A stretch of 62,996 bases of DNA, counting the filler, from Neolecta irregularis DAH-3 (Eukaryota), in the NCBI GenBank assembly GCA_001929475.1. It is 7 parts of 7 records of this genome, joined end to end, with 100 filler letters (N's around TTAATTAATTAA, not from the genome) between each part and the next. Parts side by side here need not be neighbours in the genome. Positions count along the whole stretch, not along the records: positions 1 to 19,510 come from LXFE01000358.1; 6 more parts are not named here. One strand, 5' to 3'. The notes beneath the pieces were generated by a model. That model saw nothing but the letters and a program-made list of their open reading frames with translations. It was not told where the DNA came from and ran no database searches. Of the stretch, positions 1 to 62,996 are shown one piece after another. A program made the translations under genes and the position numbers. Each line of letters begins with the position of its first letter. Within the stretch, counting starts at the first letter, position 1.

Positions 1-119
1 ACATATTGGAATATCTCGATATCACCGAATATTGCAATAAGTGGGTCAATCTTGTGGCTGGCGAACACACCCTAATTTTTATATCACACATGGCAGGGGA
101 AAGATAATGGTATATTGAC

Positions 120-639
120 TTAAGCGCTCTTCTTAGCCTTGGCCAAGGCCTTCGAAATAACAGATCTCCGTTCTTTCTTCAACTTCATAACCTGAAATCG
201 TTCGAAATCCGAAAGTTGACGTCTCTTTTCACGGATTGCAAGTCTCTTGGCCCACGCAGTCGAGTTCCATTTATCTTCGACACCTGCTGCTTCCCATTTC
301 TTGGATACGACTCCAGCTCGGGCTCCTCGTGGAAATTTAGGAATCACGATTTGTGTGAGGGATATATTGTTGAAAGAAATTGCTTGACGGGGGACTCCGG
401 TCTTGGGACCATCGATTAATGCCTGTTCTTGTCAGATTTCCGGGTCCACCAAAAAATATCTGTACTCTCTTGTGATCGATGATTTCGACGATGGCAGCGA
501 GTTTTCCGGCAAAAGGTCCGACCGTTAGGAGAACGACTCGACCGACTTGAACGTATCGCTTGAAAGTGCTCTTCTATTTCATCCAGTTAGCATTCCAAGC
601 AGAATGAAAGAAGAAGTGTACTTCTTGTGTGGCCGACAT
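120..639 (-). CDS. RPL14: 60S ribosomal protein L14 (eL14), 2 introns
   Basis: Spliced reading [61 protein letters not shown] introns. Confidence 0.97.
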
Positions 640-698
640 TTGGTGGTAGGATTTACGAGGACTCTATGGGCGTTTGGTGGTGAGGTCTACGAAACTAC

Positions 699-739
699 CA
701 GTCACTCACAGCATAATTTCCAATTTAGGGAACCCTTAA
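699..739. promoter_or_regulatory. Possible ribosomal-protein promoter elements: Homol-D-like CAGTCACT (699-706) and Tbf1-like inverted pair TTAGGG-aa-CCCTTAA (725-739)
   Basis: Lies 60-100 bp upstream of the RPL14 ATG; 7/8 match to the S. pombe Homol D box CAGTCACA. Confidence 0.35.
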
Positions 740-831
740 TTTCTGATCCTTTGTTCATCCTTTCGACATCTCTCACTTCAACAATACTTTTCAACAGGTA
801 TGATTTCTTTTCACATTTTTTAAATTCCCTT

Positions 832-931
832 TAAATGATGAATAAATTTGCGTTCGAGAACTAATGACCTGGAAATCACGCCTGATTTCATAACAGGCTT
901 GGTAACATGCGACCGTTTATTCTCTGACTTT
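832..931 (+). ncRNA. Candidate intronic box C/D RNA, target unassigned
   Basis: Perfect C box ATGATGA 835-841 and D box CTGA 924-927 inside intron 1; extensive internal self-complementarity. Confidence 0.55.
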
Positions 932-1062
932 ATTGTCGCTTTTTACGATTGGGTTCAGAAATCGTGTTGATATCTTCTAGAAACTCACTATCTCTGAATA
1001 TACGGTGTTGATTTCGCCGCCCCCGAGGAGGCTTTTTGAGGGTATGTATCATTTTTCAAATT

Positions 1063-1133
1063 TTCCATTGATGAGACCCATCGCTCATGATTACTATGAT
1101 TATGTAATAATTATCACCAAGATCTCTGAGGAA
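1063..1133 (+). ncRNA. Box C/D snoRNA, U24/snR24-type guide
   Basis: C box TTGATGA 1068, D' ATGA 1087, C'-like ATGATTA 1096, D box CTGA 1126; terminal TTCC/GGAA stem; guide ATCACCAAGATCT complementary to conserved LSU rRNA AGAUCUUGGUGGU. Confidence 0.85.
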
Positions 1134-1838
1134 TTTCTACTCATAACATCTTTTTCAGCTGTTTTACTGACAGTGTATTAGGGCTTATTGATTTGCAAAG
1201 GTCAAGGGTCTGCCTTCTGTTCGGTAGTCTAGCTGTATATATTTATTGCGGTAAATTCATTACCTCGTCTTACTTTCCCTATCCACGACTCTACTATTAT
1301 AGAATTCATATCAATGAACAGACCATAACCTCTGGAGCGGGTCTTTGGACCTTTTGAAACAGCAGATGGCATTGCTTTTAAGCGGCTCATCTTGCATGAC
1401 CAGATTTGCAAAATTGTCATTCAGAAAAATTGTCAAGTAGAGACAGAGGTAGAAGCGGAGAAATGAAGTCTTGGCTTTTATTACGGAATTTTTCGCTAAC
1501 CGGGCTGGAGGGATGGCAGTTTGCATTGTGTGATTGGAAAGAACATTTGAGGCAGCTTTCATTATACATGCGGGGATGATCATTACTCATGTGGCGTTTG
1601 AACCCCACCTTGGCTCAGAACAACAGATTGTCAGAATTGCATCCTGCTCATAGTAAAACACTTGGCTTGCACCTTTATCTAATTAAACCCACGATTTGGA
1701 TCATTTTCAATCACTCTATGTATGCATATATGCTTGGGAAGGTCATTTATAATTCAAATGGAACGGCGTTATAGAGACATCACTCTCTCATATGTCACAG
1801 CCCTTATTTTAACTGTGAACCTAACAATAGAAACGGGC

Positions 1839-2177
1839 TACAGTCAAACCTGGTTACAGGGAACCTCCGTATAACGAATTACCCGTTATAGCGAATCCAA
1901 CTCTCTGCCAAAATTGATGTGTACGGGGTTTAACGAATTTAAACCATACAACGAAGTTCATTTGATTAATGCAAAATTCGTTATATGAAAGCTCTGTGAT
2001 TACAATTGAGCAAAAGATTGCTCTGCCTACCCACCACTGCGGATGGGCTGTGCCACTGACTTGGGCTTAGCACCCATGGGCCTGGATTGGCAGGCAGGCA
2101 GGTTAGGCAACTGCCCTGAACACACTGCTTATTTAAGCCCAGTGCCACATTCGTTATATCCAGGTTTACGATATGTA
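1839..2177. mobile_element. Degenerate pogo/Tigger-type (Tc1-mariner) MITE
   Basis: TA-CAGTCAAACCTGG at the left end, TTCGTTATATCCAGGTTT..TG-TA at the right end, repeated ATAACGAA/TTCGTTAT motifs inside; no transposase ORF. Confidence 0.6.
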
Positions 2178-2393
2178 AAGCTTATGCACATTTCACCCGG
2201 TTCTCGGCGAATAATGGATCCTACTCCTAGGAAGAGATGCAATTCCGGGTGGCAAGCACCCAACTCGGCGTGGCATTCCGAGGTCGAAATCTATAAAAGG
2301 GCATCTGTTGTCCCTTCAATCTCCAGCAGCGTCATCAAGCTTCTTGTTTCCTTGCCTTGAAACCTTCTATCGCTCCTCACAAAACCTTCACCA

Positions 2394-2554
2394 TGAGCCA
2401 AATACAACCATTCGAAAACCCCTTTGAATGGGATCGAAAAAATAGCCAGCCTGTTGATGACCTCTTCTCGCATGACCGATGGTTTGAAGCTACCTATCTA
2501 AAACGCACTAATTTTGAAAGACACAATGTGTTTGGCAATGCAGTTGAAAAGTGA
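2394..2554 (+). CDS. Putative 53-aa microprotein (MSQIQPFENPFEWD...)
   Basis: TATAAAA at ~2292, CT-rich leader and CACCATG start context; no recognised homology. Confidence 0.4.
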
Positions 2555-2775
2555 TTTCGTTGGTTTGGAAGCATGCACGTCTGGGATGATTCTTGCGAAT
2601 GTTTTATAGCTGAATTGCCTTGTTAGTTCATCAAAAGCTTGCTTTCTTCAATAAGGAATGGCGGGGTAACGGCGGTTCCCGGACCGTCTTGTCCGCAAAA
2701 TCCCGTTGCCCCAAATTTTGAACCTGCTTGTTTCCCTCCTCGCCTTGTTCATCCTCGTAGTTTTGCTTTTTTGCC

Positions 2776-2974
2776 ATGCATGCTCAGACTAAACAGCGCA
2801 TTTTGGCACTCTCGATGGTCACATTTGCTTCGGGGTTCTTTGGCTTGTGGGTACAGGGGCGTCATAGATTTGTACTTCCTCACTCCGGAACGCCTCTTAC
2901 ACCCACAGCTCGTTCAGCAGCGCGGGATAGAGGATATATGCGATTTTCTTCCCAATGAGCATGGACATGGCTGA
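2776..2974 (+). CDS. Putative 46-aa single-TM microprotein, one intron (2851-2908)
   Basis: GCCATG start; phase-0 GT..CAG intron gives MHAQTKQRILALSMVTFASGFFGLW|LVQQRGIEDICDFLPNEHGHG. Confidence 0.45.
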
Positions 2975-3282
2975 TAATCACTTGTTTGGTCAAAATTCTC
3001 TGTTCTTCGGATGCGCAATTTGGTTTTAATGGTTACATGAGGGGGTTCGATGTATCTTTGGTAACTTTGCATTTTTGAAATGAATTCTAGCAATAAGCCT
3101 CAAAGAGTTTTCCCAGTCCAGGTGAGAGACATCAGGGACTCCTTCCCCTTGCAACCCAACCAATCTAGAGGCTACGCGATCTAGAACTCCCTGCGCTCTT
3201 TTTCGTAACCAAAGCAACGCAAGATTGTCCCTAAAAGTCGATCGGCAGCTCCAGTCGTCATTGTAGTTTGTCCCGAGGAACG

Positions 3283-3638
3283 ATGTCAAGACCGAGCTTG
3301 ACCCCTCGCAATCTGGCTTTCTTAGCTATAGCTGCATCGATGGCTGCGGGTGGGGCCATGTACGGTGCCTCACTGAAAGAAAAACATGAAATATTAGAGG
3401 TGCGCATTATTATTATCTCTAAACCGAGAAGTCAACATGATTAGGTGAAAGCGGAATATGATCGGAAAGCGTCAGACGAGAAGATGATACGGTAAATTGC
3501 ACTGCAGGTAAGGTATTCACAGTTAGATTGATGAAATTTCGAGATGAATTAATGGTTGAACGGAGGGCCCATGCGGAAAAATTGTACAAATTGGAGATCA
3601 AGCAAAGTTCCGAAGAGATGACCCAGAAGAATTTATAA
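3283..3638 (+). CDS. Small (~91 aa) N-terminal TM plus coiled-coil protein, 2 introns
   Basis: Spliced MSRPSLTPRNLAFLAIAASMAAGGAMYGASLKEKHEILE|VKAEYDRKASDEKMIR|LMKFRDELMVERR...; GAxYGAxLK recalls a small conserved ascomycete hypothetical protein. Confidence 0.65.
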
Positions 3639-3825
3639 ATAATTTTATCTCGTTTTCAGTTATCAATGACACCTTTTACATTTCTATCGTCCCAGATATC
3701 CCATTTGGCGTGAATTGTTTTAACCTCGGAGAACCTTTGTATGATGTATGACTATACTGTACAGAAACAGGAGGCCGACGATTCAAACTACGGCACCTTA
3801 TAAAAATGTCCAAGAGCGGGTGGAA

Positions 3826-5673
3826 ATGATTTTTAACAATACCAGCCTTCTGATCGTCTCCTTGCATCGATTTTTAGACATATGGCTGCCACCGCTCATC
3901 ACAAAAAATCCTCGCCAAAATCCTCAAGCAATGATTGTTGTTGGTATCTGAATTGGTTGCGTGATTTTGTACTGATCATTTAAGCCGTTATACTCGCTCT
4001 CGTCGCTTTTGTATGGTATCGATACCCGCAAAATGCCATTGGAACTCGACCTCGACCGGATTTAAAAGGACCACAGGGTTACCCGCTGTATACAACTATT
4101 GTTCAGCTTAGTATTAACCAGAAGCATTGGAAATTTATTCGAAGTTCTTGGTCAAGGTCATCGAATTCTGGAGAATTTACTTAACGACTGGCAGACCTAT
4201 GGTCCTGGATGCTCTGTATGGCCTCCTATTTTCGTCACTAATCAGTGAGATAACAATTCCTTTCGGTGGAAGACTGATCAGCGTCAATACACCTGAACAA
4301 CTCGCTCATATTCTCAAAAGCAATTTCGATAATTACGTTAAAGGTCGCTTTATTCACGAGATTTCGCATGAAGTGCTTGGCCATGGAATCTTCAATGCGG
4401 ATGGAGAGAAATGGAGATATCAAAGAAAGGTGGCAAGGTATTTCTACCATCTGCTGCTCTCATTTCATAGTCATATCTTCACAGCTTCTGCATTCAAAGG
4501 GCTGATTTCTGATGTTATCAATGATGAGATTGCAAACCTTCTTCTGATCCTCAAGAGCTATTCGGAATCCGGAGAAGCTTTCAATATTTCGGACCTATTC
4601 TTTCGTATGACTCTCGATATATTCGCAAAAATATCGGTTTCGCAAGAGTTTCATTGTCTCACTTCGTACAAGTCTTCCGATCACCCCGCTCTTGCAAGAG
4701 CTATCGAGGAGGCTGCCTATACCTCTGACCTTAGAACACGGAATCCATTTTGGAAGATTACGGAATTACTTACGGGAAAGAATAAAGATATCAAAAAATG
4801 GGTTACTGATATCAACACGGTAAGAAAAATACTATATATACCTTTTGACATGTAGTGGGCGTATGGCATCATCGCCAAACGAAGGAAGCAACTCGATGAC
4901 TGTAAAGAGGAGCGAAAGGACTTGCTTTCTTTATTCATGGCCTACCGAGATGAGAATGATCGACCGTTATCTGATGAAGAATTGCGCGACATCATCTTCA
5001 ATTTCATCCTTGCAGGGCGCGATACGTAGGATCTTTTTCCTGTATTCGATTGACCTTTCAAAGGACTGCCCAAGCGTCGACCTGGCTTATTCATCATATC
5101 CTGAAAAATCCTGAAACAATAACGCCTCTTCATGAAGAGATATCACGTTTACCTACACCAACTTACGAATCACAAGGAGCACATGTATATGTCAACGCTC
5201 TTATATTGGAGTCTCTAAGACTTGAGCCAGTCTTGCCAAAAAGCGTCAAGACTGTAAAAAATTGGCAAGATGTTTGCTAATGGAAGGCTATCCATGATGA
5301 CATTCTTCCTGGTGGAGTTCTTGTTCAGGCAGGAGACAAAATTTGTTATTCCGCATACGTCATGGGACGTCTTGCTGAAATCTGGGGCGAAGACGTTCTT
5401 CGATTCCGTCCAGAGCGTTGGATCGACAGCGAGGGAAAGTTGAAACGCGAGAGTGCATTTAAATATCCGGTGTTCAATGCTGGTCCAAGAATTTGCCTTG
5501 GTCAAGCATTCGCAACTTTCGAGCTTGTTGTTTTTATCAGTCGTATATTCGAGGCATTTGACGTCAAAAGAGCAGTTGATGTTCAGAAAGAGGAAGATGT
5601 TCGATACGCGGAAAGTCTGACACATCCTATGGTAGGTGGGTTGTGGGTCAGAGTTGTTTCTAGGAAAGTGTAA
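3826..5673 (+). CDS. Cytochrome P450, CYP86/94/704-like fatty-acid omega-hydroxylase type; multi-intron, start approximate
   Basis: LGHGIFNADGEKW, LRDIILNFILAGRDT, ESLR, FRPERW and heme motif FNAGPRICLG. Confidence 0.95.
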
Positions 5674-5796
5674 CTGATTATGGTGATTGTCTTTTGATGG
5701 GTTTGTATATACAGTTACGTCGCAGATTTTATCCTAGACCTCATATTTACCATTATTCTTAGAAATCACTGCATTCACGTGTACCCTATCGTTCAT

Positions 5797-6165
5797 ATGG
5801 CGCTAATCTCAACACATCTTTTACTCTTACCTCGATCAGGGACTCTCACTCAAGTTGCGATTTACAGTCCAGTCAAGGTCGATCAAGAGCAAGTTCTGGT
5901 GATATGCCGTCATGATCGTGAAACTAAGGCTAGAATCTGGCCAAACTTGTTCTTGCCCAGGCTATTCTTCCGAAATCGTTTCAAATTTGCACGGGTAGCA
6001 AGAGTTATTTATTCAGTAGTGAAATTGCTTTACGATCAAACTGAGGAGATAGCTCGGATGGAATGGTCATGGCAGCTGCGCGGTCACGAAGTACAATACG
6101 AAGAGATAAAGATTGAGTGTGAAAATTGGAAGTGGAAGATTCATGTCAAAGACACGAGCTATTAA
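5797..6165 (+). CDS. Hypothetical intronless 122-aa ORF
   Basis: Open frame filling the intergenic space; no recognised motif. Confidence 0.3.
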   Translation: MALISTHLLLLPRSGTLTQVAIYSPVKVDQEQVLVICRHDRETKARIWPNLFLPRLFFRNRFKFARVARVIYSVVKLLYDQTEEIARMEWSWQLRGHEVQYEEIKIECENWKWKIHVKDTSY

Positions 6166-6271
6166 ATGCTGTATGCAAAATTTCTCGCATTTCAGTCGAT
6201 ACCAAATATAAAAAGATACACAAAATCGAATCATAAAACTAAAAACCACAATCTCCTTCCCAGAGATTTCC

Positions 6272-6529
6272 TCATATACCTGCCCTTCTCTGTCTGCAAG
6301 ATCCGCAAGTTAAACAAGAGATGATGACATCGAAGCACTAAAATAGTGAGAATGGTGTGTAATAGGACAGTGTACAGCAGCGATAGCACGAACGATCCCG
6401 GTTATTATACCAGCAATACCATTAACCTTGATTTTCAGTACTTCACCGAGAACTAATGCATACAATGGCCATCAAGCAAGAGCCGATTGCTTGCAATACA
6501 CCTGTGATACAGGAGACAATACAACCCAT
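6272..6529 (-). CDS. Small (~60 aa) Cys-rich amphipathic protein, 2 introns
   Basis: Spliced MGCIVSCITGVLQAIGSCLMAI|VNGIAGIITGIVRAIAA|CFDVIISCLTCGSCRQRRAGI; clean phase-0 introns; resembles a conserved small fungal hypothetical family; MGC N-terminus suggests lipidation. Confidence 0.8.
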
Positions 6530-6796
6530 TTTGAAGTATATTTCTTTGGTGTATTTCTTTGATCAAGCGTGAAGAAACTGGTGGGTTATGGCGAGTTTGA
6601 GTTATCAACGATGACGCTTGTCATAGGACTTATTTATAATAACAAGCCAACGCGTCATCGGCGGGACACTCGACTATCTTGTTTTGTATTTGCGACATTT
6701 TTCGATACGCTCTATTGTTCGTCTAGTCTATACAACTGACCAATACTACACACTTCTTCGATACGCTCTATTGTTCATCTAGTATACTGCACTCTA

Positions 6797-9700
6797 TTAC
6801 AACAGAATTCCTCCAATTAAGGCCGAGACCACCAGCACTAAGCCTTTCTCTGCGACTCTTTCAGCAGAATTAGAAAATTCCGGCAATGATGGTTTAGTCG
6901 AGCTCAACCCTAGCATGTTGCCATATTTACGGGTTGTTGCTGGCGTGCCCTTGGCGCTGGTATCACGTACACTTTGCAGGGCTCCGGTACCAGTGCAGTG
7001 AATGTTGCTGTCTTTCGAGCACAGCGCTTGTCCCAATGAAGCGGAGGCGCCTGCTTCAACAAGAAGATCTAGATGTAAGAAATCAATTCCTGTTGAGTGC
7101 AACCTTGAACGGATTCAATAGAAGAAGATGCAAATGCAGATGCAGATGCAGATGCAGATACTTTGATGTCGACTAAGACTGGTGATACTACCATGCTTGA
7201 GGTATCCCTCCATTCACATTTGCTGTCAGTAATAGCAATAGCCTTGTCCAAACGACCAACCTGCTTGGTCTCGCCATTCGGGTTGACCTTGACCAGAACA
7301 CATTCTTGCTCTGTATCGAGCTTGTCAATAACCTCGTGTTCACAAACAACCTTGGTGCAAGCAGTAGCATGTGATTTGACGAGAACCAAAACATTTCCGT
7401 GAGAGTCGCAAACGGTTTTATACACTACACTAGCCTCAGCATGGCTTTCGGCTTTGGCGATTAGCTGAACACTCCCAGTTGCCTGATCTCGGACAGCAAG
7501 AACCGGAGCTCGGGCATCAGTCAATGCAGGGCTAGACGAGCCGTCTTTGTAGATAACGTTGACAGTGGCAACGCCATTTGCTAAAGTCTGGCTGAAAGTA
7601 ACCTTAGCGATTGCTTCAGCATGAACAGATATGACCGGACTTCCGTATGTAGCTTGTACTTCAGCATCAGATCTAGCGTATGCTTGAGCAAAAACTCGAT
7701 TTTGACCATCTTGAACAAGGCGATAAGATGCATTTGCTCTAGCTTCAGAAAATGCGATGACTGTTTGTAGTGAATGGGCAGAGGTGGTAGATGATGCAGG
7801 ATTGCCTGAACAGAGAGTAGTGGTAGGTGCAACGATAGTGCTCGATGGTCGAAAAGCTCTCGTGGAGGAAATCTCGGCGTGGGGGCATTTTCGGGAGCAC
7901 GACTTCAAAGAAGAAGGAACGGAGGTTCCAACATGCCTGATCGTGCTTGTTATGGTTACGGTACTCGTGAAAGTCGGTCGTTGTATATGGGGGCGAACTG
8001 TAGACTTCACATGAGGTTTATCCCATTCGAAGTCAGAAAACAAATCTGAATCGAACGATGAAGATTCTATATCCGAACTTGATGTTGTGTCCGATTCGGA
8101 ATCAGATTCTGTATCCGAATCCGATGTCAGTATTATGACGGGCTCTAAGCCAGATGCTGTATCCAAACCTGATTTCCGTTTTGGGACCGACTCTGAATCA
8201 ACCTTTGTGAGCAACTCGGAATCAGATTCTGATTCTGTATCCGAATCAGATTCTGATTCTGTATCCGAATCAGATTCTGATTCTGTATCCGAATCCGATA
8301 TCAGTAGTATGACAGACTCTAAAGCAGGTGGTGTATCCAAACCCGATGTCGGTTTTGGGACCGACTCTGAATCAACCTTTTTGACCGACTCAGAATTAGG
8401 TTCTGTATTCAAATCTGATGTCAGTGGTATGACCGATTCTAAGGCAGGTGGTGTATCCAAACCCAATGTCTGTTTTGGGACCGACTCTGAATCAGCTTTT
8501 GTGACCAACTCGGAATTAGATTCTGTATCATCCGATGTCAGTGGTATGACCGATTCTAAAACAGGTGGTGTATCCAATGTCGGTTTTGGGGCAGACTCTG
8601 GATCAACCTTTGTTACCAACTCAGAATCAGAATCTGTATCCGGATTCGATGTCAGTGGTATGTCCGATTCTAAAACAGGTGGTGTATCCAATCCCGATGT
8701 CGGTATTGGGACCGACTCTGAATCAACCTTTGTGACCGACTCAGAACCGGAATCTGTATCCGAATTCGATGTCAGTGGTATGTCCGATTCTAAAACAGGT
8801 GGTGTATCCAATCCCGATGTCGGTTTTGGGACCGACTCTGAATCAACCTTTGTGACCGACTCGGAATCAGATTCCGATTCTTTATCCGATTCTGATGTCA
8901 ACGGTATGACCGATTCTAAAATAGGTGGTATATCCAAACCCGATGTCGGTTTTGGGGCGGACTCTAGATCAACCTTTGTTCCAAACTCGGAATCAGATTC
9001 TGTATCCGTCGGTTTTGGGACTTCTATATCCAAACCCAATGTAACGGTTGGGAGCGATTCTGAATCGACCTCTCTATCCAAACCTGATGTCGGTTTTGGG
9101 ACCGACTCTGGATCAACCTTTGTGACCGACTCGGAATCAGATTCAGATTCTGTATCCGATTCTGATGTCAGCGGTATGACCGATTCTAAAATAGGTGGTA
9201 TATCCAAACCCGATGTCGGTTTTGGAGCGGACTCTAGATCAACCTTTGTTACCAACTCGGAATCAGATTCTGTATCCGTCGGTTTTGGGACTGCTATATC
9301 CAAACCCAATGCAAGGGTTGGGAGCGATTCTGAATCGACCTCTCTATCCAAACCAGATGTCGGGGTTGGAACCGACTCTATATCCGAATCTGAAATTGAT
9401 TGTGTATCTAATAATTTTTCTGCATCTGTATCATAACCACAACATAAAGGCGATTCTGTCGTCTTATGGACAATTACATCAGATTTCGGTTTTAAATGTA
9501 AATCGGAGTGCGATTCCGACTCCCAAACGATGCTAGAATCTGGGTCCCAATCAGAATCGGAGGAATCTTTATCTCCGACTCCCCATCCATTAAACCATCG
9601 AGTCCAGAAACTGGTTGACTTATCTTCCTTGCTGTCTTCAAGACCAGGAAACACAATTGCAATTTTGTGATGGTGAATTTCTAATTGAGCTGTTTTTGCG

Positions 9701-10753
9701 GGCGGTCCCACGATTTCGATATCGTTCCTCAAGTTATCGAGAATTATGTTTCCATATTGTGTAGCAGTGGAGAGGAAACTGTCTTTTAGGAAATGTCGGA
9801 AGGTATCATTCCTTGCCAACTTATCGTACAACTCATCCAAGTAAAACGCCATGCCACGTTTGACAGCTTCTTGGTCGGGTAGATTTCCAAATACTAGATA
9901 GTAACGAATCAGATTGGCGGTTTTACTTTCGTTATCTATCGTAATTCTGGCGACTTCGTCTTTAAAATCGCTGATTGAAACAGCCTCGTCAATGGGTTCC
10001 TCCTTATATAAGGAATTTTCCAGAAAACTGGACTTTCTCGGAGAATAGGGCGAAGCAGCATCGTCGTCAGATATTTCATCTGAAGTGTGATCAACGGGAT
10101 TAATCATGATAGGCTGCTTTTGACCTAATGCTCGGCCATCAATAGGTTTCTCAAGAGCAGAAAGATCTTGAATTTGAGATGTTGAATGAGCGGTTGGTGT
10201 GGAGGCTTGGGTCATTGAATAGACTTCGCCATCGTAAAGGAATTCCAAACTGAAGACCCCGTCTTGATTGAGCAACTTGGCTTCGCCATATTTAGATATG
10301 CGTTTCTCTGCATACAATTCGCTTATTAGAGAAGTAACTTCATTGGCGACAAGCTCGCTCTGCTCAGTAACTGGAATATTAAGGTGTTTAAGCGCTTGCG
10401 GAACTGTCTTGACAAGTTTTTCGAGGATGACCGAAACTCCGTAATGAATAGCGAACTTGTCCCGATTACCCGCAGTTCGACTGTATTGAACCTTGTTGGC
10501 AAGTTCAGCTTTCAAGTCATGAACCTGTCTAGAAATGAGTTCTTGAGCTGTTTCCCACTACACTCTTAGTTGAATTATCATCCCATCATCATACGGATTG
10601 AGGTCCATCGGATTCTTGAAGGGTAACACTACCGATCGGGGCAATGGGCAGTACTGTTGGAGTAGTATTGCCAAGCTCAGAGTTGGGCGGTGCGGCATAG
10701 ACAGCAAGAGTGGATAAGAGTAGGCATAGCGTACTAAGCTTTGAGGAAATCAT
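6797..10753 (-). CDS. Large (~1300 aa) secreted, probably GPI-anchored, Ser/Asp/Thr-repeat surface protein
   Basis: Signal peptide MISSKLSTLCLLLSTLAVYA in a 5' exon; 1148-codon central ORF; intron near 7070-7104 leads to the tail FSNSAERVAEKGLVLVVSALIGGILL. Confidence 0.85.
8085..9395 (-). repeat. Coding tandem repeats: ~120-bp units (SDTESESDSESVTKVDSESVPKPTSGLDTPPVLESVIPLT), a 270-bp higher-order duplication and 24-bp ESESDSDT units
   Basis: Near-identical blocks at 8641/8761 (period 120), 8881/9151 (period 270) and 8235-8290 (period 24). Confidence 0.95.
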
Positions 10754-11715
10754 GAGTTCACAGCAAGAGGAAAAGCGAGGGTGATGAAATTTGAAACGAG
10801 AGACTGGCTGGTGTGCTCAGGGGAACTGGAGAAGATATCCTGGGAAAGAGAGATTTTATATATTGATCCTCAATTTTATGTTGCGGGAGACGCCTAATGT
10901 GGTGTGATTTCATTGAGACCTAAATTAAATAAATTTGACCTGAAGAGATATTGTCTCCTGGATGATGACTTCCTCACCAAGATTCTCGCTTCTAGCACCG
11001 AACGGAGAACAGCTAAGCAGATAGATCGGTTGCATCGGGTGCGGAAAGGGCACCACAAGGTCTAAAAGAGAGTGTCGGGTATGATTCTCGCCAAATGTGA
11101 TTCGCGCAGTTCTGGGACCTTTTAATAACTTTTTGTTCCACTGATTGCCGGAGCTCCTGACAAGATGATAACTTGTGATAGACTCGGCAGGGGGGTTGAT
11201 TGCAAGGATGGCCATTGACGATAATAATCAAGCAGATATTGTATATGAATCGTTCACAACACAGCTGCACTTGAAGAGGACCATTTAGAGATGCGCAGCG
11301 GCAAGCGCGTGAAGCATGTGGCGATGGCTCCGCCAAAAACCACCAAACCAAAAATACATTGTTTCCAGCGAGATTCCCGGACATGTAGCGGGGAGGCCAA
11401 CCGATGTAGCGGCGGTGGCGAGCTTGCGCGTGCGATGGGAGGCAACATTGTGTTGCTGCTCTGCCTGCGCAGTGTCTGCGATACAATAGTATCCGCGATA
11501 TCACAGCAGCATCTGCATAACAGCGGCGCGATCCCGCAATGCCTGCGACCAGAAAAACACAGAATGCGGGCAGGAATGTGCCGGAAGCGGCGGTGGGTGG
11601 AGTTTGGTATAAAGGAGCGCCAACCTTCCCGTTTGACGCTTTGCCCTTGTCCGCACCCGCAAACGCTCTAAGCCTGATTCAGACACTCCCAGTCCCAGTT
11701 GAGAAGGATCCAGCG

Positions 11716-12523
11716 ATGCCCAGAAACAACGGCAACAACCTCCAGCAGCGCCCAGACGCCCTGCTCGATCCCGCGCTGCAGGATTCCGTCCCGGCGCCGC
11801 CACCAGCAAAGGTGATTTGCCACTCTCCTGCTCCTGATCACCACCGCTGACTCTCTAAAGCGACGGAGATCGGCCGATTCGGACGATGACGACGATGGTA
11901 AACAAGAAATCGGCAGAGAACGTATCATTCGCCGCTCTGCGCGCCCCTATTGTTGACATTCCACAGGGAGAAAGATAGAAATCAAGTTTATCGAGGACAA
12001 AGGCCGTCGACACATCACATTTAGCAAGAGAAAGGCCGGAATCATGAAAAAGGTGCGGGCATCTGGCAGTCAATTGACCAAGCTAATGCAAATTTCTAGG
12101 CGTACGAGTTGTCGGTCCTCACCGGAACTCAAGTGCTACTCCTCGTTGTCTCCGAGACCGGTCTTGTATATACATTCACAACGCCAAAACTCCAGCCAAT
12201 TGTCACGAAATCCGAGGGAAAGAATCTTATTCAAACCTGCCTCAATGCTCCGGAAGATGGGCAACAAGACGACCTCGAACAAGTGCATCAAGCTCATGCT
12301 ACTCACGCTGCACATGTTCAGCAGCAAATTTCTACACATATCCCTCCTCCGGGATTAAACTCGTGGCCTGATCAAGCAGCTGCTTATCAGGCCTATATAT
12401 CTGTACGTGTTTGAATGTATCAGATAATGGCTTATTTTATAGGGCCATCATGACAGCCATCGACCGAACAACTTGCCTTCAATTCACCATCAGGGCGATG
12501 AAGGGGACAAGCTTTCGGTGTAA
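11716..12523 (+). CDS. MCM1: SRF/MCM1-type MADS-box transcription factor, 4 introns
   Basis: RKIEIKFIEDKGRRHITFSKRKAGIMKK|AYELSVLTGTQVLLLVVSETGLVYTFTTPKLQP; TATAAA at ~11608. Confidence 0.93.
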
Positions 12524-12917
12524 CATGTTTTAGTAAAGGTGTTTACGCGCGTCTGGTAGGCACGTTGTTCATGCTTTGTGATTTTGTTGTTTGGTTTTGC
12601 TTTTCGCTATAGTATATCAGTTGAATTTTGGCCTCCACTATGAAGAGAGTTTGTGTATTATACTCAAAAAAGTGTTGTGTGCAATCAGGTCAGGATCCTC
12701 CAATAAATAATCTGCTCAATGTCAATCTAACTGTGACATCCGCCAAACTAATAACCTAAGTATAAGAACAGACATAAAAAGAGCACCCTATATACGCCTT
12801 CAACTTCGTTTATTTATAGTTTAAGGAACACCGTGTCCATGCTTGCATGGGATATAGAGCCCGCAACAACATTCAATGCAAAAAATAAACGAGATAGCCA
12901 GCCTGTATTCTTAAACC

Positions 12918-14319
12918 CTAATATTTCTTCCGTAAAATTAATGTCTTCCAGCCTTTCAAAAATGGAATTTGGCTAAAGTCGATTTTAAGAAGACTTTTCC
13001 TTGAATTTCTAAGGAGACTAGTTTGTTCACAGTGAGCAATTTGGTCATGATCTTGGTCGTGATCGGACTCTTCGATTAGTTTCCAAACCTGTTCTTCTTC
13101 GGTAGACATTTCTCTGAGCAGACCCATGGTGCCTTCCGCAGATTCGTTTAGATCTAGAATGAGGGTGGACGGGTCGGACGCTGCTTCTCGCTGCAGTCGC
13201 CACGATAGAGTGAAGACACCCACAAAAAGGATAAATGCGCCAACAATTACGAGGGATATCTGTAAAGTGGAGAGAAGGGATGCCTGGGAATAATATATCT
13301 GGAATAAGCCTCTTTTTGCAGCGTAGCACAAACCAGACCATCAAGCATGGCTGTGATGTTGTATATGCAAAACATTAATGGGTACAAGATTGTAGTTGTA
13401 CACAAACGTAGGGCACGATTTAGTAGGTACAACTGGATATTTAGTAATGAAATGTTTTTGTCAATGATACCTGAGTAAGAGCTATAGAGATCATGATTGC
13501 AAGCAAGAACCATGACTGCCAATGATTAAACTGGTTTTGCTTCTCAACAAAGGTTTTCAAGAGCAATTCAACGATGGCTTTTGAAAGAAGGAGGCCATGA
13601 GCAGAAAGAATACTGGACATTGGCCCGATTCGTGCAAAGAAAGACGTACCCGCTGAGTATCCCGAACAATACACCACGCAGCAGTTTCCAGCCTTGACTA
13701 GTTTTGTAAGAACGAGTCATGGCACAAGCCCTGGATCCTATCAAGATGCAAACAGACAAGAGGGCTTGGAAGGACATCCAACCAATAAACGGGTCTCGAC
13801 GAAGAAAGGCCAAAAGTTCCTCGAGGGAGTGAGAAGGCTCCGAGACAACTCCAAAAGCAGCAATCAAAGCAGCGCCAACCGTAACCAATATTGAACCAAG
13901 GATAGAAATGGCGGTGAAGGACTCGTGCAGAAGAATCGAGGCCCACATGGCGTTGAATATCAAACCACTCTGCAACCAGATTAGGATGCAACGAGACAAC
14001 GCAGGACTATTTTGTCCTTGGAGAACAACGTACGGCATGCAAAGGTGCAAGAATGACAACGGGCAAAGTGGTGATCTGGACGCTCGAGCCGGCCAGATTC
14101 GCGCAGACATAGGTTGCAAGACCGACTCTCCACATGGGTCGTTTCCATGTCTTTCGCCGTGTTGAGTGGGTCTCTTCACGGACATGGGATTTGCGTTGCA
14201 GCGTCAGTCCTGGAGGATCAGTTTGGTGGTGGATATCGCATACCCAGCGACTGGATCGCCGATGTGAGAATGCCCACAGTAATGCCCAGGCTGATGGCAC
14301 CGCCTGCAGAAAGCCCCAT
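12918..14319 (-). CDS. NIPA/DUF803 magnesium-transporter-family membrane protein
   Basis: GILTSAIQSLGLTLQRKSH, LPVVILAPL, SGLIFNA, SAHGLLLSKAIVEL, YLLNRAL, ILYPLMFCIYN; many TM segments. Confidence 0.88.
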
Positions 14320-14443
14320 ATGCGAGGCTCGGGCAGAAATAGCGTCGGGAGGGAAAGGCGCAACAACGGGTTCCGCTCAGCCTGCGGATTGGCTATGGCG
14401 GTGAGTCAAACTCCGTTTCCGGTCCGCCATCCACACTTCCCCT

Positions 14444-15295
14444 ATGACGTCCATAGTCCATGCTCTAAGCGATGACCAGGTATCTGCTCCTCCATCTGGT
14501 GTCTGATATGCCGTCAAGGTCAATCAGGAGCTCAAGAAGATGATTGCATTTATCAAGCAGGAGGCAATGGAAAAGGCCAGGGAGGTTCACATCAAGGTAC
14601 CACCCGGCGCCAGGCACGCATCCCACCAGTCTAGGCAGACGAAGAGTTCGCAATCGAAAAGGCCAAGCTTGTCAGGCACGAACAGACTTCCATCGATGCC
14701 AATTACGAAAAGAAAACCAAAGCAGTAAGCATGCAGCAGCAGATTACAAAGAGCAACATTATCAACAGGACCCGTTTGCAAGTTCTCGCCGCGAGACAGG
14801 AAACTCTAGATGGCATCTTTGAAGATGCTAGGCAGAGATTGCCTGATGCGATCCAGACATCGGGACTAAAACCAGAAGAGTTGTACACAAATCTGATTTT
14901 ACAGGCATTGGCATCCTACGCGGTCGTTTTGACACATTCAGGGGTTATATTCACTGATGGAGGAGGTTGTTACGGTCAAGGCAAGAACTAAGGATCATGA
15001 CGTTGTCAATAAAGCTATTTCTTCTGCTGCCAAAAAGTATCAATCACAGACACACCTTCCAGTCAAACTATCCCTCGACGAGAAGAATACTCTTCCTGCT
15101 GAATGGTATATTACCGGCCTAGTCTCAAGAGACTAACAATTCAGCGCCGGAGGTGTCACAATTTCTGGTCTAAATGGGAAAATCGAGATAGTGAACATAC
15201 TTGATGAAAGGCTCCGGCTTTTAGAATCAGAGGCATTGCCCTTCATCCGAGTAACTTTATTCGGGAAAAGCGAGACGAGAAAATTCTTTCATTAG
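14444..15295 (+). CDS. VMA4: V-ATPase V1 subunit E
   Basis: [70 protein letters not shown]. Confidence 0.97.
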
Positions 15296-15439
15296 ACAAG
15301 TTGGGTTGTGTGTGCGCATCAGTCATAGCGAATTATTATTGGAACGCTTATTTCATCGTCATAGAGGTTTTCCTGCTAGTCAATGGCTATTGGATTTGAT
15401 TTCCCATCTTCCAATAGAATGTTTGATAGTTGGTTTAGC

Positions 15440-17140
15440 TCAGGTTCCAGAAGCATACGCCTTGGCACGAAAAATCTGTCAATTGCGTTCTTATTTTCAA
15501 GTTTTAGTTGGTACTTCATTCGAATCGAGGTCTTTTGCATCAGTGACTTTGCCTAAGATGGTTAGGCTGGATTTGGGACTCCTCATATACTTCTGAGCGT
15601 TCGATAAGAATGCCACGGCTGTCATTGATTTTGCCCTGCTTATTGTTGATGGTCTCTGCAAGGGTTTCAGCTTGGTCTCGAGGTAACTGATTGTGGGGGT
15701 CATCTAAAGCCAAGTCGAGGAGGCGAATGAGAAGCTGAATCTCCAGCCAACCATCTTCATTGCTTGTTGATAGCTCCAGGATGCGAGCTGTGTAATTAGG
15801 GACTAAAGAAGCCTGTCTGGTCAGCAGAGTCTTTTTCGACTAAATATATATACATCCGAATTAAGCTTCGACTTGAAATCCTTGTTTTCAAAAAAGGCTG
15901 CAGCGGCCATGTGGCGCCGCACAAGATGCCCACGCTCAGACGTGGCGGGAAGAATTCGCAAAGCTCGATATCGAACAAGGTTTGATGAAGTGACGCTTAT
16001 CAACCAGGTTGTGACGTGTGAAACCAATCCTGATAATTCGACATGGGGGCAGTGCTGCAAGAGCTGATCTAGAGAGAATTCTGCCCTTGGAGATATCAAT
16101 TCGGTGAGTATGGAATCCATTGAGACGAGCATTATGAATTTGAACATGTCGTATAAAACATCAATCGACAATTTGTTAGTCCTGGTTGTTAGAGACCGAG
16201 AGAGGAAAGAACTAGAGACTGTAAAAGGGCGACGCAAATATCAAACACGAGTGCTAATCTCCATGCATACTGTCCAGTGTTTAGATATTTTGGCATTACT
16301 AGAGAATGAGGGAGAAAAGTGAGCGGGAATACCATTTGTTAGCAGGTAAATCTTTCGAGGAATCCTGAGCAAGGCTGTATCACCGCCGAGTGCAGTGACG
16401 GTATTTAAAACTTTATCCCAAATTAAATTTGAAGGTTTCCAATGATTTGATCCCTGATGTCAGCCTGTTCTCGAGCTGAATCTTTTACGATATAAGCCTT
16501 TATGATACTTGCATAAGATGAAGCTAACTGCTGCGAGGTCTCAAAGGCCACTATATATTAGTTAGGGGGACGGGCTGGGATGTAGATAACGTTCGGATAG
16601 CATCCAATGGACCAAGACCAAGGGAGTGTTCTCGCCAGACGTTAGCATGCGTTGGATGTACCCCGATTTGAAATGCAGCATCCGTCTTTCGGGATCTTTG
16701 ATAAGCAAAAGACATCCCTGTTGATAGCGGCTTGCCTTGAAGACAGTCCAGCCAGCCGTTAGCTTGTTCGTTCGGGAAAATCAGATCTCGGCGTCCGAGT
16801 CTTTGCGAGAAGTAAAAATATGCAGGCGGTAGGCGGGCTATGTGACCGGTCTGGACTATATGGGCAAGGGCGTCTGCTGTATTGTTCCCCAAAGCTTCAT
16901 CTAGCAAAGTATTGCGTCCGGCATTTTGCAAGATATCGTCGGTAACTTCAATCTGGGCCAGTGCATCGCATGCTTTGAATCGCTCTTGTTTGTCTTGTCG
17001 TTCTAGTTTCTCGGCAAGCAAGTGTTCCAGGGAAAATTTTGGGATTTTTCTTGTCCTGCTTGTTACTGGTGGTGATTCCGAACCTTGACGAAGCGGTTGA
17101 CTGCGATTAGTGAGCATCCGGTGAAAAAGTACGCTGTCAT
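15440..17140 (-). CDS. Multi-exon hypothetical helical protein; weak resemblance to Nse6/SLF2-type Smc5/6 factors; ends approximate
   Basis: Chain of minus-strand ORFs linked by short introns; N-terminal KFSLEHLLAEK followed by a coiled coil. Confidence 0.6.
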
Positions 17141-17481
17141 TTGATTGCTGCGATTAGGTACGCTGTCAAAAAAGAGGATGTTACAAGGGACACGTCGATA
17201 TACATTCATCATCCCAAACTCCATCAATTCTATAAGTATAAACACGAACAAAAAACGACCTATTGATATTACACCCAATCTACCCAATACACCGAACCGA
17301 AATGGAAAAAAGACAAAAATGTAGCAAAGTGGACACAGAACCCAATGAATAGAAAACGAAGTAGGAGGCATCGAATGAGCGACCGCCCAAAACACCTGTC
17401 CGGGACTATAAGAAACAAGAGGAAGGATCTAGCGAGTAAAAACAAACATGAACAAGGCGGATAAGAATGCAGATGCTATGG

Positions 17482-18882
17482 TTACATCGAAAAATATGGC
17501 TGGTTTGGATTGACGCTGGGCAAGCCAGAGTTTGCGGTGTTTTTTGGAGAAACGTCGTATTTTCGCTTTTTCGAGGGGTTACCTTGGGCGTCGTCGTCGT
17601 TGTGGTGTTCGCCGGTGGTGTCGTTGCACTTTTGTCCGTCGTGTGCAGCAGTCAGAGCCGACTGGGAGGCGAGCGTGGTGGCCGGCAAGAGGCGGGAGGA
17701 CATATGGAAGAGGTAATTTGGGTTTGGCTGCTGGTGCTGATGGGGCGAGAACGTCGGCACCGCCATTTGCGGCTGCATGGAACTGATGCTGTTGCCGCGT
17801 ACGTATGACTGGCGATGGCGATTCATCGGAGGCTCTGGTGGCAGCATGCTCGAAGAAAAGCCGTTTTGGGGTGACAACAGGATGCTCGGCGGGGCGGGAG
17901 GCACGGTTTGGTAGCCCAGGTTCTGGGTAGAAGCGTCGAAGCGATCGAGTAGCTGCGACTGAAATTGAAAGCCCTGCTGTTCCATAAACTCTTTCATCTT
18001 CTTTATGAGGTCCTGCTGGGCGGCCTGGCGCTGTTTGGTCTCATGGAGGTCGCGGAGCACGTCGCTGAGGGTGTCCTGCAGCGAGTTTACCTGCAATTAG
18101 CAGGACCATGTGTGGGCATACCCTTTGCATCAGGTCTGTTTGGGAGATCTGGAGCATTGCTACGCCGGCAGGGACATCGCCAACAGGAGTGCGGTTCATG
18201 TCGAGGTTGTCTCCCTGTTTGCGTTTGATATCGTCGAGCAAGTCTGATCTGCCGCGCTGGAAGCGGGGATGGGAAAACTCCCATATTTGGCTCTCGGGGG
18301 AGGTTTTGTGGCCGCGGGGGCTTTTGGAGACTTTTCTAAAGCCGTACCTAGAGTGAGCTGTGAGCTTTACGTAAGCGATACATGTTTAGCTGGCGGACAA
18401 AGCTGGAAAAGTTGTTATGCTTGTAGTGTTTTGGGAGGACGTCTTTGGCAAACTCTACAACGTTGCAAACAACAAAAGTGGTGCCGGGGTAGTTCCAGGA
18501 GATGAGGTGTTGGTACTGGCGATCTTCAACCATACTATGCGGATTAGAGGATAAGCTTGGGGATATACTCGTATAGGCGGTGGACGAAGCCAGCTGGGTT
18601 GGAGTAGGGTTTCTGGTCTGCTTCCGTTTTTATTGCGGCAGGGGGGAGTGGGGCGCGGCCGGTGGCGGTGGCGGGTTGGTGGTATGGGTGTGACGGCGAT
18701 CCGGGGAAGAGGGAGGAAAAGGCATCGGGCTGATTAAAGGTATGGACTGAGGAGCTACCGGGCGCGAATTGCTGGGCGATGGGATGATGGAGCGATTGAT
18801 GGTGGTGGTGCTGCTGCTGCTGCTGGGCGGCGGCGGGGGTTTGCGACAAGAGATTCCCAGGGCTCGAATGAGAATCGTGCAT
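17482..18882 (-). CDS. HSF-type DNA-binding transcription factor (Sfl1/Hsr1-like, no receiver domain seen)
   Basis: [67 protein letters not shown] plus coiled coil; Q/H-rich N-terminus. Confidence 0.93.
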
Positions 18883-19224
18883 AATATAGAAGCAGCAAAT
18901 AAGAGGATCAGACGGGTGAAGCCAGGCCGACGAGAGAAGGTGGAATCAGGAGTTCTAGACTTTTGAGGGGATTCAAGTTCAGCGGATCAGTGGCCAAGTT
19001 TGTTCTGCAGAGAAGGGCGCGGGCTTAGCCTGCTGATGCTGGCTCGGCTATGGGCGGGGCGGGTGTTTATGTAGCGGCGAGCGGCGAGGCGCGAATGCCA
19101 GCGGCATGGACAAGAATGAGCGAGCCTGGATGTATGCGGCAGGTGGTAGGAGGGTGGTGTAGCGGGTGTGGAAGGGGAGCGGGAGGGATTGGGTGTGGGT
19201 GTGGATAGGGTGGGCGCTAGTAGA

Positions 19225-19445
19225 GAATGATGTAGAATGGAATGATATGATTGAGTAGATAGAATGGAATGATATGATTGGGTAGGTAGAATGGAGCGAT
19301 ATAATTGGGTAGGTAGAATGTAATGACATAGATTGAGTAGGTAGATGGAATACGATAGATTGAGTAGGTAGAATGGAATAATATAGATTGAGTAGGTAGA
19401 ATGAATTGATGGAATGGATATGACAGATATGACAGATATGATATA
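19225..19445. repeat. Minisatellite, ~27-28-bp unit (GTAGAATGGAATGATATGATTGAGTAG), about 6 copies
   Basis: Units start near 19232, 19259, 19286, 19313, 19341 and 19368. Confidence 0.85.
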
Positions 19446-19510
19446 TGTGGGCACTATCAAGTCCCACCGCCCCCACACAACAGCAAACCCAAGATGAGAC
19501 ATAGAGGGCG

Positions 19511-19610
19511 NNNNNNNNNNNNNNNNNNNNNNNNNNNNNNNNNNNNNNNNNNNNTTAATTAATTAANNNNNNNNNNNNNNNNNNNNNNNNNNNNNNNNNN
19601 NNNNNNNNNN
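19511..19610. other. Artificial contig linker N-TTAATTAATTAA-N (also at 51591-51690, 53629-53728, 57124-57223, 58977-59076, 60224-60323)
   Basis: Identical 100-nt spacer with stop codons in all six frames. Confidence 0.99.
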
Positions 19611-20276
19611 CACGCCGGCGCCGCCCCGCTCGACCCAGCGGCCGTACTGGTCCGCCAGCCGGATCGGCTCTGGCACGCGGTGCTTGTGCGTGCACTGGCG
19701 GACGATGAGCACCGCCTGCTCGAGCGTGCAGCGGTGGCCGACACTGACCCAGATCTTCTTGGCCGCTGCCGCTGGGGTTACCGCCTGTCCCACGACGGCG
19801 CCGCCTGCCACGCAGCGGCCATCGCCGTCTACCTCCAGGCCGTCGTAGGCCACGCGGTTCTTGGCCACGCCGACTGTTGCGACGTCCTGCGCAACGCCAA
19901 AGTGGCTCGCGAGGCCGCAGCGGCGCGGGTGCAGCAACCCGTTGCCGTCGACGAGCACCAGCCCGATGCGCTGCTGCTGCCGCGCAAACAGCGCCTGCAT
20001 GCCCGCCAGCTCCCGGAAGGCGAGGAAGAAGGGCTCGTACTCCTCCCGCGGCTCGACCCGCAGACAGTCGTGCGCCAGCAGCTCCAGCCTCGGATACGTC
20101 ATCGTTACCATGCTGACCACCCGCCCGCTCGGCGACACGTCCATCCCGGCAATGCACTCGATCGGTCCCAGCTTCTCCTCGCGCACCCGCCGCGCGACGT
20201 CCTCCTGCACCCGCGTCCATTCCGCAATCTTGGCCCGCCGTCTCCCGGCGGCGACGTCATCCGGTGGTTGCGTCAT
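19611..20276 (-). CDS. Endonuclease V (eukaryotic type), intronless, GC-rich; stop codon lost in the gap
   Basis: IAGMDVS, Y.PFFLAFRE, LVDGNGLLHPRRCGLASHFGV, VGVAKN, WVSVGH, RVPEPIRLAD. Confidence 0.95.
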
Positions 20277-20349
20277 CTCGGCCGCTAATTAATGCCCTCC
20301 CTCTTCCCCCACAAAACGCCACTGCCACATCCGTGTTCCTCCCTATATC

Positions 20350-20749
20350 ATGACCAGAACTACCAAAAACGTGGTCAGCGAGACAGACAGCCGCCATGCT
20401 CCAAAGCACATCTCATCCCCTCCGCTCTCTCCTGACCGTGTAGAAGCAGAGCAGGCATGATGGACCAAAGCCTCAAAAAGAACGGTGCTGGCAAAGCAAA
20501 CTGGTACGTCCCTATCCACTCGCCTCTCTTCCCCTTGCATCCCCGTCACATCATCCTTCTCCAGCATACATGCACTCCCTCTACCCTTCTTTCCCTTGTT
20601 CCCAGTTGACAACCCATAGGGGCGTACAAGGCGAAGAAGTAGAGGACTACATTCCTTCCACCCGACGACGATCAAATTCCTCAGGACGATTGGTTAACGC
20701 AAAAACCAAATTCGAGGAGCCCCTGGACGCTCCGGCTATTGAAGAGTGA
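20350..20749 (+). CDS. STF2/TMA10-like small hydrophilic protein (~81 aa), 2 introns
   Basis: Spliced MTRTTK..SRAGMMDQSLKKNGAGKANWGVQGEEVEDY..RRRSNSS..KTKFE; the KK.G.GK.NWG motif spans intron 2; intron 1 has a GC donor. Confidence 0.85.
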
Positions 20750-21000
20750 GATATTTCCCCTATTCCTTTGTTCTTTAGAGGGAGAGTTAGTGATTTATCT
20801 AGGAGTAGATCAGACTATGTTGGCTGAAGTAATGGTTTTGATTCCAAGTATTTTTCAACAAGCTTATGTATTTTCTGATATTGGTGACTTGACAAAGTTC
20901 AGCCTGTCTTATTCATGCATAGTAACCCCCAAGACACTCTATTTCAGGTATGCACAATATGGGCACTAAACTTCACCTGTACATCGTCTTGTGATCAATT

Positions 21001-22490
21001 TTACTTGGCACGGCCCGACTTCCAGAAACAAATATCTCCATCACGAAGAATGTAATCCTTCCCTTTCATCTGAACTTTTCCAGCAGCCTTCACGCCGGCT
21101 TCCGATCCAGCTTCTTTTAAATCGTCAAAATTCATGATCTATACGAGTAAACAAAAGCTTTTCTTTAGTGAAATACCTCTCCGCACACGAAATTCTTCTC
21201 AAAGTCGCTATGAATGACTCCTGCTGCAGCCGGGGCTTTCGTCCCCTTTCGAATCGTCCATGCTCTGACTTCATCCTCTCCGCACGTGAAATAGTACTGC
21301 AACTCCAAAGCTGCATACCCCGCTTTCACGATCTTGGGGAGAATACTCTTGGTGCCTAAGCGGGTCAGTTCCTCCCCCGCTTGTGCATCCGTCATTCGGG
21401 TAAGCCGTTCCTCCATCGACACTGAAATCGGAATAATTGGATCGCCGGGATTGTTTTCCTCCACCCAGGCCTTTATTTTAGGTAGATACTTGTTCTTTTG
21501 GCGGATGTAGTCTCGTTCACTTAGATTCACAAGGTAAACGACCGGCTTGGCGGTTAACAGCAAGAACGTGTTAATCACGTCGACCTATAATCAGTCAAAT
21601 GCAAAACATGGAGCACACGTCTTTGCTATTCCATGATCCCTTTCGGACGTCCTTGCCGTCTTCAAGACACTTCAACACGCGATTCGCAACATCAAGTTCC
21701 GCCAATTTTGCTTTAACTTCCAAAGATACAGTCCCGCCTCTCGCTGTCTCCTTCTTCAGCCGTTCAATATGCGCCCCGACAAATTCCATATCCTTGATCC
21801 TCAATTCATCTGATATAATGGTCAAATCTCGAATTGGATCAACGTCCCCCTCCACATGAATAATCTCTGCATCGTCAAATGCGCCTAGTTTAATCAGACA
21901 TGAAGAAGGAATGGAAAAGGAAAACTTACGAACCATTTGAAACATCGCGTCGACAGCCCGAACGTGCGATAAAAACGCATTACCAAGTCCCGCGCCAGTC
22001 GATGCGCCTTTTGTTAACCCGGCAATATCAAATACTTTAAGCGAAGCAGGAATTTTTGACGGTGGTTTGAAATGATTGCATAGCCAATCAAACCGTTCAT
22101 CAGGAACTGCAACTTGCGATTCTTCCGGCTCAATTGTAGCGTATGGGACTGGTTAAAAATGTTAAAAAGGCCTATTTCCTGGGCAAAATTACAGTTTGCT
22201 GGGTTCCCGAGGGAACATTTGGTAAGCGCTTGAAAATGTTAGAGTTTGAATGGGGTTTTTCTTTCGTGTACTTTGAAAAAATGTAGATTTGCCGACATTC
22301 GGCATTCCTTGTTGAAATCAGTCTGTCGTATATGTGATGGAACAGGAGAATGATGTACCCACAATCCCAGCCTGGATGTCATCAATTTACATCATTTCTC
22401 AATAAGACAAGACTAGGAACGTACTTTAAGATTATTCCCAGGTCGTCCAAGTAAGACTTTTTGCTCAGCGGCAAGTTTCTTTGGCGGCAT
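21001..22490 (-). CDS. OLA1: Obg-like ATPase Ola1/YchF
   Basis: LLGRPGNNLK|AGIVG|MPNVGKST, NFPYATIEP, DIAGL, LLTAKPVVYLVN, EVRAWTIRKGTKAPAAAGVIHSDFE. Confidence 0.97.
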
Positions 22491-23619
22491 CTTGACTTTA
22501 TTTTTTAAGCGGTGGCAGGTGATTGACAGGGATCGAGCAAAAGTGTCTTGTAGTGGAGTTTTAAAATGGGTGAATGGAAAAATCAAGATGTGCATGTGGT
22601 GGAGTGTGCGCAAGCGTGATCTGAATCACTCCAGCGGTTTAACATAGGGCGATGTTCTCCGAGACTGTTGGGTTGAGATCTTTGGTCATAAAACTCGTTG
22701 AGATATTCAGCGTGTCTTTTCGACTCTCGGTATATAACCGCTGCATGAATAATTCGTTGAACAGTCTGCCACGGTGAATATTAAATCGATCGAGAAACCT
22801 AATCTTTTACAATCTCAAGTCTCAATCAATCGAGTGTCATACTCCCCGAAAACCTCATATTTCGAAGTGTTTTGACTGTCAAGTCATTTGCAGAGGAATA
22901 AAATCACCAAAAAGTTCGTAACCAAAGAAGGAAAGAAGTTCCCTTCGGAGATTCAGCAATGCACTTTCCAACCACAATACCTGTCAATGGTCAAGAAAAG
23001 GGACACACCGAAAATGGAGAGCCGATGACCAAACACCTCAAAATAGATCTCGGAGCCGGAGGGAAGACGGCTACTCAAATGGTTAGCACGGACCTAGATT
23101 CATGGACAGTTCCTTCCAGAAGTTGCTCTTCCCCTCAAAATATGGCGTTGGTTTTTCTACAAATACTCGGCGAGAATATTCGCAAAGGCATTACCACTCA
23201 TTTTAATGAGAAAGATCGATATTTACTTTTTGCAGAAAATGATATGCAGGAGCATGCAACTCTGCAAACATATTTGATATTAATTTCAATGATACCTAGA
23301 CTTCGATTTTTCAGTATGACCCAAACCTACTGGATGATTTTCTTGCAAAATTGAAGTTGTTACCGTTCGTGTTATCGAGTTTTGTTCTAGTATCTGTCTA
23401 CCTCGGTTGACCCGCTTTTGGCTCGACGAATAAGTCCCTTATTATACAATAACTCCATACTATAACCTATAGCCTCGTAGTGAGCATATATAATGATATA
23501 CTTACAAAATGCGTGAAGGAAGTTTCATAGCTTTGTTCAAATCCAGAGCAAGGCAAAACATTTCAATACCTAGGTGTATATCTAGCCAATTCTTATGCTG
23601 TCTGCCCAATACACGGCTT

Positions 23620-24972
23620 TTACTCTTCAGGATTATCAGGGTCATCAGTATCAACTTCAACATCATCTCGATCGCCTACGGTAACCGCCAACTTCTTCTT
23701 CAAGAGCGTAATCCACTCTTCTTCACTCTCAGCAAAAGGACCATCGACAAACGGGAAGAGAGTCTGCATGACCTTTACATTTTTTTCAATATCTCCTTCG
23801 ATCAACTCCGCTAGCTCCAATTCTTCAAGGTGTTCAAAGCAAGGGGCGGTCTCTGGGATTTTGCAGAGATCAAAATTCCCGTTGGAAAGAGCAAGAATCT
23901 TCAATTTGGGGCATTTCAGGGCAATCGTCGCGATAATGTCTTGTGTGACTTGATTTCCGGAGAGAACCTGAAGACGAAGAGTATCAAGCTTCGGCAAGGT
24001 ATTTATAAGAGCAATGATGTCTTCTTCTGTTGCAGGCAAGCTTGTAGTCCCGTTTTCAGGGATTATAACAAGGCTTTTGATATCTGGATTATTTCGACAA
24101 ACCGTAAGAAGATCATTTGGTCTTATTGTGCCGTTCTGAGAAAATACTTCGACATCGGCGAGCTTATTCAGCGATTTAAGGTTCGCAAAAACCTCTGAAC
24201 AATCACCTTCGATCCGTAGGGCAAGGTTTTCGAGGCTGCCTATAGTACTGAGGATTCCTGTAACTTTTGCTTCTATTAATAGCTGAATCTTCCTAAGCTC
24301 AGGGAAAGATTTCTGAGGGATCCAGTGACTGCGAATAAGACCTCCCAATCCAAGACTTCTAAGGCCGCATATATGTGACAAGGTTAAAATCATTTCTGGT
24401 GTAGTGATATAGTCCATCCCGTAGAGACAGACAAATTCTTTCAGAGTATCCTTTCTACAATTGAGTAAATAAGTGATGCCGGTGATGGAAACTCCTTGTC
24501 GAGGGTTGTCGATAGTAACAGAATGCAAATGACTGCATGTCTCTGCGACCAGTTTTAAAAACGAATCGTCAATCGGTCCACCATAAATTTCCAGTCTCTT
24601 TAATCCTGGGACGATGAACTTTGCAATTCGCTCAGAAGTGTTCTCGTCGCTCGCATCAAAGGCTAAGCGTTCCAGTTTAGGCCATTTCAAGGACCCAAGT
24701 TGTTGATATACGTTAGCGTGACATTCGTCGTCGCCATTAAAACTCAATTCTTCTGTAAAATCGGCGAATTTCTGACGCTCATTCTTCTCGATTTGCAAGA
24801 GTGCAGGAATGGGGGGTTCATGCCAGATAATCTTATTCGCTTCGTAATTCCACTTCTTTGAGACTTGGGCGGCGGAGAAGAGGGTATTGAAGTCTGGTTC
24901 GGCAGATAGTGGTCCGGCCAAGCTGGTGAAAATGCGATTGAGAATCAAAGGATTCTGGAGGGCGGACAACAT
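23620..24972 (-). CDS. F-box-like/LRR (RNI-like) protein, 450 aa, intronless
   Basis: N-terminal ILNRIF..TLFSAAQVSKKW..A.KIIW followed by repeated LxxLxL units (e.g. CPKLKILAL). Confidence 0.85.
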   Translation of the reverse strand: MLSALQNPLILNRIFTSLAGPLSAEPDFNTLFSAAQVSKKWNYEANKIIWHEPPIPALLQIEKNERQKFADFTEELSFNGDDECHANVYQQLGSLKWPKLERLAFDASDENTSERIAKFIVPGLKRLEIYGGPIDDSFLKLVAETCSHLHSVTIDNPRQGVSITGITYLLNCRKDTLKEFVCLYGMDYITTPEMILTLSHICGLRSLGLGGLIRSHWIPQKSFPELRKIQLLIEAKVTGILSTIGSLENLALRIEGDCSEVFANLKSLNKLADVEVFSQNGTIRPNDLLTVCRNNPDIKSLVIIPENGTTSLPATEEDIIALINTLPKLDTLRLQVLSGNQVTQDIIATIALKCPKLKILALSNGNFDLCKIPETAPCFEHLEELELAELIEGDIEKNVKVMQTLFPFVDGPFAESEEEWITLLKKKLAVTVGDRDDVEVDTDDPDNPEE

Positions 24973-25858
24973 GCCGTAAGAGGAGGGCAGATGTTGCGTG
25001 GAAAAACCTTGCTTGCATATTGAGTTGGCGAATTGACGAATTGCATTTCCGATCCTGCTTTTCGCGCCGCGAGGACCCGAATGGTCCTATGTCCACCTTC
25101 AATGGAACTCAGGGGTTTTAGATACCGAAATTAACAAATGCAAAAAGTTTTACATATCTACTGCAGCAGGCTAGATAAATCCAAGGCAATCGCAGCATCT
25201 AAGAGTTACTGTTTTCAAAGTCTTCTGCACGAATATTTAAGCAACCTAACGAGTATAAAAGCTCTAAAAGAGATTTTTGAAATAAATTGTATATCCGAGG
25301 TCTGTTCTATCTCACTTTTCTGGTCGGAAATGACGTTATATTGAGTTCGATCCGAGCTGATAAGGAGCGAACATGTGAAACTCATCGTATTGCGAAAGCC
25401 CATCTCGCGCCGCGCTACTCAAAGAAGCCACGCGCCAAATCCCGGCTGTCGCCAGATGCACTCCTTAAGTCGTCTGCCATCCTTGTGGTGCATATAATTG
25501 CGCGTCTATTAGACTGCGGAGCCGCAATCACTAAAGGATCAAGCAGTACGTTGGGCCGCGACCCTGTTCTGTAACACTGGAATTCGGAGATGATCACGCA
25601 AACCTTTACCAAATCGGTCTTTTCACAGCGTCTTTGTCCTAGCACTCCGAGCCACATCGTTCTTTGCTCAGTTTCTTTGTTTCTACCCCCCAAAATAGGG
25701 TCGCGTGCCCTAAAACCAGAGTCGAGATGACAGTGAGACAGCTTGCCAGCAAACACCACCCCTAGATACCTTCAAGTTCCAGAATATAAAGTGATCCGAT
25801 GGCCCAATCTGCTTCTTAATTTCCGTTTCCTTTCATCCCCACGCTCCTTTTGTGAAAA

Positions 25859-26896
25859 ATGCTTTCTTTACTCTTGTTTCTCCTTGTAACTCTCTCAATT
25901 GTGGTGTCAGCAAGACCAACGCGTATCCATCTGCTAGCATTGTGGAAATTAATCGTAGATCACCACTACCCCGCAAAAAGATCGATATCTCCTCCCAAAT
26001 TTTCTAAAGCTATCGCGCTTGGCGCTTTCAAGGATGGCGGAGGTTGTAAAAATTCTCAGGACATCACCAGCGATCTCCTGTTCCTGGCGGATCAAGGATA
26101 TGATATGGTTCGATTGTACTTGCGCACTTTTTGGTCGGAGATTTAAGCATTATAGGTATGATATAGCCTGCGATCAAGTTTCCAACGCACTCTCAGCCAT
26201 AAAGCAAGAGTCAAAGTTAAGGTTTTTTGGTCTCTTTTCAGATACCACAGCTAACATTCAAAAGCCAAATGAAGTTGCTCCTCGGGATCCTCACGCTGGG
26301 TGAAAAATTGTCAGAGAATGTCGGATTGCTCGCAGCTCAAGTCGCTGGACGATGGGAGAGTGTATATGCAGTGAATTTCGGCAATGAACTCGTGGAGACA
26401 GGAAAGATGACCGCTGACCAAGTCATCAGAGATATAAACACCGGCAAATCACTTCTATCCGGACAGGGGTGGAATGGACCAAGCATCATTATCGACACTT
26501 GGGTGGCGATAGCAAATTCTCCCTCTTTATGCACTGCCGGAGACTTCATTGGTGCGAATGCTCATCCATATTTCGATCTACACACAGAGGCAGCAACAGC
26601 AGCTTCATTCCTAACACAGACGGTAATCCCTCGATTGAAATCTGCATGCTCTACATCTTCCTCGACAATACTGATCACTGGTATTTCCCTCTGCATTACA
26701 TATGTTGACAAAAATAGAAACGGGGTGGCCTTCGTCTGGAGGTGATAAAGCGAGTAGTTCATTGCAAGCTACTGCTATTGCCGCCCTGGAAAGCTTACCT
26801 GTACCGCATGTATTGTTTGAGGCCTTCAATGAGCCTTCGAAAGCCACGAACTCGGGACAACCTGTCGAAGGTTTCTGGGGCATCTACACCCACTAG
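25859..26896 (+). CDS. Secreted glycoside hydrolase family 17 beta-1,3-glucanase (SCW4/10-like)
   Basis: Signal peptide; GCK..I..DL, MVRLY, VNFGNELV, FIGANAHPYFD, ILIT|ETGWPS, FEAFNE, E.FWGI. Confidence 0.92.
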
Positions 26897-26969
26897 ACCT
26901 ACCAGATACGCCATTGGTCTCTTTCTGTAGATAACTTTTCATTGAACTACAGTTGACTGACTCCTGTAT

Positions 26970-27727
26970 TTGCACTTTAAATGTACTTGCTCAGCCGTGA
27001 ATACTAGCCTATCACTTGGCATATTGCACAACCTTCCAACGTCAATCTTTTTCGATTCTGGAGTTCCATCCCAAAATTTCCAAAATCCCTTATCTTTATC
27101 CCCTACACTACAACTTGGGTTTTCCCTGGTGCCAAGAGTTCTGCCATATACTCTGTTCCATTGAAAGAAGTGGTGCGAGAGGCTTGGTGCTTGTGGTATG
27201 AAGATGATATAGTAATCTTTTGGAGGATATTTTAAAAGGTCTCTTATTTGACTTTTCCTTCGGTCAGAGTCTAGGTTTCTGTAGCCGATACGGCTATTTG
27301 TGCTTCCTATAAATAGACCTGTAGGTGCTTGCTTGTAGGACTGGTGAATAATGTTCTATTCATCCAGCAAAGAAATCTAACAATCTGTTTCTCGTTTTTA
27401 TTCAAGTCATCTAAGTCTGCAAAGCTCTACAACTGCAGCCTGCGTGTTACACGTTCTACATAAATAGGCGAATAGGCACCAACAATATTTGCCATTTGTA
27501 CCAAATTTTGAATAAATGTTGCTCCTCATCAGCCATTTCCTTATTGGGTTGTTGAATTTGATGCTTTAGTTGGTACTTGGCTGGCATTGATGGATGGGCC
27601 GACACCTGTTTTATTTCTTGGAAATTTGGAGATTTGAAAGGAAAAAAAGTTTGCAAATGTCATTTGCATATGGCGCGCCTGAAATCTGAATTTCACAAAC
27701 TGGCCAATTTCATAAAATTTGGCCTAA
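26970..27727 (-). mobile_element. Possible decayed PIF/Harbinger transposon remnant
   Basis: Minus-strand RTTSFNGTEYMAELL (27133-27177) then SDRLVFTAEQV, resembling the N-terminus of PIF transposases; interrupted by stops; TTA-GGCC possible terminus near 27724. Confidence 0.35.
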
Positions 27728-27916
27728 GGTGGAGGAGTGGAGGTGGATAAAGGTAAAGTAGGCAACTTTACATTAGGTGTGGTGGTGGCAGGGTCCATCT
27801 GTCCACCCAGCCAAGCAGCAAAATCGATTACTGATGAAAGAAATCGTCTTGTTGAGGCAGATCAATACCAGAAGAACTTAGGACAAAAAGGCCACGGGTA
27901 TTGAATCCAGTAATGA

Positions 27917-28012
27917 CTCCCAACCAGGGGTTCGAACCCTGAACCTTGAGATAATCTAACCGCCAATATACAGTTTAAGAGTCTCACGCGCTACCAGTTG
28001 TGCCAGCCAGGA
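27917..28012 (-). tRNA. tRNA-Lys(CUU) with a 23-nt intron
   Basis: Acceptor TCCTGGC/GTTGGGA, D arm with TGGTA, anticodon stem TGAGA/TCTCA around CT-CTT-A plus intron, T arm CAGGG-TTCGAAC-CCCTG. Confidence 0.95.
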
Positions 28013-28124
28013 TAGTAGATGGTGCTCGTAGTAGATTTTGTAATATAATCTTCCTACTATTTTTTGGACCCCATTTTGTTGCTCAGGCGCGTGCCTTCCG
28101 TTTGCCTTTCCAAAACTCACCACC

Positions 28125-29421
28125 ATGCAACAGCGAACCCTGCGGTCAACTGCAGCAGCTTCAACTTCCCCCACCAAAAAGCGCAAACGCGATCCAGAAA
28201 CCAATATCGCAGCTCCCCTAATACCCTACTTATTCGCAGCTTTGTCCTCAAAACCAGACTATGGTGTGCTTGATCAACCTATCGACAATGCGACAATTCG
28301 CTATAAATTGAAGACGAGTCAATATTACCGGTTATCGGAAATTGAGGCATACTAATCCCCAAATGAAATTATGAACCAACTGTCTAGGACGATTTAACAT
28401 CCGTTTGTAAAGACCTGGTAGTTCAAATTCCCTCCGTCGACGAATTTTGGCGATTTGCAAAGTCCGTTCTTGCGTCTACCTCAAGAACAAAAGGTATTAT
28501 TGAAGGAGAATCAGACGAACCAGATGATATCGGTATATAGGGTATACTTTATATATCGCTGATAATCAAGCTCCTCCTGCGAGACCATACGAACGACAAG
28601 CACTTTATATACAAGCAAATGGTCAGCCTTTGTTTACCTCTCTTTCCAATAAACCAGTCATTGATCCAATTTTATCCACAACAAGTCTCGCTCAACCCCT
28701 AAACGTAATTCCGTTGCCGTACACCCCAGCTCCAACAATTGGCGCCATTTCCCCTGGAGATAATGACATTGGTCGTCAAATGAAACGTGTATTCCCGGAA
28801 GATACACGTGTGCCTCATTATCCTGGCTTATACTACGGGAATTTCGCATCGTTTGCACCTACTCGAGATTCCAACGAACAAGTCCCAGAGAACGACGCTT
28901 ATATCGAATCAGTTCCTTTCCCCGAACTTGATCTGGACGAACTTGATCTGAAGAACTTGCTTGAGAATTTCCAGGACGAGATAGATGTGGACCATAAACT
29001 GAAAGAAAGGTTTGACTGCACAGACGAACTGGGTTCGATATGTCCCGAGAACATCAACTGCATGCTTCGGTTACTTCAAGAAATGCAATCAACCCGCCTG
29101 CGAATAAGCCAGCACTCTCCAATTTCCGAACAGGAACAATCTCTTGGTATTACCTCTTCAAGTTTTTCCAACATTTTAGCAAACCAAATTCGAGATTATC
29201 TCACCTCACGAATCCTCTCTTTGAAACCCAGCGATTTCGGTCGTGTCAAAAAGACCATACTCACCGAGGGGAAAAGCTATCAAGGATCACTTCCGCCTAT
29301 CCAAGTCCCTATAGCGGCCCCCCCTCCTGTTGCTACTCCGACCATGAAAGCGCCTAGTGAAGATCGAAGTCGTGCCGGGACACCAATAGGGCGTAGAACT
29401 TTACCGAGAAGCAGAAAATGA
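28125..29421 (+). CDS. Rsc58/BRD7-9-like chromatin-remodelling subunit, 2 introns
   Basis: Bromodomain-like IDNATIRYKL...Y..LSEIE|DDL, LFTSL, LYYGNFASFAPTRDS, LRLLQEMQSTR. Confidence 0.6.
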
Positions 29422-30007
29422 GCTTGTGTTTAAACCTGTCTTTATATTTAATGCAGTGGGGATCGATTCATTTATGGCCTTTACGTGAATGAGGAACTGA
29501 TTGTATCTGCCCTTTTTAGACCTCAATATCTTTTGCTCTTGCTGTAGTGATAGTGCACTCTTACTCAAAGAAAATGAATTTCCTGTGATTCTTTTTACCC
29601 AAAATTTAACGTTAGATCGCAAGAGGTAGTTAAACTTGGTGAATTACAAGAGATGAAAACCTAGGTGGACGAGTGATTAAGATTCGAAAACTTGGTTTAA
29701 TTATATCGTGCGTAGATAGCGAATACTCCGATAATTCGAATCGACAGTAGAACAAGTTGCTTTTGCAAGGTGAAATCCTGTAGCTTCGGCTGTAATTATG
29801 CCCCACGCTACATCGAGCCGCGTACTCAAAAATAATCCCAAGGGATATTCTGGATTTGGGAGAAGGACTGAAATTACACTAGTGGATGGCAAGGAAATAT
29901 ACCCCAAAAGTTTGTGTCTAATGCAATGACAATTGGATACGTTCTTTAGATTACCGTGATCAAACACCAAGCTATATTACGAAATCAGGTAACAAAAGAT
30001 CATGTCT

Positions 30008-31153
30008 CTATATTTCAGGGAACAAATCTCCACGTCTTTGTTCCCATAGCGGCATATCCTTGAGGGCTGTCAGCGGGATGCGAAGATGCGCATCAAACCT
30101 TTCGAACTCGGGATGTGATATCGTGGTTAATGTTAGCAATGGAGAAGCAAGGTTCATTTATTTCCGGACATTGAGCGACGACTGTACCCCAAGGATCAAC
30201 TATCTAAAAGTATCATTCAGTGTAAACATATAGAGATTAGGTACCATCGCATGACCCCAAGATCCCCTTTTCCTATCTCCATCATGCCATCCAATTTGCG
30301 CAGCAGCCATGATCCAACACTTTGTAAATGAGCTCGATCAGCTCTCATGAGGTAATACTTGCGAATCGATAGCTCGAGCCCTTAGTAGCGGCTCCCAATG
30401 TGCTGTGCCTGTTCTAAAATGTGAAAATGAAAGCATATACAAGGTACTTTATAGTAAACGCAGAAGGAAAAGATATTACATCTGCACCCAGACTGCGGAG
30501 CCTCAGTGACATTTCCGGGAATCGAATCTCTCCTCAGTTTGTGGTCGTGATATTTTAGTGTCATACATCGTAACATATAGCCATCCCCAGTCGGCCTATT
30601 GGTGACTTAAAGGGCGGTAAGACTGACTTCCCATGTTCTACAGAGTCTGATTCTTTGAGAACCGGACCGTTTGCTATGTTTACGTCAAAGAGGTGGAGCT
30701 TATGATAGCGGTAGGTGATATCGCCAGTTTGATCAATGTATAAGGATGTATTGACCAGCTTCCCTGGTGTCTTCGATAATTCATGAATTCCAACCTATCC
30801 TTTAAGTAAACAGTGGAAACTCAAATTTACAGATAGAGAGGTCATTGTCTCCCTGGCAATCTCTCGCATTCCAGAGACGAACAATTGATGCTCATTTGAT
30901 GCGACAAGTTGTAGAGACTCGTCAATACCTCTTGTACATATAAAGTCTGATGCTTCTGGAAGAAATACGACTTTGGCGCCGGCCTTGGAGGCTTTCTCAA
31001 TGATGTCTGGTCTCATTTGTTGTGGTACGAACAATTAGCTATACCTTTACAGGCCAAAAGATTCGCCGAAATTCTAGATATAGCGCAGAATTGTCCTAGG
31101 AATTCGGTCAATATGGATCTTGCAATGTTACTACCAACTGCTGCTAAAACCAT
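30008..31153 (-). CDS. Nitrilase-family amidase (Nit1/yeast Nit2-like deaminated-glutathione amidase)
   Basis: VFLPEASDFI, YHKLHLFDV, ICYD|IRFPE, HWEPLLRARAIDSQ, SWGHAM|IVDPWG; E-K-C catalytic triad. Confidence 0.93.
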
Positions 31154-31237
31154 TTAGGTGCCACGAATTTTGGATATGAAGGTTAACACTAAAAACTATA
31201 AACCATACATTGAGTCCCTAAAACAAAGAGTCATATT

Positions 31238-32071
31238 ATGTCTCTGCTCACGTTAGAAGCAGTATTGGGCTTTGTAAAGCCCGTCCCATGGGCTTTTCTG
31301 TGGGCCGGGGTGAAGCTATTCATTGCCCCAATGCCAAAGTGTTACACATTGAGATACTATCTAGACTTAGTAGTAGCAGCCGTTGTATATTCATTTCTTC
31401 CTCTTTCCTCAATTCAAAATTTAGCTCTCATGATACAAAGCTTCTCTTCCCGCTCTTTTCCTGTCAATAAACTTCAGCTCGATGTTTTGCCTCATCAGCT
31501 TTTCTCGATTTCCCTTGTCGTACCTGTGCTTCCAACTGTTGCAGACGCTCTTCCTGAGCAGTCTTCTAAGCTAACAATTCCTTCTCTTCGCGGCGGATGG
31601 GGTAGCGGTTCTGTAGGCATGTCGACCAGTAGCAACAGTCTGGTGGAGAGGCTGGAGAAGATGCTGGCGGTAATGGGCGGGGCAGCATCGAGGAGCTGTA
31701 AACCAATTACCGTTACTCATTTCCAGCAGCATGATCTCTTCCAGTGCAACTTCCCACCAGAGCCCTTGCCTTTGCCCTTACTCCCCACCAGATCCCAGTA
31801 TTTGTCTTTGCGTCAAGTGAAGTTGAGATGGCAACGTTTCATTAATATCCACCACAACACAATCGAATCACTCAATTATCATATTCAAAAACCTCCGCTA
31901 ATTTATCGAGAAACACCTAGACACCTCTATTCCAGGTCTTCCAGAGCCTTCAGATCCCTCAAATCATTCCGATCTCTCCCCCGAAAGAAACTCTCCCTCC
32001 CAGAACCCTCCCAGGACCCTTCCCGAACCCCGTCGGAAAATCAACCCCCCTCACCCAAGACTCCTTCGTAG
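31238..32071 (+). CDS. Intronless 277-aa orphan ORF (hydrophobic N-terminus, Pro/Ser-rich tail), possibly repeat-derived
   Basis: Long ORF with no known motif; shares short sequences with repeats at 54.2 and 56.1 kb. Confidence 0.4.
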   Translation: MSLLTLEAVLGFVKPVPWAFLWAGVKLFIAPMPKCYTLRYYLDLVVAAVVYSFLPLSSIQNLALMIQSFSSRSFPVNKLQLDVLPHQLFSISLVVPVLPTVADALPEQSSKLTIPSLRGGWGSGSVGMSTSSNSLVERLEKMLAVMGGAASRSCKPITVTHFQQHDLFQCNFPPEPLPLPLLPTRSQYLSLRQVKLRWQRFINIHHNTIESLNYHIQKPPLIYRETPRHLYSRSSRAFRSLKSFRSLPRKKLSLPEPSQDPSRTPSENQPPSPKTPS

Positions 32072-32354
32072 AAGCTGCCATCGCCTGCAGAGACCGTCCC
32101 CCGCAGAGATTTCCGAGCGATTCCCACTGCAGGCCTACTCCCGCTAGTCGCTCGCCAAAAGGATAGAGTCCCGTCCCTGCAGCTCCCGCAGCCTGCCACC
32201 ACAACCTGCTACCTCGCCTGGTAGATCGACTCGTAATATCATATGATATTGAGGCTAATTAGCCTCAATAGCCTATATGAACTATATGGATATTGAATTG
32301 GGCCTGAACTATATATGTTTGGATCCAAGCACTGAAAAACCCCAAGCTCAAAAT

Positions 32355-34278
32355 TTATTTCTTCTTCGACCGTCCATGTTCATGATCGGGAAATAGTTTG
32401 TGGTGGAAACCCACGGTAGCACTGAGCGGAGTAATATCTCTGTCTTTCCCATTTCTAAGTAGATGACCAGCGCGTATTTCAGGTGCCAACAATTCCGTTC
32501 CATCAATTTCCAAATGTGATCTCTTAATGTCATCAGGAGTGACTGGCCGATCTTCAGCGATGGGGCACGATTTAACTGCGGTTTTTGATTCTTTCGAGCC
32601 TCCTTTCCTGTTGGACCTTTCTCTCACAGTCCCATTACTTCTTCGTCGACCTCTGTTCGTTGGGGTAGAAGGTTCCTTAGACGCAGAAAAATCTGTCACT
32701 GCATCTCTTGGTGGCCCACCTGGTTTTAGGAGCGACGTTTCATTTGAAGATTTTATAGGACTTGAGTCCTCTTCTGTTTCTGACCAATTTCGTTTTTTTC
32801 TGATACGCAATGAACGTGGAGATGTGCTCTGCATATTTTCTACATTATTCATCAAAACCTGACCTTGTTCTTGAGCAATTTGGTCGATATCAGTGTCTGC
32901 TTCGCGAACGAATGAAAGGTTATTAATTACTGTCAAATCCTGAAGTCGAAAGGTATCATCTGATGTAGTAGGGTCTGCCAATTTTAAACACTGCAGTTTC
33001 AGAAGTAGAAAAATACCAGTTGAAGATTGTATAAAAGGAATATTAAGGGCGCTTTCTTCAATTAGGGCTTCATTGGAAACATCACCTATTAAGGTTATCA
33101 TTTAGTGCAGCTTTTATACAATACCACAAAATATATTATCTTGGCAAAATCTTTTTTCAGACGCCGTGATGGTCGCATAATCTACTAGATGCATTAGAAA
33201 TTATTGATGCAATGCAGGTATACCGCTAACTGGAGGCTCTGATATCTCGTCCTCCGCCATTTCGTCTCCAACATTCTCTCGTTCATACGGGACCGCTCTG
33301 GTTCGATAGGAGCCCTCATACAAGCTCCCTGATACTACCATATAAGTACCCGACAATATAAGTACGTGCATTCAGTCGATTTCGAAGCATGATCTTGGAT
33401 TGGATCGGAAGATGTGAGGTTTCGTAGGGAAGCCGACATCAAATCTTGACCTTTAACTAACATTCAGGAAAATTCCGCAGAACTTGTATTCGCATACTAA
33501 CTACATCGAATTCGACATGATCAACCTCACTGTCTGATTGCTCATCGCTTGACTCTTCGAATTCAATGTATCCGGCAGTTGTATTGATGATACTGTCAGG
33601 AACTTCGTCTGTCTCGTCTTCACTGTCCAAATTGATAATATGAGATGAGATCGAGAGCTTTTGTGGCTGTACCAAGTGATGTTGCTCGCACAGTGTCTCC
33701 GAATCATCCAGCTGAATGCTGTCTTGAATATGATCGGTTTCGTCCCCATCATTGCTGGAGGTTGCAGGGATGAACTCAGAAGTTCCGACAGGGTCTTGCA
33801 AATATGACCTTCGAGTGCCTTGGTCTGTTAGATCTTCTTCGTTTTCGTAGGCTTCTTCTGAGCTCTCAAACTCTTCTTTGTCTGTTGGTATGACAATAGA
33901 AGCAAAATCCTGGGAATCGCCATCCTTAACATATACCGCCCGCCATTGTTCATGGGGCTCTGTTATTCGGTCTTCTAGATCCTCTAAACGTAAACTGTGT
34001 TCCCTGTATTTCTGAACTGTATCGCTTAGAGTCCCACTAGGACTCTCTGGCTCCTGATTTTGTTCCAAGTGGCTCCAGGAGTTTACTGGCTGTTCTCTCC
34101 GAATAGTCTCGAAACCATGCTGGATCCGCTCCTTTGCAGCATCCCGGATCTTCCGCCTCTTGAAATCAAGGTCAAACGCTTCATTCTCGCGTTTAATACT
34201 TGAAACCCGTTCCTTAAAGGAGGACAGCCATGAACCAAAGTCGTCGGCTTCAAAGGCACCGAGAAAATGGCGCTTCAT
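32355..34278 (-). CDS. Acidic, largely disordered multi-exon hypothetical protein
   Basis: ORFs of 274 and 248 aa joined by short-intron-bounded exons; basic NLS-like patches. Confidence 0.65.
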
Positions 34279-34528
34279 CAATATCGCGGGGATTTGGTGA
34301 CGTTATAGCATTTGATAGGACGATCGGTTCAGGTTAAGACATGAGAATGGCGACGGAAAGAAATAGAATCAAAATTCACAATACAGATTTTTAGAAGTAC
34401 TCGATTCTACAAAGCTAGTATAAGTTTTATATCTACAATGGTAGGACAATATGAGAAGTCCTCCAATTTCTAACAGCAGACCGACTTGTCCAGCGAACGT
34501 CAGCTTTCAACATCTTCAGTCTTCACAC

Positions 34529-35312
34529 ATGCTACTCATTTCACTCTCCGCCTTATTTCTCCCTGTCACTTCCCTCTACTTCTATCTCGAAGGGTCTGAT
34601 AAGCGGTGCTTCCTTGAAGAATTACCAAAAGACACCCTTATGACCGGTATGTTTTAACCTATCATAAATCTGAGGAAAGGCAAAATTCGAGCCGAAGAAT
34701 ACAACAGCGATCAGAACGCTTACGTAGTCAATCCCCAACTTGGCATTCAGATTACTGTTGATGTAAGAGAATTGGATTTAAAGACTGGATTACTTACGGA
34801 TAGGAAACTTTTGACAATGACCATCGAGTCGTCAATCAACGAGCTCAAAGCGAGGGCCGATTCACGTTTACTGCAGCTGAAAGTGGCGAACATAGGATCT
34901 GCTTCCAGACGAATGCCGGAGGCGGATGGTTTACTTCTTCTCATGTCGTAAGTTCAACCATCATGAACATACTAAGCACCTGTAGAAGCTGCATCTCGAT
35001 CTCGCAACTGGAGATACCAGTTCTATTGATTCAAAGTCTGATGAGAAGTATAAGGATTTACTTCAGCGAATCAGTGATCTTAACTCTCGGCTACACGATA
35101 TCCGGCGAGAGCAGTTATTTCAGCGGGTATGTTTTCCGTAGTTCTCTATCTAACAATGATAGGATCGGGAAGCTGATTTTCGCAACATTTCCGAAAATGT
35201 AAACACACGAGTTATTCGATGGACAGTCATACAATTTCTTGTTTTAGGGGCAACATGTGCATGGCAGCTATCTCATTTGACGACATTCTTTACCAAACAG
35301 AAGTTAGTTTAA
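34529..35312 (+). CDS. p24 alpha (emp24/gp25L) cargo receptor, Erp1/TMED9-like
   Basis: [52 protein letters not shown] tail. Confidence 0.95.
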
Positions 35313-35329
35313 CTATTTCTCTAAAATAA

Positions 35330-35842
35330 TCAGGATGTAGCAGATTCGGGGGATGATGAAATCCAAGTTATAGTTATGGATAGGTAGATATCGCTGGCAG
35401 CTTGTTTGACCGTAACGCTTCCTACCAATAAGCCTTTTCGCATTTTAGGCAATTGCCATCTTTTTCAATTTCCCAGAATCCGCCTTGAGCGTTAAATAAT
35501 CCTCTCCCATTTCCTTCCTGGTAAACGGTCACGTTGACGATGTATTTGTATCCAGACTCTTTACATTCCTTTAGCTGCCTCAAGATTCCTGTCTAAAATA
35601 ATCAGTCATCCGGCCTGCTGAGGAACGCGTATGATCAATGATTTCGACCATCCTTGTGCACTTGTGTGGGTATATACTGGCTCCGGTGGAAATACTGTGT
35701 TTATCTGAGAGGCGCAGAAATCGAGGATTTGCAATTCGGAGAAGGGCTGGATTCTCTTTAGTCGTCCAATCCCATTGATTATAGGAAAACATACACAATT
35801 CGATGGGAATGGAGAGGATACACTTGGCACCTTTGAGGTCAT
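35330..35842 (-). CDS. Tctex-1-type dynein light chain, 3 introns
   Basis: VYTHTSAQGWSKSLI|TGILRQL..GYKYIVNVTVYQ..GRGLFNAQGGFWEIEKDG|SVTVK..IYLSITITWIS. Confidence 0.85.
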
Positions 35843-36283
35843 GACGTGGGACAAGATTTGGGCTCAAGGGGTTGACTTCTCCTTCACAATTCTTGTTTCA
35901 TTGCCTGTTCGATTGTCAAATTTTTCTATAAGAATAAACAGTACCAATATATTTGCACAATGTAAATGATATATGCAATCAAGATGATCAAATGCCTTAA
36001 AATACAGGATCTGAGTTAATGATGAAACCTCATATCCCGGAAATTTAGATGGAGAATTAATGTAGAAGTATACTATGTCTAAACGTCCTGCTGGCTGTGA
36101 ACCATAGAAGCCAGGTTAACTAAGAAAATCCAATTATGTTGGAAGATTTCAATTAGTCTCTATAGTATTTTGCATATTGTAATAATTACTCAACTTGATT
36201 GATTTGTCTATATTCAGATATTACTGAGAAACCCCCTTCCATAGTCAACATATAAGCATATATCCCACATTGTGCATCTCGTT

Positions 36284-36647
36284 TTATTTAAGCATATTTC
36301 TTTTCCGCAGAGAGTGGACAACACCGACAGTCTTTCGAAGGTTCGCAGTAGTGAGGACTAGGAATGTAAATATATATCAGTAAGATACAGCATACAAATA
36401 AGTATCACATTCATCCCAAGAACCATATTCCTCCTGCTCAGACCATTCGTCCAGGACACGGCTAGTGTTAAGGAAGTTATATTGTACATATATACTCTCT
36501 CAACGCTTTTTCTTTCGAAATACTTCCATCAGAAGTTTGAACATCGCTGCTCTTCGTACATAATTGACTGTTGATAGACTTGAGAAGAGAAACATTGTTG
36601 AGGGATGAGATGATGCGAGAAGTAACGTTGGTTTGAGTAGCAGACAT
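36284..36647 (-). CDS. Putative small spliced hypothetical protein (~95 aa)
   Basis: GCCATG start, TATAAA upstream, two GT-AG introns giving ..RDRVLDEWSEQEEYGSWDEFLTTANLRK.. Confidence 0.45.
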
Positions 36648-36804
36648 GGCAAGCAGGTGGGAAAGATTCTTGCCAAGTTAAGAAACGCGGGAGATTGGTA
36701 TTTATAAACTACTGCCTGACTAAGCCGCAGCTTGCTCTGTTGGGTACTCCATGACAGGAGTGTCCAAATTGAGTTCGGAACCTCGTGTCCATAACACTAC
36801 ACAA

Positions 36805-37330
36805 ATGACTTCGCTATCTCAGAGATCAGTATCGCATTCACTGTCTTCGATAGCTTGTATAGCTATCATTGGGAAACTCAATAATCCCTTGCTGGTAAAA
36901 TGTCTGGATTCATCTGTACCAGAACGCGACTTTCATTTATTATGTTATAGTGCTTGCGATGTCTTTGATGAAAGATGTGCTTGTTCCCCTGTATGCTCTG
37001 AACTCATAAGATAGCCTCAAAAACAGACTCTTACTTCGGACTCTTGTTGTGCTTCGAGGACTATGCGGCCTATGGATATCAGACAAATACAAAGAATAAA
37101 ATTATTATTATTTTTAACCACTCTGATGCTGCTATCAAGGACCAGGAAGTTAAATCGGTATCACAGAAGCACCTCTATACGCTTACTTTAAGGCGTTTAA
37201 GGAAATACATGAAGCTCTCATTGGCCTGTCGTGTAATCCATTCTTTATCATTGATGAAAAACAGGGCATCAAATCGACGAAATTTGAAAGTAAAATCGAA
37301 CAAGTCGCAGCCAAATGGACGAAAGCATAA
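36805..37330 (+). CDS. Sedlin-family TRAPP subunit (TRAPPC2L/Tca17-like)
   Basis: IACIAIIGKLNNPL, ACDVFDER, YFGLL..EDYAAYGYQTNTKNK, SCNPF. Confidence 0.92.
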
Positions 37331-37770
37331 TCATTATTATGATACCAAGCTTACGGAGAGTTTTTTCAGACGCACATGTGGCCTATTTTCTTTTTAAGGA
37401 TCGAATTCAGGTTCTTAATTTCCAATTAGTGCTAGTTTGGATTTTTCGGTCACAAGAATTTTTCTCTTGCAAGACCTTAGTTTGGTCTTGGACATTAGAA
37501 CTGGATTCACACTATAGACTTTCTATTCAGCTTCATTGGTAGCCGATACCCTATCAAGGGTAGGATCTGATATGTTCACAAAATAATCATTTCCATGTTG
37601 TGGCATCTCGAACCATTTTTCACGAAGCCAGGCAGAGGTTACATCACAGAGAACCCCCAACTCTATCACGGTACAACGACCAAAAAAAAGAAAATAAACC
37701 ACCTAGAAAAGCATACAGAAACCACATTAATGTTCATGATTCATGACATACATTTCCCATATGCCGTCAA

Positions 37771-39290
37771 TTAAGCAACCATACTGATCCTCCTCTTCCG
37801 ACCCATTTGACCACCTTCATCACTCTCCTCGAATTCAAAAATGTTTGAATCTTTTGTAGAATCAATGGGAGAATGTAAAGAACTAGTCCGTCGCCTTCTG
37901 ATATTGTTTTCTTTTCTTGGATTCTCAACATCGGGCTCAGACGGTCTATTGATACTTTCTGGAGTTGCAGAAACAATGCTCGAAGGTGTTGTAGCTGCAA
38001 TTCCTGCTAAATCTCGTTCCTTACTTGTTCGTCTTACAACTTTTCGTTCGTGATCTTCCTTTTTGATGCGACGGGGGACAGTGTGCTCTCCTGGCGTTTC
38101 TTCTCGACGCATCTTGGTTCGAAGAGAAGGAAGGGCGTAATTTACTTGTTTTCGAGCTCGACGAGATGATACACCATCTTCCTGAAGTTGGTCTTCTAGC
38201 CGTTTGTTTGAAGACTGATCTAGCATACAGTCAGCTGGATGCAACGTAAGAAGATATACTGGGAGTTAATATGCTTTTCTTCGGACTTTCTTCCTCTACC
38301 TTGATTTTCACAGTAGAGAGAACGAGATTTTCCTTTTCTGCATCTTGTTCTTCCAATAATATTGAGTTTGGATTAACTCGTAAAGGAGGCTGACGAAGAC
38401 TTTGGGTAGCGTTGGGACGAACGTTATCTCGTCGTTTACCTTGGTTTACGAAGGTTTCCTCGCGTATGTCTGATGAAGCAAAATCTCTTGTCTCTCGTCT
38501 GTTATGAGAAGGCTGAGTATCTGGTACCTCCTCAAGCTCTACTAGAGAAAAATTATCGTCAGCTGGAGGAGACGACGAGGATTGTTTGCGATTATGGCGG
38601 CGTTCAATAATCGTCTCCCCTTGATGTGGAGGTGATGATATTATTTCACTGTTTCTAGGATATCAAAACCATTCGTAACGTAATTTAAATGCATACGCCT
38701 CAGCACTGTGTCGCATAGATGTTCGCATGCCTGAACTCTCTGATATAGACGGCAAGTCGGCTCTTCTTCGTTCCTGAAAGTCAATCAATCATTGTTAATC
38801 GACTTATCGCCCTACCAGCTTGGCCCCAAAATCAACAAAAGGCTCATCAACAGCCGGTGGTATACTCTTTTTCGCAGTAAGAATTTCGCCCGCAGGAATA
38901 TCATAATCGTCCAATGTATGACTCTCTTGGTTAAGCAGCGATAGTATATCTCCACATTCTCGGAGCTTTTTCTCCAATTCCATTCGAACATAATTGACTG
39001 AATCGCCCTTTTATGTCAAAACATGTTGTTCTTCCAAACGACGCACCTTATCAAATTGTGCCTGTAAATGAATATTCGCTGTTCTCAATTCGATATTCTC
39101 CATAGAAAGTCTCCGAACTTCCTTCTCCAAGTTTTGTATTCGAAGTGACTGAAAAGTATTGGCTTTGATGATATCTCTGTTCTGCCGGATATGTTTGCGT
39201 TTAACTAAAAGTGAACCAGTTCCAAAGAGTTCTCCTACATGATTCAACAGATTCCCCATAATTAGCCAAAACTTCCGGCTGATTCACCAT
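37771..39290 (-). CDS. Shugoshin
   Basis: N-terminal coiled coil KRKHIRQNRDIIKAN..SLRIQNLE and C-terminal SGO motif RRARKQVNYALPSLRTKMRR. Confidence 0.93.
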
Positions 39291-39402
39291 ATCAGTACAG
39301 CGGTCTGGGGAGCTGGGCAGAAGGAATGGTGGTTTGTTTACTTCCTCAAATGCCACAAATGTGCAAACCGCCTAAATAAAGAATACAAACTCCGACTCCT
39401 CT

Positions 39403-39826
39403 ATGCAACGACGATACGAACCGTCGTCGTCGCCAGCGGTACAGGCGTTGCAAGCCAAAATCCTCGGGAAGCAGCGGGAGTATGAGAACTTGTTGCACTT
39501 GAAGGATTTAAGTGTTGGGCTGGCGAGTCAGATGGAGCAACTTAATCTAAAGATCGATACCTTAAGTCTAGGAACTGATGGTATTCATGTCTGGTAATTC
39601 CAGTCTTCTGACCGATTAGCCATCGCTGATGTTCTTTCCGGGTGGTCAAATGTCTTCAGAGCAATCAACCTTTCGACGTGTAAGATTAATTCTGTCCAGG
39701 GAACTGCTTAACCCCTCAGCTAAACTCCGTTTTCCTGAGGATATAGAATCACCACTTGAAAATACAGATTCGACACCAGAAGTTTTGGTTCGGGTCGCTA
39801 CAAATAGGCAGCGATCACCATCTTAA
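39403..39826 (+). CDS. DAD2: DASH/Dam1 complex subunit Dad2
   Basis: LQAKI..KQREYENL..LKDLS..LASQMEQL..KIDTL..GTD|AIADVLSGWSNVFRAI..PEVLVRV. Confidence 0.92.
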
Positions 39827-39865
39827 ATTGCTTCATGGAATCCTGGAGTCTATACTGTGATATAA

Positions 39866-42314
39866 TTAATCGTCATCCAAGCCCCAGTCATTTTCCCATG
39901 CATTATCTCCGTCATCCTTGGGTTTCAATTTGTCGCCTACTTCTGTACTATCCTGAAAATCATCCCAAACGGGAGAATCTTCATCCCATATGGTGTAATC
40001 ATTTAGGGGCAAGGGAGTAGCCCCTGCAGTTATCGGTTCTGAAGACACGACATTTGGGAAATTGTTTGACTGAACGGAAAGTGGGGGATTGGATAGTTTC
40101 AGTGGAGTGCTTGATGGCCTATCGGCTATACTCGGGGGTATTGAGGCTGCTGCTGCCAGTCGTTCGGCTGCCATTTTCTTCATGCCTGAAACTGCCCATC
40201 CTGCCCAACCATCGATTTGCGTCTTTTCGCCTTCTGGTGCAGCTATAACTTCCGGAATATTATTTGCCATCAATTTAACTCGTGACATATAGATATCAAC
40301 CGTTTTCCCAGCTTGTGCTCGAATCGATCTTTATATGAGCATGTCTTGAAGGACAGACATACTTATCTTTATCAATGAGACTTGGTATCACACCAGGTAG
40401 TATCCGAACAGCGCAGTCTTCCATAGGAAACATATCCATAGTTGCTGAAAGAGCTAACAACGAAGCATTTCGTGCCGGCGGAAAAGGGTCTTTGAGGCTT
40501 CTGGTAAATGCGGCAGACAATACTTTCCTTCGAGTCTTCATTTATCAGCTAACGTAAGTTTTTGATATCCTACATTCTCTCCCAGATAACGGGCAATCAT
40601 GCCAAGGCAGATTGTAGTATTCGTTCGGATCCCAGGTTGAACATCGTTCTGTACTTTCGCTAGTCCTCGCAAAAGGTCGTTGTTGATGTTTCGGTCAGTC
40701 AGCTAGGACAGTTGGCTTCAGGAGACAGAGTCGTACATACTTTTGGTATGATAGTCAGTACACTTTTAATCGTGAGTTCTCTGACTACTGGAAATGGATC
40801 TGAGAATCCCATGAGCTAGATCATATAAGTTCTCAAAAATGCGCAAATCTGACCACGTTAGGAAAGATCTTGTCGTTGACAGTTTTCTTTTCCAAGTTGT
40901 CGATAATTTTATCCAAATTTTCGAGCAAACAGATCCGAATCTCCCTATCTGCAGAGCTGAACATCCGAACAATGGTAGGTGACACTAATGATTGAAAGTC
41001 GTCCGAAGTGAGTTGGGAGGAAAGATTGATAATCATCGAGAAGATCTTGGCTCCACCTAAAATTAAGTGTGAACGATCACATAGGCTTGATATTGTTATA
41101 CCTCCACCAAATTCGAGTACTTTTAATAGCTCGGGTAGAATCTTTGATTTAGTAAACCCCTCAGGGAATTTTCCTGATATTTCCTCTAGTTTGCTATTGT
41201 TAGCAGCTTGAAGACTCACAACCGCCCCCATACTTCAATACCCTTTCCCGCTCCACAGGGTTCATGATTCCCAAACTGGAGATTTCCTCCGAAAATGTGA
41301 TGACTTCTCCTTTGAAAAACGAGCCATGCCGTAATCCATAATCGATGAATTCCTTCGTCGACAAACGGCTTTTTGGGTTCGGGTTCAGGAGGTTTTTATA
41401 ATGTGGGTAGATTGGGCCTGGTATTGAATTCTTGAATGCAAGCTCTGATTGCGCATCAAAAGAGCCGTTGAAGAGAGTGTATATGAGAACTCCTAAGGCG
41501 AAGGCATCTGTGGATGATACATGCGAGCTGGACATCAGGCTATGATCATGGGTATGAATCACGTCTGAATCCCAGACCAGCCGTTGGAGCCGACTTCTGG
41601 TGCAGCATATCTTTTTGCTTGTGGCAGAAGTCCCGAATAAGTCTAACTATTAGGGGAATGCAAGGACTTTGTAATAGTACGAATACCACATTTTCATCTT
41701 TGACATTTGTGAGTACTTCGAATCCGAATAATTTCCACTCAGATGATTTTGATATGAAAATACTGCTGAGTCTGACATTGCCGTGTATTGACGTAGCTTC
41801 TTCATTAAGGAATTTGATTGTTTTCTAGATAAATTAGAGATTTTTGTTATGACACAAGGAAACAAACACATATATCATACAGGCCCCATTTGATGATTTC
41901 CTGATCCAAGACTCCTCTTTTTGTGCTCCAAGATAGAGGCTCAACTCTCTCTGTTGCCAAATAAATAAACTGATCTGTCTATATAGTCAGCGTGAAGCTC
42001 TTCAGGAAAAGAGAGGCACCTCTACACTGTCTAGAAATTTGACCACGCCAGGATGTCTCGTAGTCTTCAGCTTCCGGACAGCGTTTCTTGCGAGGGGTAA
42101 TCGACCCCGGTCCCGAAGGATTTCAAACTGGAAGATACTGCATTTGGATGAATCTTCCTAACTGTCAACCCTGACCAGTTAAATTACATACTTTGCGAAA
42201 TCCGTTATGAAGTGTCCAGATACTATCATCGAAAAAAACTTTATCTTGAATTGTGTAAGGAAACGCCGGTATTGATTTCGAGAGTAGAGATGCTGCTGAT
42301 TTAAACAAGTCCAT
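39866..42314 (-). CDS. SCY1-family pseudokinase with HEAT repeats (Cex1/SCYL1-like)
   Basis: RNAVRKLKTTRHPGVVKF, EWKLFGFE, KILPELLKVLEFG, IRTNTTICLG, AFTRSLKDPFPPAR; acidic W-containing tail. Confidence 0.93.
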
Positions 42315-42831
42315 TAGTGAATGTGACGCTTCGAAGTCGATTCAGCCTTTACGAGATAAAGTCAACCGCCATGAACTCATATGTCGTAAATCAAAAATAC
42401 ATGCTTTACGAGAATTAATTCCGAAAAAATGCCGCCAGTAGTCCAGGTAAATGAACAATGACGTTCAAATAACATGCCTTTTTGTCAAGCTCCAGAAATT
42501 TGCGATAGTTTGCCTACCTAAAAATCATGAACACCATTTTTGGAGAGTTTTTCTACCAGGATAACGAGATTACATTGGTTGTTCTTAACTGATTTAACTA
42601 TTCATTTGTCTATCGACTTGGCCCTCCTTAGACCAACACTCGCAATAACTTTCTTGAGACTTACCTTAAATTTCATGAGGTTTTTTATCTTTCACGTCTG
42701 TTCTTAGGGATATTTTATGCTAAATGGGTCAAAATGTCTTACGATACGAGGACAGGTTTATTTAATGTAGTAAAGAATTTATAATGCGAGACAAATTCCT
42801 GAGGGTTTAGGACTATTATATACGATTCGAT

Positions 42832-44194
<1,363 letters not shown>

Positions 44195-44723
44195 GTGCTT
44201 CTCGGATATTAGTGAGCTCTTAACTATCTTCTGCAGATACTCTCTGGAGATCAAATGAACATCTTGGGCATCGACACCAATTGAAGTTTAAGAACTCTTA
44301 ACCTGCAAAAATACCCAGCTATTGATGGCGCAATCGTGCTGCTGATTGTGCGACCTCGAGATCTGGCACGTGAATGGACATATAAATTTATTGCGTACAC
44401 CATGATAGTGCTTTGAAATATAGGCGACGTCATAACGAAGAGATATTGAACGATGAGGACAAATTTCATTAGACGGTACTAGAGTACTTTTTTTAGGCAT
44501 ATACAGGCAAACAGATATGCGGCGAAGGGGAATTTATTCTCAATACAAAAGAGAAAGACATCCGGTCAAAAGAGGTTGTAATTGAAAGGGCCAGAAAACA
44601 AAGAAAGACCCTCTGTGATAACGAACCTGGCCAACAAAGAAAACAGAGGCTCGCTAAAACAGGATACAATTTCTTTCGTTCTTCCTCCTCATCAAACCTG
44701 CTCCAAGCGGCCACAATGAGGAT

Positions 44724-47264
44724 TCATTGTTCGCTTTCAGCAGGCATTCCGCGTCCCATCTGTCCTGCCCAACCGTTTATGAATCCAGGTGGTCGATACT
44801 GCATCATACCAGGTTGCGGAGCAGGCATGTATGGGACGGTTCCAGTGATGATATGTGGATAACCATACGGAATATTGGATCTTGGTTGCCCTTGCATCGC
44901 AGGGCTATAAAAATGAGGTGAAAACTGGCCTTGAGGTATATGTGCCGGGATCATCTGAGCACCAGGAGGCATCCCATGAGGGAAACCGGGTTGAGGAATC
45001 ATGTTTTGTGGGGCAACAGCGGCTAGAGGAACTTGAGATGGAACTGTAGGCCGTCGGGTCACGGCAGGTGTTTCGACGGCCGGTGGATGAGCCTCCTGCT
45101 GAAAGTATAGCCTGAAGGCTGCTTGGTTAACCTTTTCATTGCCCCACACTGGACTCGCGCGGAACGCTTTGTCGATCTTGGCGTACTCGTTGGGTTCATA
45201 TTTTGCAAAGATGTTGAAGACAACTGTGAAATCAAGTTTCTTTCTGTCCTTTTTAAGGAAGGGCGGTGGGAGGACTGGTGACGGTGGTGCCTGATGAATG
45301 AATTGTTGCTGTGGATGGTGCGGTTGCTGACGAGAATGTTGAGGAGGAACATGTATCAGACGAGGTGATTGTTGTATATGAGGAAAGGTTTGAGCGGCCA
45401 TTATGGGTGATGCATTCCCACCAGGTCGAAACTCGGTAGCTTGAACATTGAATTTGGGACGAATGGGCTTCTGACCTTCGCTTAATGGAGATGGACTTGA
45501 AGGGGGAACCTGTGAACGACGTCGATTGTTATTCTGGGCTTGTTGATGACTTTGCCGAAGTTGTTCAGACAGTGCCTGTTCGGGTTGTGAAGGCGCAGCA
45601 ACAACAGGCAGTGGCGTCATTTCTTTCGCTTTAACAGTCGTCGGGGTTTCTGAACGGGCAGTAGCCGGTGATGGAACTGTTGGTGTTTTCTCTTGCGTAG
45701 GTGAAGAAGCATTGGATTGAGATTCTTTCGACTTTTGAAGAATTTCATCTTGTTTTATCTTGTCTTTTGCGAGAATAGGAAGAATGTCCATTGGAAGTGG
45801 AGTTTTAAGCTGTTTTTTGAGAGAAATCAAAAAAGAACACAAACCTTGAAATTTTGAGAAAACCTCTTGAGTTCTTCCAATCGACCGCTCTTCTCCTTCT
45901 GTATAAGTGTCTCCCGTTTCGCCTCAACTCGATTTCGTTCGAGGGAGACAAATTGTGTAAAATCACTAACAAGAGCAGTCTCAATTTGTTGATTGCTATT
46001 TGCGCGATTGAATGGGATTGCTTGACGAAGTTGCGTAGGATCTTTAGGCGATGCGTTTAAGACTTGTGATAGACGAGGAGGAAAGTGCACTTGACCTTGC
46101 AGTTGTGCTTGTGGTGGTTTATTTGTTAGGACATCTGACGGCATAGTGTCTGCTTTGCGAAGGACCGGGGTTTGTCGGGAGAGAGTAGCCGAGATAATTG
46201 CCGGATCATAATCTGCGTCAGATGGCAAATGTCTAAAATTTCGGCGAGCAGGCGGAACATAAGAGCTAGGGTTGCGTTGAACAGAAGAGAACCTGAATAA
46301 ATCAGATTTTCAGTCATGATCGAAGCCTACTTGTCTTCTTCGTTCAAACCGCTATCATCGACATAGCCTCGCTCTTCACGGACATGAGGATTCGAAGAAG
46401 CACTCTATCGATTCAAAGCCGTTTCGATGGAATAAACTTACACCTTCAATTTCTCTTGCGAACTTCTCTGCCCTTTTGGCACGTTCGGCATACTTCGGAT
46501 GGGAACGGTCGATAGCAGTAGTATAAACTTCTTCTCTGTATGTTGATTTCAAGCCGGTTTGCTGTTCATGTACTTCGAACTGGTCCCAAGACTGGGTAGG
46601 ATCGTACTGGTGATTATCGAGGTCTATTTCTTGGTAATCATCTCCCGCGTTCCAAGGCTGGAGTTCGCGTTCCTTGACATCTTTAATTCGTGATATGGCC
46701 GTGTCAGTGAGGAAGTCTGCAATGAGCCGAGAATAGCAATGCAGTTCTATCTTACCCTCAGAGGGGGCCGGAGTCAAGTCTATGTTGCAGGCCATGAGAC
46801 CAGCGAAATCTTTTCCCGTTATTACCATGTTAGGGATAACCATGTTATCAGCTCCAACTTTTCTAACCATCTGCAGATAAAGAGCAACTTCACCTTCCGT
46901 TGCGACTTTACTTAAAATTCCCGAATGCTTATGGCCGTCGGCAGTAGTAACCACAACGGTCTGACCCTATATCGTTGTAGCGACGATCAGTCTCAAGCGA
47001 TAGAAAACATACAACCATCCGCGCGTAAGCAAAAAGTAGGCGATCATGCATATGGCCTTGGACATCATCGCCTTCGGGTCGTGGTGATGCAGATGGTTTT
47101 GGAGCAGGACTACCTCGTCGTTTTGAGTTTGATCTGGAACACCGGTCAAACTGAGGGGCTCCACAAACACAACAGATCAAATACCGTTGCTGATTATCGC
47201 CATCCTTGCGATTCTGATTAGTTCTAAAGGATCCCTTGCGCGGGTGGGTGTTTTGCGAGGACAT
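44724..47264 (-). CDS. PBP1: Pbp1/ataxin-2 homolog
   Basis: HDRLLF Lsm domain, F.TDTAIS, ERELQPW, WDQFE, LsmAD Y.EEVYTTAIDRSHP..A.REIE, PAM2-like FNVQATEFRP. Confidence 0.92.
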
Positions 47265-48496
47265 GATAGGAGGCTCTGTTCCCCAAATTGGAGGTGATTA
47301 AATTCGGCCGGCCAGTGGAATAGGTGGAGCCCACCCAGTCTGACTGGAAGCTCTTTCCTGTGAATCTGTTCTTGCTCGAGTTCGAACTAAAATAGAATAT
47401 CGAGATTATTGGATTATGTATCACTTGCTATCTATGGACGTATTACAATAAATATCTAGTACATCTATCTGTACCACCCTTGTCAACCGCAAATCCAAAT
47501 AGCACTAAGATCCAGATTGAAGGAGATTAACAGCGCCGCTTTTTGCTGTCTTCATTCTCCAGAGCGAAGAAACTTTTGAATTTGGTTGAATTCGGGAAGA
47601 TTCGATATACTTACTACCTGCTGTGAAACATGCAGAAACATCCATATCTGTGGGGACTCGATTCTACCCCACCGTAGCAAGTTCCACCAGCTCGCCACCG
47701 CCACCGCCCAACCATCGCGAGGAGCACAGGAAGCAGCAAGGACCACAGCCCATCCCATTCTGGCCTGTCACAGGCATCGCACCCGGCAAGCCAATAGGGA
47801 GGCGAACAGGCAGACGACGGTTGCAAGCACATGTGCCGAGTCTGTATATAAGCAGTGACTAGCCGGACTAGACTTAAACCCGACATCCAATATACATAGT
47901 TACTTTACTAGAGGTACCTATGGCAGAATACTCAGCCCAAGTCCATACCAGCACCCACACCAAGGTCGCGTGCTGACAGTAGTTGTAATAGACTTGTGGT
48001 AATATTAGGTGAGCACGGTGGTATTGGGCTTCCGGGTCTTGGAGATCTGATACAAAAGAATAGTAATACAACTGGCTATCTATACAAAGGAGAATGTGGA
48101 CTTTTATAGCCGTTGAGGCAAGGCTCCCTACAGGTCTATGATCGGGAATTGAAAGTCAACTATTGAAACATGGAGAAACAGAGAAGGAGGCAAGAGAGAC
48201 AGACTCTGGGAGTCGATGGCCCCTCTAGATACCTCAAATAGGAAATCTATAGCAGTAATTGGCGGAAGTGGACTGAGACTGAGACTGAGAGGCAAGATGG
48301 AGGCAATTCTTGGAAGCGGGACTGTTTAATGACGGAAATCGACAAGGAAGCGGGAAATGAATTAAGACTCCGAATTTTTCTGGCCCCGTGACACGTTCCT
48401 ACCCCTCAGGGTCTTCGTGGGATAAACTTGAACATGATATCTGAGATCTATCAAATTCATTTTTTCAATCTACTTGATAGTCGTAATATACAAACT

Positions 48497-50234
48497 TTAC
48501 TCTAATTTCATCTCGTGCATCTCATCTAATAGTTCCTCTATTGGAATCTCGGGAAAATCAGCATCATCCTCATCTTCACCTACGATTCCTTCATCGAGTC
48601 CCTCCATTTTGGTCGGCCGGTCCTTGTGTTTATAAACATTGACCCTATCCATTAGCTATAGTTCCTGGAATCAAATCCCACATAGAACGCATTTCAGTAT
48701 CCTCTTCTAGATCCCGAAGAAATTCTTCATAGTCTCGTTCCTGTTTTTCAATATCTTGCTTCCGTGGGTTCATTTCCGTTTGCTCCTTGGATAACGTGCG
48801 CAACTTCCAGTTCCGAGTTTTGTTCTTCTTTCTTCGATTTGGATAACTCTTTTTCACGAGAATAATATCTGGAAGTAAAGACTGATCGAGTGATTCGTAC
48901 TCGGGGTCGTTGAAGTTTGTAGTCGTTAAATGATAGCCCCTAGCGGTATCTCCTGGTTTCAGAATCGCGCCGAGATGAGTTCGTACTGTATATTGTTGAT
49001 CATTTACGCCTAGATCCGAACTCTTTGCGATTTCGACGTCTGCGAGGGCAAGTCGCCCGTGCGTTTGGCCCAGAAGCTCTACATCCAATACAGTGAATTC
49101 AACCAACTCATGGATATCAGCGAGGGTGCAAAATGGTGTACGCCAGTATACAGGACATGCCACGTCCGTTGTTCGTAGAGTCAAAGGGTCGATAAGGTGT
49201 ATAGAATTTCCGACTCTACTACAAAGTAGTAGCTGACTAACGCAAATCAGGATTATGAACCACCCTAGATTGCACCTGATGTTCCCTAAGCTTTTTGCAA
49301 GTTTCCCAGACAGGCAAACCAAATCATCCTTACAGATCGGGATTAACTCAACAGACCATGTAAACTTATACGTATTAGTAGACGTATGAACATCCATACT
49401 GATCAACTCTTCGCTTTTCTTAGTTCTAACGGGAACAACATTATTCAGAAAATCAACCATTTTGATAGCCCCATTCCTTGAAGGATAGAAGAAGTCCAAG
49501 CCATCTTTTACTTCAACGATATTATTACAATCTCGATGAGCATTATGTTTGAGAATAAGTTGTTCAAGATATAAAAATGTCCGTTTATGCTGCACCTTTT
49601 GACGGATCTGAACGGACGCTTTCCAAGTATTTTTAGCATGAAGTTTAGCACAATCGAGACATTGTTGATTCGTTACAACATATTCGACTTCAAAGGACTG
49701 CTGTAGAATTGTCGATACAAATGCTTCTTTTTGGATGGTTAGTTTTACTCGAACACGTCGAGAATGAGGTTCTGTCCAGATAAACCCTGCATCAATTAAC
49801 CGGACCTGCCATGATGAGAGAGAATTTCGCTAGAATGACATGCTTTGTTTAATCCGCGAAGCTTTCGAAGACAAAGAGCGAGGAGTTCACGACTCTCTGG
49901 TTGTGCGTTGACCCACTGACTTGGTGGCGAAAGAAATCGCTGAATTTGTTAGTATGACCTGGGCAACAGTTGTACTTCGCAACTCCGACAAAAGTTCAAC
50001 ACCGCTTCCCTTGGTATTCCTCATGTAAGGATAAGTAAACGAGAATTTTTGCACCTTCAGTGATATCGGTGGAAGTCTTCAAGCAATCGATACACATAGC
50101 CGCAGGGTTATGTCTAATGAAAATCAGCCGCTGAACTGTAAAAGAGCATACAGGATTGGAATACCGCATGAACAGCATAGAATTGTCGCAATCTGTTCAT
50201 CCATAACCATCTGTTCATCCACAAGATTTTCCAT
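48497..50234 (-). CDS. NMD3: 60S export adaptor Nmd3
   Basis: ILCCSCG, ESRELLALCL, LIDAGFIWTEPHSRR, WKASVQIRQKVQHKRTFLYLEQLILKH, RDYEEFLRDLEED. Confidence 0.97.
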
Positions 50235-50453
50235 TTTGTTCAGAAACAACGAAGCGTTGATATCGAGAAAATAACTTTTGGAGGTTGAATATTACCATCG
50301 TAGAATTTGACGGCACGCTCCGCAAATTAATGGCGAATTGCCTTGAAACTAGCCAGTTTGCAATTGTTCATCAAATCCGAGATAGCTTGTACGAATGGAA
50401 AGTAAGGTCAAGGCACAAGTAGAATATTATTAACGCCATTATACACGATGATT

Positions 50454-51190
50454 TTAGCAACTGAAATCTGTCCTCATATGAATCGGCCTAGAAGGTAAAG
50501 GAACCCACAATTTCCGTCGTAATCGCTTCTCTTCAGCTTCTTTGGCCCTTCTACGCAATGTATCATCTCCCTTGAGTATCACGTTGATCTTCGTGGTCGG
50601 ACTTCTTCTTAAGTTGGCTTGGCCTCTGCCAACTGGCCACTTGTTCTTTAGAAAAGATCCACGTCCGACCCAAGCTTGATCGATGAACATTTCCGTGGTA
50701 GTCAAATCGTTTTGAGTGATGCCGGCGGAACGAGCTTGTTTCAATATGATCGCAATATCATTTGCAACGCGTTTGTGAGAAAACTCCATTTGTGTAATCG
50801 CTTGGTTAAGATTTTGACCAGCGATTTGACGAGCTAAATTTCCGAGTTTCTTTACGGATGTTCGAAGGAATACAGATTTATGAGTAACCTATTTTGGTTA
50901 AACCTATAGACAAAAATATATACAGTTTTTTCATTCGCGAGACGGTATTTACGAGACTTTTTGACTCGCGTCTTGGGTAGTGGGACTTGCGCATCTTCCC
51001 AGTCAAAAATAGAAGACTCAGTCGCAGCAGATGGATTGACTCTGGCGGTATGGAAATCTGCACAACTTAAAATAGGCTTGAATGGCGCGATAAGGGCGAG
51101 CTGCGCGTCCGATGGCCGGAGGTGTCCGCACATAGCTAGCCGTGTAGGGCAAGTTAAACGGAGAGATCCTACACGCCGTGCAGCAGCCAT
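50454..51190 (-). CDS. MRPL22: Mitochondrial ribosomal protein uL22m
   Basis: Presequence-like N-terminus; KKLGNLARQIAG, AITQMEFSHKR, MFIDQAWVGRG, GRG. Confidence 0.9.
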
Positions 51191-51690
51191 GGTGGATGTT
51201 CAAGAGCAAATTGGTCTGTCAGCAGGAAAAGACAATGCACACGTGACGTGCTCCGATCGCCGTAGCAAAATACAACAGACATGCATAGTGGAAGCATGCC
51301 TTATGAAACTGCGTGCTATGGTAAGATAAGCCTGGAAACAGTCTAACTGTAATGAGACTCATTGTCCGCCATGACTTACAGATATTTAAAAAGATCGCTT
51401 CAACAAGAGTGTGGGGTTCCATGAACCCCACAGCCACCATCCAAGTTCAAGCCTGACCCCCAGATGCAAACACGACGAATGACCGCATGAGGAGTGAGTA
51501 GACCTAATAGAGGCACTCGTGGACCGGGTTACTAAATCTGTAGAGGCTGGAGAAGGTACGACTACCCATTCAATGGAGTCTTGACATGTANNNNNNNNNN
51601 NNNNNNNNNNNNNNNNNNNNNNNNNNNNNNNNNNTTAATTAATTAANNNNNNNNNNNNNNNNNNNNNNNNNNNNNNNNNNNNNNNNNNNN

Positions 51691-52242
51691 GTCTCTTTCT
51701 CTTTCTCTGTCGGTTCTCTCTATGTCGGTTCTCTCTCTGTCGGTTCTCTCTCTGTCCGTTCTCTCTCTGTCGGTTCTTTCTCTGTCGGTTCTCTCTCTGT
51801 CGGTTCTCTCTCTTTCTCGGTCCGTTCTGTCCGTTCTTTCTCTGTCAGTTCTCTCTCTTTCTCTTTCACTTCTGTCCGTTCTGTCCGTTCTCTCTCTTTC
51901 TCGGTCCGTTCTGTCGGTTCTGTCGGTTCTCTCTTCTCTATCCATTCTCTCTTCTCTATCCACTCTCTCTCCTCTATCCATTCTCTCTTCTCTATCCACT
52001 CTCTCTCGTGGTCTATCCGGATTATCCACTCTCCCTCGTTCTCTCTCTCCCTCGCGAGGAAAAGATGGCGATATCGACCGGCGCCTGCTGTCAGAATCGC
52101 CACTATACCTTCCGCACCAAATATTTCTCGGCCTCGGCGTTCTCCACGCTCCCGGCGGCGACTCCTCTACAGTTTCTCGGGCGCGCGGCCGGTACGAATC
52201 GCCAACCCCGCGAGGGCGATAGTAGCGGTCCAGTCCGGTCAT
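51691..52242 (-). CDS. RE/RD-rich nuclear-type protein, 5' part (runs into the gap)
   Basis: MTGLDRYYRPRGVGDSYRP..RRRSISP followed by (RERTD)n repeats. Confidence 0.7.
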
Positions 52243-52268
52243 GTTCAGAAATACCCCCGCCAAACACC

Positions 52269-52664
52269 ATGACCCATTTCCACTTTCGGTCCCTGTTTCT
52301 CCTACTCGCTCTCGCATATGCTGAAACAAGCTATATCGTCACCCTTGGAAAAAACTCTTGTCTCTCAGATCTCAAAAATGCAGAAAACTACGTCACTTCT
52401 CAAGGCGGAAAAATCATAAACGAATACACAACCCTCATTTGGTTTGCTCCCCCTGGCCCATGCTGACTATAGCGGTTTCGCTGTAAGCTTCAACTCGGAC
52501 TCGGTCAACGCTGCTCTCGTCCAACAGACTCTTTCTGATCTGGAAAGCAAATATCCAGGCATCAGCGTCGAGAAAAACCAACAGCTTCGTATGTACATGA
52601 TATTGTCCCTCTAACATGAGATCTGCTCAATCCCCAGTCCTCGCCAAGCAAACGAGGGTTGTAA
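52269..52664 (+). CDS. Small secreted peptidase inhibitor I9 (subtilisin-propeptide-like); stop at 52614 if the last intron is not used
   Basis: Signal peptide, SYIVTL, V.SQGGKIINEY, GFAV, VEKNQ. Confidence 0.85.
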
Positions 52665-52732
52665 CATCCTCAAGCGAGAATGTAACATCCTCAAACGAGG
52701 TTGTAACATCCTCAAACGAGGTTGTCATCCTC
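52650..52732. repeat. 21-bp tandem repeat (AAACGAGGTTGTAACATCCTC) x4
   Basis: Directly visible tandem units. Confidence 0.9.
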
Positions 52733-52777
52733 AGTTGTAGATTATATATTATGATTGCTGTTTTATTNNNNNNNNNN

Positions 52778-53628
52778 GTAGCTTTCGTCCCGCGCCTCCC
52801 GCTCAATCGCCTCCCACCGCCGCTGCGACTCCCGCTTGCCCGCCTGCAGCCCGCTGATGTCCGCCTTGAGCCCCGCAATCTGCTCCTCCAGCTTCTCCAG
52901 CTGCCGTCAGCCCGCTCTCCTCCACACATACCTCCGCCCCGTGCCTTGCGTCCATCTTGCTCCACCGCTTGTTGTAGCCCCGTCCGTAGTCTGAATGTGT
53001 GTACCGAGGCCCCGTAGGTGTGTTTCGCCGTCCTTCTCGCGGTCCCGTAGGTGTAGAATATACTTGTCTTGTCCGTTCTCTATCGTTTGCGTTTTCTCTT
53101 TCGTTTCGGCGGTCGGTCGTGTTTCTTCTGTCTCTGTCTGTTGTGTCTCTTTCTCTTTCTCTGTCGGTTCTCTCTATGTCGGTTCTCTCTCTGTCGGTTC
53201 TCTCTCTGTCGGTTCTCTCTCTGTCGGTTCTCTCTCTGTCGGTTCTCTCTCTTTCTCTTTCACTTCTGTCCGTTCTGTCCGTTCTCTCTCTTTCTCTGTC
53301 CGTTCTGTCGGTTCTGTCGGTTCTCTCTCTTTCTCTTTCACTTCTGTCGGTTCTGTCGGTTCTCTCTCTTTCTCGGTCCGTTCTGTCGGTTCTCTCTCTT
53401 TCTCTATCCACTCTCTCTCGTGGTCTATCCGGACTATCCACTCTCTCTTCTCTATCCACTCTCTCTCCTCTATCCATTCTCTCTCGTGGTCTATCCGGAC
53501 TATCCACTCTCTCTCGTGGTCTATCCGGATTATCCACTCTCCCTCGTTCTCTCTCTCCCTCACGAGGAAAAGATGGCGATATCGACCGGCGCCTGCTGTC
53601 AGAATCGCCACTATACCTTCCGCACCAA
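52778..53628 (-). CDS. RE/RD-rich protein, overlapping second copy and 3' part
   Basis: Same sequence as 51691-52119 with different repeat counts, then two PTGPR motifs and, after an intron, the coiled coil LEKLEEQIAGLKADISGLQAGKRESQRRWEAIERE. Confidence 0.7.
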
Positions 53629-54067
53629 NNNNNNNNNNNNNNNNNNNNNNNNNNNNNNNNNNNNNNNNNNNNTTAATTAATTAANNNNNNNNNNNNNNNN
53701 NNNNNNNNNNNNNNNNNNNNNNNNNNNNTACACGGCTCTCAGTAATTGGATCTAGTGCAAAAAGTAAGAGCGAACCACAGCATTCACCGACGTCATGAAG
53801 AGTGGATATATTGACCTCCCTAAGGAGGAATTGGATGCGAGTGATGGGGGACACATCCGTGTGTATACAGACTCTCGACAGCGAAGTGAAGATATTTTTC
53901 CCATGCTTGGATTTTATGGTGTCGTAACCTGCGGCTTCTACAGTCGGCTGTTTGGAAGGATGTTGCAGAAGATATTGTTACTGGGTGATCCGGTTGGATG
54001 ATAATGCTATCAAATGCACTTTGATTTGTTTTATCGAAGACCTGCAGATAATGTGTCTCTAGCCAAA

Positions 54068-54269
54068 TGTTGGGATTCCGTGATAGTTCCCCATTTGGAC
54101 CCTAACCCTGTTTGCCTACGCCCTTGACCCGCTGCGCTGCTAAACTGAGCACTGCTTGCCTCGCCTGCTCGCTTCCTCTCGCTCCCCTACCCTCCTCGCC
54201 TGTTACTGCCCCGCCCCTCCTGACCCATTACCGCCCGCCCTCGCCCATTACCGCCGTCTTATCACAACA
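54068..54269. mobile_element. Solo-LTR-like segment (TG..CA)
   Basis: Termini TGTTGGGAT and ATCACAACA form an 8/9 inverted match; C-rich interior; no target-site duplication seen. Confidence 0.35.
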
Positions 54270-54287
54270 CTGGTGATTGTATAGCTG

Positions 54288-54395
54288 GATGTACACTGAT
54301 AGTGTTGAACAAGGCAATTATATACCTGAATATACTGCAAGTGTGGTTTTATGAATATCAGGAACACTGCAAAAGGAACAAGGCATGAAATCACA
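54288..54395 (-). repeat. Inverted repeat copy A
   Basis: 54347-54395 matches the reverse complement of ~55823-55871 with one mismatch; weaker similarity continues outward. Confidence 0.9.
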
Positions 54396-54586
54396 AGAGG
54401 CGTGCGAGGAGGGCGAGATGGGAGAGACCGGCGAGACGGCTATCATAATACAACGACAATGAAACCACCGAGACCACCGATGGAGAAAGCATCGAAGCCG
54501 AAACAAACCCCTGAAGATTGGCCAAGTCATTGTGACTCAAGTCTTGGGGTCGTCGATACCCCAAAGTGTCTTGACCTTCCCATCCG

Positions 54587-54637
54587 AATCCATTTCAGCA
54601 AGCAATGCATATGGAAAAGATGTGTACATCTTCCCAT
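54587..54637 (-). pseudogene. APC11-like RING-H2 gene fragment
   Basis: MGRCTHLFHMHCLLKWI matches the Apc11 G.C.H.FHMHC..KW motif; the flanking Cys pairs are absent. Confidence 0.6.
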
Positions 54638-55305
54638 ACTGGAATTAACAGCGATACCGAAATAGAGAAATGCGATTGACCAGAACTAGGAGATAGGAGC
54701 GAATACCGGCATTCTGGCGGCCCGATGATTCTCGGAATAGTCTGGACGCGGCTGTGCAGCAAAATGGGGCCATATGACGCCTTGAACAGAAAGCTGTAAG
54801 TTTGAATCCGGTGTTTTATTCGGTCTAATGTGAAGCGCGCCTATTTATATCAATGAAGTCTTCGTTGCACATACTTTCCCGGATGCTGAGATACCAGCAG
54901 GCAACTCGGAACTTTGCGACTCGAACACCGCGAGGAACAATATAATTCGACGGCGCGGCTTGGGAGTGAGTTTTCGCAGATATCGGTGTCGGCACTCGGA
55001 ACTTGGAAATTCCATCGCAGAGTCTACCTGGCCTGGCTTGATTTCAAGACCCAATCGCTTTTATACGCACCTTTGATATGCCTATTAATACACCCTTTAG
55101 CATAACCTGCTTTCACACAATCCGACGAGCCGCAGTTTATAGTAGAAAGGTATAAATATTCCANNNNNNNNNNCTTGATATGCCTATTAATACACCATTT
55201 GTTCTATACCCCTAGCATAACCTGCTTTCACACAATCCGACGAGCCGCAGTTTATAGTAGAAAGGTATAAATATTCCATCATGTTCGTCTCAACTACTCA
55301 TCACA

Positions 55306-55722
55306 ATGAATCTCCTCGTTATTATCATCAGTTTCGCCTGTGCAGTGCTTTCAGATGAATATGATAACATTGGCCTCGATATACATATAGACTCGGTCAC
55401 TCATCCTCTTTACACCGCGAGCGACAATCTACTTTGGGATCCCGCCAATGGGCAAATTGGCAACTTCAATATCAACAATGACGACCACATACTTACTGAC
55501 AAGAATGGCTATGAGCTCCACTCGAATAGTGACAAACTTGTATTTCAGCTCAACTCGGGAAATGCTGCAGTTCCTGTTAGATCTGTTAACAATAGGGTGG
55601 AACACTCTGAAAATGGGGCGTGGTTTGAAACGTTCTATGTATGCTTGGGAACCTCAAATGACTACAATGTTTACGCATTCGAAGCGAACAATTGTAATAC
55701 GAAAGCAAAGATTACTTGGTAA
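55306..55722 (+). CDS. Small secreted protein, 138 aa, intronless, C-terminal Cys pair
   Basis: TATAAA at ~55266, CACAATG start, signal peptide MNLLVIIISFACAVLS, beta-rich body ending FYVC..NNC. Confidence 0.8.
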   Translation: MNLLVIIISFACAVLSDEYDNIGLDIHIDSVTHPLYTASDNLLWDPANGQIGNFNINNDDHILTDKNGYELHSNSDKLVFQLNSGNAAVPVRSVNNRVEHSENGAWFETFYVCLGTSNDYNVYAFEANNCNTKAKITW

Positions 55723-55822
55723 GGACGTTGCTTGCATTTAATAGTCTAACAAGCTAGGTATTCTTGAGTGGAATGGATGACTATTTCTAAGAGGCTATTT
55801 GATTTGTATTCAATAGAAGTGA

Positions 55823-55925
55823 TGTGATTTCATGCCTTGTTTCTTTTGCAGTGTTCCTGATATTCATAAAATTGCTTGCGGTACATCCAGTATACAACTG
55901 CCTTCTACACTATCATCGTACACCC
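55823..55925 (+). repeat. Inverted repeat copy B (starts TGTGA, LTR-end-like)
   Basis: Reverse complement of 54288-54395. Confidence 0.9.
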
Positions 55926-56515
55926 CTGCGTGGCCGTCTTGGGACCAGAGTGGTCTGGATACGGAAAAGCAGCGACAGCAGTGCTGGACTCGCCAACGAG
56001 GATGCACAGGCGGGGCGGGAGCGGCATTGACTCGGCCAGCGCAGATTACAAAGACTCGAGAATAACCCGCGAGCCCTGTCGGCAAATCAGGGCTGGCGTT
56101 GCCCTCGGAGATCAAACAGCGATTCCCACCGCAGGCCTACTCCCGCTGGCCATAGGACAGTGTTGGGGCCGGGCCATGAAAAGCCCGCCCATCCCGAAAC
56201 GGGCATTTCCACGTGATATTAGAGAGGGCAGCCCTTGCCCTTCACGGTATCATCCTTCTGCCTTCCACCCGCCTTGCCTGCCAGTCTCGCCAGCCTCTCC
56301 CATCGCTCGCGCCACTCGCGAGTACCTCCCGTCCCGCCTCTCCAATCGAGCTGGATGAGACTGGCAGGTAGTGAGGATAAATAGCTTAGATAATAATACA
56401 CATCCAGGGGAGGTCCCCAGCAGTCGCTTTAGTAAATATGGTGAATGTGAACTTTAATATAACAGGGATTTGTCTGTTTCTTCCCTCACTCACTCAGTCA
56501 CCAATCTCGACATTG

Positions 56516-57002
56516 CTAGTCACTATGTTGTAAGTAAAATCCTTTCAACAGCTGGTTTTTCCGGTGCAGAACAGAGATGCGGAGTGTGAACTGAAAACAG
56601 TTATCGCTCCTACCCGATTGAATTGTTTTCTTGTTATTGCACGAATGAAATTCGGCGTGAGCACCTTGGTCGTCAAGGTATTGAAAAGACTGCTCTGACG
56701 TCCTGAAATAAGTTGTGGACTTGGTATCGTGGGAATAGAATTGGTAATGGTCGCTCTCCCATTTCGCTACATTATCATTGGCCTCGTCCTTGTTAGAGTA
56801 GCGCAAATTTTGATGTTTGTCAACGAAGAATGTCCCACATCCTTTATTAGTCGAATGATATATTAAAATATATTTTTCAACTTGCGCACAGTTCCCCTCG
56901 CCTTGTTCCAAGTGTAACTCTAGGTAGACATGTTATTTACCTATCCAACTCTCAGTCGCCTAGCTCTTGATATCTTGACAATACCAGCATCAAGTGCTAA
57001 TT
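56516..57002 (-). pseudogene. Probable decayed distant paralog of the 55306 secreted protein
   Basis: Similar layout (YLELHLE..GTFFVD..AEFHSC..DNCFQFTL); no in-frame ATG; in-frame TAA upstream; TCACA-ATT where the intact gene has TCACA-ATG. Confidence 0.45.
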
Positions 57003-57223
57003 GTGAAAGAATTTAGTGAGGCAGGTGATATGCTTGAGCCTCGTCGATTTAAACTTCAGCCAGATATTATTGCAGCAGCCCAGTGCCAGCGAAGCTGGGG
57101 TCGGAATGACTTTGTGAATTGGTNNNNNNNNNNNNNNNNNNNNNNNNNNNNNNNNNNNNNNNNNNNNTTAATTAATTAANNNNNNNNNNNNNNNNNNNNN
57201 NNNNNNNNNNNNNNNNNNNNNNN

Positions 57224-58830
57224 GCCTTTGCCTCCCTTCCTCACTCCTGTCCCTCCTGCCTGCCTTTGTCTCCCTCCATTCAATCTCTAATTCAATGAAC
57301 CCAAGATCCTACTCAAGCATTCTCTCAATTGAGGTCTCTTGATTCACCTATTAAGGTCTCTCAATTAGCCAACTGATCCTCATATGAATAGGACTCTCAG
57401 TATCTCAATCTCTCAAGTCTCTCTGAACTTTGTAGACTGGTTCAACCAAATACACAAAGTATCTTTGGCAACTCTTGATCTACTTGGAACTAGTGCAATT
57501 GGCAAACCAGGTAAAAATTTATGTATAATACTAAAATTCTTGCTAACTGGTGAAGGAGGCACACTATCCAGGAGTGCTTTTACCAGTTTACCATTAATTA
57601 TTACCATGATTAATGAAGACTTCATCATGAAATGTAGTGGCTGGGTCTGAGGGTGACCCAATTCCTCATCTTCTTCTAGGCCCATATGCACTGACTGGAT
57701 TGTGTCTGAAACAGCCCCCCTAGTCAGTTTAGCATATCTAGCCAGGAACAAAGGAGATGGTATTTCCTTGAGATCACCTGAGGTAAGATTTACATCCTCC
57801 ATAGTCAGGAGAATAGCTGCCTTTATTTCTGTGAGATCCTGGGGCATGAGTTCACAATCCATTATGTTGACAAGATTTGAGGCAGGAGTTCTAGATGATT
57901 TCAATTCTTGACTAAAAGCCTTACAGCTGCCAGGGATAATCCTAAGATGGGACCAACCATAGTAGTGAATGGGATGTCTTCAAGTTGTTTAATCAATGTA
58001 GGAGATACATCAATATTTGCAACTGGTGCAGGCTTAACTACCCACTTCTGTCCTGGTTTGGGGTTCATTGCTGGGGCAGCAGTAACTGGAATCTACCACC
58101 CATACTTCGAGGGTCAAGGTGTTGCTGCAGCCCAGACATCCACTATAGTCTCTTCAATGATTTTATCTTCAGGTGTGATAGGTCCTAGGGTAATCATCCA
58201 AGCATTAAGAGTTGGAGTTAATAGAGGGTGGGTCTTCTGTCCACCTGGTCTGAAGTAGAGGGGAATGACTTGACCATTCTTATCCTCCAACTTCTTGTCA
58301 TCATTAATGAGGACCAGACCAGACTTCAAAGCTTATTGAAAATCTGGGCAGTTGTTATGGGAATGATCCAAGGCATTACACCAGATGTATCTAAAAGGCT
58401 TATCTCCTGATGCAGTGCTAACTGTGTTAACCCTGGTCATTGGGGATGCTGCTGTTCCAATTCTAGACTCAAGAGCTCTGATTTTTACCTGAAGGGACAT
58501 CATTACTTCACCATCAGCATAATATTGAACACAGGGTAGGGCAAGGTTAGCCTTGGGGAGTACCATCACATGTTCACTCCATTCAATAGCCTCTCTCAGG
58601 GCCTCATGTGCAAGGGCAATAACCTTCTTGAAGGGGACTATTCCTTCAGAATCCTTGTGAGGGTGGATTGCCAACTGGATGGCAATCCGTTGCAGTTCAG
58701 TGAAGCTCTCAAGAAAGAGTGCATGCTGCTGGTATTGGGATAAGGCCTGGCAGTGGTGTAATGAATCGACTGATGTTGAATCCAATGATGGATTCATGAA
58801 TCTGATACAAATCAAGTTTGGGATTTGAAT
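57224..58830 (-). mobile_element. Degenerate Ty3/gypsy LTR-retrotransposon gag-protease relic
   Basis: Decayed zinc knuckle YIWCNALDHSHNNC followed by GLVLINDDKKLEDKNGQVIP; protease-like VIINGKLVKALLDS; internal stops and frameshifts. Confidence 0.8.
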
Positions 58831-59076
58831 TGATTCAATGGTTCAAAACAAAGATATAAATAGTATTATAATATTAAATTTCCATTTTAGGGTATCTTAT
58901 TATATTTAGAATTAGCTAAAAATAATTTTATAACTATAATATTTTCTATAACAAGGTTAATATCAATATACTTCTTNNNNNNNNNNNNNNNNNNNNNNNN
59001 NNNNNNNNNNNNNNNNNNNNTTAATTAATTAANNNNNNNNNNNNNNNNNNNNNNNNNNNNNNNNNNNNNNNNNNNN

Positions 59077-59216
59077 TGATAATAAATTATAAGCTATGAT
59101 AACATATTGTAACCTATTACAACATATGGTAAGCTATGATAAAATATTTTAAGCTATGATAACCAACTATAATCCATTATAAGCTATGATAACCCATTGT
59201 AACCCGTGTAACTCAN
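59077..59216. repeat. AT-rich satellite with 10-bp period (second copy of ~60038-60156)
   Basis: TAAGCTATGA / TAACATATTG / TAACCCATTG units. Confidence 0.9.
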
Positions 59217-59914
59217 NNNNNNNNNTACCACTAGACCGCATCTGGTGTTCATACTAACCACCAGAGCGAACTCCTTACATAAACATGATTGTGTTATACA
59301 AATTGTACTAATAAATCTTGTGTGACACTCCTGGAGGTGTTACTGAGTAATTAACAATAAACAAGTTTAATATTTCAGAAGATACAAAGAGAGAATAATA
59401 TATATAATAGTGAGGACAATATAATAAACTAAAGAAAGGTTATTAATTAACATACATTATGTAATGTTAAACTATGATCAAACAATGTTGTACTATATAA
59501 TAATACATAGGACAGGCAAATAGAAAGTAGTTTAAGGAGTTTGATCTTGTGTTATTAAGAATAACAGAATCTGTCTAGTGGTAGAAGGTTATAGAAGGTA
59601 ATGGAATATGCCACTATATTCTGTAGCTGCTAATTAGTGGCCTTATTATATTATAAGTAGATTTCTATCTATTGTACTATTTTCTATTACTGTTTTATCT
59701 GCTATGGTGGTTCATTTCCTTATGGTAATTAAGGGCTATTGTTATTATATAGTTCCTATACTAGTTTTGGCTAACCTCTACCTTGTACCTACTTCTGTTA
59801 TATACTGGTTCAAAGTTACTCTAGTCCTATTAGTGAAGCATGCCCTTGTGACATGTTTACAGATATTGTGATATAATATATAAGCTATATAATTCAATAT
59901 AATGTTGTTTAACT

Positions 59915-60223
59915 GATTGTAACCCATTATAGCCTATGATAAACAATTTTAACCCATGATAATACATTGTAATTAATGATAACACATTTTAATCAATGAT
60001 AACATATTTGTAACCCATTATAATATATTGTAACTTATGATAATAAATTATAAGCTATGATAACATATTGTAACCTATTACAACATATGGTAAGCTATGA
60101 TAACCAACTATAATCCATTATAAGCTATGATAACCCATTGTAACCCGTGTAACTCATTGGATATTATAATTTTAATCATTGTATTATAATCTAACCCCGT
60201 CTGAGTGTATGAATAGCTAACCC
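59915..60223. repeat. AT-rich satellite with 10-bp period and TAACCC-like core
   Basis: More than 20 degenerate TAAC(C/A)(C/T)AT(T/G)(A/G) units; the contig ends in CTAACCC. Confidence 0.85.
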
Positions 60224-60323
60224 NNNNNNNNNNNNNNNNNNNNNNNNNNNNNNNNNNNNNNNNNNNNTTAATTAATTAANNNNNNNNNNNNNNNNNNNNN
60301 NNNNNNNNNNNNNNNNNNNNNNN

Positions 60324-61955
60324 CTCGAGGAACGATCACATATCTTGCGGAGAAAGGGACCTATACACTTGAAGCACTTTGGGTTAGGTTAAGTGACACT
60401 GATATTTTTAGGATGACGTACTGGAAATCGAGTTTGAAGGACAAAAGTCGAAGCATAAAATGATGCATACATGGCCAGTCCGGTCTCCTCGACCTGTAAC
60501 AGAGAAATTGGTCGCAAACCATCCACTCTTGACTGGTCAAAGAGTTCTGGATGCTCTTTTTCCGTACAGTTATAATTTAGCAGTGGTTACATCTCTAGGA
60601 ATGTTCAAGGCGGTACAACTGCCATTCCAGGCGCTTTCGGTTGCGGCAAGACTGTTATCTCTCAGTCACTATCCAAGTACTCAAATTCGGACATCATTAT
60701 CTATGTAGGGTGTGGCGAGAGAGGAAATGAGATGGCAGAAGTTCTGATGGATTTTCCCGAGGTATATGCTGAAATATTCGCCTTGTGACAGCAAGCTCTC
60801 AATTGAAATCGATGGTCGCCGCGAACCTATCATGAAGAGGACTTGCTTGGTCGCAAACACTTCCAACATGCCCGTTGCTGCACGAGAAGCATCTATTTAT
60901 ACGGGTATTACTATTGCTGAATACTTCAGAGATCAGGGCAAGAATGTTGCGATGATGGCGGATTCTACTTCGCGATGGGCTGAAGCTTTGCGCGAGATTT
61001 CTGGCAAGTTGTAGCCAATTTTGGGACTGAATCTTAGGACGGCTTGCTGAAATGCCTGCTGATTCTGGATATCCTGCCTACCTTGGTGCCAAGGTGTGAG
61101 TTCTTTGCCTCTAGACTTACTTTATAGTTGGCATCGTTCTATGAAAGGGCTGGAAAAGCAGTATGTCTGGGAAGCCCCTGCCGGGAAGGCACGGTGTCTA
61201 TTGTTGGAGCTGTGTCGCCGCCTGGGGGTGACTTTAGTGATCCTGTGACGTCTTCGACGCTTGGAATTGTGCAGGTCTTTTGGGGTCTGGACAAGAAGTT
61301 GGCGCAACGAAAGCACTTTCCTTCTGTCAACTGGTCTGTTAGTTACAGTGTGCACCAATTTCTACATGGCGCTTATTACGAGGCAAGTATACGAATGTTT
61401 TGCAGGCGTGGTATGAAAAAAACGAGCCCGACTTTACGGATCTTCGTGACAAAGTCAAAGAGATTCTCCAATGCGAGGAAGATCTCTCTGAAATTGTCCA
61501 GCTTGTTGGCAAGGTTTGTGGGAGTTTGTCGCAGTTTTGATTTGATAGAGCGCTTTAGCCGAGTCTGACAAGGTTACGCTTGAGGTAGCTCGGCTGATCA
61601 AGGATGACTTTCTGCAGCAGAATGGGTAGATGAGAGTGGGGACATTTGCTAATGGCAGGTACTCTAACTATGATCGCTACTGTCCTCTTTACAAGACGAC
61701 GGCGATGTTGAAAGGGCTTGTTGGTTTCTATAACCACGCGCAGACGGCCGTTGGGACGGGAGTCATTTCCTGGGCTCAAATCCGGGATAAGATGGGGCCG
61801 GTGATGCACGGGCTGCAGTCGATGAAGTTTGAGGTAGGACTTGAAAGAAAGGGTGCTGATTACAGGATCCGGCAGATGGAGAAGAGGTATTGAGGGAGCG
61901 ATACGAGAGACTAGTTGTGGATATGAACGAAAAGTTCCGAGCACTAGTTGACTAG
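60324..61955 (+). CDS. VMA1: V-ATPase catalytic subunit A, 5'-truncated by the gap, no intein
   Basis: [59 protein letters not shown]. Confidence 0.98.
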
Positions 61956-61980
61956 ATACGAGCAAAAAGAGATAATATCT

Positions 61981-62858
61981 CTACAATAGACCTTGTCGTT
62001 TCAAGTCCTCAAAGACAGTTTTTGTCATTACGTTTCCGTCAGCGTCTTCCATTTCGATAGTGGCGCCGAGGGCAGTTTCTTCGGCGCGCTTGTCAGCCTT
62101 TATTTTTTCCCATACTGAGGATCAGCGGGGGGAAGAGGGGGTACTTGCGGGCCAGGGCATCGTCTATCTGTGTGATTTCCTTGAAGAGGGCGGAAGTCTG
62201 GATGCCGAGACAGCGCAGGCCGTGGACGTGTTTCCACTCTGTAAAGTGCTTGTCGAAGGCCTTGCGGCCCATGTAGACGGAGCTGCAGATTTCGCAGGAA
62301 TACTCGACGCCGAGGCCGTGCAGCTTGTAGAGCCAGAAGGGGATGGGCTTGCCGTCCCAGCCGAGGGGCAGGTTGAGCGGATTGTAGATGCGGGCCGAGT
62401 CGTCTGTGGGATTGTCGTCGTCGGGGTCTTGGGGGCGGGCCTCGATGTCGACGACCTCGCGCTGGCGCTCTGAGCCGGTCAGGGTCTGGCGGCGCTCGAC
62501 GTTGTTCTTTGTGTCTGCGCGCTGGGGGGCGAGCAGCTCGAGGACGCTGGTGATGAAGAGCTCTTCAGCGGCGATGGCGAGATCGCGGGCTGTGGCGGTG
62601 GTGGTAGTAGCGGTAGTATCAGGGACTGAGTCTGGGAGAACAGGGACTGAGTCTGGGATAGGGACTGAGTTTAGGGTAGTAGCAGTAGTATCAGGGACCG
62701 AGTCTGGGAAAGTAGCAGTAGTAGCAGGGACTGAGTCTGGGGTAGCAAGGACTGAGTCTGGGATAGGGACCGAGTCTGGGAGAACAGGGACCGAGTCTGG
62801 GAGAACAGGGACCGAGTCTGGGAGAACAGGAACCGAGTCTGAGGCAGCCGAGTCGGCC
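61981..62858 (-). CDS. PRP9: Splicing factor SF3a60/Prp9, 3' part
   Basis: [68 protein letters not shown]. Confidence 0.95.
62600..62850 (-). repeat. Coding minisatellite (21-bp PDSVPVL unit and variants) inside PRP9
   Basis: GGGACCGAGTCTGGGAGAACA tandem units. Confidence 0.9.
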
Positions 62859-62869
62859 NNNNNNNNNNA

Positions 62870-62996
62870 ATGCTGAAATATTCGCCTTTGTGACAGCAAG
62901 CTCTCAATTGAAATCGATGGTCGCCGCGAGCCTATCATGAAGAGGACTTGCTTGGTCGCAAACACTTCCAACATGCCCGTTGCTGCACGAGAAGCA
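62870..62996 (+). other. Second, slightly variant copy of the VMA1 segment 60766-60891
   Basis: Identical except for a 1-nt intron indel (CCTTG/CCTTTG) and a synonymous GAA/GAG change. Confidence 0.9.

Follow-up and report, generated by a model that had tools for sequence, protein, structure and literature searches.

The window analysed here, a stretch of 62,996 nucleotides (filler included) of DNA from Neolecta irregularis DAH-3, carries close to its start the gene for ribosomal protein L14e (RPL14) on the minus strand and, on the opposite strand, two box C/D snoRNA homologs, one of the snR87/Afu_514 family and one of the U24/SNORD24 family, each enclosed in a putative intron of what appears to be a short non-coding host gene. 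The two transcription units would be read away from each other across a narrow gap, and the features of the locus are as follows, by position in the window.

120..639, minus strand: coding region of RPL14 (ribosomal protein L14e), from Pfam, translation and the spliced mRNA contig of a relative
639-622, 573-466 and 422-120, minus strand: RPL14 exons, from our own reading of the sequence
621-574 (48 nt) and 465-423 (43 nt), minus strand: RPL14 introns, both joints backed by the relative's mRNA contig
640..744, no strand assigned: divergent promoter region that RPL14 and the snoRNA host would share, from the sequence, the mRNA contig that runs to 662 and the layout of the related locus L096
699..705, plus strand: CAGTCAC, Homol-D core, 60-66 nt upstream of the RPL14 ATG
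725..730, plus strand: TTAGGG, Tbf1-like, with a near-inverted copy after it that extends to 740, from the sequence
745..797, plus strand: putative host exon 1, pyrimidine-rich and ATG-free, ending at the donor CAG/GTATGA
798..980, plus strand: putative intron 1, 183 nt, GTATGA...TAG, containing the snR87 homolog, from splice signals
830..934, plus strand: box C/D snoRNA of the snR87/Afu_514 family (RF01216, Infernal)
836-841, about 845-852 and 924-927, plus strand: C box, D' guide and D box of the snR87 homolog
981..1041, plus strand: putative host exon 2, 61 nt, ATG-free, from the sequence
1042..1181, plus strand: putative intron 2, 140 nt, GTATGT...TACTGAC...TAG, containing U24, from splice signals
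1063..1133, plus strand: box C/D snoRNA, U24/SNORD24 homolog (RF00069, full model 1-76)
1069-1074 and 1126-1129, plus strand: U24 C box TGATGA and D box CTGA
1063-1066 with 1130-1133, plus strand: U24 terminal stem TTCC/GGAA
1075..1086, plus strand: U24 D'-side element GACCCATCGCTC, between the C box and an AUGA D'-like box
1110..1125, plus strand: U24 D-box guide, 16 contiguous LSU pairs anchored on the D box
1166-1171 and 1181, plus strand: intron 2 branch site ACTGAC and acceptor TAG
1182..1313, plus strand: putative host exon 3, ATG-free up to 1313

The last exon of RPL14 matches PF01929 (Ribosomal_L14e) in Pfam over 123-422 with an E-value of 2.6e-33, and sequence and translation place the start codon at 639 on the minus strand. 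An RPL14 mRNA contig of a relative (RNA run X1) spans both intron joints and extends to 662. Because this mRNA reaches 662 and the first host donor lies at 798, both start sites must be confined to about 663-797, an intergenic gap of at most ~135 nt. The region at which the putative host opens, 745-798, lies 106-159 nt upstream of the RPL14 ATG on the opposite strand.

In an Infernal search of 801 nt the second snoRNA scores 40.7 bits against RF00069 (gathering 41, E 2.1e-5), and the first scores 36.8 bits against RF01216 (gathering 37, E 7.8e-5), with a weak match of 19.1 bits to the Afu_514 model, RF01515 (gathering 39). When the whole window is searched with 4227 Rfam families the E-values are 0.0016 for U24 and 0.0061 for the snR87 homolog, and only one other match, ranking below both, has an E-value of 1 or less. 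Both matches run the full length of their models, on the same strand and 130 nt apart. A default Rfam scan at gathering scores lists nothing, missing both snoRNAs because each match falls just under threshold, by 0.2-0.3 bits. On its sequence the first snoRNA, which the first-pass annotation had left unnamed, is a member of the snR87/Afu_514 family. Folding of both snoRNAs gave z-scores between -0.4 and -2.4, which is uninformative, as expected for box C/D RNAs.

Complementarity between the guides and rRNA was evaluated in five surrogate rDNAs from unidentified eukaryotes, retrieved with the LR7 LSU primer from viral and prokaryote-genome contig collections. From the viral contigs came 11 loci, of which two have short LSU fragments, and from the prokaryote genome contigs 53, many of which are eukaryotic rDNA present as contamination. 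Three of the seven loci scanned with Rfam (L057, L022 and L027) are eukaryotic rDNA, and L041 and L050 were taken as rDNA by their BLAST likeness to L057. The U24 D guide, whose D-box end CACCAAGATCT-CTGA is located at 1115-1129 on the plus strand, forms 16 contiguous pairs (14 Watson-Crick and two G-U) in all five of these surrogates, which stand in for the species' own rDNA. Counting from the D box, the fifth base (G1121) is paired to the C of AGATC, within a site that Rfam assigns to LSU rRNA. We take this target to be yeast Cm1437. The corresponding site is reported as 26S-Cm1418 for CD50, the U24 homolog of N. crassa (PMC2780460). For the snR87 homolog the D' guide forms eight Watson-Crick pairs (nine with one G-U) with SSU positions 437-444 of L057, and the same pairing is present in L041; this fits both the published snR87 target, 18S-A436 (PMC5824354), and the shortness that has been noted for the snR87 guide (PMC3116282).

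The putative exon and intron structure that surrounds these snoRNAs is consistent with a host transcript that is spliced and does not code for protein. On the plus strand between 667 and 1313 every ATG triplet falls within 798-980 or 1042-1181, so the putative exons are without a start codon. The exons have their first ATG at 1314, with a frame of four codons, and the frame of the next ATG downstream has 24 codons; by this reading of the sequence, which supports the view, a spliced host RNA would carry no ORF. The snoRNA-bearing intervals, at 183 and 140 nt, are three to four times longer than the introns of RPL14. Splice signals are fully in place around U24, with both a donor and a branch site plus AG, a combination seen in 1.1% of cases when 20,000 placements are drawn at random in the window (for a donor-like hexamer lying 15-65 nt upstream the figure is 11%, and it is again 11% for a branch site with an AG lying 40-80 nt downstream). 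Intron 1 has a donor and lacks a canonical branch site, and for this reason its acceptor is uncertain: it is taken as 980, or it may possibly be the AG at 958. The first-pass annotation had proposed, about 100-160 bp from the RPL14 ATG and on the opposite strand, two introns of these lengths, against 33-60 nt elsewhere, with GTATGA and GTATGT donors, ATG-free exons and a C..D box pair in each interval, the second belonging to U24. That description is borne out throughout: the boundaries were recovered at the same coordinates, the two C..D pairs correspond to the Rfam matches to snR87 and SNORD24, and the U24 identity of the second guide agrees with its 16-pair LSU duplex.

Two other fungi, each represented by a metagenome contig, retain this arrangement. 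In the locus L096, on its minus strand, an Afu_514 homolog at 489-593 scores 65.1 bits (RF01515, gathering 39) and is followed by U24 about 240 nt downstream; in the locus L092 the Afu_514 homolog, at 951-1057, scores 59.4 bits against the same model (gathering 39), and U24 comes next on that strand. L096 also has RPL14 in head-to-head orientation, on the opposite strand; tblastn aligns it at 46.6% over 88 aa, and its N-terminus shows a KOW motif. For each of the snoRNAs in these two loci a donor precedes the C box by 30-45 nt, and a branch site plus AG follows the D box at a distance of 60-70 nt, so that an snR87-type snoRNA followed by U24, together with the placement of the splice signals, is common to the window, L092 and L096. 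Across the three loci a donor is found 15-65 nt upstream of six of six snoRNAs, a count that is somewhat favoured, as the donor patterns GTCAGT and GTACAG were added after the loci had been seen, and a branch site plus AG is found 40-80 nt downstream of five of six, the exception being intron 1 of the window. On the D side the snR87 homologs are less uniform, in that L092 and L096 have a common sequence to which the D-side region of the window copy is unlike. In Pezizomycotina an extra 25S target has been predicted for snR87, upstream of the D box (PMC5824354); the best LSU duplex of the sequence common to L092 and L096 has nine pairs.

How widely the layout occurs was judged by scanning metagenome contigs for the U24 guide together with its D box, which gave at least 117 loci that reduce to at least 104 distinct 85-nt upstream sequences. 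No near relative of the window is present among the matches listed. A model (R1) built from the snR87 sequences of the window, L092 and L096 detected no further snR87 copy among the at least 117 loci listed, its sole other match being weak and partial (L089, E 0.016). Among the 99 U24-like loci listed, 77 have at least 500 nt of upstream sequence, and an snR87 homolog is present in only two of these; among the 58 listed with at least 1000 nt upstream, RPL14 is present in only one. The RPL14/snR87/U24 layout is therefore lineage-restricted and not general. A further instance can be assembled from the literature. Afu-514 was cloned 74 times from A. fumigatus as a 105-nt RNA, classed as an orphan and mapped as intergenic between Afu6g03830 and Afu6g03840 (PMC2377427), and two tables, independent of each other, list AFUA_6G03830 as ribosomal protein L14 (PMC6529585, PMC3569664). 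It follows from these entries that the neighbourhood seen in the window holds in A. fumigatus as well, and that the snoRNA is expressed there.

RNA data bear on the RPL14 side of the locus and on the first snoRNA. Run X1 was compared with positions 1-2400 at 80% likeness, and it shares 0.04 of sampled words; it covers the relative's spliced RPL14 mRNA and, through a 175-nt contig, the snR87 homolog, and it leaves the host exons and junctions uncovered, so that it provides evidence neither for nor against splicing of the host. The 175-nt contig, also from the relative, covers 845-944 with seven differences and then continues into unlike sequence; it could derive from an unspliced precursor or from DNA. 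This contig, running as it does from the snR87 homolog into its flank, is one of the observations that would suit a different view of the locus, modelled on the clusters of budding yeast and plants, in which the snoRNAs are not intronic at all and are cut from an unspliced dicistronic precursor by an endonuclease and exonucleases, the GT and AG signals being incidental. The missing canonical branch site of intron 1 and the lack of spliced host RNA in X1, a run that covers no host exon, point the same way. Such processing is nevertheless improbable here, given that donor and branch/acceptor signals lie at similar distances in all three loci despite diverged flanks, and that one snoRNA per intron of a non-coding host is described as the rule in N. 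crassa and S. pombe (PMC2780460, PMC4138321). It is also conceivable that the exons belong, as the 5' UTR, to a protein-coding gene further downstream, or encode a micropeptide, in which case the host would not be non-coding. The 3' end of the transcript is unmapped and the next plus-strand gene begins near 2393, both of which leave room for this idea, but the absence of ATG from the exons to 1313 and the shortness of the first two downstream frames make a coding host very improbable; judged by eye, moreover, the third exon of L092 is without a long open frame, and the sequence past it resembles the antisense of a coding region. An intronic origin of both snoRNAs, in a non-coding host, remains the preferred reading.

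The second guide of U24 calls for a similar weighing. The canonical U24 D' guide is absent from 1075-1086, where there is no complement to the neighbouring LSU site in any of the five surrogate rDNAs, and GACCCATCGCTC occupies its place, as had been observed earlier. The further claim of the first-pass annotation was that U24 here carries a re-assorted guide pair. If so, GACCCATCGCTC would work as a lineage-specific guide, directing methylation of a site that belongs to this species' rRNA or to an snRNA or tRNA and that the surrogate rDNAs lack. Its position is the one expected of a D' guide, the AUGA D'-like box that follows it lies at 1087-1090 with a UGAUUA C'-like box 6 nt beyond, part of the element is common to L092, and re-assorted U24 variants do exist, in that a different D' guide of 12 nt, together with a consensus CTGA box, is common to at least five distinct contigs. 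Against this, GACCCATCGCTC occurs in none of the 104 distinct U24-like sequences among the metagenome matches listed, of which 77 have the canonical second guide where the window has an unrelated-looking 12-mer; of the others listed, five share the different 12-nt D' guide, nine have a C box with another D' region, and 13, probably chance or coding matches, have no C box. Nor does either syntenic relative match it: substitutions and a 2-nt indel set it apart from the L092 sequence, and L096 is unlike it. Its best box-anchored duplex in the five rDNAs comprises ten pairs, two of them G-U, and is equalled or bettered by 35 of 100 shuffles. A conserved SSU site was considered as a target for GACCCATCGCTC, being its best ungapped match (10 of 12), and was judged a chance match on account of two central mismatches; an accessory-pairing role beside the U24 target was dropped, as only five pairs were seen by eye downstream of the target in L003. 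A functional re-assorted guide is therefore unlikely, and the claim of a novel guide pair is not upheld, the more so as loss of the U24 D' guide is already described, with its function residing on U24b (PMC2780460).

Comparison of the three loci points instead to decay. In five of five rDNAs L096 still forms eight Watson-Crick pairs with the canonical site, which lies 14 nt downstream from where the D-guide target starts; L092 and the window have no pairs of the canonical second guide at that site in the same five. The second guides of the window, L092 and L096 can thus be read, from their sequences, as a decay series, the remaining 8 bp in L096 fitting a stepwise loss, and GACCCATCGCTC is probably what is left, decayed and non-functional, of the canonical U24 D' guide. 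U24 (CD50) and U24b (CD51) are described as separate single-guide snoRNAs in N. crassa and S. pombe (PMC2780460), and since U24 of these species is likewise without the D' guide, its loss does not exclude the window U24 from the fungal single-guide form.

The gap between RPL14 and the host contains the Homol-D and Tbf1-like motifs to which co-regulation had been attributed, at 699-705 and 725-730. Their presence alone proves nothing, because both occur in the window at chance frequency (six CAGTCAC against 5.8 expected, and 23 TTAGGG against 24.6 expected). In the ribosomal protein genes of S. pombe, Homol-D is described as biased to within 100 bp of the ATG (PMC4138321), a bias that the position of CAGTCAC in the window fits; the gaps of L092 and L096 show different short motifs by eye. 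Co-regulation of the host with RPL14 is a reasonable inference from the geometry of the two genes and their conserved synteny.

Taken together, these observations make it likely that this is a short non-coding gene that hosts snoRNAs in the manner of UHG/GAS5, divergent from RPL14 and carrying an snR87 homolog and a single-guide U24 in its putative introns. The host would be transcribed divergently from RPL14 out of the gap of at most about 135 nt, and its primary transcript would be spliced, with the two introns debranched and trimmed to the cores protected within the snoRNPs. Intron 1 would release an snR87/Afu_514-family snoRNA of about 100 nt, whose short D' guide is predicted to target for 2'-O-methylation the SSU adenosine that corresponds to A436 of yeast 18S rRNA, and intron 2 would release a single-guide U24 of about 71 nt, whose D guide is predicted to guide methylation at the LSU cytidine that corresponds to Cm1418 of N. 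crassa 26S rRNA. On its D' side U24 would be left with a non-functional remnant, the second function being carried in N. crassa and S. pombe by U24b. A broader proposal is that the RPL14 and snR87-U24 host pair is an old, selectively kept regulatory unit and that, in addition, the D'-side element of U24 has been re-used for a non-rRNA target. The pair may be common to the lineage of the window and to the lineage or lineages of L092 and L096, whose snoRNAs match the Afu_514 model; even so, this combined proposal is put forward only tentatively and is rather doubtful as a whole.

The locus is a real, conserved and ordinary member of a well-described kind, and knowledge of how snoRNAs work is unchanged by it. 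What it does contribute is a pair of snoRNA genes, with a non-coding host, that go unlisted when the window is scanned with Rfam at default settings. Afu-514, published in 2008 as an intergenic orphan, gains a plausible context and target, as an snR87 homolog in a host beside RPL14. The U24 second guide is present in three states, from shortened to lost, which fit stepwise decay after its function moved to U24b. If the proposed arrangement is true, one bidirectional promoter of ~100 nt would dose a ribosomal protein and two rRNA-methylation guides together. The conserved divergent pairing of a ribosomal protein gene with a snoRNA host offers a compact natural test case for the co-regulation of ribosome components.

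Parallels with known systems can be drawn for each element of the locus. With U24/SNORD24 the window copy shares the C and D boxes, the terminal stem and a D guide to the LSU site AGAUCUUGGUGG, and the fifth-nucleotide rule falls on a C in this copy too. In budding yeast U24 sits in an intron of a protein-coding gene. Single-guide U24 in N. crassa (CD50) and S. pombe is described as having kept one of two ancestral functions, as has the window copy, whereas CD50 is listed as intergenic (PMC2780460) and the window U24 lies in an intron of a putative non-coding host. With snR87/Afu_514, the equivalent of human U16, the window copy shares the AAUUUGCG D' guide to the SSU site; it is placed with respect to U24 and RPL14 just as the Afu_514 homologs of L092 and L096 are, yet it fits the yeast-type model better than the Afu_514 model (36.8 versus 19.1 bits).

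At the level of the host, non-coding genes of the UHG/GAS5 type with one box C/D snoRNA per intron are described for N. crassa (PMC2780460), and in S. pombe such hosts are reported to start at one site and to carry a poly(A) tail (PMC4138321). The window shares short ORF-less exons with these fungal hosts, clusters I-V of N. crassa and I-VII of S. pombe in the same two sources, and likewise places one box C/D snoRNA in each putative intron; it differs from them in having only two snoRNAs. The portions of PMC2780460, PMC3596301, PMC4138321 and PMC5824354 available to us contain no mention of an snR87-U24 cluster or of a link to RPL14, which their supplements may list. Co-regulation of snoRNA and ribosomal protein genes has been described in Ascomycota, through Homol-D in fission yeasts and Tbf1 in Candida (PMC4138321), and the concept is the same in the window, where motifs of this kind lie in the gap between the two genes. 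In the Homol-D and Tbf1 systems, however, similar motifs stand at separate loci, whereas here one compact divergent promoter would serve both genes.

Among the matches listed in the metagenome scan, at least five distinct contigs (the loci L082, L094, L136, L143 and L148) combine the D-box guide of U24 with a 12-nt D' guide that differs from the canonical one and is common to all five; the D' box after it has the consensus sequence CTGA. Judged from its sequence, the form carried by these loci is a genuinely re-assorted and conserved variant of U24. No snR87/Afu_514 homolog was found adjoining it in any of the five, either with the Rfam families or with a model built from three snR87 sequences.

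A weak match to SCARNA7 lies on the minus strand of the window at 31817-31943 (21.3 bits against a gathering threshold of 65, E 0.47, in the Rfam scan of the whole window), and is probably due to chance. The 17-mer of the LSU primer LR7 is present in archaeal LSU rRNA as well; Rfam identifies one contig matched by it, L053, as an entire archaeal rRNA operon, and four others (L023, L036, L039 and L064), whose records are titled Nitrosopumilus or Nitrososphaerota, probably likewise contain archaeal LSU rRNA with this 17-mer.

Two loci, L092 and L096, share with the window the order of an snR87-type snoRNA followed by U24. In L092, positions 1373-1458 on the plus strand of the locus hold a 10-codon frame that opens with ATG; GTACGT comes next, and the contig then ends. 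The frame is divergent from the host gene and might represent exon 1 of RPL14, as judged on very little sequence. In L096, a pair resembling a C box and a D box (ATGATGA ... CTGA) lies at about 290-372 on the minus strand, within the putative exon 2 of the host gene; no Rfam family hits it with an E-value of 0.05 or less, and it could represent a third snoRNA, exonic or mis-delimited.

Within the D-side region of the window's snR87 homolog, positions 913-922 are complementary to a conserved site in LSU rRNA: by raw pair counts, they form 10 base pairs (two of them G-U) in the surrogate rDNAs L050, L022 and L027, and nine in L041. This complementarity may mark either a candidate second target or chance.

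The organism represented by the window is probably well removed from the lineage or lineages of L092 and L096, because its snR87 homolog scores higher with the yeast-type Rfam model than with Afu_514, the D-side sequence common to the L092 and L096 homologs is absent from it in the three-way alignment (window positions 828-936), and its RPL14 is only 46.6% identical to that of L096.

What the first reader, a model, noticed from the sequence alone, without database searches (positions are those of the whole stretch)
14905..61037. Frequent weak GC-AG introns in conserved genes
Seen: the reconstructed protein sequence calls for GC donors in VMA4 (14905 GCATTG), STF2-like (20406 GCACAT), RSC58-like (28347 GCATAC), Tctex-1 (35456 GCAATT), NMD3 (49843 GCATGT) and VMA1 (60374 GCACTT, 61004 GCAAGT). 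Known: GC-AG introns are usually about 1% of introns and compensate with a near-perfect GCAAGT; only one of these seven does. GT donors are also degenerate (GTTTTT, GTAAAA). Inference: a spliceosome with relaxed 5' splice-site recognition acting on very short introns.
Basis: partly seen in the sequence, partly recalled or inferred. Interest (0 to 1): 0.7.

Follow-up and report, generated by a model that had tools for sequence, protein, structure and literature searches.

The report
Many GC-AG introns in Neolecta genes
In this stretch of the fungus Neolecta irregularis about one tiny intron in fourteen begins with GC instead of the usual GT, several times the fungal norm, which matters mainly because routine gene prediction misses such introns and gives faulty proteins.

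Summary
The window is Neolecta irregularis DAH-3: several contigs joined by N linkers.

- **Strong support (four):** NMD3, both VMA1 introns and VMA4. Evidence: my own profile HMMs, Pfam coordinates and alignment to solved V-ATPase subunit E.
- **Good support (one):** Tctex-1.
- **Moderate support (two):** the bromodomain ("RSC58-like") gene and the STF2-like gene.

The public models checked for two of these genes (NMD3 and the bromodomain gene) use poor GT alternatives instead.

A uniform parse of 28 gene spans gave 104 introns. Eight were GC-AG: the seven claimed plus one new candidate. The fungal average is 1.009% (PMC7072748).

Allowing GC as a second donor raised the summed parse score by 50.9 bits. 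Fourteen decoy dinucleotides gave 2.4-25.4 bits.

GC donors match the species' own weak consensus, AG|GTATGT, no better than GT donors do. So there is no visible compensation.

No RNA run could be listed, and no snRNA gene lies in the window. Relaxed splice-site recognition therefore stays an inference.

The scan found the same thing before on three other pieces of this genome. No paper in the library names both Neolecta and GC-AG.

The parts
14905..14941 (+). GC-AG intron (37 nt, GCATTG) in VMA4, third of four introns
   Evidence: Pfam PF01991 positions run 105|106 across the junction. The downstream exon aligns from residue 1 to residue 123 of solved human subunit E. Intron matrix 13.3 bits; best GT alternative 3.7.
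20406..20443 (+). GC-AG intron (38 nt, GCACAT) in the small STF2-like gene; the least certain of the seven
   Evidence: Intron matrix 11.5 bits; best in-frame GT-AG -2.6. No homologues were retrieved.
28347..28387 (+). GC-AG intron (41 nt, GCATAC) in a weakly bromodomain-like gene ("RSC58-like")
   Evidence: The only in-frame GT-AG options are 95-104 nt long and score -5.7 and -8.5. Public model P0241 uses one of them and scores 13.8 bits on Bromodomain, against 18.4 for the first-exon ORF alone. Parse gain with GC allowed is 10.3 bits.
35422..35456 (-). GC-AG intron (35 nt, GCAATT) in Tctex-1, last of three introns
   Evidence: The upstream exon reaches Pfam PF03645 position 77 of 95 at its last residue. 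Zero residues are expected and found between the anchors. Matrix 13.4 bits against 7.9 for the GT alternative.
49806..49843 (-). GC-AG intron (38 nt, GCATGT) in NMD3, fourth of five introns
   Evidence: HMM of 50 homologues: 269.5 bits against 241.6 for the best GT-AG. Matrix 15.7 against 0.7.
60374..60411 (+). GC-AG intron (38 nt, GCACTT) in VMA1 (gene cut by the contig start)
   Evidence: HMM of 57 homologues: 103.8 bits against 96.2 for a 29-nt GT-AG that would add three residues. Matrix 13.5 against 5.2.
61004..61037 (+). GC-AG intron (34 nt, GCAAGT) in VMA1
   Evidence: HMM 189.5 bits, with no in-frame GT-AG candidate.
33335..33369 (-). Candidate eighth GC-AG intron (35 nt, GCACGT) in an acidic protein gene with no Pfam family
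   Evidence: Chosen by the span-restricted parse, matrix 14 bits. Parse gain 10.3 bits. No homology check was possible.
49787..49839 (-). 53-nt GT-AG intron used by the public NMD3 model P0001 in place of the GC-AG intron
   Evidence: P0001 lacks seven conserved residues at this point. HMM 241.6 bits; matrix -0.8.
28318..28421 (+). 104-nt GT-AG intron of my GT-only model, which is one residue longer than public model P0241; whether P0241 uses exactly this intron was not checked by alignment
   Evidence: GT-only parse. P0241 matches the first exon only up to residue 69. Matrix -8.5.
14444..15295 (+). VMA4 gene: 4 introns, 3 GT and 1 GC
20350..20749 (+). STF2-like gene: 2 introns, 1 GC and 1 GT (116 nt)
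28125..29421 (+). Bromodomain-like gene: at least 2 introns, 1 GC and 1 GT
35330..35842 (-). Tctex-1 gene: 3 introns, 2 GT and 1 GC. The two GT introns were placed by hand.
48497..50234 (-). NMD3 gene: 5 introns, 4 GT and 1 GC
60326..61955 (+). VMA1 gene, 5' part missing at the contig edge: 9 introns, 7 GT and 2 GC

Best explanation
These are genuine spliceosomal (U2-type) GC-AG introns of Neolecta irregularis. In this species they make up roughly 5-8% of introns instead of about 1%.

**Shown**
- The GC-AG boundaries are the ones that restore conserved protein sequence.
- The introns look like the neighbouring GT-AG introns in every other respect. They are 34-41 nt long, have A at +3, a branch-like CTNAY motif 6-9 nt before the 3' AG, and Y at -3.
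- Their donor flanks are no closer to the consensus than those of GT introns.

**Inferred**
- In this fungus the 5' splice site carries very little information beyond G+1, a pyrimidine at +2 and A+3.
- Intron recognition therefore probably leans on the whole tiny intron (31-47 nt with a branch point close to the 3' end).
- A T-to-C change at +2 would then cost little and persist.
For: - **Identity:** the NMD3 exon is 96% identical to the NCBI Neolecta irregularis DAH-3 protein.
- **Homology-scored junctions:** NMD3 269.5 against 241.6 bits. VMA1 103.8 against 96.2 bits, and 189.5 bits with no in-frame GT-AG.
- **VMA4:** Pfam continuity 105|106, and a solved subunit E aligned from the first residue of the downstream exon.
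- **Tctex-1:** Pfam anchor with zero residues of slack.
- **Intron matrix:** trained on GT introns only, it puts all seven at 8.4-15.7 bits. In-frame GT alternatives score at most 7.9.
- **Homology-free control:** allowing GC as a second donor in 28 gene spans raises the summed parse score by 50.9 bits. The 14 decoy dinucleotides give 2.4-25.4 bits. Four genes gain 8 bits or more with GC, against none for 13 decoys and one for TA.
- **Census:** 8 GC of 104 predicted introns. The curated set holds 31 GT and 7 GC.
- **No compensation:** flank score 1.51 against 1.21 bits, p = 0.79.
- **Not U12-type:** none of the seven donors has the ATCC-type U12 motif.
- **Base errors unlikely:** the published assembly has 199-fold coverage (PMC5309816, passage seen).
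Against: - No RNA evidence: no RNA run could be listed, so excision is inferred from protein conservation only.
- Two of the seven rest on weak ground. For STF2-like no homologue was retrieved, and its parse gain is only 2.6 bits.
- The bromodomain match of the "RSC58-like" gene is below Pfam's cut-off, 18.4 against 21.7 bits.
The window rate depends on the flagged genes and on an ab initio denominator.
- Counting donor types in the parser's output does not single out GC: 8 GC against 4-14 for decoys, and 12 against 6-18 in the whole-window parse.
- Nothing was learned about U1, U6 or spliceosomal proteins.
Confidence: 0.8

Rival explanations
1. The spliceosome is ordinary. GC donors are slightly harmful T-to-C mutations that drift to fixation because the donor site is under weak selection in this lineage. 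They may be spliced less efficiently than GT donors. The pattern is the same but needs no change in the machinery.
For: GC introns are indistinguishable from GT introns outside +2. All seven keep A at +3. U2-type spliceosomes in general accept GC donors, about 1% in fungi (PMC7072748 Table 1).
Against: A rate five to eight times the fungal mean, in essential single-copy genes such as VMA1 and NMD3, suggests the cost is small here. That in itself is a property of the recognition system. The data cannot separate the two readings.
Confidence: 0.3
2. The nearby GT donors chosen by the public models are the ones really used, and the proteins simply differ from their homologues at these points.
For: In-frame GT-AG alternatives exist for six of the seven junctions. 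Public models P0001 and P0241 use such alternatives.
Against: The GT alternatives cost 28 bits in NMD3 and 7.6 bits in VMA1, where the intron would be 29 nt and shorter than any curated intron. In VMA1 at 61004 no alternative exists. They score -5.7 to 7.9 bits on the intron matrix against 8.4-15.7 for GC. One lowers the Bromodomain score.
Confidence: 0.07
3. The C at +2 is an assembly or base-calling error, or one allele of a T/C polymorphism.
For: The assembly is fragmented: N50 is 16 kb (PMC5309816 passage) and the window is stitched from short contigs.
Against: It would need seven or eight independent errors at exactly position +2 of required introns, at 199-fold coverage. The same excess was noted on three other pieces of the genome (unchecked notes).
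Confidence: 0.03

Closest known systems
Ordinary U2-type GC-AG introns of fungi (1.009% of annotated fungal introns; Frey and Pucker 2020, PMC7072748, Table 1 and passages seen)
   Same: Same terminal dinucleotides, same host gene types, and no U12 motifs.
   Different: The frequency here is about 5-8% in one window. The donors show no extra match to the consensus. The introns are only 34-41 nt long.
Elevated GC/AG introns of the cyst nematodes Globodera rostochiensis and G. pallida (3.46%; PMC4901422, passages seen)
   Same: An excess of GC donors in a genome of moderate G+C. GT and GC sites share the same local composition. Automated prediction missed them until GC was allowed.
   Different: In Globodera both classes follow a strong CAGG[T|C]AAGT consensus and RNA-seq supports the junctions. 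Here the consensus is weak for both classes and no RNA could be examined.
Very abundant GC-AG introns in Aureococcus anophagefferens (39.6%), Micromonas pusilla (22.2%) and Chlorella sp. (7.7%) (Iwata and Gotoh 2011, PMC3033335, passages seen)
   Same: GC-AG fractions far above 1%. The cause is unexplained, and the U1 RNA sequence does not account for it.
   Different: Those genomes have 64-70% G+C. This window has 35-54% per 3-kb bin, and the published genome has 44%.
U12-type (minor spliceosome) introns
   Same: They are also non-GT-AG in part.
   Different: No ATCC-type donor in any of the seven. The branch motif is the same CTNAY as in the GT introns.

Membership tests
U2-type GC-AG intron | Begins with GC and ends with AG at boundaries that restore the reading frame | tested here: met
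   All seven.
U2-type GC-AG intron | Removal restores sequence conserved in homologues | tested here: met
   Met for NMD3, VMA1 (both introns), VMA4 and Tctex-1. Only indirect for the bromodomain gene. Not testable for STF2-like.
U2-type GC-AG intron | Absent from the mature mRNA | not testable with these tools
   No RNA run was listed, so no reads could be laid.
U2-type GC-AG intron | Branch site and 3' end like those of the species' GT-AG introns | tested here: met
   A matrix trained on GT introns scores the seven at 8.4-15.7 bits. Lengths are 34-41 nt, inside the 31-47 range of GT introns.
Compensated GC-AG intron (near-perfect consensus outside +2, as described for animals and plants; recalled, and seen for Globodera in PMC4901422) | Donor flanks closer to the consensus than in GT introns | tested here: not met
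   Flank score 1.51 against 1.21 bits, p = 0.79. Mean matches to ATGT at +3..+6 are 2.43 against 2.13. The sample is only n = 7.
U12-type intron | Donor of the ATCC type at +3..+6 and a TCCTTAAC-like branch site (motifs recalled) | tested here: not met
   The donor hexamers are GCATTG, GCACAT, GCATAC, GCAATT, GCATGT, GCACTT and GCAAGT.

The most novel reading that the evidence does not exclude
Neolecta's spliceosome may pick the 5' splice site of its 31-47-nt introns mainly by its distance from the branch point and 3' end, acting as a molecular ruler across the intron. Base pairing of U1 and U6 with positions +2 to +6 would then matter much less. Under that reading C at +2 is nearly neutral. 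The AT-AG and GT-TG introns noted on other pieces of this genome would be further signs of the same relaxed end recognition.
Probability: 0.25. Interest if true: 0.65.

Novelty: new member of a known kind. Interest (0 to 1): 0.4.

Why it matters
**Practical.** The two public Neolecta models I checked that span GC introns (NMD3 and the bromodomain gene) are wrong at the junction. At a 5-8% rate and the published 4.3 introns per gene, a sizeable share of the proteome would carry such local errors. These feed into comparative studies of this key early-diverging multicellular ascomycete.

**Biological.** A moderate-G+C fungus with near-minimal introns, weak donors and many GC donors would be a natural test case for how much of the 5' splice-site signal a U2-type spliceosome can do without.

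Tried and rejected
- **RNA evidence.** The look-up of sequencing runs (kind rna) listed no RNA holder, so none was listed and read laying could not be used.
- **Whole genome.** None is held, so U1, U6, U1C and Prp8 could not be inspected. Rfam found nothing in the window.
- **Whole-window ab initio parser with decoy donors.** GC was used 12 times and decoys 6-18 times. It was not discriminating, and it merged neighbouring genes.
- **Intron-matrix counts by first dinucleotide**, alone and with ORF context. GC was not above the decoys.
- **Counting donor types in span-restricted parses.** GC 8 against decoys 4-14. Only the gain in parse score separated GC from the decoys.
- **STF2-like gene.**
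  - The homologue search found nothing.
  - The Atlas gave no usable hit.
  - Pfam found no family.
- **"RSC58-like" gene.** The representative search returned only the species' own public model. Its second exon alone has no Pfam match.
- **Tctex-1 last exon.** The search against solved structures gave only a chance antibody match.
- **GC candidates rejected as shadows of GT introns or as lying inside conserved exons.**
  - 12059-12099 in the MADS-box gene.
  - 34976-35013 and 34922-34952 in EMP24.
  - 18128-18091 in HSF.
  - 5554-5586 and 4433-4470 in P450.
- **Left unresolved.** The NIPA-like gene near 13729-13693, the PBP1 LsmAD junction and the hydrolase junction near 43500.
Full report
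**What the window is.** It is 62,996 bases with 568 N. The N runs flank short stop-codon linkers, so several contigs have been stitched together. The largest NMD3 exon is 96% identical to the NCBI protein [quoted passage not shown] (P0001). No whole genome is held for the window. G+C is 35-54% per 3-kb bin.

**The observation.** The coordinates are in the parts list.

**NMD3.** I built a profile HMM from 50 of the 120 listed homologues: those of at least 480 residues, with the species' own model left out. I then scored every excision that keeps the frame open around the junction, 1192 candidates in all.
- The best was a 38-nt excision at 269.5 bits. Of its four equivalent placements, only GC-AG is a known intron class.
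- The best GT-AG scored 241.6 bits. It is the 53-nt intron of public model P0001, which loses seven conserved residues.

**VMA1.** The gene is cut at the contig edge. An HMM from 57 of the 120 listed homologues (600-640 residues) placed nine introns.
- Seven are GT-AG. One of them, at 61348-61382, I placed by hand because my scan range missed it. The GT-only parser later chose it on its own.
- Two are GC-AG. At 60374 the GC intron scores 103.8 bits, against 96.2 for a 29-nt GT-AG that adds three residues.
- At 61004 the GC intron scores 189.5 bits, and no in-frame GT-AG exists.

**VMA4.** The Pfam profile of subunit E runs from position 105 at the last residue of the upstream exon to 106 at the first residue of the next. 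The downstream exon aligns from its first residue to residue 123 of solved human subunit E. The upstream exon aligns to residues 34-109 of the same protein.

**Tctex-1.** The upstream exon reaches Pfam position 77 of 95 at its last residue. With the GC-AG intron, the number of residues between the two anchors is exactly as expected. The short last exon found nothing among solved structures.

**The "RSC58-like" gene.**
- Its only family signal is a Bromodomain match of 18.4 bits, below Pfam's cut-off of 21.7.
- A search of 1.84 billion representatives with its first exon returned only the species' own public model, P0241.
- That model departs from the first exon after residue 69, and its Bromodomain score falls to 13.8 bits.
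- The only in-frame GT-AG choices are 95-104 nt long and score -5.7 and -8.5 on my intron matrix. The GC-AG intron scores 8.4.

**The STF2-like gene.** No homologue could be fetched, and the family name rests on recalled motifs. The GC-AG intron scores 11.5 bits, against -2.6 for the best in-frame GT-AG. This junction is the least certain.

**Is GC special, or would any dinucleotide do?**
- Three controls failed to tell. These were a whole-window parser with decoy donors, matrix-only counts and counts with ORF context. Near-equivalent "shadow" sites beside true introns flood the decoys.
- Counting donor types in parses restricted to 28 gene spans also failed: GC 8, decoys 4-14.
- The gain in parse score did separate them. 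Adding GC to GT raised the summed score by 50.9 bits. The 14 decoys gave 2.4-25.4 bits, with a mean of 16.9 and sd of 6.1 by my arithmetic on the numbers.
- Four genes gained 8 bits or more with GC. None did for 13 decoys, and one did for TA.
- Much of the decoy gain fell in the very genes that hold GC introns, where a GT-only parse is broken.

**How frequent?**
- The uniform parse gave 104 introns in 28 gene spans. Eight were GC-AG: the seven claimed plus a new candidate at 33369-33335.
- This denominator is ab initio. Twelve of its introns coincide with junctions I anchored on Pfam coordinates.
- My evidence-curated set holds 31 GT-AG and 7 GC-AG introns. It is biased towards the flagged genes.
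- In nine unflagged genes, 0 of the 13 curated introns were GC.
- The genome paper's supplement gives 4.3 introns per gene and a mean intron length of 42 bp (PMC5309816, supplement 1, passages seen). That fits roughly 100-140 introns in this window.
- At a 1% rate, seven or more GC-AG among 100 introns has P = 7e-5, and among 130 introns P = 4e-4.
- Three earlier follow-ups on other pieces of the genome reported one in 12-20. Those notes are unchecked.

**Are the GC donors weak?**
- The species' own GT consensus is a weak AG|GTATGT. Among the 31 curated GT introns, A at +3 occurs in 24, T at +4 in 15, G at +5 in 14, T at +6 in 13 and G at -1 in 18.
- Scored on positions -3..-1 and +3..+6, GC donors reach 1.51 +/- 1.49 bits. 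GT donors reach 1.21 +/- 2.02 bits, leave-one-out (Mann-Whitney p = 0.79).
- So there is no visible compensation, with n = 7. All seven GC donors do keep A at +3.
- Measured against GTATGT instead of GCAAGT, NMD3's donor is a full match.
- GC introns are 34-41 nt long, inside the GT range of 31-47 with one outlier of 116 nt.
- They carry the same branch-like CTNAY 6-9 nt before the 3' end.

**What it most likely is.**
- These are ordinary U2-type introns with C at +2, unusually common in a fungus whose introns are near the minimum workable size and whose donor sites carry little information.
- That the machinery itself is relaxed is an inference.
- A drift reading fits the same data.

**Comparison with what is known.**
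- Fungi average 1.009% GC-AG (PMC7072748, Table 1, seen).
- Higher rates are in print for cyst nematodes at 3.46%, where automated prediction also missed them (PMC4901422, passages).
- They are also in print for three G+C-rich algae at 7.7-39.6% (PMC3033335, passages).
- No paper in the searched library holds both "Neolecta" and "GC-AG".
- The main text of the genome paper has no occurrence of intron, splice, RNA-seq, transcriptome or gene prediction.
- Its supplement 1 mentions introns only for density and length. I did not read the other supplement files in full.

**Verdict.** It is a new member of a known kind, already seen by this scan on other DNA of the same genome.

Noticed in passing
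window 19511-19610, 51591-51690, 53629-53728, 57124-57223, 58977-59076, 60224-60323: Six N...linker...N joints that carry a short six-frame stop sequence. The window is a chain of separate contigs, so neighbourhood across these joints means nothing. VMA1 starts at a contig edge and lacks its 5' part.
   Followed up: partly
window 49787-49839 (-) and 28318-28421 (+): Public protein models P0001 (NMD3) and P0241 (bromodomain gene) avoid the GC donors with longer GT-AG introns and so lose conserved residues.
   Followed up: yes
window 33335-33369 (-): A candidate eighth GC-AG intron (GCACGT, 35 nt, matrix 14 bits) near the 3' end of an acidic protein gene with no Pfam family.
   Followed up: partly
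window 13693-13729 (-): In a NIPA/EamA-like transporter gene, a GC-AG candidate competes with GT-AG options. It scored 14.0 bits in one placement and 8.7 in another. The junction could not be resolved from Pfam coordinates.
   Followed up: partly
window 423-465 (-): In RPL14 the GT-AG intron (GTACAG, 43 nt) scores only 3.6 bits on the intron matrix. An AT-AG placement 6 nt inside it scores 16.2 bits. I kept GT because it gives the spacing I recall from other L14e proteins. AT-AG introns were noted elsewhere in this genome.
   Followed up: partly
window 59077-60223: A small AT-rich contig (35% G+C in its 3-kb bin) with many near-repeats of a roughly 10-base unit around 60000-60200. It has no Pfam hit.
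   Followed up: no
window 51691-59076: Several short contigs with long ORFs of low-complexity, Glu/Arg/Thr-rich translation and no Pfam family. They may be repeats or non-coding DNA.
   Followed up: no
window 20504-20619 (+): The second intron of the STF2-like gene is 116 nt long and pyrimidine-rich. It is the only curated intron outside the 31-47-nt range.
   Followed up: no

Follow-up and report, generated by a model that had tools for sequence, protein, structure and literature searches.

The whole stretch of DNA analysed here (the window, 62,996 nucleotides from Neolecta irregularis DAH-3) consists of seven pieces, located at 1–19510, 19611–51590, 51691–53628, 53729–57123, 57224–58976, 59077–60223 and 60324–62996. 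They are joined by a 100-nt linker carrying a six-frame stop. The window has six copies of this linker, in which TTAATTAATTAA is located at positions 19555, 51635, 53673, 57168, 59021 and 60268. Two of these artificial contig joints (57124–57223 and 58977–59076, no strand assigned, both of the type 44 N, TTAATTAATTAA, 44 N) lie on either side of the region 57224–58976, which is therefore a complete stand-alone contig of 1753 bp. This contig belongs to the deposited assembly of N. irregularis DAH-3, and it is almost devoid of CpG dinucleotides.

At its left end, the contig has a C/T-rich low-complexity stretch (57224–57282, plus strand) in which a unit of about 38 nt is repeated in tandem. Next to it lies a high-copy repeat of about 280 bp (57283–57565, no strand assigned) that contains no CG at all and that we recognized by its word depth in the public sequencing run X1. 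A gag reading frame can be followed on the minus strand over 57901–58842, with a likely start ATG at 58797 and four in-frame stops (TAA at 58333–58335, TGA at 58114–58116, TAG at 58093–58095 and TGA at 57901–57903). It includes a C-terminal homology region (58231–58485, minus strand) that is made up of a degenerate CCHC knuckle and a conserved block. A further open frame of 188 aa (57413–57979, minus strand, putative) is shifted relative to gag and overlaps the end of the gag frame. Upstream of the gag ATG, the contig runs on for another 134 nt before it ends.

Size and specificity of the CpG deficit

An exact recount of the contig gave three CG dinucleotides, at 58108, 58688 and 58767, in full agreement with the number and the positions reported in the first-pass annotation of this DNA. 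At the GC content of 41.1%, 73.9 CG would be expected from base composition, corresponding to a CpG observed/expected ratio (o/e) of 0.041. In 2000 mononucleotide shuffles of the contig, the CG count had a mean of 73.9, a standard deviation of 7.0 and a minimum of 50, and the Poisson probability of finding three or fewer is 5.5e-28. All other 1753-bp segments of the joined sequence (n = 1017) have an o/e of at least 0.574, with a median of 0.911.

The loss is specific for CpG. All NCG trinucleotides are at or below 0.12 o/e (0 for ACG, 0.07 for CCG, 0 for GCG and 0.09 for TCG). TG (n = 133) and CA (n = 131) are strand-symmetric and in excess, with a TG+CA o/e of 1.245 versus 0.86–1.12 in the other pieces. 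This excess of about 35 above the local background accounts for roughly half of the approximately 70 lost CpGs. A strong CpG deficit together with a reciprocal, strand-symmetric excess of TpG and CpA is the pattern by which methylation-driven decay is recognized, and it is the pattern that the contig displays; the near-total CpG loss fits the decay of methylated cytosines.

Canonical RIP is diagnosed by a TpA/ApT index above 0.89 and a (CpA+TpG)/(ApC+GpT) index below 1.03. The contig has values of 0.73 and 1.62, both negative, and RIP of the canonical Neurospora type can thus be rejected. The low NCG values, the TG/CA excess and the RIP indices together bear out the earlier view that CpG itself has been lost here by something other than a Neurospora-type process. 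A TCG-targeted hypermutation as in Pucciniomycotina is rejected as well, since the depletion is equal in ACG, CCG, GCG and TCG. CAG (o/e 1.40) and CTG (o/e 1.75) are in excess, so that there is no plant-like CHG depletion, and with CWG undepleted in the contig a plant origin is unlikely.

In piece order, the CpG o/e values of the window are 0.91, 0.91, 1.14, 0.88, 0.041, 0.217 and 0.90. The only CpG-poor pieces are the relic contig and the adjoining AT-rich contig of 1.1 kb (59077–60223), which contains 5 CG. The erosion is not common to every transposon relic, since a frameshifted C-terminal hAT fragment at the end of the adjoining 3.4-kb contig retains its CpG (56801–57123, 10 CG, o/e 0.72). 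The first-pass annotation had used the CpG-rich genes of the window as a contrast to the relic. The difference in composition is real, the five CpG-normal pieces having an o/e of 0.88–1.14, but those genes lie on other contigs. Because the contrast crosses artificial joints, contamination, which the annotation had itself named as the case against its reading, retains some probability. The same caution applies generally to draft assemblies that stem from field material and have been concatenated: a contrast in composition between adjoining pieces crosses an artificial joint there, and it may mean different source organisms.

A gag relic and its family

The contig carries a gag that has decayed and that belongs to a family related to Ty3/gypsy. 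The sole part with detectable homology, whether by phmmer, by a profile of 27 ORF1s or by tblastx, is the region 58231–58485. Its knuckle, YIWCNALDHSHNNC at 58348–58389, is degenerate (YxxC-x4-H-x4-C), with a tyrosine replacing the first cysteine, and is followed by a block of the type ALxxGxVxLNxxG..P..FG.GG.K. An exhaustive phmmer search with the stop-masked gag frame yielded 12 proteins (E values of 6.3e-6 to 4.8e-4), and all 12 alignments fall within residues 111–227, which comprise the knuckle and the block after it. The matches are metagenome or read-archive proteins for which the sole name given is "hypothetical protein"; four of the six that were tested have a sub-threshold Retrotrans_gag match.

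Related loci were collected by a pattern scan of metagenome contigs, in which 87 were confirmed and 80 kept. We tested the domain content of eight long ORFs from five of these loci (L008, L011, L024, L045 and L066). DUF4100 was present in all three ORF1s, one of which also showed a near-threshold aspartyl protease, and all five ORF2s contained RVT_1, RT_RNaseH and Integrase_H2C2, accompanied by rve in three cases. The domain order in these relatives is that of Ty3/gypsy elements of the fungal type, with a DUF4100 gag–protease ORF1 and an RT–RNase H–integrase ORF2. The profile built from 27 ORF1s matched the relic at 58231–58485 alone (E value of 1.9e-15 in a search of six sequences) and in no other frame, and 47 of 47 tblastx HSPs against the related loci were inside 58213–58510.

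The five loci share a homologous gag knuckle block with the relic, and the spacing from knuckle to protease in L008 resembles the approximately 272 codons that separate the knuckle of the relic from an 'ALLDS' in the 188-aa frame. However, the identity amounts to only 29–40% over about 60–110 residues. Unlike these loci, the relic has four stops, a frame change and only a putative protease, and is without a confirmed RT, RNase H, integrase or LTR. As the contig is a fragment in which the pol order protease–RT–RNase H–integrase is absent, its membership in Ty3/gypsy is assigned by gag homology only. The description of the locus as a gypsy relic accordingly stands for the gag, whose damaged knuckle region is homologous to Ty3/gypsy gag; a protease or pol could not be confirmed.

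Pfam searches of four relic ORFs gave no family at an E value of 1 or below, and the 188-aa ORF had no match to the profile of 27 ORF1s; a protease reading of 'INGKLVKALLDS' is unsupported by both. Word-based searches for homologues returned none for the gag ORF among 44 scored candidates of near length, and none for the 188-aa ORF among 574 scored candidates of longer length. Neither Pfam nor profile matches outside the knuckle block indicated an RT, RNase H or integrase on the relic contig. The high-copy repeat at 57283–57565 could be an LTR, for which neither a second copy nor a PBS or PPT was recognized on the contig. When the contig was compared with the remaining ~61 kb of the window by blastn, dc-megablast and tblastx, only chance-level matches were obtained, and no further copy of the gag fragment or of the 280-bp repeat was found there. 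Searches of the whole window with Rfam at gathering thresholds and with tRNA scans gave no matches.

CpG poverty is no trait of this element family. Across the 80 related loci, the CpG o/e has a median of 0.91, a minimum of 0.45 and a maximum of 1.33; none of them is below 0.3, and just three are below 0.5.

We also aligned the codons of the relic with those of 27 relatives and inspected the columns in which at least 30% of the relatives have CG. There are ten such columns, and the relic has CA in only one of them (H162). The codon is CAT in the relic; 22 of 27 relatives have Arg at this place, and 52% have CGN, so that the derivation of this CAT from CGT, as suggested before, fits the family. 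The other codon changes that had been attributed to CpG or CpA decay fared less well. At the Cys/Asp junction the relic has TA, and deriving TGT-AAT from TGC-GAT would require two hits at one CpG; the remaining CG-frequent columns have codons that are not CpG-derived, mostly AAG. The TAC at the first knuckle Cys, a residue conserved in 27 of 27 relatives, is a G>A change outside CpG. The in-frame TAA falls at a Glu/Asp position, and to reach it from GAA takes a transversion. It should be noted that relatives at 29–40% identity are too distant to be taken as ancestors, and the codon test therefore carries little weight either way.

Copies in public reads and the source of the contig

The comparison with public reads covered the relic contig alone. 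The stretch is present in two runs of one study, X1, which has 0.84 of the words sampled, and X2, which has 0.24, and no RNA run is listed among the public runs that contain it, the kind of X2 being only guessed ('DNA?'). In X1, contigs matching the relic exactly have word depths of 431, 466 and 540, pieces running past the two ends of the contig have depths of 247 and 164, and three diverged paralogous pieces, about 81–82% identical, have depths of 482–486. In the bins 57283–57577 the summed word depth is 21,311–159,224, versus 431–540 for the rest of the contig, which indicates that the ~280-bp repeat is present in hundreds of copies.

Among the differences between copies in X1, 48 of 78 places (62%) were transitions and 30 were transversions. 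Most of these differences are not CpG transitions, which speaks against methylation decay. Of the 40 differences listed, besides which there are 41 more, five would yield a CG in the other copy. The contig has a T at 57431 and 57438, where by far most members of the high-copy family have a C, giving a CG. In the left-end CT-rich array, a variant unit in X1 reads CCCGCCCGCC, with CG at two places, versus CCTGCCTGCC in the contig, with TG at both. At 57692/57693 the contig has TG and one paralogue has CA, the kind of pair to which a single ancestral CG should give rise by independent decay on one strand or the other. In this small sample, CpG sites are over-represented among the copy differences relative to their rarity, yet they are a minority.

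Run X2 covers 57692–58262 at about 99% identity. One of its contigs skips a 40-nt stretch with GT..AG ends (57962–58001, plus strand), which may be a deletion allele, or a short intron if X2 is RNA; as X2 is only guessed to be DNA, the skip is given no weight here as a sign of splicing. The introns of the Neolecta NMD3 gene, at 35–38 nt, are similar in size to this stretch; an exon of that gene on piece 2 is 96% identical to the 60S ribosomal export protein NMD3 of N. irregularis DAH-3.

We consider it probable that the contig is native to Neolecta. According to the accessible part of the genome paper, the DNA and RNA of N. irregularis were obtained from fruiting bodies that the authors had gathered in the field, and the assembly comprises 14.5 Mb with 44% GC, an N50 of 16 kb and 199-fold coverage (PMC5309816). 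If X1 represents the reads of this assembly, the depths of the contig body (431–540) and of its ends (164 and 247) are in the range of the published coverage, which would place the contig at one to a few genome equivalents. The fungal type of its gag family and its place in the deposited assembly also favour a native origin.

It is possible that the contig stems instead from another eukaryote on or within the fruiting body taken from the field, the most plausible one being a CG-methylating fungus such as a basidiomycete, whose multi-copy repeats were assembled and whose single-copy DNA was not. The contig is isolated, short and unlinked, it comes from field material, and its o/e is unlike that of every larger piece. 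It also carries a repeat with a summed depth of up to ~159,000 that does not recur in the remaining 61 kb, and the adjoining short contig is likewise CpG-poor. The CpG retained by the hAT fragment counts on this side as well. Of the Atlas clusters, those nearest to the gag family are mostly from Basidiomycota or Streptophyta, and they can serve as leads only. However, the repeat family of a low-coverage contaminant should vary more in depth than what is seen for body, paralogues and ends, whose depths are uniform and in the range of the 199-fold coverage. Moreover, the contig passed the screens of both the authors and the archive, the lack of CHG depletion argues against a plant, and the 80 related loci do not come from strongly CpG-depleting genomes. 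A foreign source thus seems unlikely to us; if it applied, the relic would be an ordinary methylated repeat of another organism.

CG methylation as the proposed cause, and known systems

We give an even chance to an account in which a Neolecta repeat or heterochromatin region, with a dead Ty3/gypsy fragment beside the high-copy ~280-bp repeat, was eroded by CG-specific deamination of 5mC; for a native contig, this would be the simplest explanation. The relic contig would then be Neolecta's own repeat or heterochromatin DNA, and its CpGs would have been methylated by a CG-specific cytosine methyltransferase, for which a DNMT5-like enzyme is the candidate. The methylated CpGs would have been lost slowly on both strands, as spontaneous deamination of 5mC to T turned them into TpG and CpA, and unmethylated genes would have retained their CpG o/e of near 0.9.

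As a rule, the Taphrinomycotina are regarded as lacking 5mC, S. pombe and Pneumocystis being the examples given. DNMT5, a CG maintenance enzyme, has a methylase fused to a SNF2 ATPase. That methylated sequence is depleted of CpG via 5mC deamination is described as a general principle in the accessible part of a published paper (PMC13297926). In the portion available to us, the first version of a preprint on Pneumocystis centromeres states that there are no DNA methylases in any sequenced Taphrinomycotina (PMC10327204). The later version of the same preprint, again as far as its accessible text goes, describes PF00145-domain proteins in N. irregularis and Saitoella complicata, and BLAST searches with these proteins retrieved Pneumocystis SNF2 ATPases and helicases (10.1101/2023.05.12.540427). 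The retrieval of SNF2 ATPases and helicases suggests a DNMT5-like SNF2 fusion, a reading that is ours and not that of the preprint. The first-pass annotation had inferred that repeats are targeted by CpG methylation in this lineage, an inference to which the preprint's statement on PF00145 proteins in N. irregularis lends some help. Somewhat more tentatively, and at slightly less than even chances, Neolecta may have retained ancestral CG methylation, unlike fission yeast and Pneumocystis; it would probably be DNMT5-based and confined to retrotransposon-rich heterochromatin.

Long open frames of 169 and 188 aa survive on the relic contig beside a CpG loss of 96%. This implies either that CpG decay was far faster than other substitutions, or that the element was already CpG-poor while it was active. 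For this reason, two minor rivals stay in play, a CpG-directed process similar to RIP and an inherited CpG poverty.

The former would be a hypermutation that is triggered by duplication and directed at CpG, not CpA, and that erases CpG rapidly during sexual cycles. Precedents for CpG targeting are the TCG preference in some Pucciniomycotina and enzymes of the MIP type. Near-complete CpG loss despite the two surviving frames is in line with such a process, as are the paralogous copies in X1 and the fact that TGA, the codon to which CGA should decay, accounts for two of the four in-frame stops. However, the NCG contexts reveal no preference, with ACG and GCG at 0, CCG at 0.07 and TCG at 0.09, and just 62% of the between-copy changes are transitions. 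A RID/Masc1 homologue is unreported in the accessible parts of the Neolecta literature searched. We regard this process as improbable.

An inherited CpG poverty seems to us just as doubtful a cause. Here, the lineage of the element would have been CpG-poor before its entry or amplification, for example after horizontal transfer from a CG-methylating host; in a variant, the poverty would be due to long adaptation of the active lineage. In either case, the void would say little about present-day Neolecta. The majority sequence of the high-copy family is itself CpG-poor, with two CG-creating majority differences listed in about 250 bp, and the long frames have been kept despite the CpG loss, both of which would agree with this idea. 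On the other side, all 80 sampled relatives have a CpG o/e of at least 0.45, and copies in X1 have CG where the relic has TG.

Under the preferred reading, that of a native repeat eroded through CG methylation, the relic can be set beside several known systems. CpG depletion of methylated transposons is a feature of Basidiomycota, of some Pezizomycetes (Tuber, and Ascobolus with its MIP) and of vertebrate repeats. Like the relic, the methylated repeats of these organisms have a CpG o/e far below 1 and an excess of TpG and CpA; the effect is limited to repeats there, and may be so in Neolecta. The o/e of 0.04 places the relic at the extreme end of these systems, as judged from one 1.75-kb contig and an AT-rich neighbour at 0.22. 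RIP in Neurospora resembles the proposed process in being a repeat-directed C-to-T process in an ascomycete, but differs in that CpA is in excess in the relic and TpA is not raised.

We found no report of 5mC or of CpG-depleted repeats in Neolecta in the literature searched, which lacks most subscription journals. If the contig is native, a CpG-eroded methylated repeat would be a known kind of footprint that is new in this lineage. It would constitute cheap and independent evidence that CG methylation restricted to repeats is of long standing in an early-diverging ascomycete, and the places to look for more of it would be short repeat contigs, likely from centromeric or subtelomeric DNA. If the methylation account is true, the relic contig would be the first sequence-level footprint of CG methylation in Taphrinomycotina, and the loss of 5mC within this group would become datable and testable.

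In Cryptococcus neoformans, the methylated repeats are centromeric and subtelomeric Tcn relics of the Ty3/gypsy and copia types. Their likeness to the case discussed here would lie in a fungal CG-only methylation that is limited to transposon-rich repeats and spares the genes, with a DNMT5-like enzyme proposed for Neolecta. The two differ in standing, since Cryptococcus is a basidiomycete with demonstrated methylation and Neolecta a Taphrinomycotina ascomycete that is known here from sequence alone. The CG methylation of transposon-rich repeats in Cryptococcus is Dnmt5-dependent, according to the accessible part of the corresponding work (10.1101/149385). By analogy, this Dnmt5-dependent CG methylation appears to be the closest mechanistic counterpart of the process that may have shaped the Neolecta relic.

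A high-copy repeat within the relic contig

The relic contig, a stand-alone sequence of 1753 bp (57224-58976) with a decayed Ty3/gypsy gag, contains a very high-copy short repeat of about 280 bp at 57283-57565. In X1, one of two public sequencing runs of the same study that hold relic-contig sequence, its summed word depth reached up to ~159,000, and the depth around it was ~450. Each listed variant place within the repeat was covered by 7-17 variant contigs in this run, apart from one place with a single contig. Depth at the repeat was also elevated in X2, the second run (30-58 versus ~3.8). The rest of the window held no further copy. Candidate types for this element are a SINE, a MITE, a solo LTR or a satellite monomer.

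Joints of the window and its coding pieces

The window was built from separate contigs, and the linkers between them are identical 100-nt stretches (44 N, TTAATTAATTAA, 44 N) at 19511-19610, 51591-51690, 53629-53728, 57124-57223, 58977-59076 and 60224-60323. Features that span these linkers or are compared across them are not physically linked. Scaffold gaps of 10 N each lie at 52768, 55164, 59216 and 62859.

The Neolecta NMD3 gene, which encodes a 60S ribosomal export protein, lies on the minus strand at 48500-50234. Its introns are very short (35-38 nt); comparison of the DNA with the annotated protein gave three of them, and tblastn coordinates supplied one. Also on the minus strand is an open frame of 1162 aa (7069-10557), for which a Pfam search gave no match. 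It carries tandem repeats of 120 and 270 nt (8086-9457), rich in GAATCAGATTC-type units whose translation is Ser/Asp-rich. A frame of 473 aa is open on the opposite strand as well, and the GpC o/e (observed/expected ratio from base composition) falls to 0.185 across 8001-9000. The 1162-aa frame is probably a gene for a repetitive cell-surface or disordered protein.

CpG content of other contigs in the window

The neighbouring 3.4-kb contig ends in what we take, from recognition by eye, to be a hAT-transposase C-terminal dimerisation-like fragment (56979-57123, ...KEFSEAGDMLEPRRFKLQPDIIAAAQCQRSW...), with an apparent frameshift immediately upstream. CpG is retained around it (10 CG in 56801-57123, o/e 0.72).

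The contig at 59077-60223 is 1.1 kb long and AT-rich (28.5% GC), and is also poor in CpG (5 CG, o/e 0.217). A block of ~137 nt, composed of ~20-nt 'TGATAACATATTGTAAGCTA'-like tandem units, occurs at both its start and its end (59079-59215 and 60020-60156, 88% identical). Such a layout points to a tandem array or a circle, or else to terminal repeats.

The 1.9-kb contig at 51691-53628 is satellite-like sequence, consisting mostly of CT-rich tandem repeats of 15-45 nt (TCTCTCTCTGTCGGT and variants); frames are open in several of the contig's phases. Its CpG content is normal to high (o/e 1.14); this satellite-like contig is not CpG-depleted, whereas the relic contig is.
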